Shown: positions 1 through 64,000 of the stretch, piece after piece
Position numbering within the stretch: the stretch's first letter is position 1
Layout of the letters: every line of letters starts with the position of its first letter
Assembly: GCA_963924565.1 (NCBI GenBank)
Contig: OZ004612.1
Span: forward strand, 806,001 to 870,000
Source: Ascidiella aspersa
Lineage: Eukaryota
Length of the DNA stretch: 64,000 nucleotides
Direction: 5' to 3'
The notes under the pieces: generated by a model
Seen by the model: the letters and a program-made list of their open reading frames with translations, nothing else
Told to the model about the DNA's origin: nothing
The model's database searches: none
Made by a program: the position numbers and the translations under genes

Positions 1-1190
1 CGAAATACGACGCTTTTGATGTTTACTGTGTTTTCAATATACATCAAAGTCAAGCATTCATCTATGTTGAATTTGTCAGTATCCTCCTTTAGTTGTTTTT
101 CTAAATTCTCATCGAAACGAGATTGTTGCAAGATGTCAATTGTTTTTATCTTCATTTGATCGTAGATTGCATCATCGCCACAAACAAAGCATATTTTAGT
201 TAAAATATCACCCAAGTGGTAACCGTTTTTAAGGTCAATATCCCGTCCAAGATATTCAAGCATTTCAGAAACAGGTTTGATCAGCTCAGTATCCCAGGGT
301 TTGTTCGGTGTAGCTGACCTACCAAGTGGGAACTTGCAAGCAAAAGTAACCATTCCATCAAACGAAATACCACGAGGTGTGTGCGCATCAAAGAACCAGC
401 CCTTACCAATATTTTCCTCAGGCTTATTAATGAATGGCAACGAAACGTGAGGTATTAGTGTTTCACCAAAGTTTACAACCACAACTTGAAACATCACAGA
501 CACCCAACGGAAATATTGAAGTACTTCCTCATAATCTGAACGATTTTGAACACCTTCTTCCAACAAATAGATGTGCTCGAAATCTGAATAAGGAGTGATT
601 TCATTTCTAGCAAGTGATCCCATTCCAACCAAAGCATATTTACAAGGAGCTGGACCTGTAGCTTCCACACAAAACTCCATTATATCTGCCATGAGCCATT
701 TGTATTTTTCTGTGATGATTTTTTGTAAACTCTCTATCAGAATAGTTCTACGTTGATCGGTTTCTGCAAGTGAAATTGCTTTTAGCGCAATATCCTTTAT
801 CCAACACCGAAAGTCCTTCACTTTAGTGACAGATGCTTCAACCAGTTGCTTCAAACTGTCCACACTGGTGTCATGTCTGCCAGCAAGTTGAAGAACACGC
901 GAACAAAGCTCAACGAGATCTTTCTCAACCTCAGCAACGTTGTCAGGTTTCCTCACAACAGCTGCGTTTAACAACACAGCGCTGCGAATAAGAGATATTT
1001 TCTTGTCTCTGCCCTCGGGTAATACATCAGCTATTTCGTGATATGCCCGGCCGAGTTGATGGATAACTTTGGCGGATTGTCTTACATCACGTTCCTTTCC
1101 GTTTGCGTAACATAATGACTTTAATTCCTCCGCAAGTTCAAAAGTTTTAGCTTTGTAAATACTGGCTTTAGTATCTGAGCACCCTTGCAT
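1..1190 (-). CDS. NTase(GlnD/DUF294-like)-TPR protein, copy 1, 5' part (runs off the left edge)
   Basis: ATG at 1190. Manual translation MQGCSDTKASIYKAKTFELAEELK...GMGSLARNEITPYSDFEH...VNIKSVVFR appears open to base 1 and is near-identical to the N-terminal half of the 17545..20574 ORF. It is missing from the ORF track because no stop lies in the window. Confidence 0.88.
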   Translation of the reverse strand, partial: MQGCSDTKASIYKAKTFELAEELKSLCYANGKERDVRQSAKVIHQLGRAYHEIADVLPEGRDKKISLIRSAVLLNAAVVRKPDNVAEVEKDLVELCSRVLQLAGRHDTSVDSLKQLVEASVTKVKDFRCWIKDIALKAISLAETDQRRTILIESLQKIITEKYKWLMADIMEFCVEATGPAPCKYALVGMGSLARNEITPYSDFEHIYLLEEGVQNRSDYEEVLQYFRWVSVMFQVVVVNFGETLIPHVSLPFINKPEENIGKGWFFDAHTPRGISFDGMVTFACKFPLGRSATPNKPWDTELIKPVSEMLEYLGRDIDLKNGYHLGDILTKICFVCGDDAIYDQMKIKTIDILQQSRFDENLEKQLKEDTDKFNIDECLTLMYIENTVNIKSVVF

Positions 1191-4100
1191 GTTTTAACCA
1201 ATAGTAAATTTCTAAAAGAGCAATTGCTGTAAGTAATACAATACAGAGTAAAATTAATGTTATTTACGTGTTTAACGACGTCTGCATTTCAAGCCACCAA
1301 GTACTACTGACTGTAATTCAACATACATTGTAACTACAGCGTAATATTAAATTTTAAACAATACAAGTTGGCCGGCTGTGACGCGAAAATACATAGACAA
1401 TTAGACATAGAGCCATTGTTTGTCGGCGCGAGCAACGAGCAAACATAATCCCGTAATGTTTGTTTCAAACCTTAACGACAATGTTTCAGGGCGAAGTAAC
1501 AATTTGTAGTTTAGATAAATATATTTTGGAATAACTGTTTTTAATTGTTTCTTTCGACTATTAAAACTACGGCAAAATGCACAACTATTTATAAGTTTAA
1601 TAAATAAATATATTCAAATGCGTTTGCGGTGAGTTCCTACAATTGGTAGCCTACTGTTTTGTTGATTAAATTAAGTTTAAAACTAAAATCGCTGCGTTAC
1701 ATCGAAAACAGAAAATCCGATATAAGGTTGGTTGGTTTGGGACCGATACCACCTATATTATCGGACGACAACCGATACTCAACTTGGCATCGCACAAAAG
1801 CTCCGGTTCGATGTTATCCTTCTGTATTACTGACTTGAAAATTTTGATAATTTTTGACTGAAATTACATGCACTAAAATTGATTTTTTGAAGTCCACATT
1901 TGGAACCCAGTTAAAAGGCAAGTCCTGTTGTCATAATTAAATTTACCTGACGACCAAAGTGAACCTTTCAGCTAACTGGAAGCCACAGCAACAACTTCGT
2001 CCTAAAAATCTTGTTCGATGTTCTGTATGGCGCACTCTATTGACGCACCTACAGCTGCTTTGACGTTTCTTGTACGGTCTAGCAATCTTGCGTGCTACAA
2101 TTGTGCTGGAATTTGTAAAAACCTTTTCATAAAAGGCATTTTTGTCCGTTAAATAGACGTGTTAACTAAAATATCGAAAATAAATTATGTATAGCTGCTA
2201 TTGAATACCGTATTTCGAATTTGTACTGACTTAGGAGCTGGTTTCCTAAACAGCGGAACTAATCACACTGAGGTCGCTGCGAACTTTTCTGCCGTTTCTT
2301 TGTTAGAAGCGCTTGACTGAAAACCAGGCATCCGCAAAATTTCTGTGGGGCAACCTAAGACTTGTGTACAATATGGACGAATCTGTATGTAGCTTGATAA
2401 TGAATCTCAAAGCCAAAAGAATCGAGCAAATAGACATCATCATATTAAATACGTTTTGATACAAACTTGTATCATCTTCAGTTAATGTGACTGAAATCTT
2501 ATTAAGCCTCATGAACTATAAAAGGTGAAACGCAATTTCATTCATGGCGCAATTCATTTCATAATGTATATGGGAGGCAAAACTTGTGGAATAGAATTTT
2601 ATTTAACATCAAACTTTACTTAAAATCATCAACATCTTTTGATAAAGATTTCGCGAACGCTGTGTTAAATAATTTGACTCAAACGCGAAACAAAACGATG
2701 ATGGTTGCAGAATTCGTATTTTTAGACAAACATTTTCTTGTCGTCACAAAATAAATGAAACGTGACGTCATAAAAAGAGTAACATTAAGAAAAAAGTACT
2801 TTGGTCATTCGAAAGACATGTCTTTCTCTGCATTCGGGTTGCTTTAAACATCTCCAATCTTAATACTTCGAAACGTTTTGCTTTCACCTTAGTTTAGTTT
2901 CAACACATTTGTTTGCAAACGTTCACTATAGCGGAATGCTGACGCGGATACAACTTCCAACTAAAAACCTTTAGGTGGACAGACCTCTAAACTCCTAAAA
3001 ACACTTTCTGAGTGGTGTTTTGTGGCAATATTTGTACATCAAGGCCAGGGGCAAAATTAAAAGGTTTACCGACTACACGCTGTTTGGGGAAAATTAATAT
3101 ATGTGAATCACCATTGGTCTCGGCCGAATATTATCGCCCTTTGATTTGGTTTGGGTTATTTGAAGGTTATTTTTCCGAAATTCTTAATAATTGTTGCAAG
3201 CTATTCGTCATATACGATGGGTGATATCGGTACTGGCAAAATACCAATTTAATATAGGAAATTACTGTCATAATTTGCGTTTAGTCTAGTTGCATTTTAA
3301 AACGTAGGTTAAATTTAACGAAAATTATAAGTCAACATCTGTAGGTAACTAAACTTATTTATGCTAAAACAAATTTAGGCCCTATAATAAAAACCTTTAA
3401 ACGTTTTAATTTTGCTTGTTTTTCCACAGTAATGACGTGATTTGGTATCGAATCGCGATACTTGTGTCCAAAATATCGGGTGTGTGTATCGTAATGAAAT
3501 GTCAAGTATCGTGCATCCCTACTTGTAACCAACCAACCATATTATTGTAATGAATTATTGTTTGGTCGTGTAATAAACCACATTTCTCGTTTGTATTAAT
3601 GTTGTGACACTCTGCAACGTTGTATACTGACTATAGACGCTGCCGGACTCAAACTTCATTATTTGGTGAAACTTTAATAAATGCTGGCGATTTGCTTATT
3701 TTATTTGAACACATATCGTGAACGGCGTGAGAATACAAAAACTATTATCACCAGTTCTCAACCTGTTTGATCTTAGATGTAATTAAGAAACCTAAACACG
3801 CCTTACCATCACCGCAAAATACAAAAAACACATGTTTCTATTTACCGAGCGTGTAGCGCCACAGTGCAACTTTTAGGCACAATGTCTTTTGTTTAGCTCC
3901 CTGAAGATTTTTTTCGCGTTCCGTAACATTCTTTTAGGTTACATGTTAATAGCCACATTCATTTAGTATGGGCTATAACACCAGGCTAAAATTTGCACGG
4001 ACATGTTACAACGTAATGCAATAGTGATAAAGAACCCGTATATGATGGATTCTTAATGTTGTTTAACCACGCAAAATTCAGATTAAATTAAATTATTATT

Positions 4101-4689
4101 TTGTTTAACCACCTAAACACATTTTCGCAACTTACCGCGCTTATTGCAGTTGTAGTTAACTTACATCGTCGGGACACCACAGTCGTCCTTAAATATAGCA
4201 ACGCCACAATTTTATTTAATTATGTAATAAAAAGTGCCAGGAATACAGAGTTTAAAGAGGTAGATCACGTTTAAAATGGCTTTATTTGCTGGTAAGTTCT
4301 TCTCAGACAAAATTTCATGAGCGTTTTCCTTTTGAAAACTGACGCGATGAAAGAAGTAACAAAAAGTAATAAAATGAAAGGACAAACTAACCAATCTTAT
4401 AAAGCTTGTTACAACATATTTCTGCAGGACGCTAAGCGAATCAATGCTAATGTCCAGACACCAATGCCCGTTTATTATTCCATTGTTTATTTTTGCACAG
4501 AAAGTCCCTAGTCCTGTAACATTTTAGAAATATATACATAAGAGAAATATTTTGTTTTCCCGAAGCCTTAAAATAAGTTGCACTGAAAAATACTTTTATT
4601 TCAAGACCAAAGTAAATAAACATAACTGATCCATTAAATGTAGCAATTAAAACCATATTTTGAAAGGAATATTTGAGAAGAAATTGTAA

Positions 4690-5010
4690 GCTTCTTAAAA
4701 ATCAAGAACTCGTACAAGTGTCACTTCCATCGCTCGATGTCGCCCTTGAGCTCGATTACTTAACCGCGATCAAATGGCTGAAGCTTAATCTGAGCAAGGC
4801 TGTCAGAACAACACGGCGCTGCCAGTGAGAGATGTTTCATGTTCGCATACGCCAGTTGATTTATGGTTTGTTTGTCGATATCCGTGGCTCTAGTTTATGG
4901 ATAACAATTGCGGATTCTTAACATTACCTTATTTTCATCGATAATTCAGAGAAACTTCCATATCTTTTGTGTAAACGTTAGGTTTCGATTCCAGACTTTC
5001 AGCCGTAACT
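4690..5010 (-). pseudogene. Decayed 5' relic of a divergent NTase-TPR paralog (relic 1 of 4)
   Basis: The minus strand ACATCTCTCA.TGGCAGCGCCGTGTTGTT matches the ISLIRSAVLL codons, and GCAATTGTTATCCA.AAACTAG (AIVIHKL) matches AKVIHQLG. Contains stops and frameshifts. Confidence 0.6.
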
Positions 5011-5874
5011 GACCACAGCTGTTTTAATTATAGCTCCATCGAACATAAGCAAGGTTACCATCGACCTATCAACCAACGAAGGACGGTTAAGTCCTGGAAA
5101 TAAAAATACGGAATCTCTGAACAAATCTTTCATTCAAACGACCCACGGTTTATTACATATTCATTATAAATCTACAACACAGAGACTCACTTAAGATACT
5201 GATTGCTTTAAACGCGATATTGTAGAGTTACCATTGGTCGGATCCAGGGGGGTGACCATCAGGCAGTGTCACCATCCGTCAACAAACATGATATTTCACA
5301 GCTTTTACTGTGCAGATACAAGTTTTTGCAAACAAGGCATGTTTTGTCATGTGTAGACTCGTAAACTATTTCTGCCATAAACTTTAAATACAGCTTGTTT
5401 CCAAATTCTTTTTTAATGCAATGTCAAACATATATTTTGTTTTTCGCATGATTAGCTTGATATCTACTTGCATATTTGCGCACATGTTCACTCGAGAACA
5501 ACAGGTGTTTTAAAGATTAGTTAAAAGCAAAAAAGTAAGAACTTGTTTACTTGTTTCGTATGTGTTCCACAACATAATCTTGCCCAACAACAAAACAAAT
5601 CATGCCGACGATAAAAGTTCTAAAACTTGTTCACGTATGTACAAAGTTAAATAAAATGTTGTTAACCAAAGCAGGCTAAATCAGCCGTTTAGTGTCTTAT
5701 TAAGTTAAAATACATCCAGCGATTCTTCGTAAAAATGCCACCAGTTTAGTAAAGCAATGATTTTTGATTTTTAATCTTTTTTAATGAACTGTCGTAAAAA
5801 TCACATTCATTGGCGTGCTTTTGCTAATGTTAAAAGAATTGAAAATTAAATTTAACAAAAAGTTTAAATATTAA

Positions 5875-6141
<267 letters not shown>

Positions 6142-7958
6142 TGTTTTTTTTAGTTTTTTAAAGGTTTTGTTCGATTTTAAGACTTGTTTGTTGTGCTTAG
6201 CGCGATTATGAAATGTGTGTTCGCAATATTATTGAAGCTACAAATTATACGTAACCTGGTTCTATCAAAAAACGCCCAATTGGACCAATTCTCAATCTAG
6301 GTGTTTTCGGTTAGAAGATTTTTACCAGAAATGGTGTTACTTTTGATATGTTGCATTTTATTTTTCACGTTTGTTAACTAACGCCAGCATAAACGTAAAA
6401 TCGTTGCAATTTGAATATTCTACAATCATCGAATTTCTTCGTGTTTCGCCAGCTATCTTTGTCAATAAATTACGTTTTTTGAAACTTGCTTGCTTTTGAA
6501 GACTGACAATTCATCAAACATCACTTCGTTAAAAAGTTGCACTTACCGACAACAACTGCTGACCCGGACAAGATCCAATAAGATATTTATCGAACTAATA
6601 TCCTCTCTTAGTCACGACCAGACAATTGAAGTGCTGGGAGACTTTTGGTTCTTATTTGTTGTTTAGTTTACAAAACGCGCCAACTCCAGGAATAAAGTAT
6701 CCGTCGTTTATCAAAATTTACATCAGCCGTAAGAAAACATATAAGTTGCCCCTTTTCTTTGTCTGGTGATATCATTTAGACTTTAAGAATAGACATCTAT
6801 TTAAAATGCACCTCATTTTGTAAACTGTTATTTAGATATAACGAAATGATTAGGTGCAATTAAATTGAAATTCTTCGTAGACAATTTTGTTCTTGTGTTA
6901 GAAGGCTAATATTTCGCATCTAAATGAGTATAAAGGCTGTATCAAACCTATTTTGTGTTTCAGTGAAAACCTTTAGAACATCAAAGTTAAAAACAAAATT
7001 GTTTTAATTCGAAATGGTTTTACTTTTAAAAAAGGCTTTAAATTGAAACATTATGTAATTGAGGTTCCAAATAATTCAAATTATACGACAAAAACAATTG
7101 AGTTATTGGTTTTAAAATATATTCAGCTATTAAACTATGAAATTTATGCCTGAAGATTATTTATAACTTTCTTAACAGTTAAAAAATATTGTAAGTTATT
7201 TGTGGGGATTAACTCACGGCAAGAAATGGCGTGTAGTTGCAGCAATTGCAACAATCAACTTGATTAAAGGAATGGCATTTCAGAAAATTTACATTTTAGG
7301 AAAATATATTACGATTTTGTCATAATTATAGTTATTTTATCTTGCAAAATCAACAGAAATCCGTTTATGAAAGTTTTAATGGTCGTAAGATTATGACTTT
7401 GCCGGTTTTTGCAAACACTTTCAACGTATAAATAAACTGGTCTACTAGCGGTTACTAAACTTTTGTTAACAATGCAAAACAGATTTGGTTAGAATGTTGA
7501 GTTTTTTAAAATTGTTTTAGTAATGATTTAGCCTGGATTTTTTTGTGATGACCTTTCACTGGTATTTTATAATTTTTCCTCTAGGTGTTTAGAGCACTGC
7601 TTATTTACTTGCCAGGTCACTTGAGAAAACTTTAGTTTTATTGTTTTTATTTGATCATTGCCTCGATTGTAGTCGGCGTTACGTAACAATGATGAGCGCA
7701 GCGCTGTATTGTGACGCGTGTTGCTAAACAATTCCTTCAGTTATAGAATGTGACGTCATCGCTAAGCGCGATAAACTCTGGTTCGCTTGAAATCGCTTGA
7801 TATTTAACTTGTATGCGGGAATAGGCGACCACTGCTCTACAAACTCAACTAACAACAATATTAACAAAAATATGTTTTATTAAAAATGAAAGAAAGTTAA
7901 ATTTGTCGTGATTAAAAGCTCGGCAAGTTTTATATTGCCATAGCAACGGTTAATTGTC

Positions 7959-10937
7959 TCACTCGCCAAAGGGATGGTCGATTTTGCTCCACCACTTGAT
8001 TGCTGTGTTAAAACCCTTGACTGCTTTTTTAATTAGTTTCATCTGCCAATAACATTCACTGATTCCCAAGTGACAACCTGCAATATGCATCGCTGCTTCT
8101 TCATCGGGATCCGACGTCGAATGAGGTTCAATATCTTGTTCAAAGCATTTCACCGCATTTTCAAACTTGCCAAGTTGTCGATGCGAATGACCGACATAAC
8201 AAATCGGATATGTATATTCTTCTGGTGACACTATTTTTGTGTATACTTGCTGTTTTTCGAAATAAGCAACAACCTGTTCAGGTTTGTTTAATTCAAAGCT
8301 ACAAGTAATAAGTTCCCCATAACATTTTTCAATCATGGCATCTCTCTCTACAGTTTTATGAAAACCCAAATATATTTTTTGGGAAGTTTCCAATGAGTTA
8401 TAAGCTTCCTCGTATCGATCAAGTTGGTAAAGGAAAACTCCAGCGTTATATTGTGCTTTTGCAACTAACCGCATAAAGTCATATCCCTGATGTCTATCAC
8501 ATGTGGAGTTTGCTTCTTTAAACTGATCCAACGCTAATTTGTTATTATTGTTGTTACCATTATGTATTCCAATACAACTAAATATTTCAGCTCTGGCACG
8601 AACTTTGCTTCGCTGAAATTGTTTACTTGAGGGGAAGAGTTCATAAGCTTCCTTACACAATTCACTTGCTCGTAGAAAGTTTTTCTTTTTTTACGTGAAT
8701 TTTAGCCCGAAAACGTTTGCATTTAGCAAGGAGATGACATTTGTCAGTTGGAACGTAATGCTTACTCTTTGAAATCTTTTCCGCCATTTCAATTGCTTTT
8801 TCAGCTTCTGTGTAGTTTTCCATCTCGGTGTGAGTTTGAGCAAGTTCCAAAAACGCAATTGCTGTGTCGTGATCTGAAGTTTCATTAAAAGCTCTTTCAC
8901 GACATTGAAGTAGATATTTCTCGCCGTATTTAATGCTTTCTTTGTATTTACCAATACCAAGGAAATACCTAGCAATGTATAGTTGTGCACTGTTTGAAAC
9001 ATTGTCATTTAGAACAATGTTGATTATATCGCCAGCCTTCTTAAACATACGCGTATCAACATAGAACCCGAACAACTGGCATTGGACTTCTCGTATCTCC
9101 ATATCTGTGGCGCTAAAATGCAAAGCTTGTTCGTACCATTTAATCGCATCCAACTCCATTCCAAGTTCATTGTAACCACTTCCCATCATATACAAGGTGA
9201 AAGCCCGACTTGGATCGCGGTCCTCCATAAAATCTAAAGCATGTTGAAAGCACTCTAAAGCGCATTCGAGCTGATTAACTGCATAGTGACAAATACCTTC
9301 CAAAATTCGACTATGTTTTTTTGTTCCTTTTAACTCAAATACATTTCCGCTTCTGCATTTTTCAATGACCTTTATTGCATCGTTATACAAACGTAAAGAC
9401 ATAATCGACTTTATAACACGAAACCAAGTTGATTCTTTTGGTTCGGATTGCTTGATAGCGAAAATTTGCAAAGTAGAAGCTAAAGAGAAAAATTCAACAA
9501 TTCTTGATTTTCCGAATAATTCGAGCAACAAATCATGAAATGGTTCGAATCTTGCGTCAAGATAATTGCACTGGCCGGAGTATTTGAAGTAAACCCGCAA
9601 CCTAACTTCACAGGCGAAAGCAAGTGCGAACATAAAATCCTCCGATTGTTGCTGTGATATTTGGCTTGGAGTCAATTCCCGCAGAATATCGAAAGAAGAC
9701 GACGATTTGCAATTATATCGTCTACCAAGTGCTGCTATAAACAAAGTGACGCTTCGAAATACGACGCTTTTGATGTTTACTGAGTTTCCATTATGCATCA
9801 AATTTAAGCATTTATTGATGTTAAATTTGTCAGTATCCTCCTTAAGTTGGTTTTCTGGGTTCTCATCGAAACGAGGTTGTTGTAAATGTCAATTGTTTTT
9901 ATCTTTATTTGATCGTAGATTGCATCATCGCCACAAACAAAGCATATTTTAGTTAAAATATCACCCAAGTGGTAACCGTTTTTAAGGTCAATATCCCTTT
10001 CAAGATATTCAAGCATTTCAGAAACAGGTTTGATCAGCTCAGTATCCCAGGGTTTGTTCAGGGTAGCTGACCTACCAAGTGGGAACTTGCAAGCATGTGG
10101 CATCATTCCATCAAACGAAATGCCACGAGGTGTGTGCGCATCAAAGAACCAATCTTGGTCGTTGTTCCGGTCATTAATGAAAGGCAAAGCTACGCTTGGT
10201 ATTATGGTTTCACCAAAGTTTACCACCACAACTTGAAACATCACAGACACCCAACGGAAATATTCAAGTATTTCTTCATAATCTAAACGATTTTGAACAC
10301 CTTCTTCCAACAAATAGATGTGCTCGAAATCTGAATAAGGAGTGATTTCATTTCTAACAAGTGATCCCATTCCAACCAAAGCATATTTACAAGGAGCTGG
10401 ACCTGTAGCTTCCACACAAAACTCCATTATATCTGCCATGAGCCACTTGTATTTTTCTGTAATGATTTTTTGCAAACTCTCTATCAGACTAACTCTACGT
10501 TGATCGGTTTCTGCAAGTGAAATAGCTTTTAACGCAATATCCTTTATCCAACACCGAAAGTCTTTCACTTTAGTGACAGATACTTCAACCAGTTGCTTAA
10601 AACTGTCCACACTGGTGTCATGGCTGCCAGCAAGTTGAAGAACACGCGAACAGAGCTCATCGAGATCTTTCTCCACCTCAGCAACGTCGTCAGGTTTCCT
10701 CACAACAGCTGCTTTCAACAACACGGCGCTGCGAATGAGAGATATTTTCTTGTCTCTACCCTCGGGTAATTCGTCAGCTATTTCGTGATATGCCCGGCCG
10801 AGTTGATGGATAACTTTGGCGGATTGTTTTACATCACGTTCCTTTCCGTTGGCGTAACATAATGATTTTAATTCCTTTGCAAGTTCAAAAGTTTTAACTT
10901 TGTAAATACTAGCTTTATTAACTGAGCACTCTTGCAT
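7959..10937 (-). pseudogene. NTase-TPR copy 2, frameshifted
   Basis: Three ORF pieces (9804..11009, 8662..9801, 7959..8660) are collinear with copy 3. There is a 1-nt loss near 9885, an extra T in the run at 8686-8692 and an extra G at 7971-7973. The motif reads GSLVRNEITPYSDFE. ATG at 10937. Confidence 0.8.
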
Positions 10938-12231
10938 ATTACAACTGTTGTAAATTTCTAAAAAGGCAAGTAAAGTTGCAAAATGTAGGTTAATCTTGTT
11001 ATTTACCAATTAAATGCATTCCAGATCTATTTATTATCTGAGCACCCTTGCATGTTACAACTGATTGAAATTTCTAAAAGAGCAATTGCTGTAAAGTATT
11101 GAAAAACAGATTAAAATCAATCAGGTTATTTAGCTGTTAGCTGCACTTCTGTTTTATAAACAGTCTTTAGTATATTTCAGGTTTTAGCAATTCCTTAACT
11201 AAAAGCAATCAAGTAGGCCTACTACTGACTGTAGTTTTTTCTACAATGTAACTACAGCACAATATTTTGCCGAACAATACAAGTAGGCTGGTTGTGACGC
11301 GACAATAACCAATCGTGACGCGAGAATAATATGGAAGCTGAGCCATTGTTTTTAAAAAGCTAACACCGAGCGAACATAATCCCAGTGGTTACAAACTGCT
11401 ATCAGAACAAATAGACACATTCTTTTATAATTACTTAAATACAGCGAAAAACAAAATCTGAATATACCTACACATTATATTTAGGCAAATATTCGTAAAT
11501 CTTTTATAAATATTTGTTTTTTTTAATTTCACAGTTTTATTGTAATGTGCATCTGTCTTCCTTTTACAAGTGCAAAGTAAAGTTTCAAGGTAAATTGTGT
11601 TTTTTTTTGCAAATTTTACCAAAGTTATCAAAATAGAAAAATGCCAAATAAAATAAAAAAAACACATATCAATGTAAAGTTATTGTTTTTATGCAAAACA
11701 ATTAATGTTCGCGCGAACCCTATATAAACAACAACAAGTGGTTTAAAGCGACTAACACTTAATATCATTAAACCTTATTTATTGAGAAAACTTGTGGCTC
11801 CAAAGTTTTCCAGCTCGACTCTTTCTGGTTTTTTCAATTCTATATTAATAAGCGTCAACAAAAATCGTGATAAGATAAGAAATAAAAGCGGCGAAAAGTA
11901 ACTTGAGTGAAGAAGCAATTTTGACAATAGAAATGGTAAAAAAACACATGCATCTAAAAATACAGTTGCAAAATCGTATTGACATCAAGGTATATGCAAG
12001 TGAATAACAAAACAAACATAGGAAAATGCAAGCAATGCTTACGAAAGCTTAAATATTAGCCGATGGGTAAAATACCGTGATGTGTACAATAATTAATCGA
12101 CTCCCAATCCTAGAGTGTTGAATTTTTTCCTTGGTTATTTTTGTTCATTCTGTAAAAGTTGATTCCGATTTCTCTCGCTCTACAGACTCGAGACTGAAGT
12201 AAACAAAGGAAAAGGTGTTACGTAACAATGC

Positions 12232-12405
12232 CGAGGGCTGTATTGTGACGCGTGTTGCCAAACAATGGCTTGGGTTCTACAAATGTGAGATCCTCGATAT
12301 TTTACAAACTCTGGTTCGCTTGAAATCGCTTGATATTTAACTTGTATGCGGGAATAGGCGACCACTGCTCTACCAACTGAACTATCAACAAAGTGAACAA
12401 ACTAA
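12232..12405 (-). repeat. About 170-bp conserved module with a tRNA A-box/D-arm. Other copies at about 7697-7865, 16545-16715, 34095-34185, 38675-38850 and 42345-42381+46635-46775
   Basis: Shared core gatatttaacttgtatgcgggaataggcgaccactgctctaccaactga(a/g)cta. The minus strand reads TAG(T/C)TCAGTTGGTAGAGC. Confidence 0.8.
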
Positions 12406-13580
12406 TATTTATTTATTATTTATTGAAGTTAATTTTTCCTCAAAAAAAAAACGCCTTCTTCATTCTACCTAATCCTACAATTTTATTAAAATGTATAGTT
12501 TTTGGGTTCCATAAAAATAATTTGAATATATTTATTTAATTAATCTCAATATGTATTTTTATAATATTTATCGAAATGTCTCTATGTTCGCTTCTGCTGC
12601 GCTTATGCTGGCTTTTTAATGGAACAGAACAGTAGGATCTATGACGTCATACTTGCGTCGGGTACCAGTTAAGTATTCAGTTAACAGATTTCAGACACAT
12701 TTGTTGTGTAATTATTTTGGCCGAAAATTTATTTCGGGACATATCTTGTTTTTGGCATTAATTTTGTCAGACCGATTTTTGTCCGAAGCTTTATAGAAAA
12801 AGTCTGCATCGTAGAATTCTTAAATTTTTAGACAAGAAGCAGAATGGTATGTAGGTGTGCTTAAGAGGTTTATGACATAGGGGCCTTCGATTGGGGGAAA
12901 AAAACTAAACTATTGTGACGTCATCGTTTAGGCTTTCTCTAGCTATCGACTCCCGTCTAGTGGTGGAAAAAACTTTTTCAAAATTTAATAATATGGACGT
13001 ACGCGTTCGACGTAAAGTTTATCTATCTTATATAGTTTTTTGAACATTCCCCAAATAGCTCGTCGAATTTAAATTTATTGTTGCGGTAACACATGAAGAG
13101 GCAAGGCCATGTACTAAAATTTCACCCATCGTAGAACTCAAGGAAGCATTGCGATAAGCTTCATTTATATGACGTTTGTGAATTGTGTCACCAGAATGGA
13201 CTATAAGGAAAAAAACTCAAAAAGTTTTCACGAAGATTAATTTTTTAGGCGGCAAGTGCCTATTGGTCACTATCTCTGGAAATATGATTTTTAGGTGGCA
13301 AAAATGAAATTAAATACAAAGTAAGTATTTTGATAAAGTGAATATTTGTGACGCAAACTAATTCTAAAATTAATTTTGCATAGTCTTTACCAAACTAACG
13401 TATAAGAAAATGAAACCCTGGCAACTAATCCTTTCGTATTTAAGACATAAGTTACGGCTGGAAACTTTCGGCCCATATCTGTTTTTGCTTGCAGAAACAA
13501 TTGAGAAAACTATAGAAAAACAACGCCAACCCCCTGAAATAAATAAATAAATAAATCAAAAATAAAAATAAACACTAAAC

Positions 13581-14803
13581 CAGGGGTCGGCAACCTTTCG
13601 TACTCACTATGCCAGTTGATGAATAATTTCAAAATATTAACAACTCACGTACCAAACATTTTTCTATGTTTAATTTTACACTGGCAATCAGGGCTGCGGA
13701 GTTGGTTAAAATAAACCCGAGTTCGAATACAGCTAACTGCGCAATTTTATCCATTTCCGAGTCCGACTCAACCTGTATTTCACCGATTTACGTAACTAAA
13801 ACAAGTTCGATATTGAGCAACCCAAACATAGGGATCATATGGAAAATATGCCACCATGCTATTTCACCTATCAATTTACAGTTCGCTGCCTTATCAGTCT
13901 CGAAATCTGGTACAGAGGCGTAGCCAGGGGGCACAAGGGTAAGCAGTACCACAACAATCGATCAAGACATGCTACATCTATAATTGTCATGCACTGTTAC
14001 ATCACAAACGATGGAGCTATTATTACGTTTGCTTTCCTTATTACCGCAGTTTTACTACATTTAGCCAGTTTTTGCTTTTTGAATGGTTTTTGACGATTTG
14101 CTAGCATTGTTATTTGTGCTCGCTACGGCAGTTCATACAATGATAAAAGCTAAACAAAAAAGTTCAAACATTTTGGCCCACTCCCAAAAATGTTCGACTG
14201 GCTACGCTGACCTGCTACTGCTCATGCGAACACGTCGAACTCGGGTAGTTTTTCCCTAGTTAATTGAGTCCCGAGTCCGACTCCGCAGCACTGCTGTAAT
14301 CTGACATCTAATTTACGTATCTTGAAAACGCCATTAAACCTAATTTCATAAATTAAATTCTGTAAAGATACTCTAACCCTGCTAAAAAAACGAACTGTCA
14401 CGTAAACAACACTGTGCCCGCTATTTTGGAACATACTTCGACGCCTTTCAGCCGATACCTAGAAGTGTCAATAATATCAGTTTGGCTTTTAGCCTGGTTT
14501 CTCAGTCACCCAAAAGCACACGCTTTCTTTCAATAAGGAATGCCCTGCTTCGGTGGCTTTAACGCAGTAAACATCACGCCAATTTTAGAGCATTGCGACG
14601 TACGACCACAAAAAATACTGTTAAAGTCAACAGTTAAGACACTAATTTATTGACAAGAATTGAAAATGTGTGCAACCGTTTAGTTAGCCCTAGTGTTAGT
14701 GTTTTCTCGAGTGATACAACATGGGCGTTAAATCATTTGGAGTGCCCGAGAAAATCATCTCGCGTGCCAAAAGTGGCACGCGTGCCCGGGTTGCCGACCC
14801 CTG
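13581..14803. mobile_element. Non-autonomous hAT element with two further TIR elements nested inside (about 13689-14293 and 13912-14215)
   Basis: TIR CAGGGGTCGGCAACC / GGTTGCCGACCCCTG with 8-bp TSD CACTAAAC. The empty site lies at about 40716-40723 in the duplicated segment. Inner TIR pairs are CAGGGCTGCGGAGT/ACTCCGCAGCACTG and GCGTAGCCAG/CTGGCTACGC. Confidence 0.88.
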
Positions 14804-15139
14804 CACTAAACCCTGAAAATATGCCCCCTCTGATAAAGTATATAACAACCTCACACCCGTCTAGTTTATTATTGTGTTTCATTTGTTTACTTTTCATTTA
14901 TTTCGTTTTGCTGCGCTTCACTTTACTCTTGCTTTTTTTGTCACTCTCGTTACACTTTTACCTTAACACTCCTAATTACTCATTGTTTTACTGTTTAGCC
15001 TTGAAGTGACATTCCTTCGTTTGCAAACCGGTTTGGAGCACGAGGGCAATCCTGTTGTTGTGATATAACATGAACTTGGAGCAATCGAGCTAGCATTCGC
15101 CCAAGAATTAGCCCAGTGTTGTTGTTCGCTCCATGCGGT

Positions 15140-15415
15140 TTCTTAAAATCAAGAGCTTAGAACAAGTGTAACTTCCACCGCTCGATGTCGCCCCTGAGCT
15201 CGATTAATTAACCGCGATCAAATGGCTGAAGCTTAATCTGAGCAAGGCTGTCAGAACAACGCGGCGCTGCCAATGAGAGATGTTTCATGTTCGCATACAT
15301 CATTTGATTTATCGTTTATTTGTTAATATCCGTGGCCCTAGTTTGTGGATAACAATTGCGATTTCTTAACATTACCTTATTTTCATCGACAAATCAAAGA
15401 AACTTGAATATCTTT
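15140..15415 (-). pseudogene. Decayed 5' relic of a divergent NTase-TPR paralog (relic 2)
   Basis: High identity to 4690-4970 with the same SAVL and VIHKL remnants. Confidence 0.6.
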
Positions 15416-17544
15416 AAAAAAAAATTGATTTATCGTTTATTTGTCATTTTGTACTCGTTTGGGTTTATAAGTGTTAATAGGAGGGATAAGTATTCGATTT
15501 ATAGGACTTATTACAGGAATTAGTTAGTTGAATGTTATTTTAAGCCTTATTCTAAAGGGTTTAGGCTTTTTTCCGCTAACGTATTATTTCGACTCATATT
15601 TGTTAGTCTAATTTTGGTTCAAAATTTTGTTTTATTTTAACGTTTATGTTTTTCCAATTTCTATTTTTTTTACTGGAATCAAGTGAAACGTAAACCACCT
15701 AAACACAATGCAAGGGATTTTGAGTCAATTTAAGTACAATATTCAAGCTTTTTTATTTTGTTTGACATAAAAGCTGTGTAATTGCACTAATTTTGGTAAA
15801 TCGACCTTTGTGTTTCTGAATTGGTTATCACGTTTAATTTAATTAAGGAATTAATGCTATTAAATTATTTTAAATGGATTTTCAATTGATTAATTGTAAT
15901 ATATGTGGCTAAATGCAAAGTCTTCACTCATTTCCCTGAGGTAAATGCTTTTTATAGCACGTGTTCTAGTTTTATAAACATCATAGTGGTAGGGTGTACG
16001 CAAAGACGACATTTCTCCATAAATACTTAAATCTAACCCAAATAAATTATATTAACTTCACGATTGTATTATTTTCACCAATAAACACAAACAGCGCCTT
16101 TACAAAAGTGATTGCCCAACCAGCAATTTGCATCCACACATAAAAGCACCCAGACATAATACAAACAAGCACATAAATACACCTTCATACTCGATACACG
16201 CACTCGTATAATGCCGGCAAAGTAGGTTAAAGGTCACCGCTGTAAATATGCTGACTCACGATGCAGTTCGGTAAGTTCCGTAGTTTGAAGTATTTTTTGT
16301 GAATTTTTAAAGTTTGTTTTCAGTTAAGCTGGTAAATTAACTTATCAGGAGTAATTTAATTTTTTGCAAAACCATTCAAAATCATTCCCAAATATTTTTG
16401 CACCGACTTACAACGTCAAAAATAAAAAAATATTGAATATTTTCCCTGACATATGTTCGTCCATCCTGTGAAAGTTGATTCCGATCTCACTCGCTCTACA
16501 GATTCGAGACTCAAGTAAACAAAGGGAAGGGCGTAACAATGCCGAGCGCTGCGCTGTATTGTGACGCGCGTTGCCAAACAATGGCTTCAATTGTACAATG
16601 TGACGTCATCGATGTTGCGCCTGAAACTCTGGTTCGCATGAAAATCGCTCGATATTTAACTTGTATGCGGGAATAGGCGACTGCTGCTCTACCAACTGAA
16701 CTATCAACAAACTAACGTTTATTAGGATTTGTGTAAAATTTACTTCGTAAGCGACGGTTATAAAATCTCAAAAGATTTCAATACAAATTAAAGAATATTC
16801 AGTTTGTGTCAATTTTAATTAAAAACAATTAGTAAACAACACTTAAATATACACTTTATAATCGTTATGCTCGGCTTCTTCAAATACAATATTTTGCAAC
16901 TGCAAATAACTTATCAACAAGGCACATTAAAGAACCTGAATACGATTTAAAGTTAGGCTTTACGAACTTTCATATTTTGTTACAACGATAAAATTATAAA
17001 AATTTCAATAAAATTATTTATGTCCATAGGCCACGACAAGTCATTTGGACGACATTTAAAGTTTCAAATTAGAGGAAATAACTAGGAAGAAGTTTATTTT
17101 TTAGATTCTTGCAAGTTTTATTATTTTGTCGCACTATTTGATTTTCTCACTCGCCGAAGGATTGTCGATTTTGCATGAAGCCTACATTTTCTTTACTTCA
17201 TATTAAATGTCTTCGAATTAAATATTTGGCGCCTGATAATAGGGGCAGCTAACATTTACGCATAAAATTTGATTTTGTGCCTCGTAAGCGAGAATTATAA
17301 TGTCAATACACTAAAAATGTTTTCAAAGGCTATTTCAAGTCATTTTAGCCTATTTATCCAAAAGGATTACAAACAATAATTAAAAGTTTATTTGGGGGGG
17401 AAAAACCACGTTTTACAAGTTTTATTATTTTGTAGCATTCTTTAATTTTCTCACTCGCCGAAGGATCGTCGATTTTTCTCCACAACTTGATTGCTGTTTT
17501 CGAACTCTTAATTGCCTTTTCATGTAGCTTTTTTTATTTTTTTT

Positions 17545-20500
17545 TTATGAAAAAATCTCGGCAAGTTTTATAATGCCGTAGCACAGGTTAATTTTTTCAT
17601 TCGCCAAAGGATGGTCGATTTTTCTGAACATCTTGATTGCTGTTTTCGAACTCTGCATTGCTTTGTCATATAGCTTCATCTGCAAATAACATTCACCACT
17701 TTGCTTGTGACAATCTGCAAGAAACATCGCTACCCTTTTATCGGAATTCGACGGCGAATGAAGTTCAATTTCTTGTTTAAAGTATTTCACCGCATTTTCA
17801 AACTTGCCAAGTTTTTGATACGAACGACCGACCAAACAAAACAAATATTTTTGTTCTTCTAATGGAACTAGTTTTATATACTCCTGTCCTTTGTCGAAAT
17901 AATCAACAACCTGTTCAGGTTTGTTTAATTCAAAAGTACAATTAATGAGTTCCCTATAACATTTTCCAATCATGACATCCCCCTCTACAGTTTTATGAAA
18001 TCGTAAGAACATTCCTAAAGAAGTTTCCAGTGTGTTATAAGCTTCCTCGTATCGATCAAGTTTGTAGAGACAAAATCCAGCATTTAATTGCGCGTTTGCA
18101 ACAAACAGCATAAAGCCATGTTCCTGATGTCCATCACATATAGAGATTGCTTCTTTAAACTGATCTAACGCTAATTTGTAATTATTGTTGTTACCATTAT
18201 GTTTTCCAATATACATATACATTTCAGCTCTGACACGAACTTTGCTTCGATGAAAATGTTTACTTGAGGGGAAGAGCTCATAAGCTTCCTTATACAATTC
18301 ACTTGCTCGTAGAAAGTTTCTCTTTTTTACGTGAAGTTTAGCCAAGAGCCATTTGCATTGAGCAGGAAGATGATATTTGTTGTTTGGAACGTAATGCTTA
18401 CTCTTAGAAATACTTTCCGCCATTTCAATTGCTTTTTCAGCTTCTGTGTAGTTTTCCATCTCGATGTACGTTTCACCAAGTTCTAGCAAGGCAAATGCTG
18501 TGTCGTGATCTGAAGTTTCATCGAAGGCCTTTTCACGACATTGATGTAGATATTTCTCGCCGTATTCAATGCTTTCTTTGTATTTGCCAATTCCACGGTA
18601 ATATTGAGAAACATATAGTTGTGCACTTTTCGAAACATTGTCGTTTAACACAAGCCTAACCATTCTACCAGCCTTTTCAAGCAGACCTTCATAAACATAC
18701 AACCCCAACAATCCACATTGGACTTTTTGTGTGAACATATCTGTGCTGCTTGAATGCAAAGCTTTTTCGTAGCATTTAATCGCATCCAAGTTCATTCCAA
18801 GTTCATTGCAACAACCTCCCATTATATTCAACATTATAGCTCGCGTTGGATAGTGGTCTTCCATAAACTTTAACGCATGTTGAAAGCATTTTAAAGCTAT
18901 TTCATGCTGATTAAGTCTATAGTGACACAAGCCTTCTGCAAAGCAACTTAGTGCTTTTGTTTCTTCAAACAAAACTATATTTTTGCATCTTACTTTTTTC
19001 ATGACCTTTATTGCTTCGTTATATAAACGTAAAGACATAAGCGAAAATATAACAAGAGGCCAGGTTAATTCCATCAATTCAGATTGCTTGTTGGTGAACA
19101 TTTGCAAAGTGGAAGCTAAAGAAAAAAATTCAACAATTCTTGATTTTCCAAATACTTCAAGCAACAAATCATGGAAAGGTTCGAATCTTGCGTCAAGATA
19201 ATCGCACTGGCCGGAGTATTTGAAGTAAACCCGCAACCTAACTTCACAGGCGAAAGCAAGTGCGAACATAAAATCATCTGATTGTTGCTGTGATATTTGG
19301 CTTGGAGTCAATTCCCGCAGAATATCGAAAGAAGACGACGATTTGCAATTATATCGTCTACCAAGTGCTGCTATAAACAAAGTGACGCTTCGAAATACGA
19401 CGCTTTTGATGTTTACTGAATTTTCATTATGCATCAAAGCCAAGCATTTACCGATGTTGAATTTTTCAGTATCTTCTTTAAGTTGGTTTTCTAAATTCTT
19501 ATCGAAACGTGGTTGTTGTAAAATGTCAATTGTTTTCGTTTTCATTTGATCGTAGATTGCATCATCGCCACAAACAAAGCATATTTTAGTTAAAATATCG
19601 CCCAAGTGGTAACCGTTTATAAGGTCAATATCCCGTCCAAGATATTCAAGCATTTCAGAAACAGGTTTGATCAGCTCAGTATCCCAGGGTTTGTTCGGTG
19701 TAGCTGACCTACCAAGTGGGAACTTGCAAGCATGTGGCATCATTCCATCAAACGAAATGCCACGAGGTGTGTGCGCATCAAAGAACCAATCTTGGTCGTT
19801 TTCCTGATCATTAATGAAAGGCAAAGCTACGCTTGGTATTATGGTTTCACCAAAGTTTACAACCACAACTTGAAATAACACAGACACCCAACGGAAATAT
19901 TCCAGTATATCATCATAATCTGAACGATTTTGAACACCTTCTTCCAATAAATAGATGTGCTCGAAATCTGAATAAGGAGTGATTTCATTTCTAGCAAGTG
20001 ATCCCATTCCAACCAAAGCATATTTACAAGGAGCTGGACCTGTAGATTCCACACAAAACTCCATTATATCTGCCATGAGCCATTTGTATTTTTCTGTGGT
20101 GAGTTTTTGCAAACTCTCTATCAGACTAGCTCTACGTTGATCAGTTTCTGCAAGTGAAATTGCTTTTAACGCAATATCGTTTATCCAACACCGAAAGTCT
20201 TTCACTTTAGTGACAGATGCTTCAACTAGTTGCTTCAAACTGTCCACACTGGTGTCATGGCTGCCAGCAAGTTGAAGAACACGCGAACAAAGCTCATCGA
20301 GATCTTTCTCCACCTCAGCAACGTTGTCAGGTTTCCTCACAAGAGCTGCATTTAACAACACGGCGCTGCGAATGAGAGATATTTTCTTGTCTCTACCCTC
20401 GGGTAATTCGTCAGCTATTTCGTGATATGCCCGGCCGAGTTGGTGGATAACTTCGGCGGATTGTTTTACATCACTTTCCTTTCCGTTTGCGTAACAGTAT

Positions 20501-20574
20501 GACTTTAATTCCTTTGCAAGTTCAAAAGATTTAGCTTTGTAAATACTAGCTTTATTAACTGAGCATCCTTGCAT
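17545..20574 (-). CDS. Intact NTase(GlnD/GlnE/DUF294-like)-TPR protein, copy 3, 1009 aa from ATG
   Basis: Uninterrupted ORF. The track's TTG start at 20646 lies at a putative 5'-UTR intron, so the first ATG at 20574 is used. GS..R.E....SD.E motif at about 19960-20010. The NIK...R / SSFDIL..L / EVRLRVY helical domain resembles GlnD/GlnE NTase C-domains. The C-terminal half has repeated TPR-like units (A...G......A...F..AL). Confidence 0.92.
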   Translation of the reverse strand: MQGCSVNKASIYKAKSFELAKELKSYCYANGKESDVKQSAEVIHQLGRAYHEIADELPEGRDKKISLIRSAVLLNAALVRKPDNVAEVEKDLDELCSRVLQLAGSHDTSVDSLKQLVEASVTKVKDFRCWINDIALKAISLAETDQRRASLIESLQKLTTEKYKWLMADIMEFCVESTGPAPCKYALVGMGSLARNEITPYSDFEHIYLLEEGVQNRSDYDDILEYFRWVSVLFQVVVVNFGETIIPSVALPFINDQENDQDWFFDAHTPRGISFDGMMPHACKFPLGRSATPNKPWDTELIKPVSEMLEYLGRDIDLINGYHLGDILTKICFVCGDDAIYDQMKTKTIDILQQPRFDKNLENQLKEDTEKFNIGKCLALMHNENSVNIKSVVFRSVTLFIAALGRRYNCKSSSSFDILRELTPSQISQQQSDDFMFALAFACEVRLRVYFKYSGQCDYLDARFEPFHDLLLEVFGKSRIVEFFSLASTLQMFTNKQSELMELTWPLVIFSLMSLRLYNEAIKVMKKVRCKNIVLFEETKALSCFAEGLCHYRLNQHEIALKCFQHALKFMEDHYPTRAIMLNIMGGCCNELGMNLDAIKCYEKALHSSSTDMFTQKVQCGLLGLYVYEGLLEKAGRMVRLVLNDNVSKSAQLYVSQYYRGIGKYKESIEYGEKYLHQCREKAFDETSDHDTAFALLELGETYIEMENYTEAEKAIEMAESISKSKHYVPNNKYHLPAQCKWLLAKLHVKKRNFLRASELYKEAYELFPSSKHFHRSKVRVRAEMYMYIGKHNGNNNNYKLALDQFKEAISICDGHQEHGFMLFVANAQLNAGFCLYKLDRYEEAYNTLETSLGMFLRFHKTVEGDVMIGKCYRELINCTFELNKPEQVVDYFDKGQEYIKLVPLEEQKYLFCLVGRSYQKLGKFENAVKYFKQEIELHSPSNSDKRVAMFLADCHKQSGECYLQMKLYDKAMQSSKTAIKMFRKIDHPLANEKINLCYGIIKLAEIFS

Positions 20575-22794
20575 ATTACAACTGTTGTAAATTTCTAAAA
20601 AGGCAAGTAAAGTTGTAAAATGTAGGTTAATCTTGTTATTTACCAATTAAATGCATTCCAGATCTACAAAAACGACTTCTAATCTACAAGCAACCAAGCA
20701 CTAATGACTGTAATTCAGTCTACATTCGAACAACTTAATATTAAGCCTAAGCCAATTCAAGTGGGCTGGTTGTGACGCGACAATAACCGGATGTGACGCG
20801 ACAATAACCGGGCGTGACGCAGTGAATAAATATCAGCCTAGCCATTGTTTGTCGAAGCGAGCAACGAGAAAACATAATCCCAGTGATGTTAGATTTTTGG
20901 TTGGATTCAATTTCCCAAAAATCCAAACACATCTCCAAGATTAAAACATTTCTTAAAATGTTTGCATTGATCAAAGTTCTTTATTTCTATGATTTAGTAT
21001 TTGCATGCACCACTTCGGTCGCTGGTCGTTTACATTTAGCAGAGAAAGACAGAGCAACGTCACTCACAATTCGCGCACACTGCTTCTTTCTTAAGTAGGA
21101 AGTGGCTCGATAAGCTACAATTGAAAAAAAGCATGTCGGGGTTTGGAGATTCTAACCAAAACTTGAAACAAATCTATTTGTCGGCGTCTGATGTGAGGTT
21201 TCGGTAATAACACGATATTATCAGACATTGTTGGTTCTAACTAATAAAACCGAATACATGTTCAGCCTTTTAAGTTTTATCTCACCCTTGAAAAAAGCAA
21301 ACGAGTGTTTTTCTTATCTGTCTAAAGCGGACCAAGCTTGTTTTGATTATTAATTACCCTGATGATGCGGTCAGCTGGTATCTGCGACCAAAACGTCGGT
21401 TTATAACTTCGTTTACACAAGAAGAGCATTTTCTATATTTATATGCATTAGGTTAATTTGACAAAATCTTTCGTCTTTTTAAGAAATATGTTTTTTTTAA
21501 AGTGCAGAAATATACGCTTAGTATTTATGTAGGGGCACCCAAGCTGGGTTAATAAAACGTCGATAACAAAAATCGTGTTAAAGAAGACACATTAGCGTTA
21601 CCCGTATTGCCTGTTTGTCTACTGTTACGACTTTACTAGTAATTCTAGAAAACTACCTAGGCCTCCTGTAAAGTCGCTGTGAGTTCTTATTTTCGGGCAT
21701 TAAATAACCTACCAAAGAGAACTTATATTAAAGACCACAACAAGAAAACCCAATGTACAGATGTATTGGTTGCAAGAGTAGAATATTGCCACACCACAAC
21801 AATAATGACACTTAGACACACACAATTACTTCCAAAAAAAACCGACAGACAGAGCATAATGAAACTTAAAGTTTTACTCGCTAATTTCACAAGGCTACAC
21901 CCAGACGTCTCTCCCCGCTGTAGGCGGTGAGCCTCTCGTAATATACGCTAAAACAAAACTCCTTCTCACGGGAACCGACGCGCTCCCGGAAACCCCAGGC
22001 CCGCCTTACAGGGCGGCCGTTTCGTGGAAAGATAACATTGGGCGGACCTTTTAGTGAGAAGTTAAACCGCGCCGGAAAACAAGCGATAAATGATCGTGAG
22101 ATTTGCAGAAATGTTTGGAGATAGGAAAAAACATGTCTAGAGTCCAATTAACGGCGAACACCACAGCGCACAAGAATATTACGTTAATATACAATTATAG
22201 ATGTCTCGAAATGCGAAAACCTAATTCCTAGCCCTACATTTAAGAACAAAGGCGCAAAATTAATAATGAATGTTAGAATTTACAGTCGGCGTAATTAGCA
22301 ACCGGTGATAATTTTGTAGTGCTAATTAAGCACGTAACAGCTACTAAAGTTTATAATTTGATATAATAGTTGTATTTAATTTTTGTATTATCTTAGATTT
22401 CTGTAAAAATAACTGGCTTAGATTTTTAATCCCTTAGTGTCAGTCATCTTTTTGATAACTTTTTCTTTAATGAATTATTTCTCTAATCCCGTATTTATTT
22501 TATTTTTTTTAATCTCCAATTTAAAATTATAAATCTCCCCTTACGCACCAAACGGTTTCGTTGTTTAGCGAAGTTTTTTGTCCTGAATTTGTTATTTGCT
22601 CTTACGTGAAATAAGTTTTTGTTCCAAAGTAAACTCCTTTTTCAACTAAAGTCACCTGACATTTTATTAGATTAACGAAGAAAATAAAGGCATTTATTTT
22701 ACTAAGTTTATCAACGAATATACAAAATGGTTGATTTTGATTTTTTTAACTTCCAAATAAAGATTTCGAAACTGGGTTTACACACGACACAAAA

Positions 22795-23005
22795 CGTGTG
22801 ACGTCACGTTGCTTTCTGCCAGAGTTTTCGCTGCCGAGTGGAAATTTCCACGACAAGAGACGAAATACCCGCGCCAGCAACTTAACCACCTAAACTTCGT
22901 GTCTATATTACGAAGCGATGAAGTGGCTTTAAGTGGGAAATGCTCGTCACAAGTGCGCGGTCTTCCGTTTTCGTTCCTAGACGCGCGTCGCAGGGAAATG
23001 ACAAG
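22795..23005 (+). promoter_or_regulatory. Putative promoter of the LCCL-EGF-discoidin gene with CRE and kB-like sites
   Basis: TGACGTCA at 22799-22806, palindromic GGAAATTTCC at 22840-22849, and GGGAAATG at about 22935 and 22993. These lie in a CpG-richer patch 300-500 bp upstream of the ATG. Confidence 0.4.
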
Positions 23006-23307
23006 ATGCACGTTTGCTGTGCTGCTTGTTTACTATATAACTTTTACTCGCCTTTAACCTGCAATTAGTTCTCTGTAATAATGTTTACTTATAGTAGCTT
23101 TTGTCTAAGCGACCACTTGTAAACTGTAACTCTCAGTTAAGGACTACTTTATTAGTAAGAACCTTAAATTCGTTCACGGGTAGAAAATAAATGATTAAAT
23201 CAAACGCAAGGCAATCTTTTTAGTTTTGGTTCATAACATCAAAATTATATTTCCGTAAGTTAAGGTTTTAGTAGAGTTATTATTTAATTTTCTGTTAATT
23301 TGTCGAG

Positions 23308-26300
23308 ATGACGCCGATATCTGTTGCTGTTCTTTTCCTGGGACTGATGATCGCAATACCAGGAACCAACCAGATCTTGACAAACCCAGAAAGTATGTGT
23401 TTCAGTGTTCAATTATGTCTTCATGAGTGAACATAAACTTAAAATCTTCTGTTACAGCTGTAGTTGCATTTTAGAAATGTTTTTGTTTAATCCCAAACGA
23501 AATGAAAACGTTTCAATGGCGTTACTTCTGATCGTCTTTGGGTTTTCTAATTTTAGCAAAGGGACACAGTAAATAGTTTGCAACGCATGACGGCATATAA
23601 CTTACGTCAACAAAATAATAAGTCAACAAATATAAAAACGTATTTTAATCAAACTAAATATTCGTTTTCATGTGCAAATGGTCAATCTACTGAAATGTAT
23701 TCTATTTTATTATTTCCCTTTTATGAATGAAAGTGGATAAAAACGAAAAAGAAACAAAAAGCCACCCTTTATGTTTTCCGACTTATGAGCATTTAAAAAT
23801 AGAATCGCCAGGAAAAATATCAGTGAAATCGTTTATCTGGTTTAAACGGAGTTATAAACTGACGTTTTGGCAGCAGACACCAGTTGACCTCATCAGGGTT
23901 AATAATTAATTAATTGAATTATTACGAGAACGCAGACTTGCTCTTTAGCTTCACTTAGCGGTATTTTATACAACCTCTTTACCGCCACAAGCGGAAGCCT
24001 TGTATTTTATTGACATTTAAATTAATAACATTTTTACCGAACTGACATGGTATTTTTTCTCAGTCACTTGCGACACTGATTTCACTGACTTGAACTACTC
24101 GATAACTCCTGTGATCTGCCCTGGAGAATGCTGGAGACAATATGATCGAAATGGACTTTGCGGACTTGACAAATATTCGGGCGGATCAATTTGCCTTGCC
24201 GCCATGCAGCTCGGCCTAGTTGACAGTAAGTAGGACGTTTGTTAGACGGTCTGAACTACAAACGCAATATTTATATCAAGGTTTGTTGATTTTAGTTTTG
24301 AGTCCACTTTAATAGAATGCTCTTTCTGATACAGGCATCTTTTTTTTTTTTGAAGTATTGCAACAGATTTCATCTTGTGAGATCTTATGTACAGTAACTA
24401 CTAAAAGTGTATGCTGGATAACGCTAAAGCATGCATTTTTTCACATTAGATTTAAACAAACTTTAAGTTTTTTTTAAATTTTATATTTGGTATTAATTTA
24501 CAGATGTTGGTGGCTTCGTTATAGTTTACAAAAACATGAACGTTTCTTTCAAACCAGTGGGCGGCTCAAGATACGGGGTGACATCCCACAACTGCCCACG
24601 CTCTAAAGTCAGCTACACATTCGACAGTAAGCGTCTTTATGTTTTGAGTAATGTGTTAGATAGGTCTGGCTTCCGACTCGGTGTCTAAAGCAGTTCTAAT
24701 TATTTGTGTTTTATCACGGACTAGTACAAAGAAACAAAGAACTGAAAAACGTATGCGCTAACGTAAGTTGTAATAAAAATATAATTCATAAACAAATAAT
24801 GGTAAGAAAAATTTGACTTTCAATTAATTTAGAGAAAGTTAGTTTACTAAATTATTTTTGTGCTTTATACAGTAACCTGTGATACAAACGGGAATGTGAA
24901 ACAAGCTCTGAACGAAGCTACCTGCCCCCCTGGATGTGGGGGTGGTTTGGTGCTAGGAAGCAACCCCTACCACGTCAATTCGTCGATTTGCAGCGCTGCT
25001 GTGCACGCCGGGAAAGTCACCAAAGGTTGGGTTTAAAATAAGCGCTCAAACTCGCCTTTATGTGGCCTTTGGCTGGGCTTTGGCTGGGCTTTGGCTGGGC
25101 TTTGGCTGGGCTTTGGCTGGGCTTTGGCTGGGCTTTGGCTGGGCTTTGGCTGGGCTTTGGCTGGGCTTTGGCTGGCCTTTGGCTGGCCTTTGGCTGGCCT
25201 TTGGCTGGCCTTTGGCTGGCCTTTGGCTGGCCTTTGGCTGGCCTTTGGCTGGCCTTTGGCTGGCCTTTGGCTGGCCTTTGGCTGGCCTTTGGCTGGCCTT
25301 TGGCTGGCCTTTGGCTGGCCTTTGGCTGGCCTTTGGCTGGCCTTTGGCTGGCCTTTGGCTGGCCTTTGGCTGGCCTTTGGCTGGCCTTTGGCTGGCCTTT
25401 GGCTGGCCTTTGGCTGGCCTTTGGCTGGCCTTTGGCTGGCCTTTGGCTGGCCTTTGGCTGGCCTTTGGCTGGCCTTTGGCTGGCCTTTGGTTTATTTGGC
25501 GCTACTCAAATATAACCGTAGGTTTCTCTTCATCGTAAACTGTTGTTAAATCTTTAGAAAATGGAGGCGAAGTGACCTTTTTCAAAATACACGACGTGAG
25601 ATCAAACCTGAATGGATCACTCAGGAACGGAGTGGAGAGTGTTGGTTCTTCAAGGTCATCTGTTAATATCTTTACATTTGGATGTAAGTTTAAGCAGTTA
25701 TGCTTCTAGCTTTGGTACAGACTCCCAGAAAAGGCACACAAGGCATGTTTTCGTGTTTATTGCTTGTTCTGTCATGCTAGCCTACTCTTTCCAACTTTGC
25801 GAATGTAGGAAAACTAAAAAATGCTACCTACTTCAGTATGGGCTTTAGTATTCGTATTACGTTCATTTAAATCAGTGGTTCTCAACCTTTTTGTACCCGT
25901 GGCCCCTTCTTGATGCTTTCAAATGGTCGCGGACCCCTTACATTTTTATGGTGGATTGTCTGCGTTTATAGTTCTTTTTAATAGTTCAGTATATCTGCCT
26001 ATAGTGTACCTTGTGTTGAATAAATTAACAGACACCACCAAATTACTTTATAACACGTTTGTTTTAATGTGATTTCTGCTGCTGCATCCCCGGGGCAGTC
26101 TTAAATGCGCGCTTGTGCTTTCGATAATGCTAGAATAGATAAACGCGTGTCATATTTTGCAAAATCCAGTACATGGAAACTGTAATAATCCTGCCATTTA
26201 TTTAACAATCTATTTGTGTTACATTTCAATAGAAGTGTTGCGTCACACTAAATGCGATTTGTTACGTCACAATCCGATTTACAACCTTTTATAGCGTGAT

Positions 26301-29300
26301 TTTATCACTTACCAAGAGTGTGATTAAGCATGTTTCCCAGGGTTAATTATTTTACTAAAGGTATATTTAAGTTTTTGCGGACCCACTGAAAACGTTTTGC
26401 GAACTCCTGGCTGAGAACCACTGATCTAAATTATTGTACTTTAATCTCACACAAACAGTTGTACCGAGACAATTGGAGCGAAAATCGAATTCTTACAACT
26501 TACTATTTCTCAGCTTCCTTAAGCATTAGCAATGGTACCTAGATTAAGAGCCACTTTGCCTATCCTCGAATTTACAAACAACCTGTTTTCAGTTTTCAAC
26601 GAATGTAAACTTGCAACCAAAGTCTGTCAGAACAACGCTACATGTCATGATATCAAATACGGATTCGGCTGCAGCTGCACGCCCGGCTTCCAAGGAAGAC
26701 TATGTGACAAAGGTAAGGTTACACAATCCAACGCATTTGGCGTTAAATAAATTGCCAGAAAAAATGGTGGGTAGGTTTTGCTACAAAGGAAAATACTTGA
26801 CATTTGGAAAAGCGCCTTGTATCTTCAAAAAGTGATTTTTAAACTATTTTAACAGTCATGGCTTTTTTACAAAACTCTATAAATAGCAACAAAAAATAAG
26901 ATTTTGTTCAACAAAGCATCGTTTTTCTTCTTTATTTGTTAGTAAAGACAAATTACGAATAAAAGTTTGTGGCTTAGCGACTCCATGTTAAGCTTTCTGT
27001 GCGGTGATTTCCATGTAATGTCATTTTGCTGAACCTACTTCTAATGATCGTCCATTCGTGAAACCATTACGAGTAAAATAAATACAATTAGTCGTTTATC
27101 AAACGTGAGCTTAAACCTATATTTGTTCAGATATTGACGAGTGTGGCCTGACGGCTGGTTTGTGTCATACGAAAGCAACTTGCAACAACACGAGAGGATC
27201 GTTTACCTGCAATTGCAATGCTGGTTATAGCGGAGATGGAAAGAATTGCACTGGTAGGTTTAGCGTTATTGGATCTTGGTTAACTAAGAAATTCTACAGT
27301 TCTTTTTATCTGAATTTCACAATTCGATTGCTCCTTAATAACAAGGGGCAAAACAAATGCAATGCGCAACATTGGTTTAACCACGGGCTTCGTTATTCAA
27401 AGTAACGATTTGTTGCATAGCTTTCTCTATTAAAAAATGAAACTAACCATTAAAAAAACTATAATTATATTTACCCTGTCACGTGTCGATTTCGATCCGT
27501 CTGCTTTCCTAACACAACTGTTTCACTTATAATAATTATATAACCTCGCTAAAAATGGCATTTTTTATTTGGAGAAGGAATTTGGGAGAAAGATTAACCT
27601 GAAAGTAGTAAAGTCAATTTTAAAAAGATGTTCAATATGAATTTGAGGATGCTATAAGAAACGTTTATTTTGATTTTAAGAGTGCAAGTTTTTTTTTAAT
27701 TTTATAGTTTTCAATCAGTCAATTTTGACGAAAGAAGCGAACATAATGTTTTACAAAAATAAAAACCGTTGCTTTTTAAGGAGAGCTTATTTTCAGCATT
27801 TTATACTATACCTGTAGAAACAGCTTATCAATAGATCTAAAGAAGTTTGGAAACCGCCCTAAAATAATTGCGCAAAGCATTTCTGATCAAAAATAAACCA
27901 GGCGACCGGTTCTTCCCAAATCTCTATAAAATCTGCATTAATAAATCTGTTTTGTTGTTTTTGCAAACTTTAACAAGCCAGCACAAAACTAAGAATAACT
28001 TCATGAAACGACATGTCAAATTTGGGACAGAAAGGAATTCGACATGTCATTTTATGACGTAATTATGTGTCGTCTTGTTTAATTATTTCTATACAACAAG
28101 CAAAATTCCTGGACCAAGCGTTCTAGGGTTTAAGTTGTTGGGTTGCAAAACACGAACATTTCAATTAAATATCACTAAATAGCACCAAGGACAACACTAT
28201 TTATTAGAGATAGCGCCAAATCATAAAAATAGGCACGGCACAACACAACCCAAAACTACTTTATTATATTGCTTAACGTCATCTTTGTTCAGATATTGAC
28301 GAATGTGGCCTGGCTGGTTCGTGTCAAAATGCAGTTTGCAAAAACACGAAAGGATCGTTTACCTGTGCTTGCAATTCTGGTTATAGCGCCTATGGCATTT
28401 GCACTGGTAAGAGTTCTGTGTAAATTAACCAAACCATTAGTTTCGTTTAGCCTGTTCTAAATTGTGCAAACTGTTGAACCTCGCACAATTTGCCAGTGTA
28501 CAGCCGAATAGGTTTTAGATTTAGGACAAACTATTTTGCAATCTAAAAAACGTATAGTTTGAGGAAAACTACAAGTGGTGAATAACACTTTTTTAAAATG
28601 GCCTAAAAATGCGCGGCTAATACCTTGAAGTGTTTTCTTAACGTTAAACAATAAAAATCAAAGTTTGAAAAGCCGACAAGCAGAAACCTGCCGCCTATGA
28701 TTTTATATTCCATAACGATTCATTCTTTCACACATACATCGCAGTAAACATATATTCAGCAGTGCGACTAAACCTTGATTTTCCTAAGCTTGTTACGCGG
28801 GAGTCAAGGATGGAAGGGTGAAAGACTCACAGATGATGTCTTCGGGCTCTCGTGCTGGTAACCCTCCAGGCAACGGCAGACTTGACGGTCCTAGTTCTTG
28901 GGCGGTAGACAGTGCGTAACCTTTCACATTTGAGCCTACATTTACTCAGCGCCATTTTAACTATTTGAGATTTTCAGAAAACCCAGGTGGAGATTTGCTT
29001 ACGGTGGATTTTCTTGGAAACAAAAAAATCTATGGAATTATAACCCAGGTATTGTATTGTGCTGGTTTTAGAGATGTATGCCTTGGAGGGAGTCGGCAAA
29101 CTTTTTGCATCGCTGATAAATCTGACATATTATCGCGGACCGGCCTTAACAAAAGAAATGTTTAGTTATGGAAATTTAGAACAACTTTTATTTTTATTTT
29201 TTTTTAATTTATTAGGACGACAAAGTTACGTCGTAGTAAAACCTAATATAACGTAATAGCAGTACGAAAAGATGCAAGACAAGAATATTTTAAACCTACG

Positions 29301-30360
29301 GACAGTAACCAACCTTTAGCGGACCAGTGGTTGCCGACCACTTGTCAATAATGTAGAATCTTTGCTAAACCACTCGTGGTTCAAAGCTGTTCATTTGCCA
29401 CAATGCGCTAGTTATTTACTGTTTTTGCAAGTATATTAAACTGATTATTGGATGGGAAAAATAAACTTGAAACCTAATGTTTTTGCTTCATAGGCCTTAC
29501 TGTGTCTTCCTATTCTAGGGTGCTGGAGCACAACAATATTGGGTGACCATGTTCTCTATAGGCTACCAACCCGATGGGGCAAATAAATTCCAATCTGTTA
29601 AAGAAGGATCCAAAGTTAAGGTTGCTATTTATTTGTATTTTATATATGTTCTCCTCACTTTTATCAATTTGATATTTATCAACCTAAACATCGGTATGAA
29701 TTAATTTTGATGTTTTAACTAATTATCTTTTACATAAAAATAGTATTAATTTTTTTAACATTGTGTTAAATATTCTAAGGATGCTTAAAAAAAGTATTTT
29801 TTGACAATTTCACGTAAATGCAAACACTATTTTGTCTTTCACCACTTTGATAAACTTGGATTGGCTCAAATGCGTCCTGCGTCGCACCATCGAAAACTAA
29901 CGTTTTAAAATTAAACAGAAAAATAGAGTTTTTTGCTTTGCGAGAATCGATAACATCTTTATAGTTGTGGCCTCATGAGTTCTGCTGGTCTGCGTTTGTT
30001 TGCATTCTCAAAGATTTTCTTTTTCAAATCAACCAAAAGACAAACCACCCAAATATACATCGAATCCGGATAGCTTAGTCTAATATCCAATTTTCTCTCA
30101 TGGGCTTAAATTATTTCAGTTTAATCTCCAGGTTATTCTTATTGGGACAAGAGAACAGCCAACAGATAAAAATACTCAATGTTTAGATCTAAACATAATT
30201 TGATTAACAATACAAATTACAGATATTCATCGGCAACAATGATGCAACTAGTCACAAGATCAACCGATTTCCAACTCCAGTTACAGGCCGCTACTTTCAA
30301 CTGTTGATGAAATCTTTCTCTGGTTGGCCTGCTCTTAGATTGGAATATCTCACATGCTAA
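23308..30360 (+). CDS. Secreted LCCL-LCCL-EGF-cbEGF-cbEGF-F5/8 type C (discoidin) protein, 12 coding exons, 479 aa
   Basis: Exons 23308-23392, 24064-24225, 24504-24626, 24873-25025, 25558-25683, 26593-26712, 27131-27253, 28293-28406, 28789-28911, 28978-29048, 29519-29620 and 30223-30360. All introns are GT-AG, phases are consistent and the total is 1440 nt. Signal peptide [23 protein letters not shown] motifs [17 protein letters not shown] and [11 protein letters not shown]. Two DIDEC cbEGF starts. The F5/8C domain has GRLDG..SW, GIITQG and [12 protein letters not shown]. Confidence 0.9.
25063..25490. repeat. Intronic 11-bp minisatellite: (GGCTGGGCTTT)x9 then (GGCTGGCCTTT)x29
   Basis: Directly visible. 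It lies in intron 4 of the LCCL gene and explains the three spurious [11 protein letters not shown] ORFs. Confidence 0.97.
25873..26423. mobile_element. hAT MITE in intron 5 of the LCCL gene
   Basis: TIR CAGTGGTTCTCA / TGAGAACCACTG; TSD ATTTAAAT / ATCTAAAT. Confidence 0.85.
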
Positions 30361-31719
30361 ATAGAATTTTTTCCCGTTGGAACAAAATACATCAGGATGC
30401 TCAGAAATATTTTTGTTTCTAAGTTTGAAATAATCTGTTGTTTTTTGCTTGTTTAGTGCTTAATTTTTCTCTAGATTAATTTTGCCTTTATTGGGTAAGC
30501 TTTTGAAACATCAATATGACGTCATATAGCTACGTAACTTAAAGTGACGGCAAAGACGGTTAATTTCAAAAAGGCGGCTTCACAAGTACTTTATCACAGT
30601 TGTTGAGCTCATATGTGTGGGCTTATGTATCTTTCACCGTCTTGGTTAATGGTTTCTTTTGTGCTTTAGTTCTCTATTGATCCGATATTAACTCATTGAA
30701 TCTAAATAGATGTGTTTTAGTAATGAAGATCTGTTATCGTGTATTTATTATTGCTTAAGCGAAAAACATGGACGCCTATATTTTAATATAAACTTCTTTC
30801 GATATATGTATAAACATCCTGACACTTAAATAGTTAAACCTAACGTAATCCTTTTATATACCAACTTGCATTTATCTGTTTGGTGTTGGCTGTTTTATTT
30901 AATATATGTTCTATTAACAAAACCACCAGCTGTAATGGCAGATTATATAAAAGACCAAATTACATACCTAAGATACTTTTTATAAAAGAATCACTTAAGA
31001 AACTCTCTTCAAGATATTTAAAAGTAGATTTCCAAACTTGCCAAAACTTAAGAAAATTTCAAAACCCACTTTTTTGAAGCGGTTTTTTATGTTTGCATTT
31101 TTCCCAAAGACAGATAATGCTATTTAAAGCGAGGCAAATATCCTTAACTATCTGATATCACAGTGAATTTGAAGTTAAATGTAATAATATTTGTTCTAAA
31201 TATGTGACTACAGAGAAACTTGTGTAGTCTAAGTAAAGCCTAAAGTTGTTGTGTCGGGCTGGCCACAACATGAAGCAAACGTGACAAACTTTCATTACAT
31301 TTCGGAACAGTCTAAAGATGATTTTCTATTTAAGAAAATACATATGTATCATTAAAATGCCACAGTTGGCAGCGAATTCGGGCAAAACAAAAAAATGACC
31401 GACTTTAATTTATGTAAGCTGTTGTAACTATGAATTTATGTCAGGCCACTCTGAATATAACTTCTTTTGTAAAACCCTCTGCATTAAAGGATTGAAATGT
31501 ACACACCAGTTTTTATTCCACTTTTTATAGATATAACATACATAAATCAATTTATGCAAAACGGTTCTTTGAAAAGCAATGAAGGTTTTACCTTTAAAAT
31601 GTTTGGCGAGTTGACTAGAACTTCAGTTATTTTGCAAATAATTAGCATAAAAATAAACAGATGAGCAAGTTGTAGCAATATAATAAATATTTTGAGAATT
31701 TTTTTAGGTTAAATCTTGT

Positions 31720-31910
31720 AAGCTTCTAAAAATCAAGATCCTTTTACAATTGTCGCTTCCACCGCTCGATGTCGCCATTGAGCTCGATTAATTAACCGCG
31801 ATCAAATGGCTGAAGCTTAATCTGAGCAAGGCTGACAGAACAACACGGCGCTGCGAATGAGAGATGGTTCATGTTCGCATACATCAGTTGATTTATCGTT
31901 TATTTGTCAC
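31720..31910 (-). pseudogene. Decayed 5' relic of a divergent NTase-TPR paralog (relic 3)
   Basis: Contains aacaacacggcgctgcgaatgagagat, the same string as the ISLIRSAVLL segment of copies 3-5. Confidence 0.62.
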
Positions 31911-34516
31911 TATTTGTATTTGTTTGGGTTTATGAGGGTTAATAGGACGGGTAAGCGTTCGATTTAGAGGACTTACTATGGGAATTAGTGATGAAGTTGA
32001 GGGTAGGTTTTTAGGTTAGTTAAATGGTATTTTAGGCCTTATTTTAAAATATATTAAGCCTTATTCTAAAAGGTTTAGGCCTTTTTTCGATAATATATTA
32101 TTGCGACACTTATTTGTTAGTCTAATTTTGGTTCAAACTTTAGTATTATTTTGACGTTGATGTTTCTCCAATTTCTGCTTTATTAGTGGAATCAATTGAA
32201 ACTTAAACCACCTAAACACAATACTTTGAGTCAGTTTAAATAAAGTTATTAGAAGCCTTTTTATTTTGCTCGACATAAACTTTGTATAATTTCACTAATT
32301 TTGATAATTTGACCTTTGTAGTTGTAACAAATTTAATTAAAACGTCTGGTTTAATTTAGACTGTTTCTGAAGTGGTGATTCTATCGTTTTATTTAATCAA
32401 AACAAATTTGATTTAACTGTTTTAATTGTGTTTTCAATTGATTTTTTGTAATATATGTGGCTAAATGCAAAGTGTTTACTCATTTCCTGGAGGTAAATGT
32501 TTTTTATCGCACGTGTTCTAGTTTCATACCATGGTAATAGGTCCATGATACTGGGGTGTAAACAAAGACGACATTTATCCATAAATAATTGAATCTAACG
32601 CAAATAAATTATATTAACTTCACGATTGTATTATTTTCACCAATAAACACAAACAGCGACGTTTACAAAAGTGATCACCCAACCAGCAATTTGCATCCAC
32701 ACATAAAAGCACCCAGACATAATATAAACAAGCACATAAATACACCTTCATACTCGATACACGCACTCGTATAATGCCGGCAAAGTAGGTTATAGTCACC
32801 GCTGTAAATATGCTGACTCGCGATGAAGTTTGAATACACCGTTGGTGCACAACAAGCTAAGGTTTGAGCCAGGGTTGTCAGATGCTGGGTTAAGATTAGG
32901 ACATTGTTGGTGTAAAATTCGGACATTTTAGGTAAAATAATATTTAGCAAGGACCTATAGTGCAAGACTAAAGGGAATCAATGGAGTTAGCTGTTCTTGG
33001 TAAGCAGTCAAAATTCCTTACAAAGTTACAAAACATTTAGTCTTTAACGGTAGTCCAATAATAAACCTTTCTGTAAATTCTATTTCCTTTTGCCAAAACT
33101 GCAACACCAATTTTCTTACTGGAATTATGTGGATGATTTAGAAAAGGCCATGTAAAAGTTATGATACCGCTGACAAGTAGAAATACTTTGCTTATAATCT
33201 ATTGTAAACCTAGCATAAAATTTATTGTAAGTTGGCCTAAATTTCAATTTGGAACTAAAGCGCCCTATACTACACCTGACGCTTTTATGGTGCACAGAAT
33301 TATTCTATAAATACGCATCAAAATCGTGCAAAGCGCGAACATTTTTTGATTTATGTTGGTAAAGTTGGTATAAACAATTTTGGAAGCCTCGTGAGCCCGT
33401 GGTTTTACTTCATCCCACAATGTTTCAAATAAATTCGGCCAAATCAGGACAGAAAGCTTACTGTTCCAATAGTTTTCAAACCGCCGGACACAGCAGTTAA
33501 AATTAGAACAATATATCCTTTTTGGTCCGAATTTAGGTAAATTCTGGTTTGAGCGTCCATTCCCCCCCACACGCGACCCCCTAGACAACCCCTTGCGATC
33601 CCCTTGGGGGTCGCGACCCCCAGTTTGAGAACCATCGGTATAGAAAAAAATATTAACAAAAAATTAATCCATTAAACAAACCAAATCTATCAATATTTTA
33701 CCGAAGCTAAGATAACTCTCGAAATGAAACCAAAATCAACTTGATTAAAGGAATGGCAATTTAGAAAAGTGACATTTTAGGAAAATATATTACGATTTTG
33801 TCATAATTATAGTTATTTTATCTTGCAAAATCAACAGAAATCCGTTTATGAAAGTTTTAATGGTCGTAAGATTATGACTTTGCCAGTTTTTGCGGACACT
33901 TTAAACGTATAAATAAACTAGTCTACTAGCGGTTACTAATCTTTTGTTTACAATACACTACAGATTTGGTTGGAATGAGTTTTTTAAGATTGTTTAGTAA
34001 TGATTTTAGCCTGGATTTTTTTGTGATGACCTTTCAACTGGTATTTTATAATTTTTTCTCTAGGTTATTTACTTGGCAGGTCACTTGAGAAAACGCTTAA
34101 AATCGTTTGATATTTAACTTGTATGCTAGAATAGGCGACCGCTGCTCTACCAACTGAACTATTAACAAAGTGAACAAACTAATGTTTTATTAAAAATGAA
34201 AGAAAGTTTAATTTTTTCGATTTTAGTTAAACAATATGTCTGGAACATCACAGATCTTCTTAACTTTATTAATAACATCCTAAAATCATATTGACGCTGT
34301 AAATCATTGTTAAAAGGCACCGGGGGTCGAAACAAACGATCGAAAAATAGTTTTTGATTTATACGCGACAAATTTAAAAGGGCAATAAACAGGAATACTT
34401 AAGTCCATTGGCGGACACCAGTTCATTCAAAGGAGCTCAATAATTAAACAGAAGTTTATTTTTTTGTGATTAAAAGCTCGACAAGTTTTATATTGCCATA
34501 GCATCGGTTAATTGTC

Positions 34517-37501
34517 TCACTCGCCAAAGGGATGGTCGAATTCTCTCCAAAACTTGATTGCTGTGTTAAAACTCTCGACTGCTCTTTTAATTAGTTTCAT
34601 CTGCCAATAACATTCACTGATTCCCAAGTGACAACCTGCAATATGCATCGCTGCTTCTTGATCAGGAACCGACGTCAAATGAAGTTCGATTTCTTGTTCA
34701 AAACATTTCACCGCATTTTCAAACTTGCCAAGTTGTTGATACGAACAACCGGCATAACAAATCGGATATGTATATTCTTCTGGTGACAATATTGTGTATA
34801 CTTGCTGTTTTTCGAAATTATTAACAACCTGCTCAGGTTTGTTTAATTCAAAGCTACAACTAATGAGTTTCTTATAACAACTTCTAATCATGTAATCTAT
34901 CTTTACCGTTTTATGAAATCCCAAAAACATTCCCAAAGCAGTCTCCAGTGTGTTAAAAGCTTCCTCGTACCGTTTTCGTTGGTAGAGACAAACTCCAGAG
35001 CTTAATTGCACATTTGAAACTAACCACATAAAGTTATGTCCCTGATGTCCATCACATGTGGAGATTGCTTTTTCAAACTGATTTAACGCTAATTTGTAAT
35101 TATTATTGTTGTAGTTATGTATTCCAATACAGAAATACATTTCAGCCCTGACAAGAACTTTACGTCGCTGAAATTGTTTACTTGAAGGAAAGAGCTCATA
35201 AGCTTTCTTATACAATTTACTTGCTCGTAGAAAGTTTTTCTTTTTTACTTGAACTTTAGCCCGGAACGCTTTGACTTCAGCAGGAAGATTATCTTTGTCG
35301 TCTGGAACGTAATGTTTGTTTTTAGAAATATTTTCAGCCATTTCAATTGCCTTTTCAGCTTCTGTGTAGTTTTCCATTGTGATGTAAGTTTGAGCAAGTT
35401 CTAGCAATGCACCTGCTGTGTCGTTATCTGAAGTTTGATCGAAGGCGTTTTCACGACATTGAAGTAGATATTTCTTTCCGTATTCAATGCTTTCTTGGTA
35501 TTCACCAATTCCATGGTAATACCGAGCAATACAGAGTTGTGCATCTTCCGAAACATTGTCTTTTAAAAGAAAGTTGAGCATGTTACCGGCCTTTTTAAAC
35601 AAATGCTCTTTCACATATAATGTCAACAATTCACATTGGACCAATTGTGTAACCATAATTGTGCTGCTTGAATGCAAGGCTTGTTCGTGGCATTTAATCG
35701 CGTCAAAGTTCATTTCAAGTTCATAGTAACATCTTCCCATCACATGCAAGGTTGAAGCCCGATTTGGATCGTGGTCCTCCATAAAATTTAAAGCATGTTG
35801 AAAGAACTTTAAAGCGGTTTTACGCTGATGAACTCTATGGTGACAATAGCCTTCCCAAATGCAACTCATTTTTTTTGTTCCTCTTATCTCAAAAATATTT
35901 TTGCTTTTGCATTTTTCAATGACCTTTATTGCTTCGTTATACAAACGTAAAGATATAATCGACTTTACAACACGAAACCAAGTTGATTCTTTTGATTCAG
36001 ATTGCTTGATGGTGAACATTTGCAAAAAGGAAGCAAGTAAGAAAAATTCAACAATTCTGGATTTTCCAAATTTTTCAAGCAACAAATCATGAAAAGGTTC
36101 GAATCTTGCGTCAAGATAATCGCACTGGCCGGAGTATTTGAAGTAAACCCGCAACCTAACTTCACAGGCGAAAGCAAGTGCGAACATAAAATCATCTGAT
36201 TGTTGCTGTGATATTTGGCTTGGAGTCAATTCCCGCAGAATATCGAAAGAAGACGACGATTTACAATTATATCGTCTACCAAGTGCTGCTATAAACAAAG
36301 TAACGCTTCGAAATACGACGCTTTTGATGTTTACTGAGTTTACATCATGAATTAAACCCAAGCATTTATCGATGTTGAATTTATCAGTATCTTCTCTAAG
36401 TTGGTTTTCTAGATTCTTATCGAAACAAGTTTGTTGTAAGATGTCAATTGTTTCCATTTTCATTTGATCGTAGATTGCATCATCGCCACAAACAAAGCAT
36501 ATTTTAGTTAAAATATCGCCCAAGTGGTAACCGTTTTTAAGGTCAACATCCCTTCCAAGATATTCAAGCATTTCAGAAACAGGTTTGATCAGCTCAGTAT
36601 CCCAGGGTTTGTTCGGTGTAGCCGACCTACCAAGTGGGAACTTGCAAGCAAAAGTAACCATTCCATCAAACGAAATGCCACGAGGTGTGTGTGCGCATCA
36701 AAGAACCAGCCCTTGCCATTATTTTCCTCGGGATCATTAATGAAAGGCAACGAAACGTGAGGTATTAGGGTTTCACCAAAGTTTATAACCACAACTTGAA
36801 ACATCACAGACACCCAACGGAAATATTCAAGTATTTCTTTATAATCTGAACGATTTTGAACACCTTCTTCCAACAAATAGATGTGCTCGAAATCTGAATA
36901 AGGAGTGATTTCATTTCTAGCAAGTGATCCCATTCCAACCAAAGCATATTTGCAAGGAGCTGGACCTCTAGCTTCCACACAAAACTCCATTATATCTGCC
37001 ATACGCCACTTGTATTTTTCCGTGATGATATTTTGCAAACTCTCTATCAGACTAGCTCTACGTTGATCGGTTTGTGCAAGTGAAATTGCTTTTAACGCAA
37101 TATCCTTTATCCAACACCGAAAAGTCTTTCACTTTAGTGACAGATGCTTCAACCAGTTGCTTCAAACTGTCCACACTGGTGTCATGGCTGCCAGCAAGTA
37201 GAAGAACACGAGAACAAAGCTCATCGAGATCTTTCTCAACCTCAGCAACGTTGTCAGGTTTCCTCACAACAGCTGCATTTAACAACACGGCGCTGCGAAT
37301 GAGAGATATTTTCTTGTCTCTACCCTCGGGTAATTCATCAGCTATTTCGTGATATGCCAGGCCGAGTTGATGGATAACTTTGGCGGATTGTTTTACTTTA
37401 CGTTCCTTTCCGTTTGCGTAACATAATAACTTTAATTCCTTTGCAAGTTCGAAAGTTTTATCTTTGTAAATACCAGCTTTATTATCTGAGCACTCTTGCA
37501 T
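34517..37501 (-). pseudogene. NTase-TPR copy 4, frameshifted
   Basis: ORF pieces 37058..37501, 36589..37038 and 34517..36661. Extra A at 37120-37123, extra GT in the (GT)n at about 36685-36692, and the same C-terminal extra G as copy 2 at 34529-34531. Confidence 0.8.
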
Positions 37502-40068
37502 ATTACAACTGTTTGTAAGTTTCTAAAAAAGCAATTGCTGTAAAGTATTGAAATACAAATTACAATCAATCAGGTTATTTAGCTGTTAGCTGCACTTCTG
37601 TTTTATAAACAGTCTTTAGTATATTTCAGGTATTAGCAATTCCTTAACTAAAAGCAACCAAGTAGGCCTACTACTGACTGTACTTTTTTCTACAATGTAA
37701 CTACAGCACAATGTTTGACCGAACAATACAAGTAGGCTGTTTGTGACGCGACAATAAGTATGGAACCTGGGCCATTGTTTCAAAAAAGCGAACTCCGAGC
37801 GAACATAATCCCAGTGGTGTTTGTTACAAACTGCTATCAGAACAAATAGACACATTCTTTTATAATTTCATAAATACAGCTAAAAACAAAATCTGCATAT
37901 ACCTACACATTATATTTAGGCAAATATTCATAAATCTATATATTTGTTTTTTTTTAATTTCACAGTTTTATTGTAATGTGCATCTGTCTTCCTTTTACAA
38001 GTGCAAAGTAAAGTTTCAAGGTAAATTGTGTTTTTTTTGCAAATTTTACCAAAGTTATCAAAATAGAAAAATGCCAAATAAAATAAAAACACATATCAAT
38101 GTAAAGTTATTGTTTTTATGCAAAAACAATTAATGTTCGCGCGAACCCTATATAAACAACAACAAGTGGTTTAAAGCGACTAACACTTGATATCGTTAGA
38201 ACTTAATTATTGAGAAAATCTGCTGCTCCAAAGCTTTGATGCTCGACTCTCTGTGGTTTACCTCAACTCTATGTTAATTAGTGTCAACATGAAACGTGAT
38301 AAGATAAGAAATAAAAGCGCCGAAAAGTAACGTGAGTGAAGAAGCAAGATTGACAATAGAAATGGTAAAAATAACACACAACCAACGATAAAATAACAGA
38401 TGCAACGAAATTATACAGTTGCCAAATCGTATTAGCAAAACGGTATAGACAAGTGAATAATAAAACATAGGAAAATGTGAACAATGTTTACAAAGCTTCA
38501 ATATTAGCCGATGGGTAACATACTGTGATCTGTACAGTAATTAAACTCCCAATCCTAGAGTGTTAATTATTTTCCCTGACACATTTTCGTCCATTCAGTG
38601 AAAGTTGATTCCGATCTCTCTCGCTCTACAGACTCGAGACTTAAGTAAACAAAAGGAAGGTGTTACGTAACAATGCCGAGCGCTGCGCTGTATTTTGACG
38701 CGTGTTGCCATACAATGGATTTTAGAATTTGAGATCCTTGATATTTTACAAACTCTGGTTTGCTTGAAACCGCTTGATATTTAACTTGTATGCGGGAATA
38801 GGCGACCACTGCTATAACAACTGACTATCAACAAAGTGAACGAACTAATGTTTATCCGTATTTTGAGAAAATTTTTACTTCCTAACAAAACCGCCTCCTT
38901 TATTCTTCTAGCTAATCCTACAATTTTAATAAGATCTATAGTTATATCTTTACATAAAAGATGTTGAATTTTTTTTTTAATTAAATCTCATTATATATTT
39001 TTCAATGTTTCTCGAAATGTCTCAATGTTCGCTCCTGGTTCACATATGCGGCTTTTTATTGCAACAGAGCAGTGGGATCTATGACGTCACACTTGCGTCG
39101 GGTAGTTAAGTATTCAGTTAACCGATTTCAGACACATTTGTTGTGTAATTATGTGGGCCGAAAATTTATTTCGGGACATATCTTGTTATTGCCGTTACAT
39201 GTGTCAGACCGATTTTTGTCCGAAGCTTTATAGAAAAAGTATAGATCGCAGAAATCTCAAATTTTCACACATGGCGTAAAGTGATATGTTGGTGTGCGTA
39301 AGAGGTTTTTGAGTCTGCACCCCTAGGGGCCTTTGACTGGGGGACAAAAATATAAAATATTGTGACGTCATCGTTTAGGCTTTTTGTAGCTATCGAATCC
39401 CATCTAGCGGGGAAAAAACTTCAGTACAGAATTTGTTCAAATCACTTGCTTTGTTCAGCTCGCGAAGCGAAGAAGCGACTCGACGCCTGCTGCGCTTTAT
39501 TGTCCCGTGGTGCGACTTTCATTGTGCGCAGAGTGGCTCGTCTTAGTAATCCATTGGCAACAGTAAGTATACCATTAGCGTTAAACTATCTAAAGAGAAT
39601 GATTATATTGCTTTTTAAACATGTCAGCTGTCCAAAATTTAATAATATGTCCGTACGCAATATCTGCATGAAGTTTATTTATCTAATATAATTTTCAAAC
39701 ATTCCCCAAATACCTCGTCAAATATAAATTTATTTTTGCGGTAACACACGAAGATGTACAAAACTTTCACCAGTCGTAGAACGCAGGGAAGCATTGCGAG
39801 AAACTTCATTTATATGACGTTCGTGAACTGTGTCACCAGAATGGACCAGAAGGAAAAAAACTTAAAAAGTTTTCACGAAGATTAATTTTTTAGGCGGCAA
39901 GTGCCTATTGGTCACTATCTCTGGAAACAGGATTTTTGAGGTGGCAAAAAAGAAATTGAATACAAAGTAAGTATTTTGATAAAGTGAATATTTTTGACGC
40001 CCCATAGATGTTTTTGCTTGCAGAAACAAGTTAGGGAAACTATAGAACATGCAACGTTTATACTAAAC

Positions 40069-40605
40069 CAGGGATATCCAACCCGCGGCCCGCCTGATAT
40101 TTACGTGCGGCCCACCACTTATTGTCACTTTCATTAGCTATTAAAAACAATTGTTTCGAATATCATCAAAATGTGAAAAACCCGCAATATTTGATGTAGA
40201 CCTAATCTACTATCTTTTCTGAGACTATAATGGAGTCTAATGTCCTAGTTCAACATCCATCGAACACTTATGTACCATTCGTTTTCGAGAAAAAGTTAAG
40301 CAAGATGTGCATTTTCTAAATGTGTGTTTTTTGCGGACCGTTTTAAGGAAATATATCAGCCCTAAGGTGTCGTACCATGGCATTACACGGCACTTAAACT
40401 CAATTTTTCGCGCTTGGTGCGATAAGGCCGATATTACCTTGCATATTTGCTCACGAGTTCACTCTCGAATAGCGGATGTTTATAAGTTAAGTTGTTTTAC
40501 GACGTAACTTATGACGTCACCCCTTTAATTTAAAGGGTTTTGCGGCCCATCGAAAATTTTAAAGTGGCAACGCGGCCCATTCTGCTAAAAGGTTGGACAT
40601 CCCTG
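40069..40605. mobile_element. hAT MITE
   Basis: TIR CAGGGATATCCAACC / GGTTGGACATCCCTG; TSD TACTAAAC / CACTAAAC. Confidence 0.85.
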
Positions 40606-41019
40606 CACTAAACCTTAAACCAAAGTCAAATATTAATATTTGAAAGCAATCCTGATAAGTAACGCTATTTATAACCGTCTACTACCCCCCCCCCCCAAAA
40701 AAAAAAAAAAAATAAACACTAAACCCTGTAAATATACCCTCCTGATAAAATATACAACAACCGAACCCCCGTTTATTATTGTGTCTCCTTTCCTGCTCAG
40801 TAACAGCAGAATATTTTCATTCCTTTCGCTTTGCTGAACTTCACTTTACTTCAAATCTTTTTTTTTGTCACTAGCCGTTACACTTTTAGCTTTACACTCC
40901 TAATTTCTCATTGTTTACTGTTTCAGCCTTGAAGGGACATCCTTCGTTTGCAAACTGTTTTGGAGCAAGCGAGCTAGATTCGATCAAGAGACCATCGTTG
41001 TTGTTCGCGCCAAGCGGCT

Positions 41020-41620
41020 TCTTAAAAACAAACAGCTTCAAACAAGTGTAACTTCCACCGCTCGATGAAAGACACACACAAACATATGTGTTTAATAACA
41101 TCTGTGATCTAGCCCCTCGGAAGTTGCTTTATGACCAACGATTACGGCTTCCGTATCAATAGTACACCGAAAAGCCATCGCAGACTACCCGAATCTGTCG
41201 ATCTATGATGATGCAAGCAGAGCAAGCCAGAAAAACAACTGGCCTGCAGTGAGGTTCGAACTCACGACCTCCGGTCAAGCCGGGACCGTCGCTCTACCAA
41301 CTGAGCTATGCAGGCTCAGAGTTCCACCGCTCGATGTCGCCCTTGAGCTCGATTAATTACCGCGATCAAATGGCTGAAGCTTAATCTGAGCAAGACTGTC
41401 AGAACAATACGGCGCTGCGAATGAGAGATGTTTCATGTTCGCATACATCAGTTGATTTATCGTTTATGTGTCGATATCCGTGGCCCTAGTTTGTGGATAA
41501 CAATTGCGATTTCTTAACATTACCTTATTTTCATCGACAAATCAAAGAAACTTGAATATCTTTGAAAGTTTGCATTTTGTCTTGTGTAAACATTACGTTT
41601 CGGTTTTAGACTTTCAGCTA
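41020..41620 (-). pseudogene. Decayed 5' relic of a divergent NTase-TPR paralog (relic 4), interrupted by a SINE
   Basis: Homologous to relics 1-3, with a SINE inserted at 41068-41321. Confidence 0.6.
41068..41321 (-). mobile_element. tRNA-derived SINE with a 15-bp target-site duplication
   Basis: The head at 41242-41315 folds as a cloverleaf (GCCTGCA/TGCAGGC acceptor stem, A-box TAGCTCAGTTGGTAGAGC, B-box GTTCGAACC). TTCCACCGCTCGATG is duplicated at 41053-41067 and 41322-41336. The empty site is seen near 15173. Confidence 0.9.
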
Positions 41621-42691
41621 TGACTCATCACAGCTATTTTAATTATATCGTCGCAAATATAAACCCTGTGAAAAAACAATAATGTCTTTACTTTGTACTT
41701 AGTGATCTTTATTCAAACGACCCATGTTTTATGACATATTCATTATAAATCTACAAATTCACTTAAGATGCTGATTTGCTTTAAACACGATATTGTAGAG
41801 TTATCATTGGTCGGATCCAGGTGGTGGCCACCAGGCAATGTGTGGACTCATAAACTATTTCTGCCATAAACTCTAATGCAATCTGTTTTCAATTTATTTT
41901 TAATGCCATATCTTAAAAAAAATATTTTTTTGCGCTTAGAGTGATTAGCCTAATATTTCACTTGCATATTTGCGCACATGTTCACAAAATTAAAAACAGT
42001 GAAAGTGACGACATTTGTCCAGAACTTGTTCCACGCAAGACGAGAATGTGAAGCACTTGGATTTGTTGAAACGGGAACACACAATAAGTGCAGTGCTTTA
42101 AACGACACCGTTGGTCGCCATTGTTTTGGCGCCGGACTATTTGTACTTGTTTGAGCTTATAGGTGTTAATAGAAGGGGGGATTAGAATTATTAGGGAAAT
42201 TAGTGATAAAGTTGAGGGTAGGGTTTTAAATTAGTTTAATGGAAACATGTTATCTTTTACTTGTTCGTCTAGTTTTGGTTTAAAATTTAGTTTTATTTTG
42301 ACGTTGATGTATTTCTGATTCCTGTTTTATTATTGAAATTAAGTGCGCTGCGCTGTATTGTGACGCGTGTTGCCAAACAATAAGCCTCTTTACATGGTGA
42401 AATTAAGTGGGTTAACACGATTCTCTAACCCACTTAAACTGACGCAGCAATTTTTCGTTACGCTTCGCTGAATATTATCGTGCTTAAGCGCGTCAACTCA
42501 ACTCGTCACAGGTAAGTTACGCGCTTGTTTAGTGGGTTACGATTTCTTTGTTCTAAGTCTTGGCTGTGGTTTAATACTGTGCATAAAATTTGGACTACGC
42601 AAAGCAAGTTTATACTTGATTAGCCTAATTTCATCTGAATTTATTATAATGAATAATCTATAAATAGTGTTTTAGGTTTTTTAAAATCAGT

Positions 42692-43799
42692 ATGAAAAAG
42701 CAGCAGATATACTATTACCGATCACGATGCCATACCGAAAAAGATATCCTTAGGCAAATAGATGGCCGAAAACAAAGAAATAAACCAATATTTGATCATT
42801 TGGCAGAAGAAATGAAGACGCAGCATGGATTAACTTACACTAGGTTTGTTTATTTGGCATGCGTTTTGCATTATTTGAATCTTAACTTTTTTTGTCTTGA
42901 ATTAGATAATTTTATGTCCTAATTCCTTTATTCAAGTTCTATATTAATAGTTTGTTTAAATTTGTAAATGATTTAAGAATAAAATCATTACCTAATACCA
43001 CAAATAAAAACAAAGACTAATGTATACACTAAGCATTTAACCCTAACATTTGCTAATATGTTTGCCAGTGAATTGATCTATGTTAAGGTTAATAAAAATC
43101 CCATAAAACTTGAACATAAGTTTTATTTAGCTTTGGTATTTTATTTTTTTTTTAATTTTACCACTGCACATGGGTGTAGTTTACAGCTAAGGGAAAAATG
43201 GAAAAGCCTCAAAAGAATCTACAATCTAAAGTTGCTATATTACAGTAGAAATTTCTAATAAATGCTAATCTTGTTTTTAGCACATGACGAAACGCCACAG
43301 CAGGAAATACCAAACATAGGTAAGAAGATGAATGGTTTTATTGTGATTTAGCCTAATTAGCTTTTATTAAATGTAGACTTCTGAATAGTGTACATTTAAT
43401 TTTTTGGTGCTATACTTTGCAGACCATAAACCTTGTACCAGCAGCAACATAAGACCCAGACCACCAAAGTGACGCCGGCTTGTAAACAAAGGTGAGCTTT
43501 GCAACCAATGTGCAATTGTGTATGTGTGCAATGCCTTGATGGAAATATTGGTATTTCAAAATAAATATCTATTTAAAACAATTTTATAATACCAGTATGG
43601 CTTTATAGAGTCAACTGATTCATCATTCGAAAAATTATGCACTATCTTTAATGATAACTCCGAAAAAGCCAGAGTGCTCATGGAAAAAATGCTAAGTGGA
43701 ATCAGAACGGATTTCCAACAACCTAAACTGTCTCCACAACCACCCATGGAACTCCAGGTCATGGTTCCACAAAACAACCCATCAGATGAAGAACTTTAA
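42692..43799 (+). pseudogene. Harbinger accessory Myb/SANT-like DNA-binding protein, decayed and spliced
   Basis: DGRKQRNKPIFDHLAEEM and QLREKWKSLKRIY are Myb/SANT(trihelix)-like segments inside the element. Confidence 0.6.
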
Positions 43800-44396
43800 C
43801 TTCTGTATGCCTACATATCTTTATTTTTTTTAACTTTCGCCTTTGTAATCATGCACCTTTCTTTCTACCTTACTGTTCTACATATGCACCACTACTATTT
43901 TTTTACAATGTATCATAAAATACAATGCTGTACATATTTTTCTTTCATTTTTTATTTATCCATTTTTTTTTTGTTAAACTATTGTACATTATATCCTTTT
44001 ACTTTTTTTAAACTTACCAGTGCAACTGTGTTTTTTGTTATCATGCACCTCTCTACCTTACTGTTTTACATATTTGCACCTTTCATTTTTGTTTTAAATT
44101 TGCAGTGTACTGTGTTTGGTATTCAGTTCAACTACTGTTTCCTTTTTTCAAAATTTTTTATTGGCAATTATTTTTATGTTATTTTAACTGTACATAATAT
44201 GCACCTTCTTATACTGTTCTACATATAGGCACTTTCGTTTTTTTCAAAATAAAATACAATACTGTACATAAGAATCTTTGGTGTTGGTTCCAATGTTTCA
44301 TAAAACAAAATTAGGTGACTGTGTTTTATTACAAACGCACAACAAAAGAAAAAATTATCGACAAAACAATACTACGAAAATTGCACAAAAACAGGC

Positions 44397-46318
44397 CTAT
44401 AAAAAACGACTTGACTGTCTTTGGGGCAGATTTTTGCTAATATGTTGCATCAAAATATCACGATGATGCACACCATCACCTGTAGCTACATCACAGGGCC
44501 TACTGACAGGCTGGTCAGCAAAAGGTAGATTATGATGGCCGAATGTAACTGCTTCGATTACTGCAGAGTTTGACAATTCACACAAATTATGTAAAATACA
44601 GCAAGCTCCAATTATTGTTGGTGCAAAATCTATGCGTGCTTCAATCTTTCTTAGTATGCGCCACCGGGCCTTGAGCTTTCCAAATGCATTTTCCACTACA
44701 ATGCGTGCACTACTGTGATAACAATTAAAAGATTCTTTTTCTGGTGAAATTCTTGACCCAATGTAGGGCTTAATCAGCCATGGTAATATTAGATAGGCGG
44801 GATCACCAAGAATAAGCAGTGGTATGTTCACACCTTCAATATTTAAGGGTGCCTAGAACAAAAAAGTTGTGAAATACATAATTAATATAGTAAACAATTA
44901 TAGTTACACTTACTTTTGGTAAAGTATTGGAGTGCTTGAACAATGCTGAGTTCTTAAAAACTGATGCGTCATGGCAACTTCCAGGCATTTTGATGCTTAC
45001 ATTTCTAAAACTAAAAGTTTATTTAATTATGTAAGTGTTTAAAAAAAATTTCACAACAAAAATCATCACTGCATAATAAACTAACCATAATTTGTCATCG
45101 ACAACAGCTTGCAGCACATAAGAATCCAAACCTTTGCGGTTCGTATGATCTTTCTTTCCTTCTATAGGAGCAGTAACGGCAATGTGCGAACCATCAATGC
45201 AGCCCATAACCTGGCTTCGCTGACGGCCGGAATTGTTTAATGTAGAATGACCTGCTTTAACGCAGGAAACATCACGCCACTTTTGGGGAATTCTGACGTA
45301 ACACGAATGGCTAGTCGTAAACAAAACAAGTTTAGCGCATAAGGAAAGAACACTACATACACTCGTTTGAATCAGATACTAATTTGTGACTGAGGCGCTG
45401 TTCTAGAATCGACAAAATATAACATTATTCGGGTTAGGATGCGGGTTTGGGTAGGTTTAAATAGTAATAGTTGGCCCACCCTCACCCAAATATTGTACAT
45501 TGCTTTGATAACTGTAACGCTGTGGTAGGATTCTAGGCCAGCGCCAAATACAGTGTTTATTAATGTTTGGCTTATCACCTTCTCTTGTCCGCTGTGCCTT
45601 GTATATAGCGTTGGCCAGCACAAACAAGCTTAACTTTCCTGCACTTACATTCTGTGTGCCAGGTAAACTGAAGCAATATACAGTCAAAAACGTACTTAAT
45701 CGGCAAACCTAACTCAAGTAATTCTTATGTTTTTTTTCAATTTTAGGTTTATAAAAACGAACAAGCAGCAATAAATTGCTACCGCAAGGAGTAGCCTAAG
45801 CCGAAAAATCGGTTGTGCGTCAGAGGTTTACTGGAATATTACGTAATAATGCATATCAGTGCAGCTTGTACATTCAAGCTGGCTTGAATTTCACACCATG
45901 TAATTACGACGCTGGAACGGATTACTTTTCAAGCCGGCTTGAACCTTAATCTAATCTGCCTGAGAAAGGTGCATGTAAACAGGCTTATTGACAAGGTCAT
46001 CAAACTTTGTTTTTTTCATTCTAAAGTGTTTAAGCCACTGAGCATCATTAAATCCAACAACAGTTTTTTCCCAAAACTCTTTTGACCTATGTACATTAGT
46101 GTATTTTCCTCAACTTATAATTTTTATTTTAAATGCCACAAAACATACCTATTCATCATCCATACACTTTTTGTTCGTCTTCTATTATGGTGTAATCTTG
46201 TTGCTACCAACACTTGAAACAAACTTTTTCGAGCGATCAAACGCTTGCGGTGCAATAACACAATAACCATAACTTGCAAAATATACTTGTAATAAATAAC
46301 TACCACTCTCGGATCCAT
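44397..46318 (-). pseudogene. Harbinger (HARBI1-like, DDE_Tnp_4) transposase, spliced, central part replaced
   Basis: GCIDGSHI, NRKG..S..LQAVVD, PGSCHDASVF, LGDPAY, VVENAFGKLKARWRIL, plus N-terminal W.KHFRMKK..FD.L near 45990-46050. The segment 45211-45986 is unrelated sequence. Confidence 0.85.
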
Positions 46319-47283
46319 AGTTTCCTAATTATTTCAATAATAAGCTGAAATTAAAAAAGGTGTATACTTATCTAAAGTGCTGTTAAACCAAAATTCAAGC
46401 ATATATGCTTTCCAGAGTAAGAAGTCAACATAGTTTTGCTTTGCAACTACGCCGCCTGCAACATACAGAACGCTAACGTTCACAGACATTTTCGCTTTTC
46501 GACAGATTTTCCTAACATTTTTTCCCTAACCCGGGTTTAATGAACCATGTAAATCCACTCGCTTATCGTGTTAACACAATAATTACCGCAACTCTCTAAC
46601 CCGTGTTAACTATCCCACTCATCTAATTAGGCTTAATGTCTTGAGTTCTAAAATGTAAGATCTCCGATATTTTACAAACTCTGGTTCGCTTGAAATCGCT
46701 TGATATTTAACTTGTATGCGGGAATAGGCGACCACTGCTCTACCAACTGAGCTAACAACAAACTAAACAAACTAATATTTGCTAAGATTTTGAGAAATTT
46801 CTTTATACTTTAGCATAAAATTGCTTCGCTTATCTACTCCTATGACTTTATAACATCAACAATGTTTCAATAAATGAAAGAAAGTTTTGTGTTTGATTTT
46901 AAATGAAGCCCTTAAATATACATTTTCCAAACTTTATATTCCAATATTTGGCGACAGCAAATGATTTGCCAATAACGAAAATTACAATATTAGACGCTTT
47001 GTCGCAAACGCGAAAAAAGTTTTTTTAAGTTTATATGCGAAAATAAGAAATTCCATAACAAAAGATCTTGGTCATGGCAAATAACTAACCAAAAAATATT
47101 CATTAGCGTTAATTATTTTTGCATTATGAATTACGATACTTTGTTTAAACACAAAAATTATACAAATTTTATTCAACATATTTTTGTTTCTAGATCGTAC
47201 AAAAAGTCATTTTTATACGAAACTAGCTCCCGACGATTTTACCTTTCAAGGTTTCAAATTAGCGAAAATAATTAGAAAAAAGT

Positions 47284-50200
47284 TTATTTTTTCGATTTCA
47301 AACCACGTCTTGCAAGTTTTTTTGTTTTGTAGCAATGATTAATTCTCTCACTCGCCAAAGGATGGTCGATTTTTTTCCACAACTTGATTGCTGTTTTCGA
47401 ACTCTGCATTGCTTTGTCATGTTGCTCCATCTGCAAATAACATTCACCGATTAGCTTGTGACAATCTGCGATAACCATCGCTGCATCTTTATCGGGATCC
47501 GACGTCAAATGAAGTTTGATATCTTGTTCAAAGCATTTTACCGCATTTTCAAACTTGCCAAGTTGTTGATATGAACGACCGACATAATATAATAAATATT
47601 TTCGTTGTTGTAATGAAAGCTGTTTCATATATTCTTGCCCTTTTTTGAAGTAATTAACAGTCTGTTCATGTTTTTCAATTTAAAGCCACAAATAATGAGT
47701 AACACAGAACAGTTTCCAATCATGTGATCCATCTCTACAGTTTTATGAAAACCCAAATACATTTTCAGAGAAGTTTCCAGTGTGTTATAAGCTTCCTCGT
47801 ATCGATCAAGTAGGATAAGACAAATTCCAGCGTTTAATTTCGCGTTTGCAACTAACTGCACAAAGTTATGTCCTTGATGTTCATCACACGTGGAGATTGC
47901 TTTTTGAAACTGATATAACGCAAATTTGTAATCATTGTTGCTACAATAATGTATTCCCTTACACCTATACTTGTCAGCTCTGACAAGAACCTTGCTTCGC
48001 TGAAAATATTTACTTGAGGGGTAGAGCTCATAAGCTTCCTTAAACAAATCACTTGCTCGTAAAAAGTTATTTGTTTTTACGTGAATTTGAGCCCGGAGCC
48101 GTTTGCATTCAGCAGGGAGATGATATTTCTTGTTTGGAACATAATGTTTACTTTTCGAAATATGTTCCGCCACATCGATTGCGTTTTCAGCTTCTGTGTA
48201 GTTTTCCATAGCGATGTAAGGTAGAGCACGTTCTACCAACGCAACTGCTGTGTCGTGATCTGAAGTTTCATCGAAGGCGTTTTTACGACATTGATGTAGA
48301 TGTTTCTCGCCGTATTTAATGCTTTCTTGGTATTTTCCAAATGCACGGTAATACCGAGCAATACAGAGTTGTGCATATTTGTAAACATTGTCGTCTAGAA
48401 CAAGGTTAAGTATCTTGCTGGCCTTCTCAAACATATTCTCTCTAACATACAACCCGAACAACTCGCATTGGTATGGTCGTGAATTTTTGTTTGTGCTGTT
48501 TGACTGAAAAGCTTTTTCGAAACATTTAATCGCAAGCAAGATAAATCCAAGTTCGTTGCAACAAATTCCAATCTCATACAAAATTACACTACGCCTTTGA
48601 AAATCTAACGCAAAGAACTTTAAAGCAAGTTCATGTTGATCAAGTCTAGAGTGACACAAACCCTCCAAATAGGAAATGTCTGCTTTTGAAGCTTTTAACT
48701 CAAATGTATTTCTGCTTTTGCATGTTTTAATGACCTCGATTGCTTCGTTATACAAACGTAAACACATAAGAGAAAGTATAACACGAAGCCAAGGTGATTG
48801 TTTTGATTCAGATTGCTTGTTGGTGAACATTTGCAAAATGGAAGCTAAAGAGAAAAATTCAACAATTCTTGATTTACCAAATACTTCCAGCAACAAATTA
48901 TGAAATGGTTCAAATCTTGCGTCAAGATAATCGCACTGGCCGGAGTATTTGAAATAAACCCGCAACCTAACTTCACAGGCGAAAGCAAGTGCGAACATAA
49001 AATCATCCGATTGTTGCTGTGGTATTTGGCTTGGAGTCAATTCCCGCAGAATATCGAAAGAAGACGACGATTTGCAATTATATCGTCTACCAAGTGCTGC
49101 TATAAACAAAGTGACGCTTCGAAATACGACGCTTTTGATGTTTACTGAGTCTTTCTCATGCATCAAAGCCAAGCATTTATCGATGTTGAATTTGTCAGTA
49201 TCTTCCTTAAGTTGTTTTTTCAAATTCTCATCGAAAAGAGGTTGTTGTAAGATGTCAATTGTTTTCATCTTCATTTGATCGTAGATTGCATCATCGCCAC
49301 AAACAAAGCATGTTTTAGTTAAAATATCGCCCAAGTGGTAACCGTTTTTAAGGTCAATATCCCTTTCAAGATATTCAAGCATTTCAGAAACAGGTTTGAT
49401 CAGCTCAGTATCCCAGGGTTTGTTCGGTGTAGCTGACCTACCAAGTGGAAACTTGCAAGCAAAAGTAACCATTCTATCAAACGAAATGCCACGAGGTGTG
49501 TGCGCATCAAAGAACCAGCCCTTACCATTATTTTTGTCTGGATCATTAATGAAAGGCAACGAAACGTGAGGTATTAAGGTTTCACCAAAGTTTACAACCA
49601 CAACTTGAAACATCACAGACACCCAACGGAAATATTCAAGTATATCATCATAATCTGAACGATTTTGAACACCTTCTTCCAACAAATAGATGTGCTCAAA
49701 ATCTGAATAAGGAGTGATTTCATTTCTAGCAAGTGATCCCATTCCAACCAAAGCATATTTACAAGGAGCTGAACCTGTAGCTTCCACACAAAACTCCATT
49801 ATATCTGCCATGAGCCACTTGTATTTTTCCGTGATGATTTTTTGCAAACTCTCTATCAGACTAGCTCTACGTTGATCGGTTTGTGCAAGTGAAATTGCTT
49901 TTAACGCAATATCGTTTATCCAACACCGAAAGTCTTTCACTTTAGTGACAGATGCTTCAACCAGTTGCTTCAAACTGTCCACACTGGTGTCATGGCTGCC
50001 AGCAAGTTGAAGAACATGCCAACAAAGCTCATCGAGATCTTTCTCAACCTCAGCAACGTTGTCAGGTTTCCTCACAATAGCTGCATTTAACAACACGGCG
50101 CTGCGAATGAGAGATATTTTCTTGTCGCGTCCTGTTGATAATCGGGCAATTATTTGATATGCAAGGCCTAGTCTGTGCATGACTTTAGCAGATGTCTTGG

Positions 50201-50300
50201 GGTCTCTTTCTTTTCCGTTTGCAAAGCATTGTGACTTTAACTCTTTTGCTAACGGTTCAGTAAAGCTTATCAAATATTCAACAGACACAGTGTTTCCCAT
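47284..50300 (-). pseudogene. NTase-TPR copy 5 with a divergent N-terminus (MGNTVS); single late frameshift, so possibly a functional 891-aa truncated form
   Basis: An 891-aa ORF at 47625..50300 plus a C-terminal piece at 47284..47628. There is a 1-nt loss in the T-run near 47671-47675 relative to copy 3. Acceptor ctttttcacag lies 20 nt upstream of the ATG. Confidence 0.8.
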
Positions 50301-50571
50301 TTTAGGTTTAAACTGACTAGCTGTGAAAAAGAAAGTTTAACTTTCTTAAATGTTGTGAATTTAAACAAATAAAAATTTTTAATAGTAGAATATTCTAGCA
50401 AAGCTAGCCAGTCAATATTAAGATATATACATTGATTTCTCCGGCAAACCGTCGTCAGTATTTCCTAATTAATGTAAATTTCTATTAAATAAAACGTAGA
50501 ACAAATAATAATTAATATAATGTTTCTAATTAATCTTCATTCACTTTGAACATGGTGGAGAAGGCACTGAT

Positions 50572-50687
50572 TATATATTTACTTCACGTTCCTTTCCGTT
50601 TGCGTAACATAATGACTTGAATTCCTTTGCAAGTTCAAAAGTTTTAACTTTGTAAATACTAGCTTTATTATCTGAGCACTCTTCCAT
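50572..50687 (-). pseudogene. Orphan 5' fragment of an NTase-TPR gene (MEECSDNKASIYKVKTFELAKEFKSLCYANGKEREVNI*)
   Basis: Near-identical to the first ~35 codons of copies 2-4. Its upstream flank 50690-51010 matches 20575-20890. Confidence 0.85.
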
Positions 50688-51681
50688 ATTACAACTGTTT
50701 TAAATTTTTAAAAAGGCAAGTAAGTTGTACAATGTAGGTTAATCTTGTTATTTACCAATTAAATGCATTCCAGATCTACAAAAACGACTTCTAATCTACA
50801 AGCAACCAAGCACTAATGACTGTAATTCAGTCTACATTGGAACAACTTAATATTAAGCTTAAACCAATACAAGTGAGCTATTATCTGTGACGGGACGAAA
50901 AATGGTTTCTGGTTTTGACGCGACAAAAACCGAAAGTGACGCGAGAATAAATATGGACCTTGAGCCATTGTTTGTCGAAGCGAGCAACGAGCAAACATAA
51001 TCCCAGTGATGTTTGTTTTGAACCGGAACGAAAATGTTTCAGGGCGAAGCAACAACTTGTAGTTTGGATCAAATTGTTTTGGAATAACTGTTTTCAATTG
51101 TTCCTTTCGCCAATTAAAACAAAGACAAAATGCACAACTATTTACAAGTTTATTAAATAAATATATTTAAATACGTTAACTGTAAGTTCTTGTTATTTTG
51201 GAAGTAAATTGTGACTCACTGGCAACTCGGTAAACATAAACGTAACTTAAATTCATCCATTTTTGTAATTTGACATTTTGTAATTGTCACAAATATGGTT
51301 AAAACACTTGATTTAATTCACATGTACTAAAGGGATATTTTTGCGGTGGTAATCACTTTTTAATTCGAAGCTTTATTATATTTATAAGTTATTTTAATTT
51401 TATATAAGTCTATATGCACATATTAAACTGTTTGTACATTATAAATGTTTAACATTCTATGCTGTTTGTAACATTTTGGAGTTTAGAACTAACATATTTT
51501 ATTTTTTCTCGTTAAACCAAACTTTTTTTTAAATTAAACTTATGTTTAAACCAAATCGCTCGAAATTTTAAATCTTGTCGATTTTTATCACAATTTAGCG
51601 GACAAACATTTAGCCAACATATTTTAAAATATTCAATAATTATTATTTTTTTAGTGCATAATCGTTGGAGGTTGTAGTAAG

Positions 51682-51779
51682 ATGTAATAAGAATATCAAA
51701 ACCCATATACAGAAGTAGGTATCTTTTGAACGTTACAAACGATACCTACTTCTGTATGGGTTTGATATTCTTATTACAT
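51682..51779. repeat. Near-perfect inverted repeat (arms of about 40 bp, 17-nt spacer)
   Basis: atgtaataagaatatcaaaacccatatacagaagtaggtatc ... gatacctacttctgtatgggtttgatattcttattacat. Confidence 0.9.
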
Positions 51780-54700
51780 TGAAATTTGGTATGTGCCCCG
51801 TATGCTATGATATAAATTATAATTAAACATATTTGCCTTGAAAGAATTAAAAACATAAAGGGGCCTAATTGTTACAGTGCCATGTGCGGTTAACAATACA
51901 TTGAGTTATATGAAGAAAACACGATCTTATGAGTTGTGTCGTTCATTAATATGTAAGTTTCCTGCAGTTTAACTTAATGCATCATCACGCACTTTTAAAT
52001 AAACAGCAATAAACTAAATTCCTGCAAAACTTACTCCAAACCCACCTTAAGGCAATCAATTAATTTCCAATCTACCATTGCGTTATTGTGGCTTCCAGCA
52101 TGCTTTGGGCTGCTAAGAAGTCAGTTTGTTGCACAATTCAACAAACCATTTAAGCGTTTCTACAGCGGGCCTTGGTTGAAGAAAGAGCTAGCAGTAATTT
52201 AAGTGCAGAAAACAGCTAACTTTTATGTTGACATATTTTGCTTGTATTCATTATACTTTGTTTTTACATTGCATGGCAGATGTGTTTTGCTGAAGTTTAT
52301 ACAACTTTAGATATGTTGCCACTTATTTATACAGCGGATGTTTATTTGTAGAGATATTTTGTTGTTGGATTGATATTATGTATAATTTTATGTTAAAATA
52401 ATTGCACTGTTGAAATATATTGAACGCTATGGACAATTACACACAAAAAAAGTTGCATGCAGAATATTTTTGGAAATTGTAGGAAACTTTGCATGAGAAA
52501 ATGTTAAAAGCTTATAGGAGACAGTTTATTTGTTTATTTGATAGGTGGTTGATTGATTGTTATTATGCCTTTGTCGTCAGATACAATGATGCAATGACAT
52601 ATTATGGGTTGCTAGCTTTAGTCTTTGAATGCATTTATTTTTTTCGGTTTTCAATTTTGTACGATTTTAGTTTGACCTTTTCGTTTTTGAAATATTCTGT
52701 TTTCACTTTTTGTTTTTCAATTTGTTGAATAATTGTGTTTTGTCTTTTTGGTTGTTTGAAGGATTTTGTTTGTTTTGAACTTTTTATTTGTTGGAGAGAT
52801 TTTGTTCTTGTCTTTCTTGATTGTTTGAAGGATTTTGTTTTGGCTTTTTGGTTGTTTGCATAATATGTTTTGTTTAATATTTTGTTTTGAACGTTTTTGT
52901 TTAATGGAAGGTTTTTGCTTTTACTGTTTTGTCGTTAAAGGAGTTTGTTGTTCAAACCTTTTGTTCTTGGAATAATTTTGCATTAAATATTCTGCTTGTT
53001 CTACAATTTTTTTTATTTTAATGTACCCTATGACTATTGACGTTGTTTATGCTTGGTGTTGTTAATTGTGTTTAAATTGCTTTTGGCGTTTAAAGAATGA
53101 TTTTTGTTGTCGTAATGTAATAAATGATTTGTAAGTTTATGGCGATAGATCTCAAAGTATAGCCTGTGTATGTCTTCCACTGAAAACTATGTTATGGTCG
53201 TACTTAAAAACATTTGAAATTTGTGCAGTGAAATTCAGCTTGTCTCCATCCCATTAAATAAAACTTGTTGTTTGTTGTTCACTTGGATTCCATCTTGTCC
53301 ATGAAACGCCAGGAATCTTTGAACAAAAGTGGGAATAAATAAAAAGCTATAACCCGACAATAATTACCCGATACTGAATCTTGGTCTTTATTCGCGATCT
53401 TGGTTGAATTCCTTCATGTTGGTGATCTGCAATTTTAATTTAATTTGAAACGAATTTGTTACAAGAATTAGGTATGCTAAAATAGAAGGTAGACTTGTAT
53501 TTCTGCAATTTTAATGTTTATCTTTTAGTTTTCGATTTTAATATATTTCTTCAATTGATTGCGCTGTTAACTTATTTTACTTGGAAATTTGACACACACT
53601 CTTAATCAGCCTGACACGCTTTTTTATTGCTACAATGACTTGGGCAATTCAATTGACTTCCTGAACTCGCGCTGATTCCACCTTTTCCAGGAAAGAATCT
53701 TAAAACAAAACTTAATGTTGGCCTTGTTTGGAATGTTGGCTGGATTCTAGTTGAAGATGTCGAACTCTGAAATGAAAAAAATATAGGTAATCAACAGTGG
53801 GAAAATTTGCCAGAAATACAATAAGAATTTAAGTTTTTTAAAGTAGAATGTTAATGACTGGTCATTGATAAAATGGTGAACATTTTAGTGACAAACTTTT
53901 GATTTCGCTAAACTCTATTGACCAATTTAATCCCGTCATTGGTTAGTTAAACATCCAACATCTGACACCATTATATTTTCATTAGTAGACCAAGGAAGGT
54001 TCTTTAATGGGGTTTACATTCCATTAGTATCCTGGTTAGATTGTGCTGGTAGGCGCTCAACACTTGGGAATAAAAATCTAACGAACTTTGAAATTAATCT
54101 GCTGAAGGCAACCATAGAGTGTAAAAGTTATTTGATGTCTTACATGTGCATACAAAAATGATTGTGTAGATGTAATCGCAATCTGTTTGTGCTTAATTAT
54201 TTAGGTGTGTGTCATAAACATGAAATGCAGCTGAAAAGTAGATTTGGTTCAGTATCTGTAAGTTTCTTCATGTACAGATTATTTCATGAAGGGAAGTTTT
54301 TATTTTTACCTTCTGCAGAATCAGGTGTTTTCGGTAGGTGGCAGCCGTGAGCACATGTCGATCCTGAAAAACAAAAATCCGCGAGAAACTTGATGCAGTT
54401 TGCAACTAAAGTTAAAACGAAACTTACCCGAGCTCATAGGATGACTCAGCAACCTCGGTGGTAGTAGTTTCTTGCTGACTCAGCGGAATTTATCTGAATT
54501 TTACAATAAACTGAAACTTTTCGTTTTTTTTCTATGATAATCCCTTATCGACAAAAAACAAATAAACTGTCTGCAATTTTATGATTCTGTTTGCGCGTGT
54601 TTTTTTGTAATCTTCTAAAATCTGCATAACTTTGAATTTCTTGACTATCTAACCATCTGGTTTTTAACTTGTCGCCATTATTGGGTCATGAATATAAATA

Positions 54701-57700
54701 ATAAAAAATTAAATAACATTTTAAACCTTTAATTTAATGTCCGATATTTAAAAAAACTAAAATGGTAAAGTTTAAGCAAAATGTCTAGTGTTTAATTAAA
54801 AAAAATATAAGGACGCAAATTTACAATATTTAAATAAAAACTAAAAATGCTAGTTTATTCACAAAACCCAAATAAAAGCTGTAACGCGCCCATGGTTGTA
54901 CTTTACTCATTATCATTAACATCGAACTTGTGTGATGAGTTTTCGAATTAGTAGCGGTTTTGCATCGTTCGCTGTATTTTCCTAAACCTTTTCAGAATAT
55001 CTTCATATAAAATCAATAGCGGTGTTGGTGGTCTTGGCAGACTGGACGAACGATTCAGAAGTTCTCAACAGCTAAAACTTTTGCTAGTTTTGTCTCGTTT
55101 AATTTCAATTATAAGTTAGTAACCCTAATTAACCGTACTTAAAAAAATTAGCTATGTCATTTCATATTGAATATTGATTGGATCACAATCGAGTAAAAAC
55201 ATTAACTTATCAATGAAAATGAGTCAAGTAACTCAAACAAAACAAAATGTGAATAAACTTCATACAGCGATCAATGGTAAGTTGAACTTTCTTGAAACTA
55301 ATGGTATTATTTTGTATTTAGGCCACTATACTTTCATCAGCCAAAAGGAGGACGAAAGTGGAAGACGGTTTAAATAATTTGTAACGTCAAAGTGCCTACT
55401 TCAACTGCAACCTCCAGCCATTATGCTCCAAAATTTGACCGTTTTTTGAATAAATACGCGGATTTTGAAAAGTAACAGCAAAAATACAACAAAACAAGAG
55501 AATATATTTTTGACTTAAATGTTCGAAGGATGATAAGACCTGACACTATCGTCGAAAACTCTAACTTAACTTGCGCCTAATTACAAAAAGTCACATGGAA
55601 TGCATTTCTATTAAACATACGCGGAACTAAACACAAAAAGTAGGACATTTTGGAGTTTTCAAGTTTATTATGTTACGTGAGGTAACATATTTTTGTTTAG
55701 TTGTTTTATGCAATTCGACTGAAGGTTTGTAGTTTAGTATCTCTTCCAAAGATCCATAAACCTAATGAAAGATAGACATATTTATCCCAAGTGATGTTAA
55801 CCCTGTTACCCAAACATAAAAACTAATATAGTTGTATTTTATAGTCAGAGTTTGTTATTCTATATTTAGTTTGCTGGAATATTTGAGTTGACTTAAATCT
55901 TTATTTCCATTTTAAACTAACATTCAATAAATACCAAGGTAAGATTATTACAAACATGTTAGATCTTCCGGAACTCATTATTTATCCGAGGTTTCAGCTA
56001 CCTTTTGCAGTATGCCTTCACAACAACGTCACACTCAACCACACAAAGTTAAACCACAGAAACAAGCAGATAAAAATGATGGCTTGTGTTGCATTCCCTG
56101 ATGAAGGCATTCTGCATAGGAAGCCGAAACTTTGGTAAAAAGATAAATACCATAAGAACCTATTTTATTGAAATTATTATTTTTCAACCCAACATCCGAG
56201 GTGTTTTGAGGTTGTAAAGTCACGCGATAATAATTTGCTTTATTTACACGACGAAACGATAATCCGCATTATTATGATGGTCGCAGAAGTTTGGAAGTTG
56301 ATAGGCATAACATCAAACCTTTGGTATTTTGTTTTATTACTATTAGTTATCATTGATAACACGGGGAAGCATATTAACCGGACATAAAAAATTAGTTGAT
56401 AAATGACGATTATAGATTTGGCTACTTTTCCATTTTGGTAGCTGAAGAATCTATAAAATATAATAATTTAAGATATTTAAATGAACCACAACATGCACGC
56501 TCTACATTTTGTAAAAAGATAAAAAACATCTCACAAAAATAGAAAATATTTCTATTCATAAATCTGTTCATGGAAAGCAGTGGTCGGTAAACTGTGAGCC
56601 TTGGAGACATTTTTAGTCAGCCACATCTATAATATTTTCTATTTATTATTATTATTTCTGTTTTATCGGTAGTTCTGTGTTGTGATGTAAAGTCCTAATT
56701 CTCAATAAATTGTGTTAAACTTACCATTTTTTGTTATATGAAGATGCTTTTTCTTGCTTGAAATCGTTCACAATCTGATTATTTTCCTGCTAAAAAATTA
56801 CATTTACAGTTTGAAGGTAGTTTTTGTTGATTTATTTTCTTTACTTCATTTCATTATTAATTGTTTAATCAAGCATTATTGTGTAAATATGGGCGTAACC
56901 TAAAAAAATAAATCATTTTAAAATTTTAAAATGATTTAAACTAGGTATTTTATATTAATCCTAATAAATAATTTTACCAAGCAGCAAATATTCAATACTT
57001 TTCAACAACAAACAATGACCAGTTTTTCTCACCCTTAAACTTATTTTCTCACTAAAGATTCTCTGCAGTTTTCCGCGACCATAACCGTCACTGTACAAGA
57101 AAACAACAGGTCAAATATCCAAATTAAATGTTTGCATTAAAATTTTTCTATAAAATTGTGTTGGTAATCTTACTTTTTGCACATAAAACAGTTTGCTTGT
57201 TCTATTTCGCGTTTTGTTAGTTTTGGTTGAGAGTCGTGCGGGTTTATCATTTTTAATCGCGAGGAATAACTCAAAAGACCTTTAAGTACAAAAATTAGGA
57301 TAAATTACCCAATTAAACGAAAATAAATAAAATGTAAAATGGAAGCACTTGAGATGAGTCGAGTCATTTAAAAACAGTGACTTAAGTGCACTTAATCGTT
57401 GACTTAAGAAGTCGACAACATTGTGTCTTTTTTCTAGTCGAATCGTTGAGTAAGATGTTTTCCTATATTTAACACCAGTTTGGCTGTAACTATAGTCTTG
57501 CATCCAGAGCTTCGGTAAAAGTTAATGTTTATTTAGGTCTCTCATTTAAGCAAAGTGTTTTAGATTGACAGCAGTAGTTCGAATTTCTATACTATCAGTT
57601 ATCACGTTTGTTATTTAATTGCGTAACTTACGGGTATTGTGACGTCACAATATCAGTTGTGATCAACAAAGCAGCACAAACCACAACAAGAAATATCAGT

Positions 57701-58870
57701 TTGTTCATTTTTAACTTCTTACAAATTAAAGCACAGGTATTTAAAACTTTAAACAAGATTGTACAATTATAGGTTGAAGTTATTGTTGAACTTAAATATT
57801 TTTTTGTGTTTTCTGATTTATATAATGGTTCAAAATAATAATGTATTCCTGTAATTAATTACTTTTAGCTTCATTAGTAAAAGTAAGCCGGAACGTTATT
57901 TCACAATAATATTATTTAGGTCCGCCCTTAAATTGATCTCTTTAATGCATTTGGAGTGATATTCCAGTGGCATATTTGTGCACTTTGTAAAACTATAACG
58001 TCAGGTTTCTAAGGTTACTTGGTTCGGGCGTCACGTTATACATAACTTTGTGACGTCATAATTTGGAAATTTTTAAGCGATCTGCTAAGAAAATAATCGA
58101 CGTTAATTTTTCAGCAGACAAACCCAGCATCTCCTTGAATATATATTTAGACTAAGGTTTGAGTTTCAGGTTTGTGCACGACATCCAACTATAACCTTAA
58201 GCTTCCTATAAGATTACTTGTTTTAGAGTGCCTTACAATTTTCTACCCCTGCTTGGGTTTGTCGTTGATTATTCTCGCTTAAAATTCTCGTAATTTAGCT
58301 GAACATCTTTCGGCGACAATAACTTTCAGCAACTGTGCAAAACAAACATCTGCGACGCCTTAAAATCAAGCTTATTTAAGTTGCAATGACGTTTTTCCGG
58401 CACGTTTTGGCAATCTTGCGGTTGAAATCACGTTTTTCCGGAACTTTTTCTTGCATTTTTATGTTTGTTTGGAGTTGGCGAAGTTTTAGTTTGTCTGCAA
58501 GGAACTTCGAACTAAGTGTAGCAGCTAACTTCTTTATATATTTATTGTTATTTTTGTTGTTTTTATTATACACTTTAATTATAATTTGACATTGTAAATC
58601 CTCGTAAGGGCAAAATTTTTTTGCTTTTTTGTTATTAAAGCCAACAATGGCGAATATAACTTTTCCGAAAGCATCGTTTATGAAATTATATTGAGAAACT
58701 TTGTCATGATTGCTGTAATGACTTGTTTACCCAACTTCTTGCACGATTAAGGTGGCAGCCCACTGGACGCTTCTAGCGTCAAACTTCAAGATTTTGCGTT
58801 TCGCGTTAAGCGTCAACGGTGGCCCACATGAAAACGAACGCAAGGCGCAAGCGATCTAGACGGTCTATAG

Positions 58871-60365
58871 CAGTGTTTCCCAACCTTTTTGACACTAGTG
58901 CCCCCTTGGGCTCAATAATATTTCATATCGCCCCCCGCATCTTGCTTTACAGCAGGGGTGTCCAACAAGCGGCACGCGTGCCAAATGTGGCACGCGACCT
59001 AATAAAAAATGTCACGCAAGCCCTCCCCCAAAAATGCTAAAAATTGTTATTCAGCCAATTGTCAGAAAATACTAAGTTTGTTATACAGTCAATTGCCATT
59101 GTTTGTTCACAATATAAAACAATCGCGGCAATCACGACAATCAACAATTACTTTTGATATAGTAACATTATACTGTGTGGAGGCTAGCATTCACATAATA
59201 TTATATAGCTTGGTGTGAAGAAACAAAAGTCAGGGCACCGAGAGACACTTTGATGTTGTGATGCACATTTCTACTAGACAGTTTATTTTCAAGTTGAAAT
59301 AAACGTTCTTATTTTTGGTAAAAAAAGCGCTTTTATGATTAAAAAGAATTGGTTTGGTTACGAAACTTTGGCACGGGAAGAAGTTATAAGAAAAAAATTG
59401 GCACGCCGGCATGTTTGAGTTGGACACCCCTGCTTTAGAGTAAAGTATTATATTAATCGTTGCATAACACTTATTGTCTTCACTTTCGTTTCGATAAGCT
59501 GTCAGTCATATTTTAGGTTGTCTAACATACATTCACTATAGGAAGTTATAGATAAAACTACTTTGAGGAAACGCGATAACCTTAATAAGTAGTGTTTAGT
59601 GTTTGTTAATCTCTTTTAGTGTTCGTTAATCGCTTTAAGGTGAGGCGCATCTGGCGAGCGAAGCGAGCGCGATTTTTTGGGGGTATACCGGCATTTCTTT
59701 TAAATTTCTTGCTAGTTTTTATTACATTGCCAAAAAAAAATCAAAAAATGTTAAAAATATATGACCAATATTTTTGATTTTGTCCGCCACGCACTTGGCA
59801 GCCTTCCACGGCGCAAGGGTAAAAAATCGCTGATCTAGTCCAAAGACAGCATCAAAATGTAAACAAACTGGACGTAGAAAGATCATTCGAAAATTTTTTG
59901 CACGTACTAAGTTAAAATAGTCAAAAAGTATTTGAAATGGACTCGTGTCTAGTTGTCACAGGGGCGGCGGGCCGAATCTGGCCTGTGGGCCGTAGGTTGG
60001 CGACCCCTGCTTTAAGTATACAAACATTTTGCCGCGCATAAAACGGTGAAACGCAACAGTAACCAACAGCTTTACATAAGAAAGCCGATTATTATTACAT
60101 AACAATGGTCGGGAAACTACTAGAAGTTCGCATTACGGAGGTTACCTACAGTGCTGTTTATTACTATTTTTATGTAAACCTTTTTAAGTAGTTTCATGTA
60201 ACGCCCCCTTATGTGCGTTCAGCGCCCCCCAAATGAGAAAAAGACCCAAAACGCCCCCTTGTAACTCGCCAATGCCCACAAGGGGGCGGTACCGCCCACG
60301 TTGGGAACCTCTGGACTAGAAGAGCCACAAAAACATGCCGGTGAGCCGCAGTTTGCCCACCCCTG
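58871..60365. mobile_element. Nest of hAT MITEs
   Basis: Outer CAGTGTTTCCCAAC (58871) pairs with GTTGGGAACCTCTG (about 60314). Inner 58953-59432 has CAGGGGTGTCCAA/TTGGACACCCCTG with TSD CTTTACAG/CTTTAGAG. Extra right ends occur near 60009 and 60365. Confidence 0.78.
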
Positions 60366-60681
60366 CTATAAACTATTTAAACATTATCGAAATTAAAGTA
60401 CTGAGCTAAGTATTCTCGTAAATAATTTGTTCCAGTCACTTGCACTTAAAAATATTTCAATGTTTAACTATATGGATGAGTTTGTTCCGGTACCAATACT
60501 CGATATTTTGCACAAAATGATCAATAGTAATTACGTCATTTGGTAGCAATTAAACACCTAATGACGTCATTTGGTAGCCATCAAATACCAAATGACGTCA
60601 CTACCATGCCAAAATAAACAAACTTGGTGCAATTTAAACTAATAAAAAGAATTAACCATTAAACTTTTCGTCTTGCAAATC

Positions 60682-60810
60682 CTGTTCGACATTCTGTATA
60701 GCGCACTCTATTGACGCACTTCGAGGTGCTTTGACGTTTTCATGCACGGTCTAGCAATCTTTCGTGCAAAATTGTGCTTGCATTTGTAAAAACGTTTCGA
60801 TAAAAGGCAC
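60682..60810. repeat. Dispersed repeat shared with about 2012-2140
   Basis: ttctgtat(g/a)gcgcactctattgacgcac...cggtctagcaatct...ataaaaggca occurs at both loci. Confidence 0.75.
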
Positions 60811-63800
60811 TTTTTCAGTGCTGGAGGAAACACAAGTTATTTTTAACTTTTAAACCCTTGGGCGGCTTGATACTTTGCCAACAGCAGGACTCCTTATATA
60901 TGGAGCAGTTTGACAGGCTTGTCTGCGGCTGTGTAAATAAACCAAATCCCTCGTTATTTCTCCGGTAATGTCGTTCCACCAGGTTCTTTTACCCTTTTAA
61001 GATAAATATTATATTGTTTTAAGATTCTGTCGTATTCCACGTTCAACCAACAACATTTTTGAATATCCTTCCTTTGCGTAGGATATTTTTTTGTTCAAAA
61101 TTTAAGTGGCCAACTTTATTAAGAATGGGCTTGCAATTCCGAATCTGAGAAGAAATTAGAAAATTGCGAAATAAATATTTATCCACATGTTGAAAACAAT
61201 GATTGATGAATAAAGATGTATTCGAAACGTCCATAATGCAACCTTATTCTGTGTGGGATTTTGATATTCTTACTACGTTTAACTAAAACCTTCAACCATT
61301 ATGCTCCAATGAGTGATCGTTACAGATTCGTCATTCATGTAAAACAATAGTCACGCATTGAGTTTAGTGATTTTGTTATAAGCTATAACAACGCAAAATA
61401 ATATACGATATTATACTTGTACAACAACTGGGTATCTTTTGAATGTCTGGCGTAATATTATTCTAACACCATTTACTAGATTCGCCTTCTGTTAGAAGTA
61501 TAGCGAATGCAAGATGCTAACAGACTTAAAAGTACTTGAATACTTAAATGTTAAAGTTTACATTTATTTAAAGATTGCCCTTCATGAAAAACAATGAACG
61601 TTTTTGGAAATATTTTTTAAACGGGGCCAAACTTTAAAAGTTAAACATGACATATATTAACTCCTTGAATATAAGTTGTGACGTCATGCTTGAGTGAACC
61701 ATTTTTTTGACAGGTTCATTTTCTTTCAAATTATTCGGTTCACTTTCGGTTTGGCTTTTTAAAATATTACAAAAAACGGTCCTGGTTCGGGAGAAAATTG
61801 CCCAAAACAGGTTCATTAAGTTCCCTTTAGGGTTTGGTTCGACTTTCTGATTCAAATAAACAATAAAAATTAAATCAATCGAAAGACATTTGCCGCATTT
61901 TTTTGCTAATTAAGTCCAACAATGATATTGATGACGAGAAATTTGGTTTATTTACACAACGAAAACATCAATCACGATAGGTTCGAAAATGTCATTAAAT
62001 GGTCTGTAAATCAAGAAAATCAAGAAAATCAAGAAAAGCGAATTGCAATTGGCGATTTAGTGTTTTTACTTGCAATAATTGTCATGAAATTCGAGAGAAA
62101 ATTTAACCGGTCATGAAACATTCTAGTTAGTTTTTAAGAATATTTTTTTGAGTTTTAGCTACCTTCTTAAGCTTAAGAATAAAACTCTTAGGATTAGTTA
62201 TTAGAAGGATTAGTTGATTATATTCTTTGTACAATGATGTTTCCACTCCATTTTGAAGATGACGAATCTGTGAAACATGAATCACGATAATTAAAGCACC
62301 ACCCAGTGTTAGAATGACTCAAATTAATGACTAAGTGCACTTAAGTCGCTGTTTTCAAATGACTTGACTTGACTTAAGTCTTTTGGACATGGGACTTAGG
62401 TTAAAATGAAGTCTTTACATTAAGCCTTTTTATAAAATTGGTTTGTTTATCTTAATTTCTACACAAAGATTTCTTTGCTACGTGCTCGGTTGTTTTTAGT
62501 TTGTTAGAGCCCACAACTAAATGGGACGAGTTTACCAGACTTGAGTGGGACCTGAGATTTAAGCAGTTTTAAAAAACTTGTTTACAACACTTGCACACAC
62601 ACAAAATGATGATAACAGCACACAATATACACAAAATATATGTTATTCTAAGATATTAAAGGCCATGAAAAAAGTGAATATATTTTTTTCTTCACAATTT
62701 TCAACAGAAAACTATGTGGAGTAAAATAAATCGTGATGTTGTCCGTACAACATAACATCTTGGTTCTCAAACAATTGTGTTAAACTTACCATTTGTCGTT
62801 GTATGAATCAGCTTTTCTTGATCGAAGTCGGTCGCATTCGGGAGAACACAACAAGTCCTAAAAAGCAACAATATTTAAAGCAAAAACATCTAGGAAACCA
62901 TACTATTAACACCAACGATATAATAAAGCCAAACATAATCTGGTATGCACAACAGAATAAGAACTTAATCGTCTGAATAAGATAAACTTGTCGAAATAAA
63001 TTCTAAATTTATCGGAATAAGGCCTTAACCTAAATGGTCAAAATAACGCCTCAAACTGTAAGTAGGAGGTATGGGACAATCGGGTCGTGGGTCTGGCACC
63101 GGCCGTCATGGTGTCGACGTTTTGGCGCCCTAGTTTGACCGGCGCCGTTAGACCTTTTTATCTCTGTTTGCGGTTAGAGGTGGGTAATGGGTGGGGCTAG
63201 AAAATGTGTTGGGACTAAAATTATAATAGGGGTTAGTGATGTACTTTGAGGGGTGTTTTAGGTTAAAACTATTGTATAGGCCTTATTCTGGCCATTTATA
63301 ACTTATTCCAATTTATAAGTTGTTTTGAATATTAGATATAAGTCCTAATTTGGTCTTATTTCGAACTGTGTTTTATTCCGACGTTTGTGTTGTTATGATT
63401 TCCGTCTTATTGCTAGAGTCCTCGCAATTTTCTAAATTTCTTGCTGAATAAATACATTTTAAATTTTAAAGTTTAGAAAAAATATCCTGCTTTCGTTATT
63501 GTGTAAACGTATATAACTAAAATACTTATTTAAAAAGTAAAGTATTTTGTACAAGGTAATATTTTTTAAATCCATCTTACCTTAGTTCTGTTTTTAGCAA
63601 ATTGTTCGGTTTACTTTGCTGATAATTTTGTTGCACTTTTGTTACAACTTTATACATTTATTGATCGGTACATGCACAAGCAAAATATGTTATTAAAAAT
63701 TAATAGATTCTCTTAGATTTAGTAACCATAGGAACAAGTAGCTTTGATTTGGTTAATCGTATATTGTGTAATCAATAAAATCTATACCTTACAAATTTAA

Positions 63801-64000
63801 AACTATATTTTTTTATAAATAAACCACTAAAAATGTAGTTATTTTAGCAAAAGTATCAAGCGGTAATCATGTTTCTAAAACGTTAAGAGCAACGGCCAAA
63901 TCTCACCATCAAACTTCTCCCTCAACGTGAAACGATCATTTGCTTCTCCTGGCTCAAAAACCCCTGTCCTTTACTGCAATTTAAAAGGTATAATATTAAA

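Follow-up and report, generated by a model that had tools for sequence, protein, structure and literature searches.

Tandem paralogs in the window and in the genome

We analyzed a 64-kb stretch of Ascidiella aspersa DNA (the window). A tblastn search with copy C as the query, the only copy in the window with an uninterrupted coding sequence of about 1000 amino acids, detected five paralogs (A-E), all on the minus strand. These copies and the elements attached to them are listed below.

1..1190, minus strand: copy A, the first 394 codons of a paralog whose remainder is cut off by the window start (tblastn)
7913..10937, minus strand: copy B, a frameshifted paralog (tblastn and ORF reading)
17545..20574, minus strand: copy C, a single-exon CDS of 1009 aa
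20575..20896, minus strand: upstream region of ~320 bp common to copies of the cluster, which may be a promoter or 5' UTR
34471..37501, minus strand: copy D, a paralog whose frame is shifted by insertions of +1 (near 37123) and +2 (near 36693)
47311..50300, minus strand: copy E, an 891-aa ORF starting at its own ATG
50580..50687, minus strand: remains of the original start of copy E (aa 1-36), now displaced

The copies are arranged head-to-tail and their nucleotide sequences are 84-92% identical. The original prediction described five single-exon paralogs of about 1000 residues, each carrying the motif GMGSL(A/V)RNEITPYSDFE. Five copies are present and the motif is found in all of them (A, 576-626; B, 10323-10373; C, 19960-20010; D, 36886-36936; E, 49695-49745), but an intact CDS is limited to copy C, and the remaining four of the five copies are broken or truncated. 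The second motif, EVRLRVY, is present in copies B, C, D and E; the sequence of copy A ends before that point.

Copy A has no frame break within the window and is 88% identical to copy C in amino acid sequence; its locus (C6:805625-807190) has an open frame of 692 aa only. Copy B has lost 1 nt near 9886, so that its frame runs into a stop at 9804, and has gained 1 nt near 8692. Copy D retains an open 714-aa ORF downstream of its frameshifts. In copy E, the first ~18 codons have been replaced, an insert of ~330 bp separates the ORF from the displaced start remnant, and a -1 shift near 47673 removes the last ~115 aa. Judged from their reading frames, copies B and D are probable pseudogenes, and sequencing error may account for the frame breaks of these two copies and of copy E. 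A ~130-bp tandem duplication (17403-17530 matching 17561-17690) makes the C-terminus of copy C atypical.

For the window copies, the repeated unit consists of the CDS together with ~320 bp of 5' and ~0.4-0.7 kb of 3' sequence. A larger block is common to some neighbours only, with 7253-13354 matching 33734-40000. Within the common upstream region, a conserved polypyrimidine-AG, a putative acceptor, lies ~20 nt before the ATG. Copy C is also preceded by a triple GCGTCAC..CCGGTTATT motif, which was absent from the other copies examined.

A genome-wide copy count, proposed with the original prediction, gave ~80 family loci in A. aspersa, of which 50 fall in one cluster of ~2 Mb (C6:0.72-2.66 Mb). 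About 40-45 of the loci have a reading frame that stays open for about 1000 codons. The window holds the decaying edge of this tandem cluster, and the family is intronless and lineage-specifically expanded. Its loci sit on chromosomes of 33-40 Mb with 35% GC. More divergent paralogs (40-67% identity) also exist, and orthologous clades are found in Ciona and Clavelina; these indicate a long residence of the family in tunicates.

The two halves of the protein evolve differently. The enzyme half of 28 intact paralogs has a dN/dS of 0.32 and a column entropy of 0.15-0.5 bits, and their tetratricopeptide repeat (TPR) half has a dN/dS of 0.68 and an entropy of 0.7-1.3 bits. The enzyme half is under purifying selection and the TPR half diverges fast. 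Locus number, dN/dS, entropy and the broken copies together bear out the earlier view of a tandem birth-and-death cluster in which a constrained enzyme half is joined to a variable TPR half. A parsimony per-site N/S count over the 28 paralogs, a crude test which takes no account of recombination, gave 5 of 500 TPR-half sites at p < 0.05. Because this is no more than expected by chance, diversifying selection is without support.

In RNA-seq data (6% of one run), trace sense-strand reads were found on the enzyme-coding part at a depth of 3.8 or less, and none on the TPR part of copy C. These reads are mostly 96-99% alike, and thus may stem from paralogs. The read sets X1-X3 have an even depth and look like DNA runs.

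Domain architecture, fold and active site

The domains and catalytic elements of copy C, all encoded on the minus strand, are as follows.

20245..20574, minus strand: N-terminal TPR-like helical cap, aa 1-110 (model secondary structure)
19540..20040, minus strand: nucleotidyltransferase (NTase) core of GlnE/DrrA/DUF294 type, aa 179-345 (Pfam PF03445, fold matches)
19960..20010, minus strand: catalytic motif GMGSLARNEITPYSDFE, G191-S192-x10-D203-x-E205 (spacing, conservation, DrrA alignment)
19846..19848, minus strand: E243 in an invariant G-E-T, candidate third metal-binding carboxylate (spacing and conservation)
19075..19512, minus strand: helical KNTase_C/HEPN-like domain, aa 355-500 (VIA-align, HEPN-like chains at Z about 9)
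17620..19041, minus strand: TPR array, the variable half, aa 512-985, ~470 aa (Pfam TPR_12, TPR_2, TPR_1 and others)

Pfam DUF294 (PF03445) was matched above its cut-off of 21 bits by copies C (30.7), E (33.4) and B (28.9), and many TPR families were matched as well. PF10335 (DUF294_C) had no match in copy C at E <= 0.1; it is on record for many homologues. The N-terminal cap resembles TPR proteins weakly (residues 8-108, VIA-align Z about 7-8). The Pfam scan detected no P-loop NTPase of the NACHT or NB-ARC kind, and the NTase domain leads straight into the TPR array. Since no signal peptide was evident when the sequence was read by eye, the family proteins are probably cytosolic.

A search of PDB sequences with the family profile gave a marginal match to DrrA (E 0.035), in which the GS...SD motif was aligned with the GS...SDLD of DrrA, and GlnE was without a match at E <= 10; a fold search was therefore needed. 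We used an AlphaFold model of aa 1-520 (pLDDT 82.9, pTM 0.84). In Foldseek, just four chains scored E < 1e-3, one of them DrrA (E 8e-7) and three GlnE. By VIA-align, DrrA had a Z of 23.1 with 316 of 339 residues aligned and an rmsd of 3.6, and the N- and C-domains of GlnE had Z of 19.0 and 18.1, respectively; unrelated folds reached ~9 or less. The matches to DrrA and GlnE span model residues 68-500, which cover both the NTase core and the helical domain.

The active site was compared in 89 sequences from tunicates, amphioxus, octocorals and bacteria, including a distant outgroup. G191, S192, D203, E205, G242-E243 and D276, as well as K390, R395 and R446 of the helical domain, are 96-100% conserved; the last three are invariant family-wide. 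In the family, G and D are 12 residues apart, and D203 and E243 are 40 residues apart. The corresponding motif of DrrA is G98-S99 ... D110-x-D112 with D150 as the third carboxylate, and the acidic triad of GlnE is D701/D703/D753 (PMC7815794). The second carboxylate of the family is Glu (E205) vs. Asp in DrrA. Spacing and conservation make E243 a candidate for the third metal-binding carboxylate. D276, in a low-confidence loop of the model, is a second conserved carboxylate candidate.

From the letters alone, the original prediction had assigned these proteins to the Pol-beta superfamily of NTases (by the signature of bacterial GlnD/GlnE/DUF294 proteins) with a helical partner domain, apart from the OAS, cGAS/Mab21 and PAP/TUTase families. 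Pfam, the fold searches and the conserved putative acidic triad uphold this assignment, with the GlnE/DrrA/DUF294 kind as the closest. The Pol-beta NTase fold is present, DrrA and GlnE rank on top, the helical domain is of the KNTase_C/HEPN-like type, and OAS and Mab21 are found neither as Pfam matches nor among the strong structural matches.

Comparison with known proteins

The best structural match to the N-domain is DrrA/SidM of Legionella pneumophila (PDB 6yx5, 3nku). It shares with the family an NTase core followed by a helical C-part, the G-x11-D-x-[DE] motif and, for the candidate third carboxylate of the family, the same distance of 40 residues (PMC7815794), at a sequence identity of about 11%. 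After this part, DrrA has GEF and PI4P-binding domains, and the family proteins have TPR repeats. Moreover, DrrA is secreted by a bacterium as an effector, whereas the family consists of chromosomal animal genes. GlnE (PDB 1v4a, 3k7d) has the same fold and helical partner domain and a probably equivalent acidic triad (PMC7815794). Unlike the family, it consists of two such domains in tandem, is controlled by PII and has no TPR. GlnD continues from its NTase into HD and ACT domains; neither was found in the Pfam scans of the family, in which TPR repeats follow the NTase. The probable GlnD-sized proteins of sampled bacteria did not reach E < 1e-3 against the family profile. In free-living bacteria, the usual partners of DUF294 are cNMP-binding or CBS modules, and none of these was detected in the Pfam scans of the family. 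A bare DUF294 protein of another bacterium matched the family profile with only 20 bits.

Relatives with organism names come from tunicates, amphioxus (dozens of proteins), octocorals and protist endosymbionts, the latter being Holosporaceae and Neochlamydia with ten or more copies per genome. These bacterial proteins are true sequence relatives. They are 27-36% identical across the whole N-domain (E down to about 1e-45), with DUF294 followed by a C-terminal TPR array and with identical catalytic residues. They frequently carry additional F-box, HEAT or ankyrin modules and are presumed to be effectors inside protist hosts; the Neochlamydia NEX2 family is F-box-[OTU]-DUF294-TPR (PMC4209131). 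No F-box was found in the Pfam-scanned ORFs of the window or in the sampled relatives from tunicates, amphioxus and octocorals. In a quick maximum-likelihood tree, the root of which was set on a very long DUF294 branch, the bacteria came out basal. AU tests rejected neither animal monophyly (p 0.42) nor chordate monophyly (p 0.54).

We found no description of an animal DUF294/GlnE/DrrA-like family in the literature searched. The claim that the family is undescribed thus stands for animals within that literature; it does not extend to the architecture, since DUF294-TPR has been published for Neochlamydia NEX2 (PMC4209131) and relatives carry automatic names. Databases name them [quoted passage not shown], which should not serve as a statement of function.

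FICD and SelO are animal AMPylases, and protein AMPylation is the chemistry proposed here; FICD carries TPRs too (PMC12409994). Their catalytic folds (Fic and pseudokinase) are unrelated to that of the family, and they are single-copy conserved genes, whereas the present family is expanded. Receptors of the STAND/NLR type have a NACHT or NB-ARC domain between effector and repeats, which the family does not have.

Proposed function and its alternatives

The explanation which we consider best, and probable, is that the locus belongs to an expanded intronless NTase-TPR family whose members carry out protein NMPylation that is directed or gated by the TPR array. Because the only characterised structural relatives modify proteins in this way, protein NMPylation is the most likely function suggested by the comparison. 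The enzyme would modify proteins with a nucleotide monophosphate, most probably AMP taken from ATP. The TPR array of each paralog would select or sense a different partner, and it would either recruit the substrate or gate the active site. In DrrA, binding of a partner allosterically activates the domain with this fold, a precedent for such gating (PMC7815794). The sense-strand reads on the enzyme-coding part are in line with this explanation. Its weak points are the Glu at the second carboxylate, the lack of a characterised activity among DUF294 proteins, the removal of AMP by the GlnE N-domain, the thin RNA-seq coverage, the absence of a positive-selection signal in the TPR half and the broken or truncated state of four of the five window copies. 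Immunity, allorecognition or the control of symbionts may be the arena in which such proteins act.

A narrower proposal, along the lines of the original prediction, is that of an innate-immune sensor-enzyme: binding of a pathogen-derived ligand to the TPR array would switch on the enzyme, which would then NMPylate proteins as the immune output. The large lineage-specific tandem expansion, the pairing of a constrained enzyme half with a variable repeat half and the birth-and-death decay of copies are all in its favour, and the animal members occur only in marine invertebrates whose innate repertoires are known to be enlarged. Intracellular bacteria, too, have multiplied proteins of this architecture, which presumably act as effectors on their hosts (PMC4209131), and the DrrA switch again provides an allosteric precedent (PMC7815794). 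However, no fusions to Death, TIR, CARD or NACHT domains were seen among the members sampled, the PADLOC defence models gave no meaningful match, the crude site test yielded no evidence of positive selection, and the one RNA run contained trace reads only. We regard the immune role as possible but rather unlikely. Sensor-plus-NTase logic is frequent in immunity and the Pol-beta superfamily fold is held in common, and thus the product could also be a nucleotide second messenger, a cyclic or linear oligonucleotide made in the manner of cGAS, OAS or CD-NTases, rather than a modified protein. The structural neighbours make this less likely than protein NMPylation. The strong ones, DrrA and GlnE, are all protein adenylyltransferases, and no cGAS, OAS or CD-NTase chain is among them. 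Pfam and PADLOC gave no match to Mab21, OAS or CD-NTase, and the helical partner domain is of the KNTase_C/HEPN-like type seen in GlnE and DrrA. Synthesis of a second messenger is therefore very unlikely.

The N-domain of GlnE, which has the same fold, takes AMP off by phosphorolytic de-AMPylation, and with a Z of 19.0 it is nearly as good a match as DrrA. To our knowledge, no DUF294 protein has any characterised activity. The family might accordingly remove a modification, or be a silent scaffold acting mainly through TPR binding. The G-S motif and the putative acidic triad do not vary and are under purifying selection. This speaks against a dead enzyme, although it is compatible with both addition and removal; we consider a de-modifying or scaffolding role unlikely. 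Finally, intronless CDSs, kinship to endosymbiont genes, the many broken copies in the window and the transposon fragments between copies might point to mobile-element cargo, or to functionless, recently transferred bacterial DNA, expanded without a host function. This is the least credible of the alternatives and is highly improbable. The copies lie head-to-tail on one strand within larger tandem blocks and have common 5' (~320 bp) and 3' regions; at least 28 verified ORFs are intact, with the enzyme-half dN/dS given above; and the chromosomal setting and long residence in tunicates oppose it as well. Transposon cargo, which the original prediction had named as an outcome that would speak against it, was rejected on the structure of the unit; no terminal repeats or fixed element ends were seen around the window copies. 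The only DDE_Tnp_4 fragment (44400-44831) is outside the repeated unit.

To return to protein NMPylation, a 2025 review of AMPylation lists FICD and SelO as the only eukaryotic AMPylases, and it regards the G-x11-D-x-D adenylyltransferase fold, exemplified by GlnE and SidM, as bacterial (PMC12409994). We tentatively raise the idea, which is rather unlikely, that the family is a third, so far unrecognised class of animal AMPylase in invertebrate chordates and octocorals: dozens of GlnE/DrrA-fold enzymes, each gated or targeted by a TPR array of its own, which would act as diversified intracellular receptor-effectors in immunity, allorecognition or symbiont control. Their evolution would be tied to that of effector families in intracellular bacteria. 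If active, these proteins would be a new enzyme class for post-translational signalling in animals. Tandem clusters of genes in which a constrained enzyme is joined to variable repeats are reminiscent of other diversified repertoires in invertebrates, and they offer a hypothesis that can be assayed. The kinship with the expanded families of Neochlamydia and Holosporaceae also allows one to examine whether genes have passed between intracellular bacteria and animals or their protist-like ancestors.

Gene copies in the window

The five minus-strand paralogs (copies A to E) were located by ORF listing and by tblastn with the sole intact protein, that of copy C, as query. The frame state of A, B, D and E was read from nucleotide alignment to copy C.

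3-1190, minus: copy A, clean within the window; open frame only 692 aa
7913-10937, minus: copy B, 1-nt deletion near 9886 leading to a stop at 9804; 1-nt insertion near 8692
17545-20574, minus: copy C, complete single-exon ORF of 1009 aa
34471-37501, minus: copy D, +1 near 37123 and +2 near 36693
47311-50300, minus: copy E, original start lost; -1 shift near 47673; 891-aa ORF left
50580-50687: remnant of the original start of copy E

GMGSL(A/V)RNEITPYSDFE is present in all five copies and EVRLRVY in every copy long enough to include that region, and nucleotide identity among the copies is 84-92%. The original prediction was correct in naming five paralogs with the motif but overstated them as five CDSs of about 1000 aa, only copy C being complete. 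The 3' coding end of copy C carries a tandem duplication of about 130 bp (17403-17690), which results in the C-terminus ...KLAEIFS, also found at family locus L002, rather than the usual ...KLARRGLKSKK.

Expression was examined in a single RNA-seq run labelled as the same species, of which 6% was read and mapped to 16600-22500. Reads over copy C were confined to 18964-20539 at a depth of 3.8 or less, and none fell on the TPR part in this 6%. All had the first mate on the plus strand, which fits RNA of the gene strand if the library was a standard stranded one. Because most were 96-99% alike, they may derive from paralogs. The family is probably transcribed at low level in this sample.

Upstream of copy C (20575-20640), a polypyrimidine tract ends in AG about 20-24 nt before the ATG. 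The same tract precedes B, D and loci L002, L003 and L008, with a TTTTAA variant before the displaced start of E. Most copies retain the tract, which is a candidate splice acceptor that would serve either an intron in the 5' UTR or trans-splicing of a spliced leader. About 220-270 nt upstream of the copy C ATG, a unit of about 21 nt with GCGTCAC..CCGGTTATTGT is repeated three times in tandem (20790-20850, minus strand); this motif was not found upstream of the other copies examined.

Elsewhere in the window, a very high-copy element at 21525-22500 has a DNA-contig depth 100-1000 times that of its flanks and RNA-seq first mates on both strands, its borders being marked by many loose read ends at 21621-21623 and 22330-22340. 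The compositionally odd stretch at 24001-26000 (GC 0.435, AT skew -0.22) is probably a low-complexity repeat; it includes three overlapping plus-strand ORFs at 25060-25549, and the one scanned had no Pfam match. The last 13.7 kb (50300-64000) is low in GC (0.30-0.38) and contains neither an ORF of at least 100 aa nor a member of the family.

Expansion and divergence of the family

The assembly comprises 308.6 Mb in 75 contigs, and the window is 806001-870000 of contig C6. The proposed genome-wide count gave 87 matches to aa 1-520 of copy C, which collapsed to about 80 loci, a lower bound with 83 of 115 candidates scored. Roughly 40-45 loci have uninterrupted frames of about 950-1100 codons. 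Fifty loci crowd into C6:0.72-2.66 Mb at 83-92% amino acid identity, and copies with 40-67% identity, either single or in smaller clusters, are found on contigs C2, C3, C6, C7 and C9. The window is thus the decaying edge of a megacluster.

The unit common to copies extends beyond the CDS by about 320 bp on the 5' side and about 0.4-0.7 kb on the 3' side. Larger blocks are common to some neighbours, for example 7253-13354 with 33734-40000. The sole transposase fragment found, of PIF/Harbinger type (DDE_Tnp_4; 44400-44831, minus strand), lies between D and E. Transposon cargo, which would have counted against the original prediction, was rejected: no fixed termini of the repeated unit were seen among the window copies, the unit is the CDS with its flanks, and the lone transposase fragment is intergenic. 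The copies reflect tandem segmental duplication.

Selection was compared over 28 intact paralogs (loci L001-L012, L041-L060). Column entropy was 0.15-0.5 bits at aa 41-480 and 0.7-1.3 bits at aa 500-920, and median pairwise dN/dS rose from 0.32 in the enzyme part through 0.40 in the N-terminal cap to 0.68 in the TPR part. This contrast confirms the predicted joining of a conserved enzyme to variable repeats. In a crude per-site count, multiply-hit TPR sites were numerous, and significantly positive TPR sites were in no excess. At 0.157, dS in the 5' enzyme-coding half was twofold below the 0.306 of the TPR half, which suggests that the enzyme half has undergone gene conversion or that the TPR halves are mosaics shuffled by recombination.

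Fold, active site and relatives

Pfam DUF294 (PF03445) exceeds the cut-off in copies C, E and B, many TPR families match across aa 512-985, and SidM_N matches are weak. An AlphaFold model (pLDDT 82.9, pTM 0.84) was built from an alignment of the N-terminal 520 residues of 18 A. aspersa paralogs with 39-86% identity. Foldseek against PDB gave four chains only at E < 1e-3: one of DrrA (6yx5_B) and three of GlnE (3k7d A, 3k7d B and 1v4a). An independent all-against-representatives alignment matched model residues 68-500 to DrrA (Z 23.1, 316/339 residues aligned, rmsd 3.6) and also matched the GlnE N-domain (Z 19.0) and C-domain (Z 18.1); unrelated folds reached Z of about 9 or less. In these alignments, residues 358-499 by themselves resemble HEPN/KNTase_C-type helical domains and residues 8-108 weakly match TPR hairpins. 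Together, the Pfam, Foldseek and structural matches give a modelled architecture in which a TPR-like cap precedes a nucleotidyltransferase of GlnE/DrrA type and its helical partner domain, with a long TPR array at the end, in line with the predicted Pol-beta-type enzyme. The protein has no NTPase domain, and no signal peptide was seen by eye.

G191, S192, D203, E205, G242-E243, G272, D276, K390, R395 and R446 are kept in 96-100% of 89 tunicate, amphioxus, octocoral and bacterial N-domains (numbering of copy C); one clearly degenerate paralog departs at E205. The DrrA motif is G98-S99 ... D110-x-D112 with D150 as third Mg ligand, and the GlnE counterparts are D701, D703 and D753 (PMC7815794). 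The 12 residues from G191 to D203 and the 40 from D203 to E243 are the same spacings as in DrrA. From spacing and conservation, we infer E243 as the candidate third metal ligand.

When the family profile was searched against 1.84 billion cluster representatives, 2294 clusters passed E <= 1e-3, of which 713 also passed E <= 1e-30; almost all of the best 150 align over the entire N-domain of about 480 aa. Named relatives are tunicate (Ciona intestinalis, Clavelina lepadiformis), amphioxus (dozens of proteins from Branchiostoma floridae, B. belcheri and B. lanceolatum), octocoral (Xenia, Dendronephthya, Paramuricea) and bacterial (Neochlamydia spp., Parachlamydiaceae MAGs, Holosporaceae bacterium 'Namur'). 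Most matches are unnamed, and no further animal phyla or protists occur among the named matches listed. The small endosymbiont-type genomes of 'Namur' and a related bacterium (1.9-2.4 Mb) hold at least 11 and at least 10 paralogs of the domain, respectively. The ORFs in these two genomes (L037-L040, L061-L068, L075) are 800-2300 aa long, some paralogs carrying F-box, HEAT or ankyrin modules. They parallel the Neochlamydia F-box-DUF294-TPR proteins (NEX2 expansion), which have been read as host-directed effectors (PMC4209131). A quick ML tree groups the tunicate sequences in one clade (support 100) and chordates with a single octocoral sequence in another (support 99); the bacterial lineages lie outside both, but the root is a very long branch. 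AU tests reject neither a single origin of the animal sequences as a whole (monophyly, p 0.42) nor that of the chordate sequences (p 0.54).

Possible function

The amphioxus and Clavelina proteins are already in databases under automatic names, and the bacterial DUF294-TPR architecture is published. Full-text literature searches, with most subscription journals outside their coverage, turned up no description of a DUF294/GlnE/DrrA-like family in animals. A 2025 review names FICD and SelO as the only eukaryotic AMPylases (PMC12409994).

An immune role, as originally predicted, is possible by analogy: the family is expanded, its repeats are variable and the taxa that carry it have large innate repertoires. 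Against it, the sampled members showed no immune adaptor fusions, and there was no defence-system match. Second-messenger synthesis is unlikely, as the structural neighbours, DrrA and GlnE, point elsewhere. An eraser or scaffold role is possible.

To our knowledge, all characterised enzymes with the GlnE/DrrA fold and motif put AMP on protein hydroxyls or take it off. In DrrA, binding of a partner to an allosteric face brings order to an otherwise disordered active site (PMC7815794). Because of this chemistry and partner activation, we lean moderately towards protein NMPylation as the most likely mechanism: the enzyme would transfer NMP to proteins, and each paralog's own TPR array may direct or gate it.

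Follow-up and report, generated by a model that had tools for sequence, protein, structure and literature searches.

The five DUF294 NTase-TPR genes of the window (64,000 nucleotides of Ascidiella aspersa contig OZ004612.1) belonged to a tandem cluster of 49 copies and approximately 2 Mb (close copies on C6 at 0.72–2.66 Mb). Within the NTase half of these genes, a cassette of approximately 100 bp occurred in two states, independently of the TPR array, the flanks and the N-terminus. We consider it probable, at roughly 0.6, that the cluster is a mosaic likely generated by gene conversion and unequal crossing-over, and that the two-state cassette is likely held by selection as it moves between TPR arrays with a likely role in immune sensing. 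Gene conversion is commonplace in tandem families; the notable feature here is the shuffled unit, an old two-state patch beside the conserved acids of the enzyme that stays in phase across a homogenised spacer.

The genome contained 103 matches to the family. An alignment of close copies comprised 58 of 64 loci, six being excluded as too distant or partial, and these copies were spread over five contigs. Their architecture was a DUF294 NTase followed by TPRs in a single coding exon; the Pfam DUF294 scores of copies 3 and 5 were 30.6 and 33.4 bits, compared with the curated cut-off of 21. In the cluster, 28 of 49 copies were intact. Mosaicism was tested by AU tests, LD and parsimony counts. LD was calculated for 43 dereplicated copies (15 of 58 excluded: 5 aberrant, 10 near-duplicates), the trees contained 50 rows (8 of 58 copies left out) and dN/dS was determined with 24 of the 31 intact genes. 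Coordinates of the features in the window are given in Table 1.

Table 1. Positions of the five gene copies and their features in the window.
Feature	Position	Strand	Remarks
Copy 1, 5' part of DUF294 NTase-TPR gene	1..1190	-	extends beyond window; frame stops after 691 aa
Copy 1 B cassette	333-464	-	ETLIPHVSLPF/GKGWFF/MVTFACK; outside 7959..50300
Copy 2	7914..10937	-	frameshifts near 9886, 8692, 7973; A cassette; 2/4-type tail
Copy 2 A-type cassette (PSVA ... MPH)	10086..10211	-	ETIIPSVALPF/DWFF/GMMPHACK
Copy 2 tail motifs SPEEYTYPICY/HLGISECYWQMKLIK	8028..8228	-	common to copies 2 and 4 only (2/58)
Copy-3/5-type leader and 5' coding start in copy 2	10828..11029	-	inside copy-4-type upstream flank; second mosaic junction
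Copy 2 upstream flank	11030..13354	.	homologous to 37478-40000 upstream of copy 4, 85-87%; 1.8 kb shared at 84%
Copy 2 downstream flank	7253..7630	.	378 bp, 90% to 33734-34094 downstream of copy 4
Copy 3	17545..20574	-	sole intact gene of the five, 1009 aa
Copy 3 layout			N-terminal helices; predicted DrrA/GlnE-fold NTase ~aa 70-480; 11 TPR-like repeats aa 541-986
Copy 3 metal-binding motif G189-x-G191-S192...D203-x-E205	19960..20010	-	invariant in 94 outside homologs
Copy 3 A-type cassette, aa 243-284	19723..19848	-	ETIIPSVALPF/DWFF/GMMPHACK
Copy 3 TPR array	17617..18954	-	
Copy 3 leader and 5' start	20465..20896	-	88% to 50578-51019 upstream of copy 5
Copy 4	34471..37501	-	frameshifts near 37123, 36693, 34531
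Copy 4 B cassette	36641-36774	-	ETLIPHVSLPF/GKGWFF/MVTFACK
Copy 4 2/4-type tail	34586-34786	-	SPEEYTYPICY/HLGISECYWQMKLIK
Copy 5	47287..50300	-	frameshift near 47673; alternative N-terminus
Copy 5 B cassette	49452-49583	-	ETLIPHVSLPF/GKGWFF/MVTFACK; carries G277R
Copy 5 alternative N-terminal module, start MGNTVS	50127..50320	-	in 15/58 copies
Copy 5 AG acceptor	50322-50321	-	RNA depth falls to zero there
Ordinary 5' coding start, left over, 36 codons	50578..50687	-	upstream of copy 5's alternative N-terminus

The sequence-only reading had described NTase variants and tail types that assort differently in the five copies, and all NTase and tail peptides it quoted were present on the minus strand. 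The conflict it saw between NTase segment and tail was confirmed: AU cross-rejections gave p<1e-5, and the partition trees were not congruent. Of all 15 five-taxon trees, three survived for the cassette, namely those joining (c2,c3), and three for the tail, those joining (c2,c4); the other trees had p<1e-4 in both cases. The variant was not the whole NTase domain, as had been assumed, but the cassette of approximately 100 bp; outside this cassette, the NTase half was compatible with 14 of the 15 trees. Between nt 600 and 900 of the CDS, 19 of 21 informative sites showed the 2+3 split, all within nt 741–842. In the NTase core (nt 450–720), copies 2 and 3 were 94.8% identical, less than the pairs 1-2, 1-5 and 2-5 at 96.7%. 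The tail pair of copies 2 and 4 stood (92%, mutual best among 58), whereas copies 3 and 5, with the motifs VGRSYQ/DKAMQSSKTAIK, shared 80% and ranked 20th and 38th for each other; their tail was the family majority type, with a KAMQSSKTA-type motif in 38 of 58 copies. Similarly, the flanks paired copies 2 and 4 both upstream and downstream, but did not pair copies 3 and 5 beyond a proximal leader of 330–440 bp. This leader was 88% identical, the best match in the family, and copy 2 carried part of it at 95–99%.

A duplication of a two-gene unit (2+3 giving 4+5), followed by homogenisation of the NTase domains within each unit, had been proposed as the cause of this pattern. It is largely refuted, and we regard it as very improbable. 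Copies 2 and 4 were indeed sisters in the TPR tree (100/100) with flanks in common, the proximal leader of copy 3 matched copy 5 best, and copy 5 matched copy 3 best in nt 850–1500 and 2000–2400. However, (c3,c5) was unsupported in every partition, and these copies were sisters neither in the TPR tree nor in the distal flanks. The best downstream partner of copy 4 was copy 3 (1.2 kb, 80%), copy 5 was absent from the ten best downstream-flank partners of copy 3, and an unrelated EGF-exon gene region separated copies 3 and 4. The postulated conversion within units was not supported either: outside the 100-bp cassette, copies 2 and 3 and copies 4 and 5 were no closer than other pairs, and the likeness within units was limited to a family-wide 100-bp dimorphism. 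Since the A and B states occur throughout the family and are far older than these copies, the five-copy pattern needs no unit history; sampling from a 2:1 pool suffices. An ancient unit duplication, obscured by subsequent exchange, is conceivable.

That the mosaic is an assembly artefact, with paralogs or haplotypes collapsed into a chimeric consensus, is extremely improbable. Copies 1, 2, 4 and 5 contained frameshifts, several within short runs or dinucleotide repeats, and L019/L037 (99.9%) and other near-identical pairs may be haplotypes that were not collapsed, as expected for such an artefact. In contrast, the assembly had 75 chromosome-scale contigs, the pattern was repeated in 58 copies on five of them, and both cassette states were also found in contigs of another run and in raw short reads, which cannot phase the cassette with the TPRs. 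Most copies diverged by approximately 13% overall and by >20% in the TPRs, and are therefore too distant to have been merged.

Across 50–58 copies, enzyme variant and TPR type were independent of one another, as claimed. The r2 between the cassette and outside sites was 0.01–0.03 (43 dereplicated copies). On the TPR tree of 50 rows, the cassette state changed 13 times, compared with 13.8 after shuffling (187 of 500 shuffles as low), and the starred branches of this tree forced at least 7 changes. Among 82 pairs with at least 1.5 kb of upstream flank in common, 31 were unlike in cassette state (44% expected at random). Cassette state was independent of the N-terminal type (p=0.75), and its order along the cluster was random (19 runs vs 20.9). 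On a tree of the NTase half without the cassette, the cassette states were mildly clustered (11 changes, 21–27 of 500 shuffles as low). Mosaicism through sequence exchange was supported, and the NTase half was homogenised relative to the TPRs, as previously suggested (dS of 0.10–0.23 vs 0.22–0.40).

State A (S248/H281) was present in 39 of the 58 close copies and state B in 18 (H248/F281 in 17, R248/F281 in one), while one copy was a duplicated hybrid. The variable residues formed three patches (248/250, a loop at 255–262, and 279–281) with the conserved acids E243, D266 and D276 among them, in agreement with the earlier remark that the variant residues adjoin conserved acidic motifs. Within the cassette, r2 was 0.91 at distances of 80–110 nt (36 pairs); elsewhere in nt 190–1500 it was 0.03 with a maximum of 0.18, and none of 126 pairs exceeded 0.5. 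The 48 bases between cassette patches were homogenised. The 16 codons from the loop to motif 3 were identical in copy 3 (A) and in L019 and L042 (B), yet the distant B gene L060 differed from them at 5 of 14 silent codons, which shows that exchange took place inside the cassette. L013 had a hybrid loop; in L009, a repeated B segment came after an A segment. The B pair recurred in long open frames at 57–68% identity (L060, L066 and L068) and in the outside protein P0177 (46–48% identity, from a profile search), one of 280 motif matches in 274 outside proteins. A homolog search focused on B returned 34 proteins, and none of 136 motif matches (147 proteins) had the B pair. The cassette shows the same signature as the "peak of divergence" known from opsins (PMC3924837).

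The phase of the cassette might also be kept by mismatches that stop conversion tracts, with no selection involved, if B were a weakened or dead enzyme serving as a decoy or regulator, or merely tolerated. Tracts starting in the 48 identical bases and ending at the patches would keep the stretch between them uniform without selection, and the divergent N-terminal block (nt 63–183), with r2 of up to 1.0 over 100 nt, indicates that divergence alone can keep a block together. Moreover, B has lost the near-invariant His281, which was kept in 89 of 94 outside homologs. B copies were more often broken (4 of 18 intact, compared with 26 of 39 A copies, p=0.004; after dereplication 4 of 13 and 19 of 30, p=0.09), copy 5 carried G277R, and GS was changed to GP in the intact B copy L042. 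Nevertheless, this explanation is unlikely. B retained D203, E205, E243, D266 and D276, and the persistence of H248 and F281 at 57–68% identity and in P0177 is not that of a neutral dead allele. Despite at least 7 swaps, simple motif-1/motif-3 hybrids were absent among 57 genes, although L013 and L009 do have breakpoints within the cassette. B may still have a selected role as a decoy. If the cassette is held by selection, as we prefer, A/B hybrids would work poorly and be purged.

The NTase half was predicted to adopt the fold of the DrrA/GlnE AMPylases with intact metal ligands. In the model of copy 3 (pLDDT 91), a polymerase-beta core was followed by a helical C-terminal lobe, as in the DrrA/GS-ATase fold. 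Residues 70–480 matched DrrA with Z 23.9 (rmsd 3.6, 298 aligned) and GlnE with Z 18.9 and 18.6, the first unrelated row having 8.4; Foldseek matches agreed with this fold. The G191-S192...D203-F-E205 motif aligned to that of GlnE and was invariant in 94/94 outside homologs. The metal-binding motif of DrrA is described in PMC7815794. Candidates for the third carboxylate, corresponding to DrrA D150 and GlnE D753, were E243 (93/94 outside homologs), D266 (94/94) and D276 (94/94). A 30-residue insertion around the active site, absent from GlnE, carried the cassette, which is predicted to line the active site. In a B-type fragment cut at the end of the cassette, the cassette was disordered in the model (pLDDT approximately 50). 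Profile alignments to E. coli GlnE placed the first motif only and were weak beyond it (probability 2% and 12%). The NTase region had no match in PDB sequence searches, and the best 60 of 277 matches in an alignment-profile search of the PDB were TPR-like chains only. Helices and the NTase fold accounted for residues 1–480, and Pfam gave no STAND NTPase (NB-ARC/NACHT) hit in copies 3 and 5.

With the same genetics, the chemistry might be different: the enzyme could produce a small nucleotide signal (a cyclic or linear oligonucleotide, like those of cGAS-like receptors and OAS) or modify a small molecule, and A and B could make different messengers. The NTase belongs to the same polymerase-beta superfamily, and its insertion is not found in GlnE. 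Fusion of a sensor to an NTase, with expansion in a single lineage, is also the pattern of cGAS-like receptors. We nonetheless consider such chemistry quite improbable, given that the four top structural matches were protein adenylyltransferase domains and no cGAS, OAS or CD-NTase chain was among the structural matches listed. Furthermore, the insertion is shared by a bacterial relative, a TPR protein from Neochlamydia, of a kind described as host-directed F-box-DUF294-TPR (PMC4209131).

Variation in the TPR array peaked at the positions of the ligand groove. Repeat positions 2, 5, 6, 9, 12 and 13 are peptide-binding positions (PMC1261162), and in 24 intact paralogs they were the six most variable, with an entropy of 1.6–1.9 bits compared with ≤1.2 at all of the other 24 positions. 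Their dN/dS was 1.09 with their own silent sites and 1.40 (1.14–1.71) relative to the dS of all TPRs, values obtained by pooling non-independent pairs with repeat registers set by eye, the pattern having first been noticed in one repeat. The TPR-wide dN/dS was 0.53–0.69, and that of the NTase half 0.33.

From these data we infer a mechanism for the preferred reading. Gene conversion and unequal crossing-over would act across the whole cluster. Each TPR array would bind its own ligand, a pathogen protein or altered self, in its concave groove and then either deliver it to the enzyme or relieve an inhibition of the enzyme. The enzyme would modify a protein with an NMP, most likely AMP, and A and B may differ in the choice of nucleotide or acceptor. 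An alternative N-terminus beginning with MGN[IT]VS was present in 15 of 58 copies and, judging from its letters, may be a second, myristoylation-like switch unlinked to the cassette; we take its MGxxxS start to resemble the N-myristoylation consensus. The MG-type N-terminus would send some members to membranes.

Legionella DrrA/SidM (PDB 6YX5) and E. coli GlnE (1V4A, 3K7D) resemble the tunicate family in the predicted fold over approximately 300 residues and in the GS-x-D-x-D/E motif. The identity is 12–14%, though, and the tunicate genes have Glu as the second acid and the insertion with the cassette; they are host-encoded, multicopy and fused to hypervariable TPRs. GlnD/GlnE/DUF294_C are listed as bacterial in PMC3710099, and DrrA-like proteins are called limited to Legionella in PMC4454073. 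Neochlamydia NEX2 proteins (F-box/OTU-DUF294-TPR) likewise have a DUF294 NTase followed by TPRs and form an expanded family of 50, but they are bacterial and thought to act in host cells (PMC4209131), whereas the tunicate genes form an animal cluster. Unlike NEX2, copies 3 and 5 had no F-box or OTU among their Pfam hits. A Neochlamydia plasmid protein was 32% identical over 242 aa and kept E243, D266, D276 and the insertion. DUF294-TPR proteins of Ciona intestinalis and Clavelina lepadiformis had 42–51% identity in the NTase half, mostly with the A-type motif, and most shared the architecture. They are annotated only as uncharacterized.

With diversified immune receptor clusters, the tunicate family shares clustering, birth and death, and variation focused on the ligand surface. 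Fungal NLRs are reportedly TPR-sensor immune receptor candidates that are clustered and evolve by birth and death. Ectocarpus NB-ARC-TPR genes are likewise clustered, undergo birth and death and join a variable TPR ligand surface to an enzymatic or signalling module (PMC3341825). In contrast to NB-ARC/NACHT-TPR receptors, the tunicate family is without the NB-ARC/NACHT switch, and its effector is a dimorphic NTase. As its genes have a single coding exon, the family does without exon shuffling. RHD/RHCE is reportedly another case of an opsin-type divergence peak under gene conversion. Opsins have a short divergence island at functional residues in paralogs otherwise homogenised by conversion; that island is fixed between two loci (PMC3924837), whereas the tunicate cassette is mobile, with two states at approximately 50 loci and three patches with a homogenised spacer.

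The two enzyme forms, in backgrounds otherwise 95% identical, constitute a natural structure-function experiment, and one set of likely immune sensors is predicted to be paired with two different enzyme outputs. No description of this animal family was found in the literature searched. Tentatively, the cluster may be an undescribed intracellular immune repertoire of tunicates built on a bacterial-effector-like AMPylase, in which conversion would assemble a membrane-targeting N-terminus (on or off), a cassette (A or B) and a TPR specificity out of dozens; a 100-bp swap would then re-wire the recognition of a given ligand to another nucleotide modification. For Metazoa, PMC8668991 refers to only two conserved protein AMP-transferases; a DrrA/GlnE-fold family of 50–100 members with diversified ligand grooves in an invertebrate chordate would therefore widen both the AMPylation field and the known invertebrate receptor repertoires. 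Such a repertoire, if it exists, would add one more class of protein nucleotidyltransferase in animals to the two conserved ones.

RNA reads were few, 68 and 30 in 6% of a single run; they included a few with B letters and with the MG exon, and part of the reads derived from more distant paralogs. Among the non-family ORFs of at least 58 aa, 50 of 149 were scanned against Pfam and yielded EGF, LCCL, a transposase and one weak AFF4 match.

Five genes lay on the minus strand of the window, each of approximately 3 kb with a coding region without interruption. Copy 3 was intact, the sequences of copies 1, 2, 4 and 5 contained frameshifts as assembled, and a frameshift close to the gene end was common to copies 2 and 4. 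The family matched DUF294 and many TPRs in Pfam. Its nearest named relatives were Ciona and Clavelina proteins, and the nearest protein clusters were chordate for the most part, with one chlamydial cluster lower in the ranking. The NTase region gave 103 matches (not copy numbers) in the 309-Mb, 75-contig assembly. Eighty loci (L numbers) were taken from the genome and 58 close copies were aligned, 49 of which sat at 0.72–2.66 Mb of C6, the contig holding the window (C6:806001-870000). Behind copy 3 its last 39 codons were doubled, as also in L016 and L025. Paralog pairs with 99% identity 0.2–0.6 Mb apart (L019/L037, L011/L038, L012/L021, L008/L028) either arose by very recent duplication or conversion or are haplotypes that the assembly left uncollapsed.

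Features located in the window or, where named, in fetched loci
Feature	Location	Strand	Remark
Copy 3	17545-20574	-	intact, 1009 aa
Doubled codons behind copy 3	17411-17527
Unrelated spliced gene	24021-28420	+	between copies 3 and 4
LCCL match	24021-24230	+	weak
EGF-Ca matches	26589-26696, 27127-27252, 28289-28396	+	exon-sized
Minisatellite	25063-25490		11 bp, 39 copies, 99% matches
DDE_Tnp_4 transposase match	44400-44852	-	between copies 4 and 5
Transposase region	44400-45700	-	further pieces upstream of the match probable
Dispersed intergenic repeats, 150-550 bp	4639-5491, 7675-7882, 12118-12418, 15140-15419, 16433-16750, 31671-31913, 38568-38885, 41322-41985
L009 gene	2727-5927	-	open, 1067 aa
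L069 gene	800-3823	-	open, 1008 aa

The sequence-only reading had grouped the NTases of copies 2 and 3 against 1, 4 and 5, and the tails and flanks of 2 and 4 against 3 and 5. Every motif it quoted was located in place, and the conflict between partitions was significant: the variant segment permitted only trees joining copies 2 and 3, and the tail only trees joining 2 and 4. The NTase variants were real, but comprised 19 sites in nucleotides 741–842 of the coding sequence (the cassette), and the rest of the NTase half resolved nothing. The tails of copies 2 and 4 did belong together: they were 92% identical, no more than 2 of 58 copies had their motifs, and the TPR tree joined the two copies at 100/100. 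The tail of copies 3 and 5 was the majority type (38/58) and did not pair them. Kilobase stretches of flank were shared by copies 2 and 4 as claimed, but copies 3 and 5 shared only a proximal leader, carried in part by copy 2 as well, and the best downstream partner of copy 4 was copy 3. Since these tail and flank results contradict it, duplication of a two-gene unit, the cause formerly proposed, fails to explain the pattern and is an improbable history. The earlier observation was partly confirmed and its interpretation partly supported.

Raw DNA reads under the same species label contained both cassette states. The third patch was A-type in 64 of the 122 reads placed on copy 5, a biased figure, and one contig from a different run spanned the B loop; the reads were short, with the cassette–TPR phase beyond their reach. 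RNA reads were few (68 and 30 in the 6% of a single run that was covered) and had the strand expected for the genes; part of them derived from distant paralogs, and 2 of 3 carried B letters at the third patch. That the mosaic is an assembly artefact is highly implausible.

Across the 58 copies, residues 248/281 (copy 3 numbering) were S/H in 39 (state A), H/F in 17 and R/F in 1 (state B), and L009 carried both forms. In L009, an A-type segment like that of the distant paralog L003 was followed by a repeated B-type segment; this local duplication records an exchange at the cassette that took place out of register. Cassette state showed no linkage with other parts of the gene (r2 0.01–0.03, 43 dereplicated copies), required 13 changes on the TPR tree versus 13.8 with shuffled labels (at least 7 forced), differed in 31 of 82 pairs with long common upstream flanks, and followed a random order along the cluster. 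When mapped on a tree built from the NTase sequence outside the cassette, it clustered mildly (11 changes; 21–27 of 500 shuffles as low), as expected if part of the exchange tracts were longer. Within the cassette r2 was still 0.91 at 80–110 nt; elsewhere in the NTase half it fell to 0.06 by 10–30 nt and 0.03 at 60–110 nt. The 48 bases between loop and third patch were identical, silent sites included, in copy 3 (A) and L019/L042 (B) but not in the distant B gene L060, which departed from them in 5 of 14 silent codons; exchange has therefore taken place within the cassette, with its ends kept in phase.

The pattern matches the divergence peak described in PMC3924837 as a signature of selection under conversion. 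Two results count against selection: a divergent N-terminal block was likewise fully linked over 100 nt, and B copies were broken more often (p=0.004; p=0.09 once dereplicated). The alternative that B is a weak or dead enzyme form, its cassette linked mechanically, is unlikely; B is old, since three contigs had it in long open frames of 57–68% identity and an outside protein of 46–48% identity carried it as well. Among 94 outside homologs, S248 was found in 83 and H281 in 89, which makes A the ancestral form. Distant paralogs (L073–L077, L079, L080) carried RF or R[CL] at 247–248 and, at 281, one of Q, A, N, E and G, further active-site classes indicating that the site diversified more than once in this genome.

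The structure model of residues 1–480 was confident (pLDDT 91) and matched the AMPylase domain of Legionella DrrA (Z 23.9) and both domains of E. coli GlnE (Z 18.9, 18.6), with unrelated entries far below. A GS...DxE motif, invariant in the 94 outside homologs, corresponds to G98-S99...D110-x-D112 of DrrA as given in PMC7815794. The cassette is set among three more conserved acids (E243, D266, D276), and the third metal ligand is expected to be one of the three; we infer that the variant residues of the cassette line the active site. L069, with E205G and D276Y, likely encodes a pseudo-enzyme. A Neochlamydia plasmid protein had this whole region of the enzyme in common with the family (32%), which ties the latter to the F-box/OTU-DUF294-TPR expansion NEX2 described in PMC4209131.

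In 24 intact genes, silent divergence over most of the NTase core was 0.10–0.13; the cassette and the helical lobe had 0.21–0.23, and the TPRs 0.22–0.40. The corresponding dN/dS was 0.18–0.47 in the NTase half versus 0.53–0.69 in the TPRs. Sixty sites exceeded 2 bits of entropy in the TPR half and only 3 in the NTase half. Positions 2, 5, 6, 9, 12 and 13 were the six most variable of 30 (11 repeats, register by eye); their gap over other non-core positions, a pattern noticed in one repeat ahead of its test, was reached in 0 of 20,000 permutations. Their dN/dS, from non-independent pooled pairs, was 1.09 on their own silent sites and 1.40 on the all-TPR dS. The same six are the peptide-contact positions in PMC1261162.

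We favour, with a probability of approximately 0.6, a birth-and-death cluster of sensor-enzymes in which conversion homogenises the enzyme and selection acts in two ways, driving variation in the TPR groove and maintaining a pair of co-adapted active-site forms that move as a short cassette. Judged from the evolutionary pattern, an immune role is likely. Nucleotide-signal chemistry is compatible with the same genetics and is rather doubtful, slightly more so than a defective B. A full-text search of a mainly open-access literature found no description of animal DUF294-TPR genes, those of tunicates included; the processes are already known, and neither the family nor its mobile cassette seems to have been described.

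Between the genes, the EGF exon was not found in the other fetched loci, and the transposase match is presumably Harbinger-like. The minisatellite generated spurious ORFs, and dispersed repeats common to intergenic stretches inflated apparent flank homology. As a second switch, an N-terminus starting MGN[IT]VS, which we take to resemble a myristoylation consensus, occurred in 15 of 58 copies, copy 5 included, behind a left-over ordinary start; it was independent of cassette state (p=0.75; p=0.42 dereplicated), and a few RNA reads covered it, ending at an AG acceptor. The C-termini of distant paralogs L070 and L072 had hydrophobic stretches resembling tail anchors, and basic tails closed many of the cluster proteins; such ends may add to the variation in membrane targeting.

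What the first reader, a model, noticed from the sequence alone, without database searches (positions are those of the whole stretch)
17545..19090. Sharp conserved-to-hypervariable boundary: enzyme core nearly invariant, TPR array strongly diversified
Seen: paralogs are nearly identical up to ...SRIVEFF.LAS.LQ.F..KQSE. After that they diverge at non-scaffold TPR positions while keeping the scaffold. Equivalent segments read HSRILEGICHYAVNQLECALECF (copy 2), LSCFAEGLCHYRLNQHEIALKCF (3), MSCIWEGYCHHRVHQRKTALKFF (4) and DISYLEGLCHSRLDQHELALKFF (5). Inference: diversifying selection on a ligand-binding groove.
Basis: partly seen in the sequence, partly recalled or inferred. Interest (0 to 1): 0.8.

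Follow-up and report, generated by a model that had tools for sequence, protein, structure and literature searches.

The report
Fast-evolving binding groove on enzyme-TPR genes
A large family of animal genes joins a well-conserved protein-tagging enzyme to a repeat arm whose ligand-binding groove changes faster than neutral, as in immune-receptor families.

Summary
Window 17545-20646 (- strand) is one intact copy (c3) of a tandem family of intronless genes: at least 48 matches in this genome and 5 copies in the window. Each encodes a GlnE/DrrA-like nucleotidyltransferase domain of about 500 aa followed by 12 TPR repeats.

Among 25 intact paralogs the non-synonymous rate steps up after ORF residue 510 (support 492-523).

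- **Enzyme half:** dN 0.05, dS 0.13-0.17, omega 0.3-0.4.
- **TPR half:** dN 0.19, dS 0.27-0.29, omega 0.7-1.0.

"Nearly invariant" is too strong, because the window copies are 88-92% identical in the enzyme half.

The excess change sits on TPR positions 2, 5, 6, 9, 12 and 13, the published ligand-contact face of helix A. There omega is 1.8 (tree-free, 95% 1.36-2.41) to 2.0 (likelihood, 2dlnL 33). The rest of the array is below 1. Null simulations never approached the observed signal.

The scan had already noted this family on other DNA of this genome. The site-level selection test is new here. Function, whether immune-like sensing or something else, remains inferred.

The parts
17545..20574 (-). 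Intact copy c3. The CDS runs from the first ATG (codon 25 of the 1033-codon open frame that reaches 20646) to the stop at 17545-17547, giving 1009 aa.
   Evidence: ORF list. 100% match to G000:C6:823548-826574. AF2 model has pLDDT 84.2 and pTM 0.72.
19078..20574 (-). Conserved enzyme half (model residues 1-499): N-terminal helical bundle, Pol-beta-type nucleotidyltransferase core, and C-terminal helical domain. The fold is GlnE/DrrA-like.
   Evidence: Pfam DUF294 scores 30.6 bits against a cut-off of 21. The AF2 N-domain model has pLDDT 86.9 and pTM 0.89. The only Foldseek PDB hits with E<=1e-3 are DrrA 6yx5_B and GlnE 3k7d and 1v4a. Omega is 0.27-0.59 per block.
19960..20004 (-). Catalytic-type motif G-X11-D-X-E (GSLARNEITPYSDFE), model residues 191-205.
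   Evidence: Translation. G191, D203 and E205 are kept in 25 of 25 paralogs. In 66 aligned family members, G and D are kept in 66 of 66 and E in 65 of 66. The motif definition comes from PMC12409994 (passage).
19078..19173 (-). Boundary zone: the last helix of the enzyme half (HDLLLEVFGKSRIVEFFSLASTLQMFTNKQSE). This is the support interval of the dN change point, whose best position is after ORF aa 510.
   Evidence: Change-point fit, translation, helix 477-499 in the models.
17551..19074 (-). TPR array (model residues 501-1008): 25 helices, read as 12 helix-A/helix-B repeats plus a capping helix. It is diversified at helix-A positions 2, 5, 6, 9, 12, 13.
   Evidence: Pfam TPR_12 E 5e-27. DSSP of the model. 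Foldseek hits to TPR superhelices. Per-position table. Class omega values.
18883..18951 (-). It corresponds to TPR repeat 2 of 12 (G8 anchor at model residue 548), positions 2-24.
   Evidence: Translation. For this repeat's concave positions the best fit is alpha 0.75, beta 3, 2dlnL 11.1.
7916..11009 (-). Copy c2, with frame breaks at c3-codons 375 and 773 and a further 1-base difference at codon 1012.
   Evidence: tblastn pieces in three frames, indel list, sequence contexts in short homopolymer runs.
34455..37582 (-). Copy c4, with frame breaks at c3-codons 150 (+1) and 291 (+2).
47311..50726 (-). Copy c5. It has 381 extra bases at c3-codon 60, which give it an MGN-type start, and a 1-base loss at codon 908.
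3..1193 (-). Copy c1. Only the enzyme half is present, because the window start cuts it.

Best explanation
c3 is one intact member of a large, tandemly expanded, recombining gene family. Each protein is a conserved GlnE/DrrA-type nucleotidyltransferase (a probable protein AMPylase) followed by a 12-repeat TPR superhelix.

Three processes acting together produce the sharp boundary:
1. Purifying selection acts on the enzyme half (omega about 0.3-0.4).
2. Diversifying selection acts on the inward-facing residues of the TPR A-helices (positions 2, 5, 6, 9, 12, 13; omega about 1.8-2). The packing scaffold and B-helices stay under constraint (omega 0.5-0.8).
3. Recombination or gene conversion among paralogs gives the two halves separate histories. 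It leaves the enzyme half about twice as homogeneous at synonymous sites.

Inferred, not shown: the TPR groove binds a variable ligand, and each paralog's specificity couples ligand binding to nucleotidylylation by the enzyme half. That would be a sensor-enzyme logic like that of immune or self/non-self receptor families.
For: **Family and integrity**
- 48 matches in the genome, and 25 of the 30 fetched loci carry open frames of at least 990 aa.
- Catalytic motif kept in 25 of 25 paralogs.
- DrrA and GlnE are the only significant fold matches.

**Boundary**
- The dN change point lies after aa 510, at the domain junction. The dS change point is ill-defined, anywhere between model residues 195 and 551.

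**Selection**
- Mixture test for sites with beta>alpha in the TPR half: 2dlnL 92.7, against 3.8 in the enzyme half. With 35-codon blocks it is 55.2.
- 12 of 12 null simulations gave 1.6-13.0.
- 36 of 512 TPR sites have posterior >=0.9, against 0 of 490 enzyme-half sites. The simulations gave 0-9.
- The per-position table shows helical periodicity.
- The literature-defined contact class has omega 1.79 (1.36-2.41) tree-free and 2.0 by likelihood with 2dlnL 33.2.
- In 10 of 12 repeats beta exceeds alpha at those positions.
- The four window copies alone give 1.79 (1.18-3.20).

**Recombination**
- Segment trees conflict at 100% bootstrap.
- PHI z is -13 and -16.
- dS of the two halves is uncorrelated over 300 pairs (rho -0.11).

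**Generality**
- In 21 of 21 same-contig pairs of distant homologues the enzyme half is the more similar one.
Against: - With plain NG86 (kappa 1) the contact-class omega is 1.25 and its interval (0.92-1.68) includes 1.
- At single sites the evidence is thin. Only 4 TPR sites reach p<0.01 in the per-site test, and 30 reach p<0.05 where about 13 would be expected if all sites were neutral.
- My codon-model code is home-made (GY94-F3x4, fixed grid, block trees) and was not checked against PAML or HyPhy.
- The simulations contain no within-block recombination.
- I set the repeat register by hand from scaffold residues after I had seen the candidate-site list.
- No 3D coordinates were available, so 'concave face' rests on canonical TPR positions and not on measured exposure.
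- No ligand, no enzymatic activity and no expression of c3 itself is shown. RNA reads lay only on the conserved half, and most were 95-99% alike, so they may come from paralogs.
Confidence: 0.75

Rival explanations
1. There is no positive selection. The TPR half is simply less constrained and less often homogenised by gene conversion, so it has drifted further.
For: dS is about 2-fold higher in the TPR half. Whole-half omega is below or near 1: 0.70 by NG86 and 0.48-1.17 by block likelihood. Recombination is pervasive. The plain NG86 interval for the contact class includes 1.
Against: The contact class has omega significantly above 1 once the transition bias is counted. The neighbouring scaffold codons in the same helices are below 1. 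The variable sites follow the helix-A ligand face. 25 of 30 loci keep full open frames. The null simulations stay far below the observed statistic.
Confidence: 0.13
2. The signal is a method artefact. Recombination within blocks, misalignment of repeats, or multi-nucleotide changes inflate the non-synonymous counts.
For: Site-model tests are known to give false positives under recombination (established knowledge, recalled). The block trees are built from short segments. The code is custom.
Against: The tree-free pairwise estimate agrees with the likelihood estimate. Halving the block size keeps the result. The alignment has few gaps: 1002 usable columns of 1040. Any such bias would hit the scaffold codons and the enzyme half equally, and they show omega<1.
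Confidence: 0.07
3. Diversification is real but serves housekeeping sub-functionalisation: many endogenous client proteins for one modifying enzyme. It is not immune or non-self recognition.
For: TPR domains commonly bind endogenous peptides, for example HOP (PMC1261162, passage). The animal AMPylase FICD also carries a TPR domain (PMC12409994, passage). No pathogen link is shown here.
Against: Omega>1 kept up across at least 25 paralogs, tandem expansion, frequent broken copies and segment exchange are the pattern of conflict-driven receptor families. Endogenous client sets usually give conserved orthologous paralogs. This is inference from general knowledge, not tested here.
Confidence: 0.25

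Closest known systems
NLR / STAND-type immune receptor families with hypervariable C-terminal repeats (LRR, TPR, WD40, ANK)
   Same: Large tandem expansions. A conserved N-terminal part and a C-terminal repeat array. Positive selection on the ligand face of the repeats. Exchange of segments among paralogs. Many broken copies.
   Different: Pfam finds no NACHT/NB-ARC or other NTPase switch between the two parts. The N-terminal part is an enzyme of the GlnE/DrrA fold. The repeats within one protein are old and unlike at the DNA level, so diversity is not made by shuffling near-identical internal repeats.
Legionella DrrA/SidM AMPylation domain and E. coli GlnE (glutamine synthetase adenylyltransferase)
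   Same: Best and only significant structural matches of the enzyme half. G-X11-D-X-[D/E] motif. Pfam DUF294 and a weak SidM_N hit over the same stretch.
   Different: No detectable sequence similarity to any PDB chain. The third acidic residue is E, not D. It is an animal chromosomal gene family fused to a TPR array. Activity and substrate are unknown.
HOP TPR1/TPR2A and designed consensus TPRs (ligand-binding TPR domains)
   Same: The same positions (2, 5, 6, 9, 12, 13 of helix A) that contact peptide in HOP and are hypervariable across all TPRs (PMC1261162, passage) are the fastest-changing ones here.
   Different: There, variation is between unrelated proteins with different ligands. Here it is between recent paralogs of one family and exceeds the synonymous rate. 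Positions 33 and 34 are not especially variable here.
FICD/HYPE, the metazoan TPR-plus-Fic AMPylase
   Same: An animal protein that joins a TPR domain to an AMP-transferring enzyme (PMC12409994, passage).
   Different: The catalytic fold is unrelated (Fic). It is single-copy and conserved, with the TPR N-terminal to the enzyme. There is no expansion or diversification.

Membership tests
TPR repeat proteins | Tandem helix-turn-helix repeats of about 34 residues with small or hydrophobic consensus at positions 4, 7, 8, 11, 20, 24, 27 (consensus list recalled) | tested here: met
   Pfam TPR_12 E 5.4e-27, TPR_2 E 3.6e-23 and TPR_1 E 1.4e-19. 25 alternating helices in the AF2 model. G/A at position 8, A at 20 (entropy 0.06 bits) and Y/F at 24 in the 12 repeats. 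Foldseek hits to TPR superhelices.
GlnE/DrrA-type protein adenylyltransferases (Pol-beta nucleotidyltransferase fold) | Catalytic G-X11-D-X-D motif | tested here: met
   G191-X11-D203-X-E205, with glutamate in place of the second aspartate. It is kept in 25 of 25 paralogs. In the wider family G and D are kept in 66 of 66 and E in 65 of 66. The motif is as stated in PMC12409994.
GlnE/DrrA-type protein adenylyltransferases (Pol-beta nucleotidyltransferase fold) | Structural similarity of the nucleotidyltransferase core plus the helical substrate-binding domain | tested here: met
   Foldseek on the N-domain model gives 6yx5_B (DrrA) E 1.5e-6 with TM 0.61 on the target, 3k7d (GlnE) E 1.2e-5, and 1v4a E 1.4e-4. 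The next hit has E 0.08. This is a predicted model only.
GlnE/DrrA-type protein adenylyltransferases (Pol-beta nucleotidyltransferase fold) | Transfers AMP (or another NMP) to a protein side chain | not testable with these tools
   No biochemical data. A sequence search of the PDB found nothing.
NLR / STAND immune receptors | Central NACHT or NB-ARC P-loop NTPase switch | tested here: not met
   None of the 23 Pfam families matched at E<=0.1 is a P-loop NTPase. The 1009 residues are fully accounted for by the enzyme half and the TPR array.
NLR / STAND immune receptors | Expanded paralog arrays with positive selection on the repeat ligand face | tested here: met
Gene families homogenised by gene conversion | Conflicting genealogies along the gene and a recombination signal among paralogs | tested here: met
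   Segment trees conflict at 100% bootstrap. PHI z is -13 and -16. dS of the two halves is uncorrelated. The L026/L028 pair has dS 0.02 in the enzyme half and 0.295 in the TPR half.

The most novel reading that the evidence does not exclude
These genes are an undescribed class of animal recognition receptors. A hypervariable TPR groove captures non-self ligands (pathogen-derived or allogeneic). It directly gates a DrrA/GlnE-type AMPylase, with no NTPase switch in between. Ligand-triggered protein AMPylation would then be the immune output, and the family would be a third class of animal AMPylases.
Probability: 0.3. Interest if true: 0.85.

Novelty: new variant of a known kind. Interest (0 to 1): 0.62.

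Why it matters
A conserved enzyme joined to a repeat arm whose binding face evolves faster than neutral is the evolutionary signature of recognition receptors. Here it appears on a domain pair, a GlnE/DrrA-type adenylyltransferase plus TPR, that is missing from the accounts of animal AMPylases I could read. The 2025 review passages name only FICD and SelO. Two full-text searches found no paper on the family.

The result turns 'odd bacterial-looking gene family' into a testable hypothesis. It gives named residues to mutate (the motif G191/D203/E205) and a defined set of 72 groove codons expected to carry specificity. It also shows that any formal selection analysis of this family must allow for recombination, because the two halves of the gene do not share one tree.

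Tried and rejected
**Leads that went nowhere or were rejected**
- A sequence search of the enzyme half against the PDB found only chance hits at E 2.2.
- Foldseek with the full-length model returned only TPR superhelices and said nothing about the enzyme. I therefore folded the N-domain alone.
- I considered generation of diversity by shuffling near-identical internal repeats, as in fungal NLR-like genes, and rejected it. There are no TPR-period tandem or direct DNA repeats in 17300-20700.
- Divergence does not track physical distance between copies (Spearman 0.10, p 0.09).
- Flanks of paralogs mostly do not align, so they could not serve as a neutral yardstick.
- RNA evidence was weak. 18 reads came from about 6% of one run, none lay on the TPR half, and 16 of 18 were only 95-99% alike. 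I make no claim that c3 is expressed.
- Model coordinates are not exposed to scripts, so I could not measure surface exposure.
- PAML and HyPhy are not installed, so I wrote a GY94-F3x4 grid likelihood instead.
- I did not verify the organism. Its names are coded. The only named relatives are two sea squirts, and the earlier notes that call it a sea squirt are unchecked by me.
- Supplementary files of papers were not consulted. They are unlikely to bear on these claims.
Full report
**What is there**

The window has the base composition of a eukaryote (GC about 35%). It holds five minus-strand copies of one gene, about 10-13 kb apart:
- c1 at 3-1193, cut by the window start.
- c2 at 7916-11009.
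- c3 at 17545-20646.
- c4 at 34455-37582.
- c5 at 47311-50726.

Only c3 is an uninterrupted frame: 1033 codons, with the first ATG at codon 25, giving 1009 aa. The other three have breaks:
- c2 has 1-base changes at c3-codons 375 and 773.
- c4 has +1 at codon 150 and +2 at codon 291.
- c5 has 381 extra bases at codon 60 and a 1-base loss at codon 908.

Most of these breaks lie in short homopolymer or dinucleotide runs. I cannot tell real slippage from assembly error.

DNA identity to c3 is 85-88% along the whole coding region and mostly stops at its ends.

The window is G000:C6:806001-870000. The 308.6-Mb genome gave 48 matches from 154 first-look candidates, so the copy number is a lower bound. 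Most matches lie on contig C6 between 0.7 and 2.4 Mb. Of the 30 loci fetched, 25 carry open frames of at least 990 aa.

**What the protein is**

Pfam finds DUF294 (a putative nucleotidyltransferase) at ORF aa 170-242, scoring 30.6 bits against a cut-off of 21. It finds strong TPR families from aa about 566 onward (TPR_12, E 5.4e-27). There is a weak SidM_N hit and no NTPase domain.

AlphaFold2 with a 60-sequence alignment gave pLDDT 84.2 and pTM 0.72. The model has a mixed alpha/beta enzyme half up to model residue 499, then 25 helices.

The enzyme half folded alone gave pLDDT 86.9 and pTM 0.89. Its only PDB fold matches with E<=0.001 are:
- Legionella DrrA in complex with Rab8a, 6yx5_B, E 1.5e-6.
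- The two adenylyltransferase domains of E. coli GlnE, 3k7d and 1v4a.

The next hit has E 0.08. A sequence-only search of the PDB finds nothing.

c3 carries G191-X11-D203-X-E205 at window 19960-20004. The passages I read of a 2025 review give G-X11-D-X-D as the catalytic motif of the DrrA/SidM adenylyltransferase domain, and name FICD and SelO as the eukaryotic AMPylases (PMC12409994). G191, D203 and E205 are kept in 25 of 25 paralogs. In 66 aligned family members, G and D are kept in 66 of 66 and E in 65 of 66.

The enzyme half is therefore most likely an active GlnE/DrrA-type nucleotidyltransferase. That it AMPylates proteins is an inference from fold and motif.

The database search returned 900 relatives at E<=0.001, from the 8000 candidates scored. 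The best are 33-44% identical. The only two named ones are from the sea squirts Ciona intestinalis and Clavelina lepadiformis.

**The boundary**

In the alignment of 25 intact paralogs (1040 columns), mean column entropy is 0.08-0.35 bits for c3 aa 53-379 and 410-497. It is 0.65 in a short variable patch at aa 380-409. After about aa 500-530 it is 0.46-1.34 bits.

A two-rate change-point fit places the non-synonymous step after ORF aa 510, with a support interval of 492-523. That interval translates as HDLLLEVFGKSRIVEFFSLASTLQMFTNKQSE. The synonymous rate has no sharp step: its support interval runs from model residue 195 to 551.

For the window copies alone:

| Measure | ORF aa 63-520 | ORF aa 521-1033 |
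|---|---|---|
| Amino-acid identity | 88-92% | 60-71% |
| dN | 0.04-0.06 | 0.17-0.25 |
| dS | 0.12-0.19 | 0.28-0.35 |

**Rates in the two halves**

Pooled NG86 over 300 pairs:

| Half | dN | dS | omega |
|---|---|---|---|
| Enzyme | 0.062 | 0.174 | 0.35 |
| TPR | 0.188 | 0.268 | 0.70 |

Per pair, dS is higher in the TPR half in 282 of 300 pairs. The medians are 0.292 against 0.132 for dS, and 0.197 against 0.042 for dN.

Block-wise likelihood used 70-codon blocks, each with its own tree, under GY94-F3x4. It gives omega 0.27-0.59 in the seven enzyme-half blocks. In the TPR blocks it gives 0.85-1.17, except 0.48 for aa 870-940.

So the contrast has two components: about 2-fold deeper synonymous divergence, and about 2-fold higher omega.

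**Recombination**

Trees of the enzyme half, the TPR half and the two TPR sub-halves conflict with full support:
- L024 and L028 pair at 100% in the TPR tree but sit in different groups in the enzyme-half tree.
- L005 pairs with L009 at 100% in the first TPR sub-half, and with L012 at 96% in the second.

A pairwise-homoplasy (PHI-type) permutation test is strongly significant in both halves. z is -13.1 and -15.9, and 0 of 300 permutations are as low.

Across 300 pairs, dS of the two halves is uncorrelated (Spearman -0.11). L026/L028 have dS 0.02 in the enzyme half and 0.295 in the TPR half.

The paralogs are therefore mosaics, and a single-tree site test would be unsafe. All my likelihood tests use block-specific trees, and I added tree-free estimates.

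**Where the changes fall**

Using the DSSP helices of the model and the c3 sequence, I fixed the register of 12 repeats by hand. I used the scaffold residues (G/A at position 8, A at 20, Y/F at 24) to do so. The anchors are at model residues 509, 548, 586, 623, 656, 700, 745, 790, 833, 877, 916 and 960.

I did this after I had seen the list of candidate sites. The anchors rest on conserved residues, not variable ones.

The per-position table shows a helical pattern:
- Positions 2, 5, 6, 9, 12, 13 have mean entropy 1.37-1.79 bits and dN 0.34-0.49.
- Positions 3, 4, 7, 8, 10, 11, 14, 16, 19-21 and 28 have entropy 0.06-0.83 bits and dN 0.01-0.18.

The passage I read in Magliery and Regan (PMC1261162) says that positions 2, 5, 9, 12, 13, 33 and 34 are the most variable across TPRs and lie on the concave face. 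It also says that positions 2, 5, 6, 9, 12 and 13 contact the peptide in HOP TPR1 and TPR2A. I first recalled that class from memory and then confirmed it in that passage. Positions 33 and 34 are not unusual here.

**Is it faster than neutral?**

For the 72 codons of the contact class:
- Tree-free omega is 1.25 (bootstrap 95% 0.92-1.68) with plain NG86.
- It is 1.79 (1.36-2.41) when synonymous sites are counted with kappa 2.3, the value the likelihood fits give.
- The best single (alpha, beta) pair is (1, 2), against the best alpha=beta fit. That gives 2dlnL 33.2 with 70-codon blocks and 27.7 with 35-codon blocks.
- Beta exceeds alpha at these positions in 10 of 12 repeats.

For the controls:
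- The other 440-441 TPR codons give omega 0.60-0.81 tree-free and 0.75 by likelihood, significantly below 1.
- The enzyme half gives 0.33-0.41.

A general discrete mixture over a 12x12 (alpha, beta) grid fits better than one restricted to beta<=alpha. The gain is 2dlnL 92.7 in the TPR half and 3.8 in the enzyme half. It is 55.2 for the TPR half with 35-codon blocks.

Twelve data sets simulated under the fitted beta<=alpha model on the same trees gave 2dlnL of 1.6-13.0. They gave 0-9 sites with posterior >=0.9. The observed values are 92.7 and 36.

Of the 36 candidate sites, 19 lie in the 72 contact codons (odds ratio 8.9, p 9e-9). Several others lie one or two helical turns upstream on the same face of extended A-helices. 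That last point is my reading against the anchors.

The four window copies alone give the same picture: contact class 1.79 (1.18-3.20), rest 0.83, enzyme half 0.43.

**Results that weaken the case**
- Single-site support is thin. In the per-site test only 4 TPR sites reach p<0.01. 30 reach p<0.05, where about 13 would be expected if every site were neutral.
- The plain NG86 interval includes 1.
- The code is my own and unvalidated.
- The simulations lack within-block recombination.
- No coordinates were available to measure which residues face the groove.

**Generality**

In 21 of 21 pairs of distant homologues that share a 'longest contig' length, the enzyme half is more similar than the TPR half. 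Identities are 0.77-0.97 against 0.49-0.96. I use the shared contig length as a proxy for paralogs of one other genome. The asymmetry is therefore a property of the family, not of this cluster.

**Expression**

One RNA run with the same species label was sampled at about 6%. It gave 18 reads, all between 18908 and 20515 in the enzyme half. 16 of the 18 were only 95-99% alike and 10 lay only partly on the stretch. Almost all had the first mate on the + strand.

This fits low-level sense transcription of some family member in a stranded library. It does not show that c3 is expressed.

**How it most likely works**

Shown:
- Conserved catalytic motif and fold.
- A constrained TPR scaffold.
- Faster-than-synonymous change on the canonical ligand face.
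- Mosaic exchange among paralogs.

Inferred:
- Each paralog's groove binds a different ligand.
- Binding is coupled to nucleotidylylation, either of the bound protein or of a downstream target.
- Conversion freely homogenises the enzyme half. Conversion in the TPR half is either selected against or impeded by divergence, which leaves deeper synonymous divergence there.

The logic resembles immune or self/non-self receptor families. But the family is not an NLR, because no NTPase switch is present. Its internal repeats are also not near-identical.

**Novelty**

Full-text searches for DUF294 with TPR found two papers. In one of them, the only one I opened, I read only the DUF294 passages, which list DUF294_C with GlnD/GlnE-type domains and do not mention animal genes. 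A six-term search on nucleotidyltransferase, TPR, expansion, tunicate, amphioxus and AMPylation found none.

Earlier notes of this scan had already flagged the family on other DNA of this genome as an undescribed AMPylase-TPR family that 'changes like an immune-sensor family'.

What is added here:
- The quantified boundary.
- The separation of the dS and omega components.
- The recombination evidence.
- The site-class test on the ligand face.

**Verdict**

This is a new variant of a known kind of system. Interest is 0.62.

Noticed in passing
window 17416-17530 vs 17562-17676: A 115-nt direct duplication at 83% identity. The last part of the c3 coding region is repeated just downstream of the stop codon. 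tblastn also sees a 39-aa C-terminal fragment there.
   Followed up: partly
L026/L029, L019/L025, L003/L004 (genome loci): Very similar paralog pairs (94-99% identity) lose all similarity abruptly within about 20-30 nt of the stop codon, while similarity can run on upstream. The exchanged or duplicated unit seems to end at the 3' end of the coding region.
   Followed up: partly
25 intact paralogs; window copy c5 at about 50300: There are two N-terminal types: MQ/E-x-CS and MGN-x-VS, the latter resembling a myristoylation motif. Among the fetched paralogs they group differently in the enzyme-half and TPR trees.
   Followed up: partly
window 25060-25549: A GC-richer stretch (0.435 in 24001-26000) that is open in three + frames and encodes a short repeated peptide (…[11 protein letters not shown]…). 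It is probably a minisatellite and not a gene.
   Followed up: no
window 27160-27405 (+): A short open frame with an EGF-like cysteine pattern (…[23 protein letters not shown]…). It may be an exon of an unrelated gene between copies 3 and 4.
   Followed up: no
window 7682-7858, 12118-12392, 38568-38885, 46635-46766 and c3 flank 16532-16710: A dispersed element of about 180-320 nt (80-86% identity) recurs downstream of or between the gene copies.
   Followed up: no
window 17434-20649, DNA runs X1 and X4: Summed word depth of Logan contigs over c3 reaches thousands in X1, as expected for a multi-copy family. A differently labelled organism (B, run X4) holds an 838-nt contig with 21 differences and 9 gaps over the enzyme half only.
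   Followed up: no
c3 ORF aa 380-409 (window about 19420-19509): A short variable patch inside the otherwise conserved enzyme half. Entropy is 0.65 bits, dS 0.33, and the block mixture test gives 2dlnL 11.8 with alpha fixed. It corresponds to a helix-loop region of the C-terminal helical domain.
   Followed up: no

What the first reader, a model, noticed from the sequence alone, without database searches (positions are those of the whole stretch)
17545..20574. Possible horizontal origin from bacteria, then domestication (intronless 3-kb CDS with a short 5'-UTR intron)
Seen: the 3-kb CDS has no introns, whereas the neighbouring LCCL gene has 11 introns in 1.44 kb of CDS. A short GT..AG segment sits just before the ATG: GTAAATAAC...TTTTTAG, about 49 nt at 20595-20643, with a counterpart of about 56 nt in copy 1 (near 1212-1267). 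From memory and unverified, DUF294-NTase plus TPR fusions occur in intracellular bacteria such as environmental chlamydiae and Legionellales/Amoebophilus-like symbionts. Inference: an HGT-derived or retroposed founder acquired eukaryotic UTR splicing. The spliced genes and TEs on the same contig argue against contamination.
Basis: partly seen in the sequence, partly recalled or inferred. Interest (0 to 1): 0.75.

Follow-up and report, generated by a model that had tools for sequence, protein, structure and literature searches.

The report
Sea-squirt AMPylase-TPR gene with bacterial kin
This intact, intron-free sea-squirt gene belongs to a large family of enzyme-plus-repeat proteins whose only relatives outside a few marine animals are in bacteria that live inside other cells, so an old gene transfer between bacteria and animals is likely, though its direction is not settled.

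Summary
Window 17545-20574 (-) is one uninterrupted 1009-codon CDS, and the GT..AG segment lies at 20643-20595.

The N-half is a GlnE/DrrA-type adenylyltransferase (VIA Z 25.5 to DrrA) and the C-half is a TPR array. The genome holds at least 90 matches, nearly all in single open frames, about 60 of them in one cluster.

Relatives fall into four groups:
- a tunicate clade (named members Ciona and Clavelina);
- hundreds of Branchiostoma proteins;
- octocorals;
- proteins of the same architecture in obligate intracellular bacteria (Holosporaceae; Parachlamydiaceae/Neochlamydia, the published NEX2 family).

Tunicate, amphioxus and one octocoral sequence form one clade (98 SH-aLRT). Any transfer therefore predates the tunicate radiation and is not an event at this locus.

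The direction is unresolved. The outgroup root falls in an open polytomy, and AU tests reject neither a single animal clade (p 0.25) nor a single bacterial-plus-octocoral clade (p 0.10).

The proposed UTR intron is not supported as a family feature. The acceptor AG is kept in 19 of 25 copies and the donor GT in 8 of 25, and no RNA read covers it.

This scan found the family before on other DNA of this genome.

The parts
17545..20574 (-). Intact single-exon CDS of 1009 codons plus stop (stop codon 17545-17547), copy 3 of the window's array
20155..20574 (-). Residues 1-140: N-terminal helical, TPR-like segment in front of the enzyme core
   Evidence: AF2 model helices 5-140. Residues ~8-110 align to the TPR repeats of LGN at Z 10.5, which is in the range the tool warns is common for helical repeats.
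19075..20154 (-). Residues 141-500: GlnE/DrrA-type adenylyltransferase core with its helical subdomain. The motif is G191-S192 ... D203-x-E205, with invariant D276.
   Evidence: Pfam DUF294. Invariant columns of A2. Foldseek E 5e-7 to 6e-6 to GlnE and DrrA. VIA Z 25.5, 24.1 and 23.3.
17548..19047 (-). Residues ~510-1009: TPR array
   Evidence: Pfam TPR_12, TPR_2, TPR_1 and TPR_8
20595..20643 (-). The pyrimidine-AG end (20595-20603) is the conserved part.
   Evidence: Sequence. AG kept in 19 of 25 copies, GT in 8 of 25. No RNA read lies here.
20575..20594 (-). 20-nt leader between the AG and the ATG
20700..20910 (-). Upstream block conserved between the window's copies. It includes three GTCGCGTCAC-type motifs at about 20763-20820. 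Promoter-like or outron; function not tested.
   Evidence: Alignment A1, sequence
3..1190 (-). Copy 1 (runs off the window), 88% protein identity over residues 1-394
7916..10937 (-). Copy 2, broken into several frames, with a duplicated 5' module
34523..37501 (-). Copy 4, in three frames
47311..50687 (-). Copy 5. Its family-type start lies upstream of the long ORF, and its acceptor AG is changed to AA.
17411..17527 (-). Remnant of a second C-terminal TPR piece (residues 968-1006, 64% identity) just after the stop codon
24090..27405 (+). Neighbouring multi-exon LCCL/EGF gene. Exons seen at 24090-24233, 24860-25036, 26532-26750 and 27160-27405.
   Evidence: Exons were read one by one and not joined.

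Best explanation
The CDS is one intact member of a single-exon gene family with at least 90 copies. Each member joins a GlnE/DrrA-type adenylyltransferase (a probable protein AMPylase) to a TPR array. In this tunicate the family grew by tandem DNA duplication of units that carry their own upstream region.

The family is older than this locus. It is shared with other tunicates, and it forms one clade with the very large Branchiostoma family and one octocoral protein. Outside animals, the only proteins with the same architecture are expanded, effector-like families of obligate intracellular bacteria: Holosporaceae-type alphaproteobacteria, and Parachlamydiaceae/Neochlamydia NEX2, which often carry an added F-box.

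An ancient transfer between bacteria and animals therefore links the two. I take bacterium-to-animal, before the tunicate radiation and probably before the tunicate-amphioxus split, as the more likely direction. The catalytic fold is otherwise bacterial, and every tunicate copy lacks introns.

Inferred mode of action, not shown: the TPR array binds a target or ligand, and the enzyme core transfers AMP (or another NMP) to a protein.

The 49-nt GT..AG is probably not a conserved cis-intron. The conserved element is the pyrimidine-AG about 20 nt before the ATG. That fits a spliced-leader trans-splice acceptor or the end of a longer 5' intron.
For: Intact ORF and domains.

Catalytic motif: G-x11-D-x-E and D276 are invariant in 13 of 13 paralogues that are 39-68% identical to the target. 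The motif is also present in the Holosporaceae protein.

Fold: the AF2 model has pLDDT 82 and pTM 0.84. VIA gives Z 25.5 to DrrA 6yx5_B (313 residues aligned, rmsd 3.5), 24.1 to GlnE 1v4a and 23.3 to GlnE 3k7d. The next row is the shorter DrrA N-terminal domain 3nku_B at Z 12.9, and the next unrelated fold scores 10.5.

Family size and lack of introns: there are 90 matches in G000. Of the 49 rows at 82% identity or more, 35 lie in open frames of at least 983 codons. Divergent copies (40-68% identity) on C2, C3, C6, C7 and C9 are also uninterrupted over the N-domain.

DNA-level duplication: five tandem copies lie 9.6-17 kb apart, with about 300 nt of conserved upstream sequence.

Bacterial relatives:
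- Holosporaceae bacterium 'Namur' has 15 matched places in open frames of 345-2271 codons. The best one aligns colinearly with the target over 775 columns, running into the TPR array. Its TPR hits reach E 1.6e-73, and two paralogues carry an F-box.
- 13 of 401 genomes of that bacterium's order have matches.
- In a sample of 401 genomes of its phylum, 7 matched. Six of these are weak 25-31-bit hits to ordinary DUF294/GlnD proteins.
- Parachlamydiaceae and Neochlamydia proteins appear among the hits.
- A 231-kb Neochlamydia plasmid has 11 matching places.
- The NEX2 family is described in PMC4209131.

Tree: all 10 tunicate rows form one clade (100). Tunicates, amphioxus and P0356 form 19 rows at 98. 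Bacteria, unnamed rows and 3 octocoral rows form 30 rows at 99 in the unrooted 72-row tree.

5' region: AG kept in 19 of 25 copies, GT in 8 of 25.

Sense-strand RNA: 36 reads, almost all with the first mate on +.
Against: Direction is not shown.
- The outgroup branch is long (2.2 on each side), and the ingroup base is an open five-way polytomy.
- Holding all bacterial and unnamed rows plus 5 octocoral rows as one clade costs only 0.52 lnL (p-AU 0.10).
- Holding all 24 animal rows as one clade costs 4.87 lnL (p-AU 0.25).
- So reciprocal monophyly, and hence either direction, stays open.

The bacterial holders are themselves patchy. All are intracellular, and some fuse the module to eukaryote-type F-box domains. 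That is the usual signature of genes taken from eukaryotes.

The trees are 'quick' searches. The careful search never finished.

Animal distribution rests on named rows in best-120 lists. Most tunicate-clade rows are unnamed.

At sequence level DrrA scores only E 0.2, and Pfam SidM_N scores 15.4 bits, below its cut-off of 27.

Expression of this very copy is not shown. 34 of the 36 reads are only 95-99% alike, and 20 fit only in part, so most probably come from paralogues.

Enzyme activity and trans-splicing are both untested.
Confidence: 0.55

Rival explanations
1. Transfer went the other way. The module arose in an early animal lineage. Intracellular bacteria captured it as a eukaryote-like effector gene and then spread and expanded it among symbionts.
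For: - Bacterial holders are few, and all are intracellular: 13 of 401 genomes in one order, and no specific hit in the other 400 genomes of the phylum sample.
- Some fuse the module to F-box domains (PMC4209131).
- A Neochlamydia plasmid carries 11 places, which shows mobility among symbionts.
- The Holosporaceae N-domain scores higher against Branchiostoma (459 bits) than against chlamydial proteins (166-170 bits).
- The tree does not reject a single bacterial-plus-octocoral clade.
Against: - The four solved structures that stand clear of the rest are all bacterial proteins: DrrA twice and GlnE twice.
- The weaker sequence relatives are bacterial DUF294/GlnD proteins.
- No protist holder was named in any list, although I recall the known hosts of these bacteria to be amoebae and ciliates rather than marine animals.
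- In the rooted quick tree, bacterial lineages make up three of the five basal branches.
Confidence: 0.27
2. There was no transfer at the base of the tunicate family. An intron-bearing ancestral animal gene was retroposed in a tunicate ancestor, and the intronless copy then multiplied.
For: - All tunicate copies examined lack introns, including those only 40% identical.
- Some Branchiostoma members are listed with isoforms X1/X2, which hints at introns there.
- Tunicates group with amphioxus.
Against: - This explains the lack of introns but not the bacterial relatives with the same architecture.
- The present copies spread by DNA-level duplication together with their upstream sequence.
Confidence: 0.1
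3. The 49-nt GT..AG (20643-20595) is a real cis-spliced 5'-UTR intron of this subfamily.
For: - It has a GTAAAT donor, a pyrimidine tract and an AG in the right order.
- The same arrangement is present in 8 of the 25 copies compared, including window copies 1, 3 and 5.
Against: - The donor is absent at the aligned place in 17 of 25 copies, many of them intact, while the AG is kept in 19 of 25.
- Copy 5 keeps the GT but has lost the AG.
- No read and no joint was seen at these places in any of the 4 runs.
Confidence: 0.2
4. The bacterial-looking gene is contamination or an assembly artefact.
For: None found.
Against: - The contig is 33 Mb.
- There are at least 90 copies on six contigs.
- GC is 0.34-0.39 in the 2-kb bins over the gene, within the window's usual range.
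- A spliced LCCL/EGF gene lies between copies.
- DNA runs of the species cover the gene and its flanks.
Confidence: 0.01

Closest known systems
NEX2 family of Neochlamydia (Domman et al. 2014, PMC4209131)
   Same: A DUF294-type nucleotidyltransferase followed by a C-terminal TPR array, massively expanded within one genome. A Neochlamydia member (P0378) is a detectable homologue and sits in the same tree.
   Different: NEX2 is bacterial and usually starts with an F-box, sometimes with an OTU domain as well. The tunicate protein has no F-box hit, starts with a helical TPR-like segment, and is encoded in an animal chromosome.
DrrA/SidM AMPylation domain of Legionella pneumophila (PDB 6yx5, 3nku)
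   Same: Best structural match of the N-domain model: Z 25.5, 313 of 339 residues aligned. It has a G-x11-D-x-[DE] motif; I give DrrA's own motif from recall.
   Different: Only 12% identity. The sequence search gives E 0.2, and Pfam SidM_N is below its cut-off. DrrA carries GEF and PI4P-binding domains instead of TPR repeats (recalled). No activity is shown here.
Glutamine synthetase adenylyltransferase GlnE (PDB 1v4a, 3k7d)
   Same: Same two-subdomain adenylyltransferase fold, Z 24.1 and 23.3.
   Different: GlnE is a housekeeping bacterial regulator with two tandem NTase domains and no TPR repeats (recalled).
Animal AMPylases FICD/HYPE and SelO (recalled, not tested here)
   Same: Protein AMPylation in animals.
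   Different: They have unrelated folds, Fic and pseudokinase (recalled). They are single-copy, conserved genes rather than expanded families.
Expanded TPR/LRR sensor families of marine invertebrates (for example those surveyed in PMC8195603)
   Same: Lineage-specific expansion, tandem arrays, and a repeat arm joined to an effector-type enzyme.
   Different: The passages I read do not mention this nucleotidyltransferase-TPR family. The comparison is by analogy only.

Membership tests
GlnE/DrrA-type adenylyltransferase (Pol-beta NTase superfamily) | G-x(11)-D-x-[DE] metal-binding motif on the NTase core | tested here: met
   G191, S192, D203 and E205 are invariant in 13 of 13 aligned paralogues, and the same motif occurs in the Holosporaceae homologue. 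The motif definition is recalled.
GlnE/DrrA-type adenylyltransferase (Pol-beta NTase superfamily) | Fold match over the NTase core and helical subdomain to solved members | tested here: met
   VIA Z 25.5 (6yx5_B), 24.1 (1v4a) and 23.3 (3k7d_B), against 10.5 or less for unrelated folds. Foldseek E 5e-7 to 6e-6.
GlnE/DrrA-type adenylyltransferase (Pol-beta NTase superfamily) | Sequence-profile membership (Pfam) | tested here: inconclusive
   DUF294 PF03445 scores 30.7 bits, above its cut-off of 21. SidM_N PF20879 scores 15.4 bits, below its cut-off of 27. The PDB sequence search gives DrrA E 0.2.
GlnE/DrrA-type adenylyltransferase (Pol-beta NTase superfamily) | Transfer of AMP to a protein substrate | not testable with these tools
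   Needs an enzyme assay.
NEX2-like F-box/DUF294/TPR effector family | DUF294 domain followed by C-terminal TPR repeats | tested here: met
NEX2-like F-box/DUF294/TPR effector family | N-terminal F-box | tested here: not met
   No F-box family among the 25 best of the 28 Pfam families that matched the target at E up to 1. An F-box is present in 2 of the 3 Holosporaceae paralogues scanned.
Animal gene of bacterial origin (HGT) | Physically part of the animal genome | tested here: met
   33-Mb contig, at least 90 copies, spliced neighbouring gene, host-like GC
Animal gene of bacterial origin (HGT) | Bacterial homologues with the same architecture, and patchy distribution among animals | tested here: met
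   Named animals are only Ciona, Clavelina, Branchiostoma, Dendronephthya, Xenia and Paramuricea. This is limited to best-120 lists.
Animal gene of bacterial origin (HGT) | Animal sequences nested within bacterial diversity on a rooted tree | tested here: inconclusive
   The rooted quick tree has an open basal polytomy. AU p is 0.10 for a single bacterial-plus-octocoral clade and 0.25 for a single animal clade.
Spliceosomal 5'-UTR intron | GT donor and AG acceptor conserved among paralogues | tested here: not met
   GT in 8 of 25 copies, AG in 19 of 25
Spliceosomal 5'-UTR intron | RNA reads spanning the junction | tested here: inconclusive
   The RNA run has zero depth in bin 20528-20674, and only about 6% of the run was read.

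The most novel reading that the evidence does not exclude
A bacterial effector-type AMPylase-TPR gene from an intracellular symbiont was captured by an early chordate or an even earlier marine animal. It kept its single-exon form for hundreds of millions of years. It radiated into about a hundred (tunicates) to many hundreds (amphioxus) of immune-like sensor-enzymes. A second lineage entered octocorals separately. This would give animals a third, horizontally acquired class of protein AMPylase.
Probability: 0.4. Interest if true: 0.8.

Novelty: new variant of a known kind. Interest (0 to 1): 0.58.

Why it matters
If the bacterial-to-animal reading holds, this is a rare case of an inter-domain transfer that seeded one of the largest gene families of invertebrate chordates, rather than a single metabolic gene. 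The enzyme type involved (DrrA/GlnE-like AMPylase) is, as far as I recall, known in animals only as a bacterial weapon used against them.

It also ties the puzzling NEX2-type expansions of amoeba symbionts to animal families. That gives both sides a testable biochemical hypothesis: TPR-guided AMPylation.

If the direction is the reverse, it documents symbionts copying an animal sensor-enzyme.

In either case the link between these bacterial and animal families does not appear in the papers I could search.

Tried and rejected
- Contamination: rejected.
- Recent, locus-specific transfer: rejected, because the tunicate clade is monophyletic and groups with amphioxus.
- Careful IQ-TREE search: started three times and never finished. 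All tree statements rest on 'quick' C20 trees and one FastTree.
- Rooting with canonical DUF294/GlnD: gave an unresolved base.
- AU tests: rejected nothing.
- PDB sequence search: gave only E 0.2 for DrrA.
- RNA test of the intron: failed for lack of coverage. The joints listed there (for example 20525 to 20684, AA..AT, one contig with side 26) are not GT..AG and do not match the proposed intron.
- Third protein search, with octocoral P0356: meant to reveal other animal phyla, but it listed only P0356 itself (Dendronephthya), two unnamed proteins and Branchiostoma.
- Chlamydiota survey by the genome search: not possible, because I had no handle for that phylum.
- Spliced-leader RNA search: not done, because I would have had to type the leader sequence from memory.
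- Supplementary files: supplementary figures S2-S6 of PMC4209131 (NEX2 trees) were not seen and may bear on the bacterial phylogeny.

Rows dropped before the trees:
- 9 of 413 HMM-positive sequences, for poor coverage.
- 8 duplicate rows of the same Holosporaceae genes, and the 5 outgroup rows, from the 398-row tree.
- The 72-row and 51-row sets are hand- or distance-picked subsets of the 398.

The 25 copies compared for GT/AG are the 5 window copies plus 20 of the most similar paralogues whose match starts at residue 1. They are not a random sample.
Full report
**Observation.** Window 17545-20646 (-) is one open frame. From the first ATG at 20574 it encodes 1009 residues without interruption. 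On the minus strand the sequence just before the ATG reads ...TTAATTG|GTAAATAAC...CCTTTTTAG|AAATTTACAACAGTTGTAAT-ATG. So the 49-nt GT..AG segment (20643-20595) and the 20-nt leader are as described. Copy 1 has a 56-nt counterpart at 1267-1212. The window's GC is 0.30-0.44, and the 2-kb bins over the gene (0.34-0.39) do not stand out. The neighbour on the + strand is a split LCCL/EGF gene. An LCCL model matches only its positions 17-59, in a 61-codon frame at 24899-25021, and further LCCL-like and EGF-like exons lie at 24090-24233, 26532-26750 and 27160-27405. I did not count its introns or join its exons.

**What the protein is.** Pfam gives DUF294 (30.7 bits, cut-off 21, residues 146-218) and many TPR families over residues ~540-990. 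SidM_N reaches only 15.4 bits, below its cut-off. I aligned the N-half with 12 paralogues that are 39-68% identical to it (A2). G191-S192...D203-x-E205 and D276 are invariant in that alignment. An AlphaFold2 model of residues 1-500 has pLDDT 82 and pTM 0.84.
- Foldseek's only matches below E 0.001 are E. coli GlnE (3k7d, 1v4a) and Legionella DrrA (6yx5_B).
- VIA-align gives Z 25.5 to DrrA (313 aligned, rmsd 3.5), 24.1 and 23.3 to the two GlnE domains, and 12.9 to the shorter DrrA fragment 3nku. Everything else scores 10.5 or less.
- Sequence alone does not reach DrrA (E 0.2).

So the N-half is a GlnE/DrrA-type adenylyltransferase behind a short helical, TPR-like lead-in, and the C-half is a TPR array. 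Activity is inferred, not shown.

**The family in this genome.** The window carries five tandem copies on the minus strand. Only copy 3, the finding, is whole. Copies 2 and 4 are split over frames, copy 1 runs off the edge, and copy 5 has a displaced start. The genome (308.6 Mb, 75 contigs; the window is C6:806001-870000) gives 90 matches to the N-domain, which is a lower bound. About 60 of them lie in C6:0.7-2.7 Mb. Of the 49 rows at 82% identity or more, 35 lie in open frames of at least 983 codons. Copies only 40-68% identical, on C2, C3, C6, C7 and C9, are also uninterrupted across the N-domain. The lack of introns is therefore a family trait of long standing. The window's copies share about 300 nt of upstream sequence, so the recent spread was by DNA duplication and not by retroposition.

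**Relatives elsewhere.**
- The whole protein finds 900 proteins with the same domain pair (E up to 1e-5), at no more than 44% identity. The two named ones are from Ciona intestinalis and Clavelina lepadiformis.
- An exhaustive HMMER search with the N-domain finds 1547 clusters at E up to 0.001 and 427 at E up to 1e-30. Only 150 are listed.
- The ESM Atlas points to Chordata-dominated clusters and to a Chlamydiota cluster with DUF294 + TPR (a lead only).
- A scan of 185,579 bacterial and archaeal species with patterns from A2 gave 61 pattern matches and confirmed one locus, in Holosporaceae bacterium 'Namur' (27% identity over residues 26-489).
- That 1.9-Mb genome has 15 matched places in frames of 345-2271 codons.
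- The best of these proteins (1428 aa) aligns colinearly with the target over 775 columns, into the TPR array. It is TPR-rich, and two paralogues carry an F-box.
- Searching with its N-domain lists, after its own paralogues, about a hundred Branchiostoma proteins (31-42% identity). Then come the octocorals Dendronephthya and Xenia, unnamed short-contig proteins, two Parachlamydiaceae proteins and one from Neochlamydia.
- One unnamed cluster contains Paramuricea clavata proteins.
- A search from octocoral P0356 gave 809 hits. Its best 120 are P0356 itself, two unnamed proteins and Branchiostoma. No further phylum was named.

**Bacterial spread.** 13 of 401 sampled genomes of the Holosporaceae genome's order match (1.1-2.4 Mb genomes, several with many copies). 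In 401 genomes sampled across its phylum, only that genome matches specifically. Six others give 25-31-bit hits to 620-880-residue DUF294/GlnD-type proteins, five of which I used as outgroups. A 231-kb plasmid of Neochlamydia sp. S13 holds 11 matching places. Domman et al. 2014 (PMC4209131, passages read) describe NEX2, a family of 50 Neochlamydia proteins with an F-box, a mid-protein DUF294 and C-terminal TPRs, and they regard these proteins as acting in the host cell. I saw nothing from Legionellales or Amoebophilus.

**Trees.**
- FastTree, 398 N-domains. One tunicate clade holds 269 rows: the 13 from this genome, Ciona, Clavelina and 254 unnamed rows (support 100). Amphioxus rows and a mixed bacterial/octocoral part lie on the other side.
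- Quick IQ-TREE (LG+C20), 72 rows. Tunicates form 29 rows at 100. Eleven amphioxus rows plus octocoral P0356 group at 88. Thirty bacterial, unnamed and octocoral rows form one side of a branch at 99.
- Rooted set, 51 rows with five DUF294/GlnD outgroups. Tunicates, amphioxus and P0356 form a 19-row clade at 98. The base of the ingroup is an open five-way polytomy: three bacterial lineages, the chordate clade, and a bacterial-plus-octocoral clade at 84.
- AU tests. Holding all 24 animal rows together costs 4.87 lnL (p 0.25). Holding the 27 bacterial, unnamed and octocoral rows together costs 0.52 lnL (p 0.10). Neither is rejected.
- The careful search did not finish.

**Reading.**
- Shown: the gene is an integral, old part of the tunicate genome. 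Its family is shared with amphioxus. The same architecture occurs in a few lineages of intracellular bacteria. Named animal holders are few.
- Inferred: one (possibly two, counting octocorals) ancient inter-domain transfer.
- Favouring bacterium-to-animal: the fold's clear relatives are all bacterial, bacterial lineages occupy most basal branches, and the tunicate genes have no introns.
- Favouring the reverse: the bacterial holders are patchy and intracellular, they fuse the module to F-box domains, and the Holosporaceae protein scores higher against amphioxus than against chlamydiae.
- My estimates are roughly 0.55-0.6 for bacterium-to-animal, 0.25-0.3 for animal-to-bacterium, and about 0.1 for no transfer at the base of the tunicate family.

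**The 5' segment.** I compared 25 copies: the 5 in the window plus 20 close paralogues fetched. The AG at the aligned place is kept in 19, and the GT in 8 (one more has an offset GT). Large groups of intact copies have no GT there. In the five-copy alignment, copies 2 and 4 read CT at the donor place, and copy 5 keeps the GT but reads AA at the acceptor. A conserved pyrimidine-AG about 20 nt before the ATG, without a conserved donor, fits a spliced-leader acceptor. Trans-splicing is well documented in Ciona (PMC1488885, search listing and abstract only). It also fits the 3' end of a longer intron. It does not support a family-wide 49-nt cis-intron.

**RNA.** One RNA-seq run of the species was laid, with about 6% of it read. 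Thirty-six reads were laid, almost all with the first mate on +, as expected for a minus-strand RNA in common stranded libraries. They lie only between 18764 and 20527, plus a trace at 20822-20968. None lies on the C-terminal two thirds of the TPR array (17545-18763) or on 20528-20674. Of the 36, 34 are 95-99% alike and 20 fit only in part, so they mostly report paralogues. The family is expressed in sense. This copy and its 5' splice pattern remain untested.

**Literature and earlier notes.**
- DUF294 with amphioxus: 0 papers.
- nucleotidyltransferase + TPR + amphioxus + expansion: one paper (PMC8195603), whose passages do not mention this family.
- The DrrA/AMPylation/chordate search gave nothing relevant among the 10 titles and abstracts listed out of 1,272 papers.
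- I found the bacterial NEX2 family in print, but not the animal family or its link to NEX2, within the searched library.
- Two earlier follow-ups of this scan described the same family on other DNA of this genome. My results agree with them on family size and DrrA-likeness, and I checked both points here.

**Limits.** The trees are quick searches on picked subsets. Most rows are unnamed. 

Noticed in passing
window 25063-25490 (+): A near-perfect 11-nt microsatellite, TGGCCTTTGGC x 38.9 (99% matches). It lies between exons of the LCCL/EGF gene, is open in all three + frames, and causes the local GC peak of 0.435.
   Followed up: partly
window about 10937-11060 (-), copy 2: Copy 2 carries two start modules in tandem. 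A first ATG plus a few codons is followed by an inserted copy-3-like block (upstream piece, GT..AG segment, leader and a second ATG). This looks like unequal exchange or gene conversion between neighbouring copies.
   Followed up: no
window about 20763-20820 (-): Three closely spaced GTCGCGTCAC-type motifs sit in the conserved block about 190-250 nt upstream of the ATG. One to three copies are present in the other window copies. This is a candidate shared promoter element.
   Followed up: no
window 17411-17527 (-): A 39-residue remnant matching the last TPR residues (968-1006, 64% identity) lies directly after the stop codon. It is a trace of a rearranged or duplicated 3' end.
   Followed up: no
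G000:C6:1833967-1834098 (+): A second LCCL exon match lies among family copies in the 1.8-Mb part of the cluster, so the duplicated unit seems to include the LCCL gene as well.
   Followed up: no
L019 and L020 (G001:C79): Two Holosporaceae paralogues carry an N-terminal F-box in front of the NTase-TPR module (E 1.7e-5 and 0.0099), as in Neochlamydia NEX2. The same fusion thus occurs in two bacterial phyla.
   Followed up: partly
NZ_AP017978.1 (Neochlamydia sp. S13 plasmid, 231 kb): Eleven places on one large plasmid match the bacterial N-domain. The best is 31.6% identical over 94% of the query.
   Followed up: no
window 19184-20577, run X4 (organism B): Contigs from a run labelled as a different organism cover the N-domain with about 3-4% differences and then diverge upstream of the ATG. 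A related species or strain therefore holds a very similar N-domain.
   Followed up: no
P0364, P0371, P0372, P0365 (octocorals): A second octocoral lineage of the family (Xenia, Dendronephthya, Paramuricea) sits inside the bacterial part of the tree, away from octocoral P0356. The AU test does not reject a single animal clade.
   Followed up: partly
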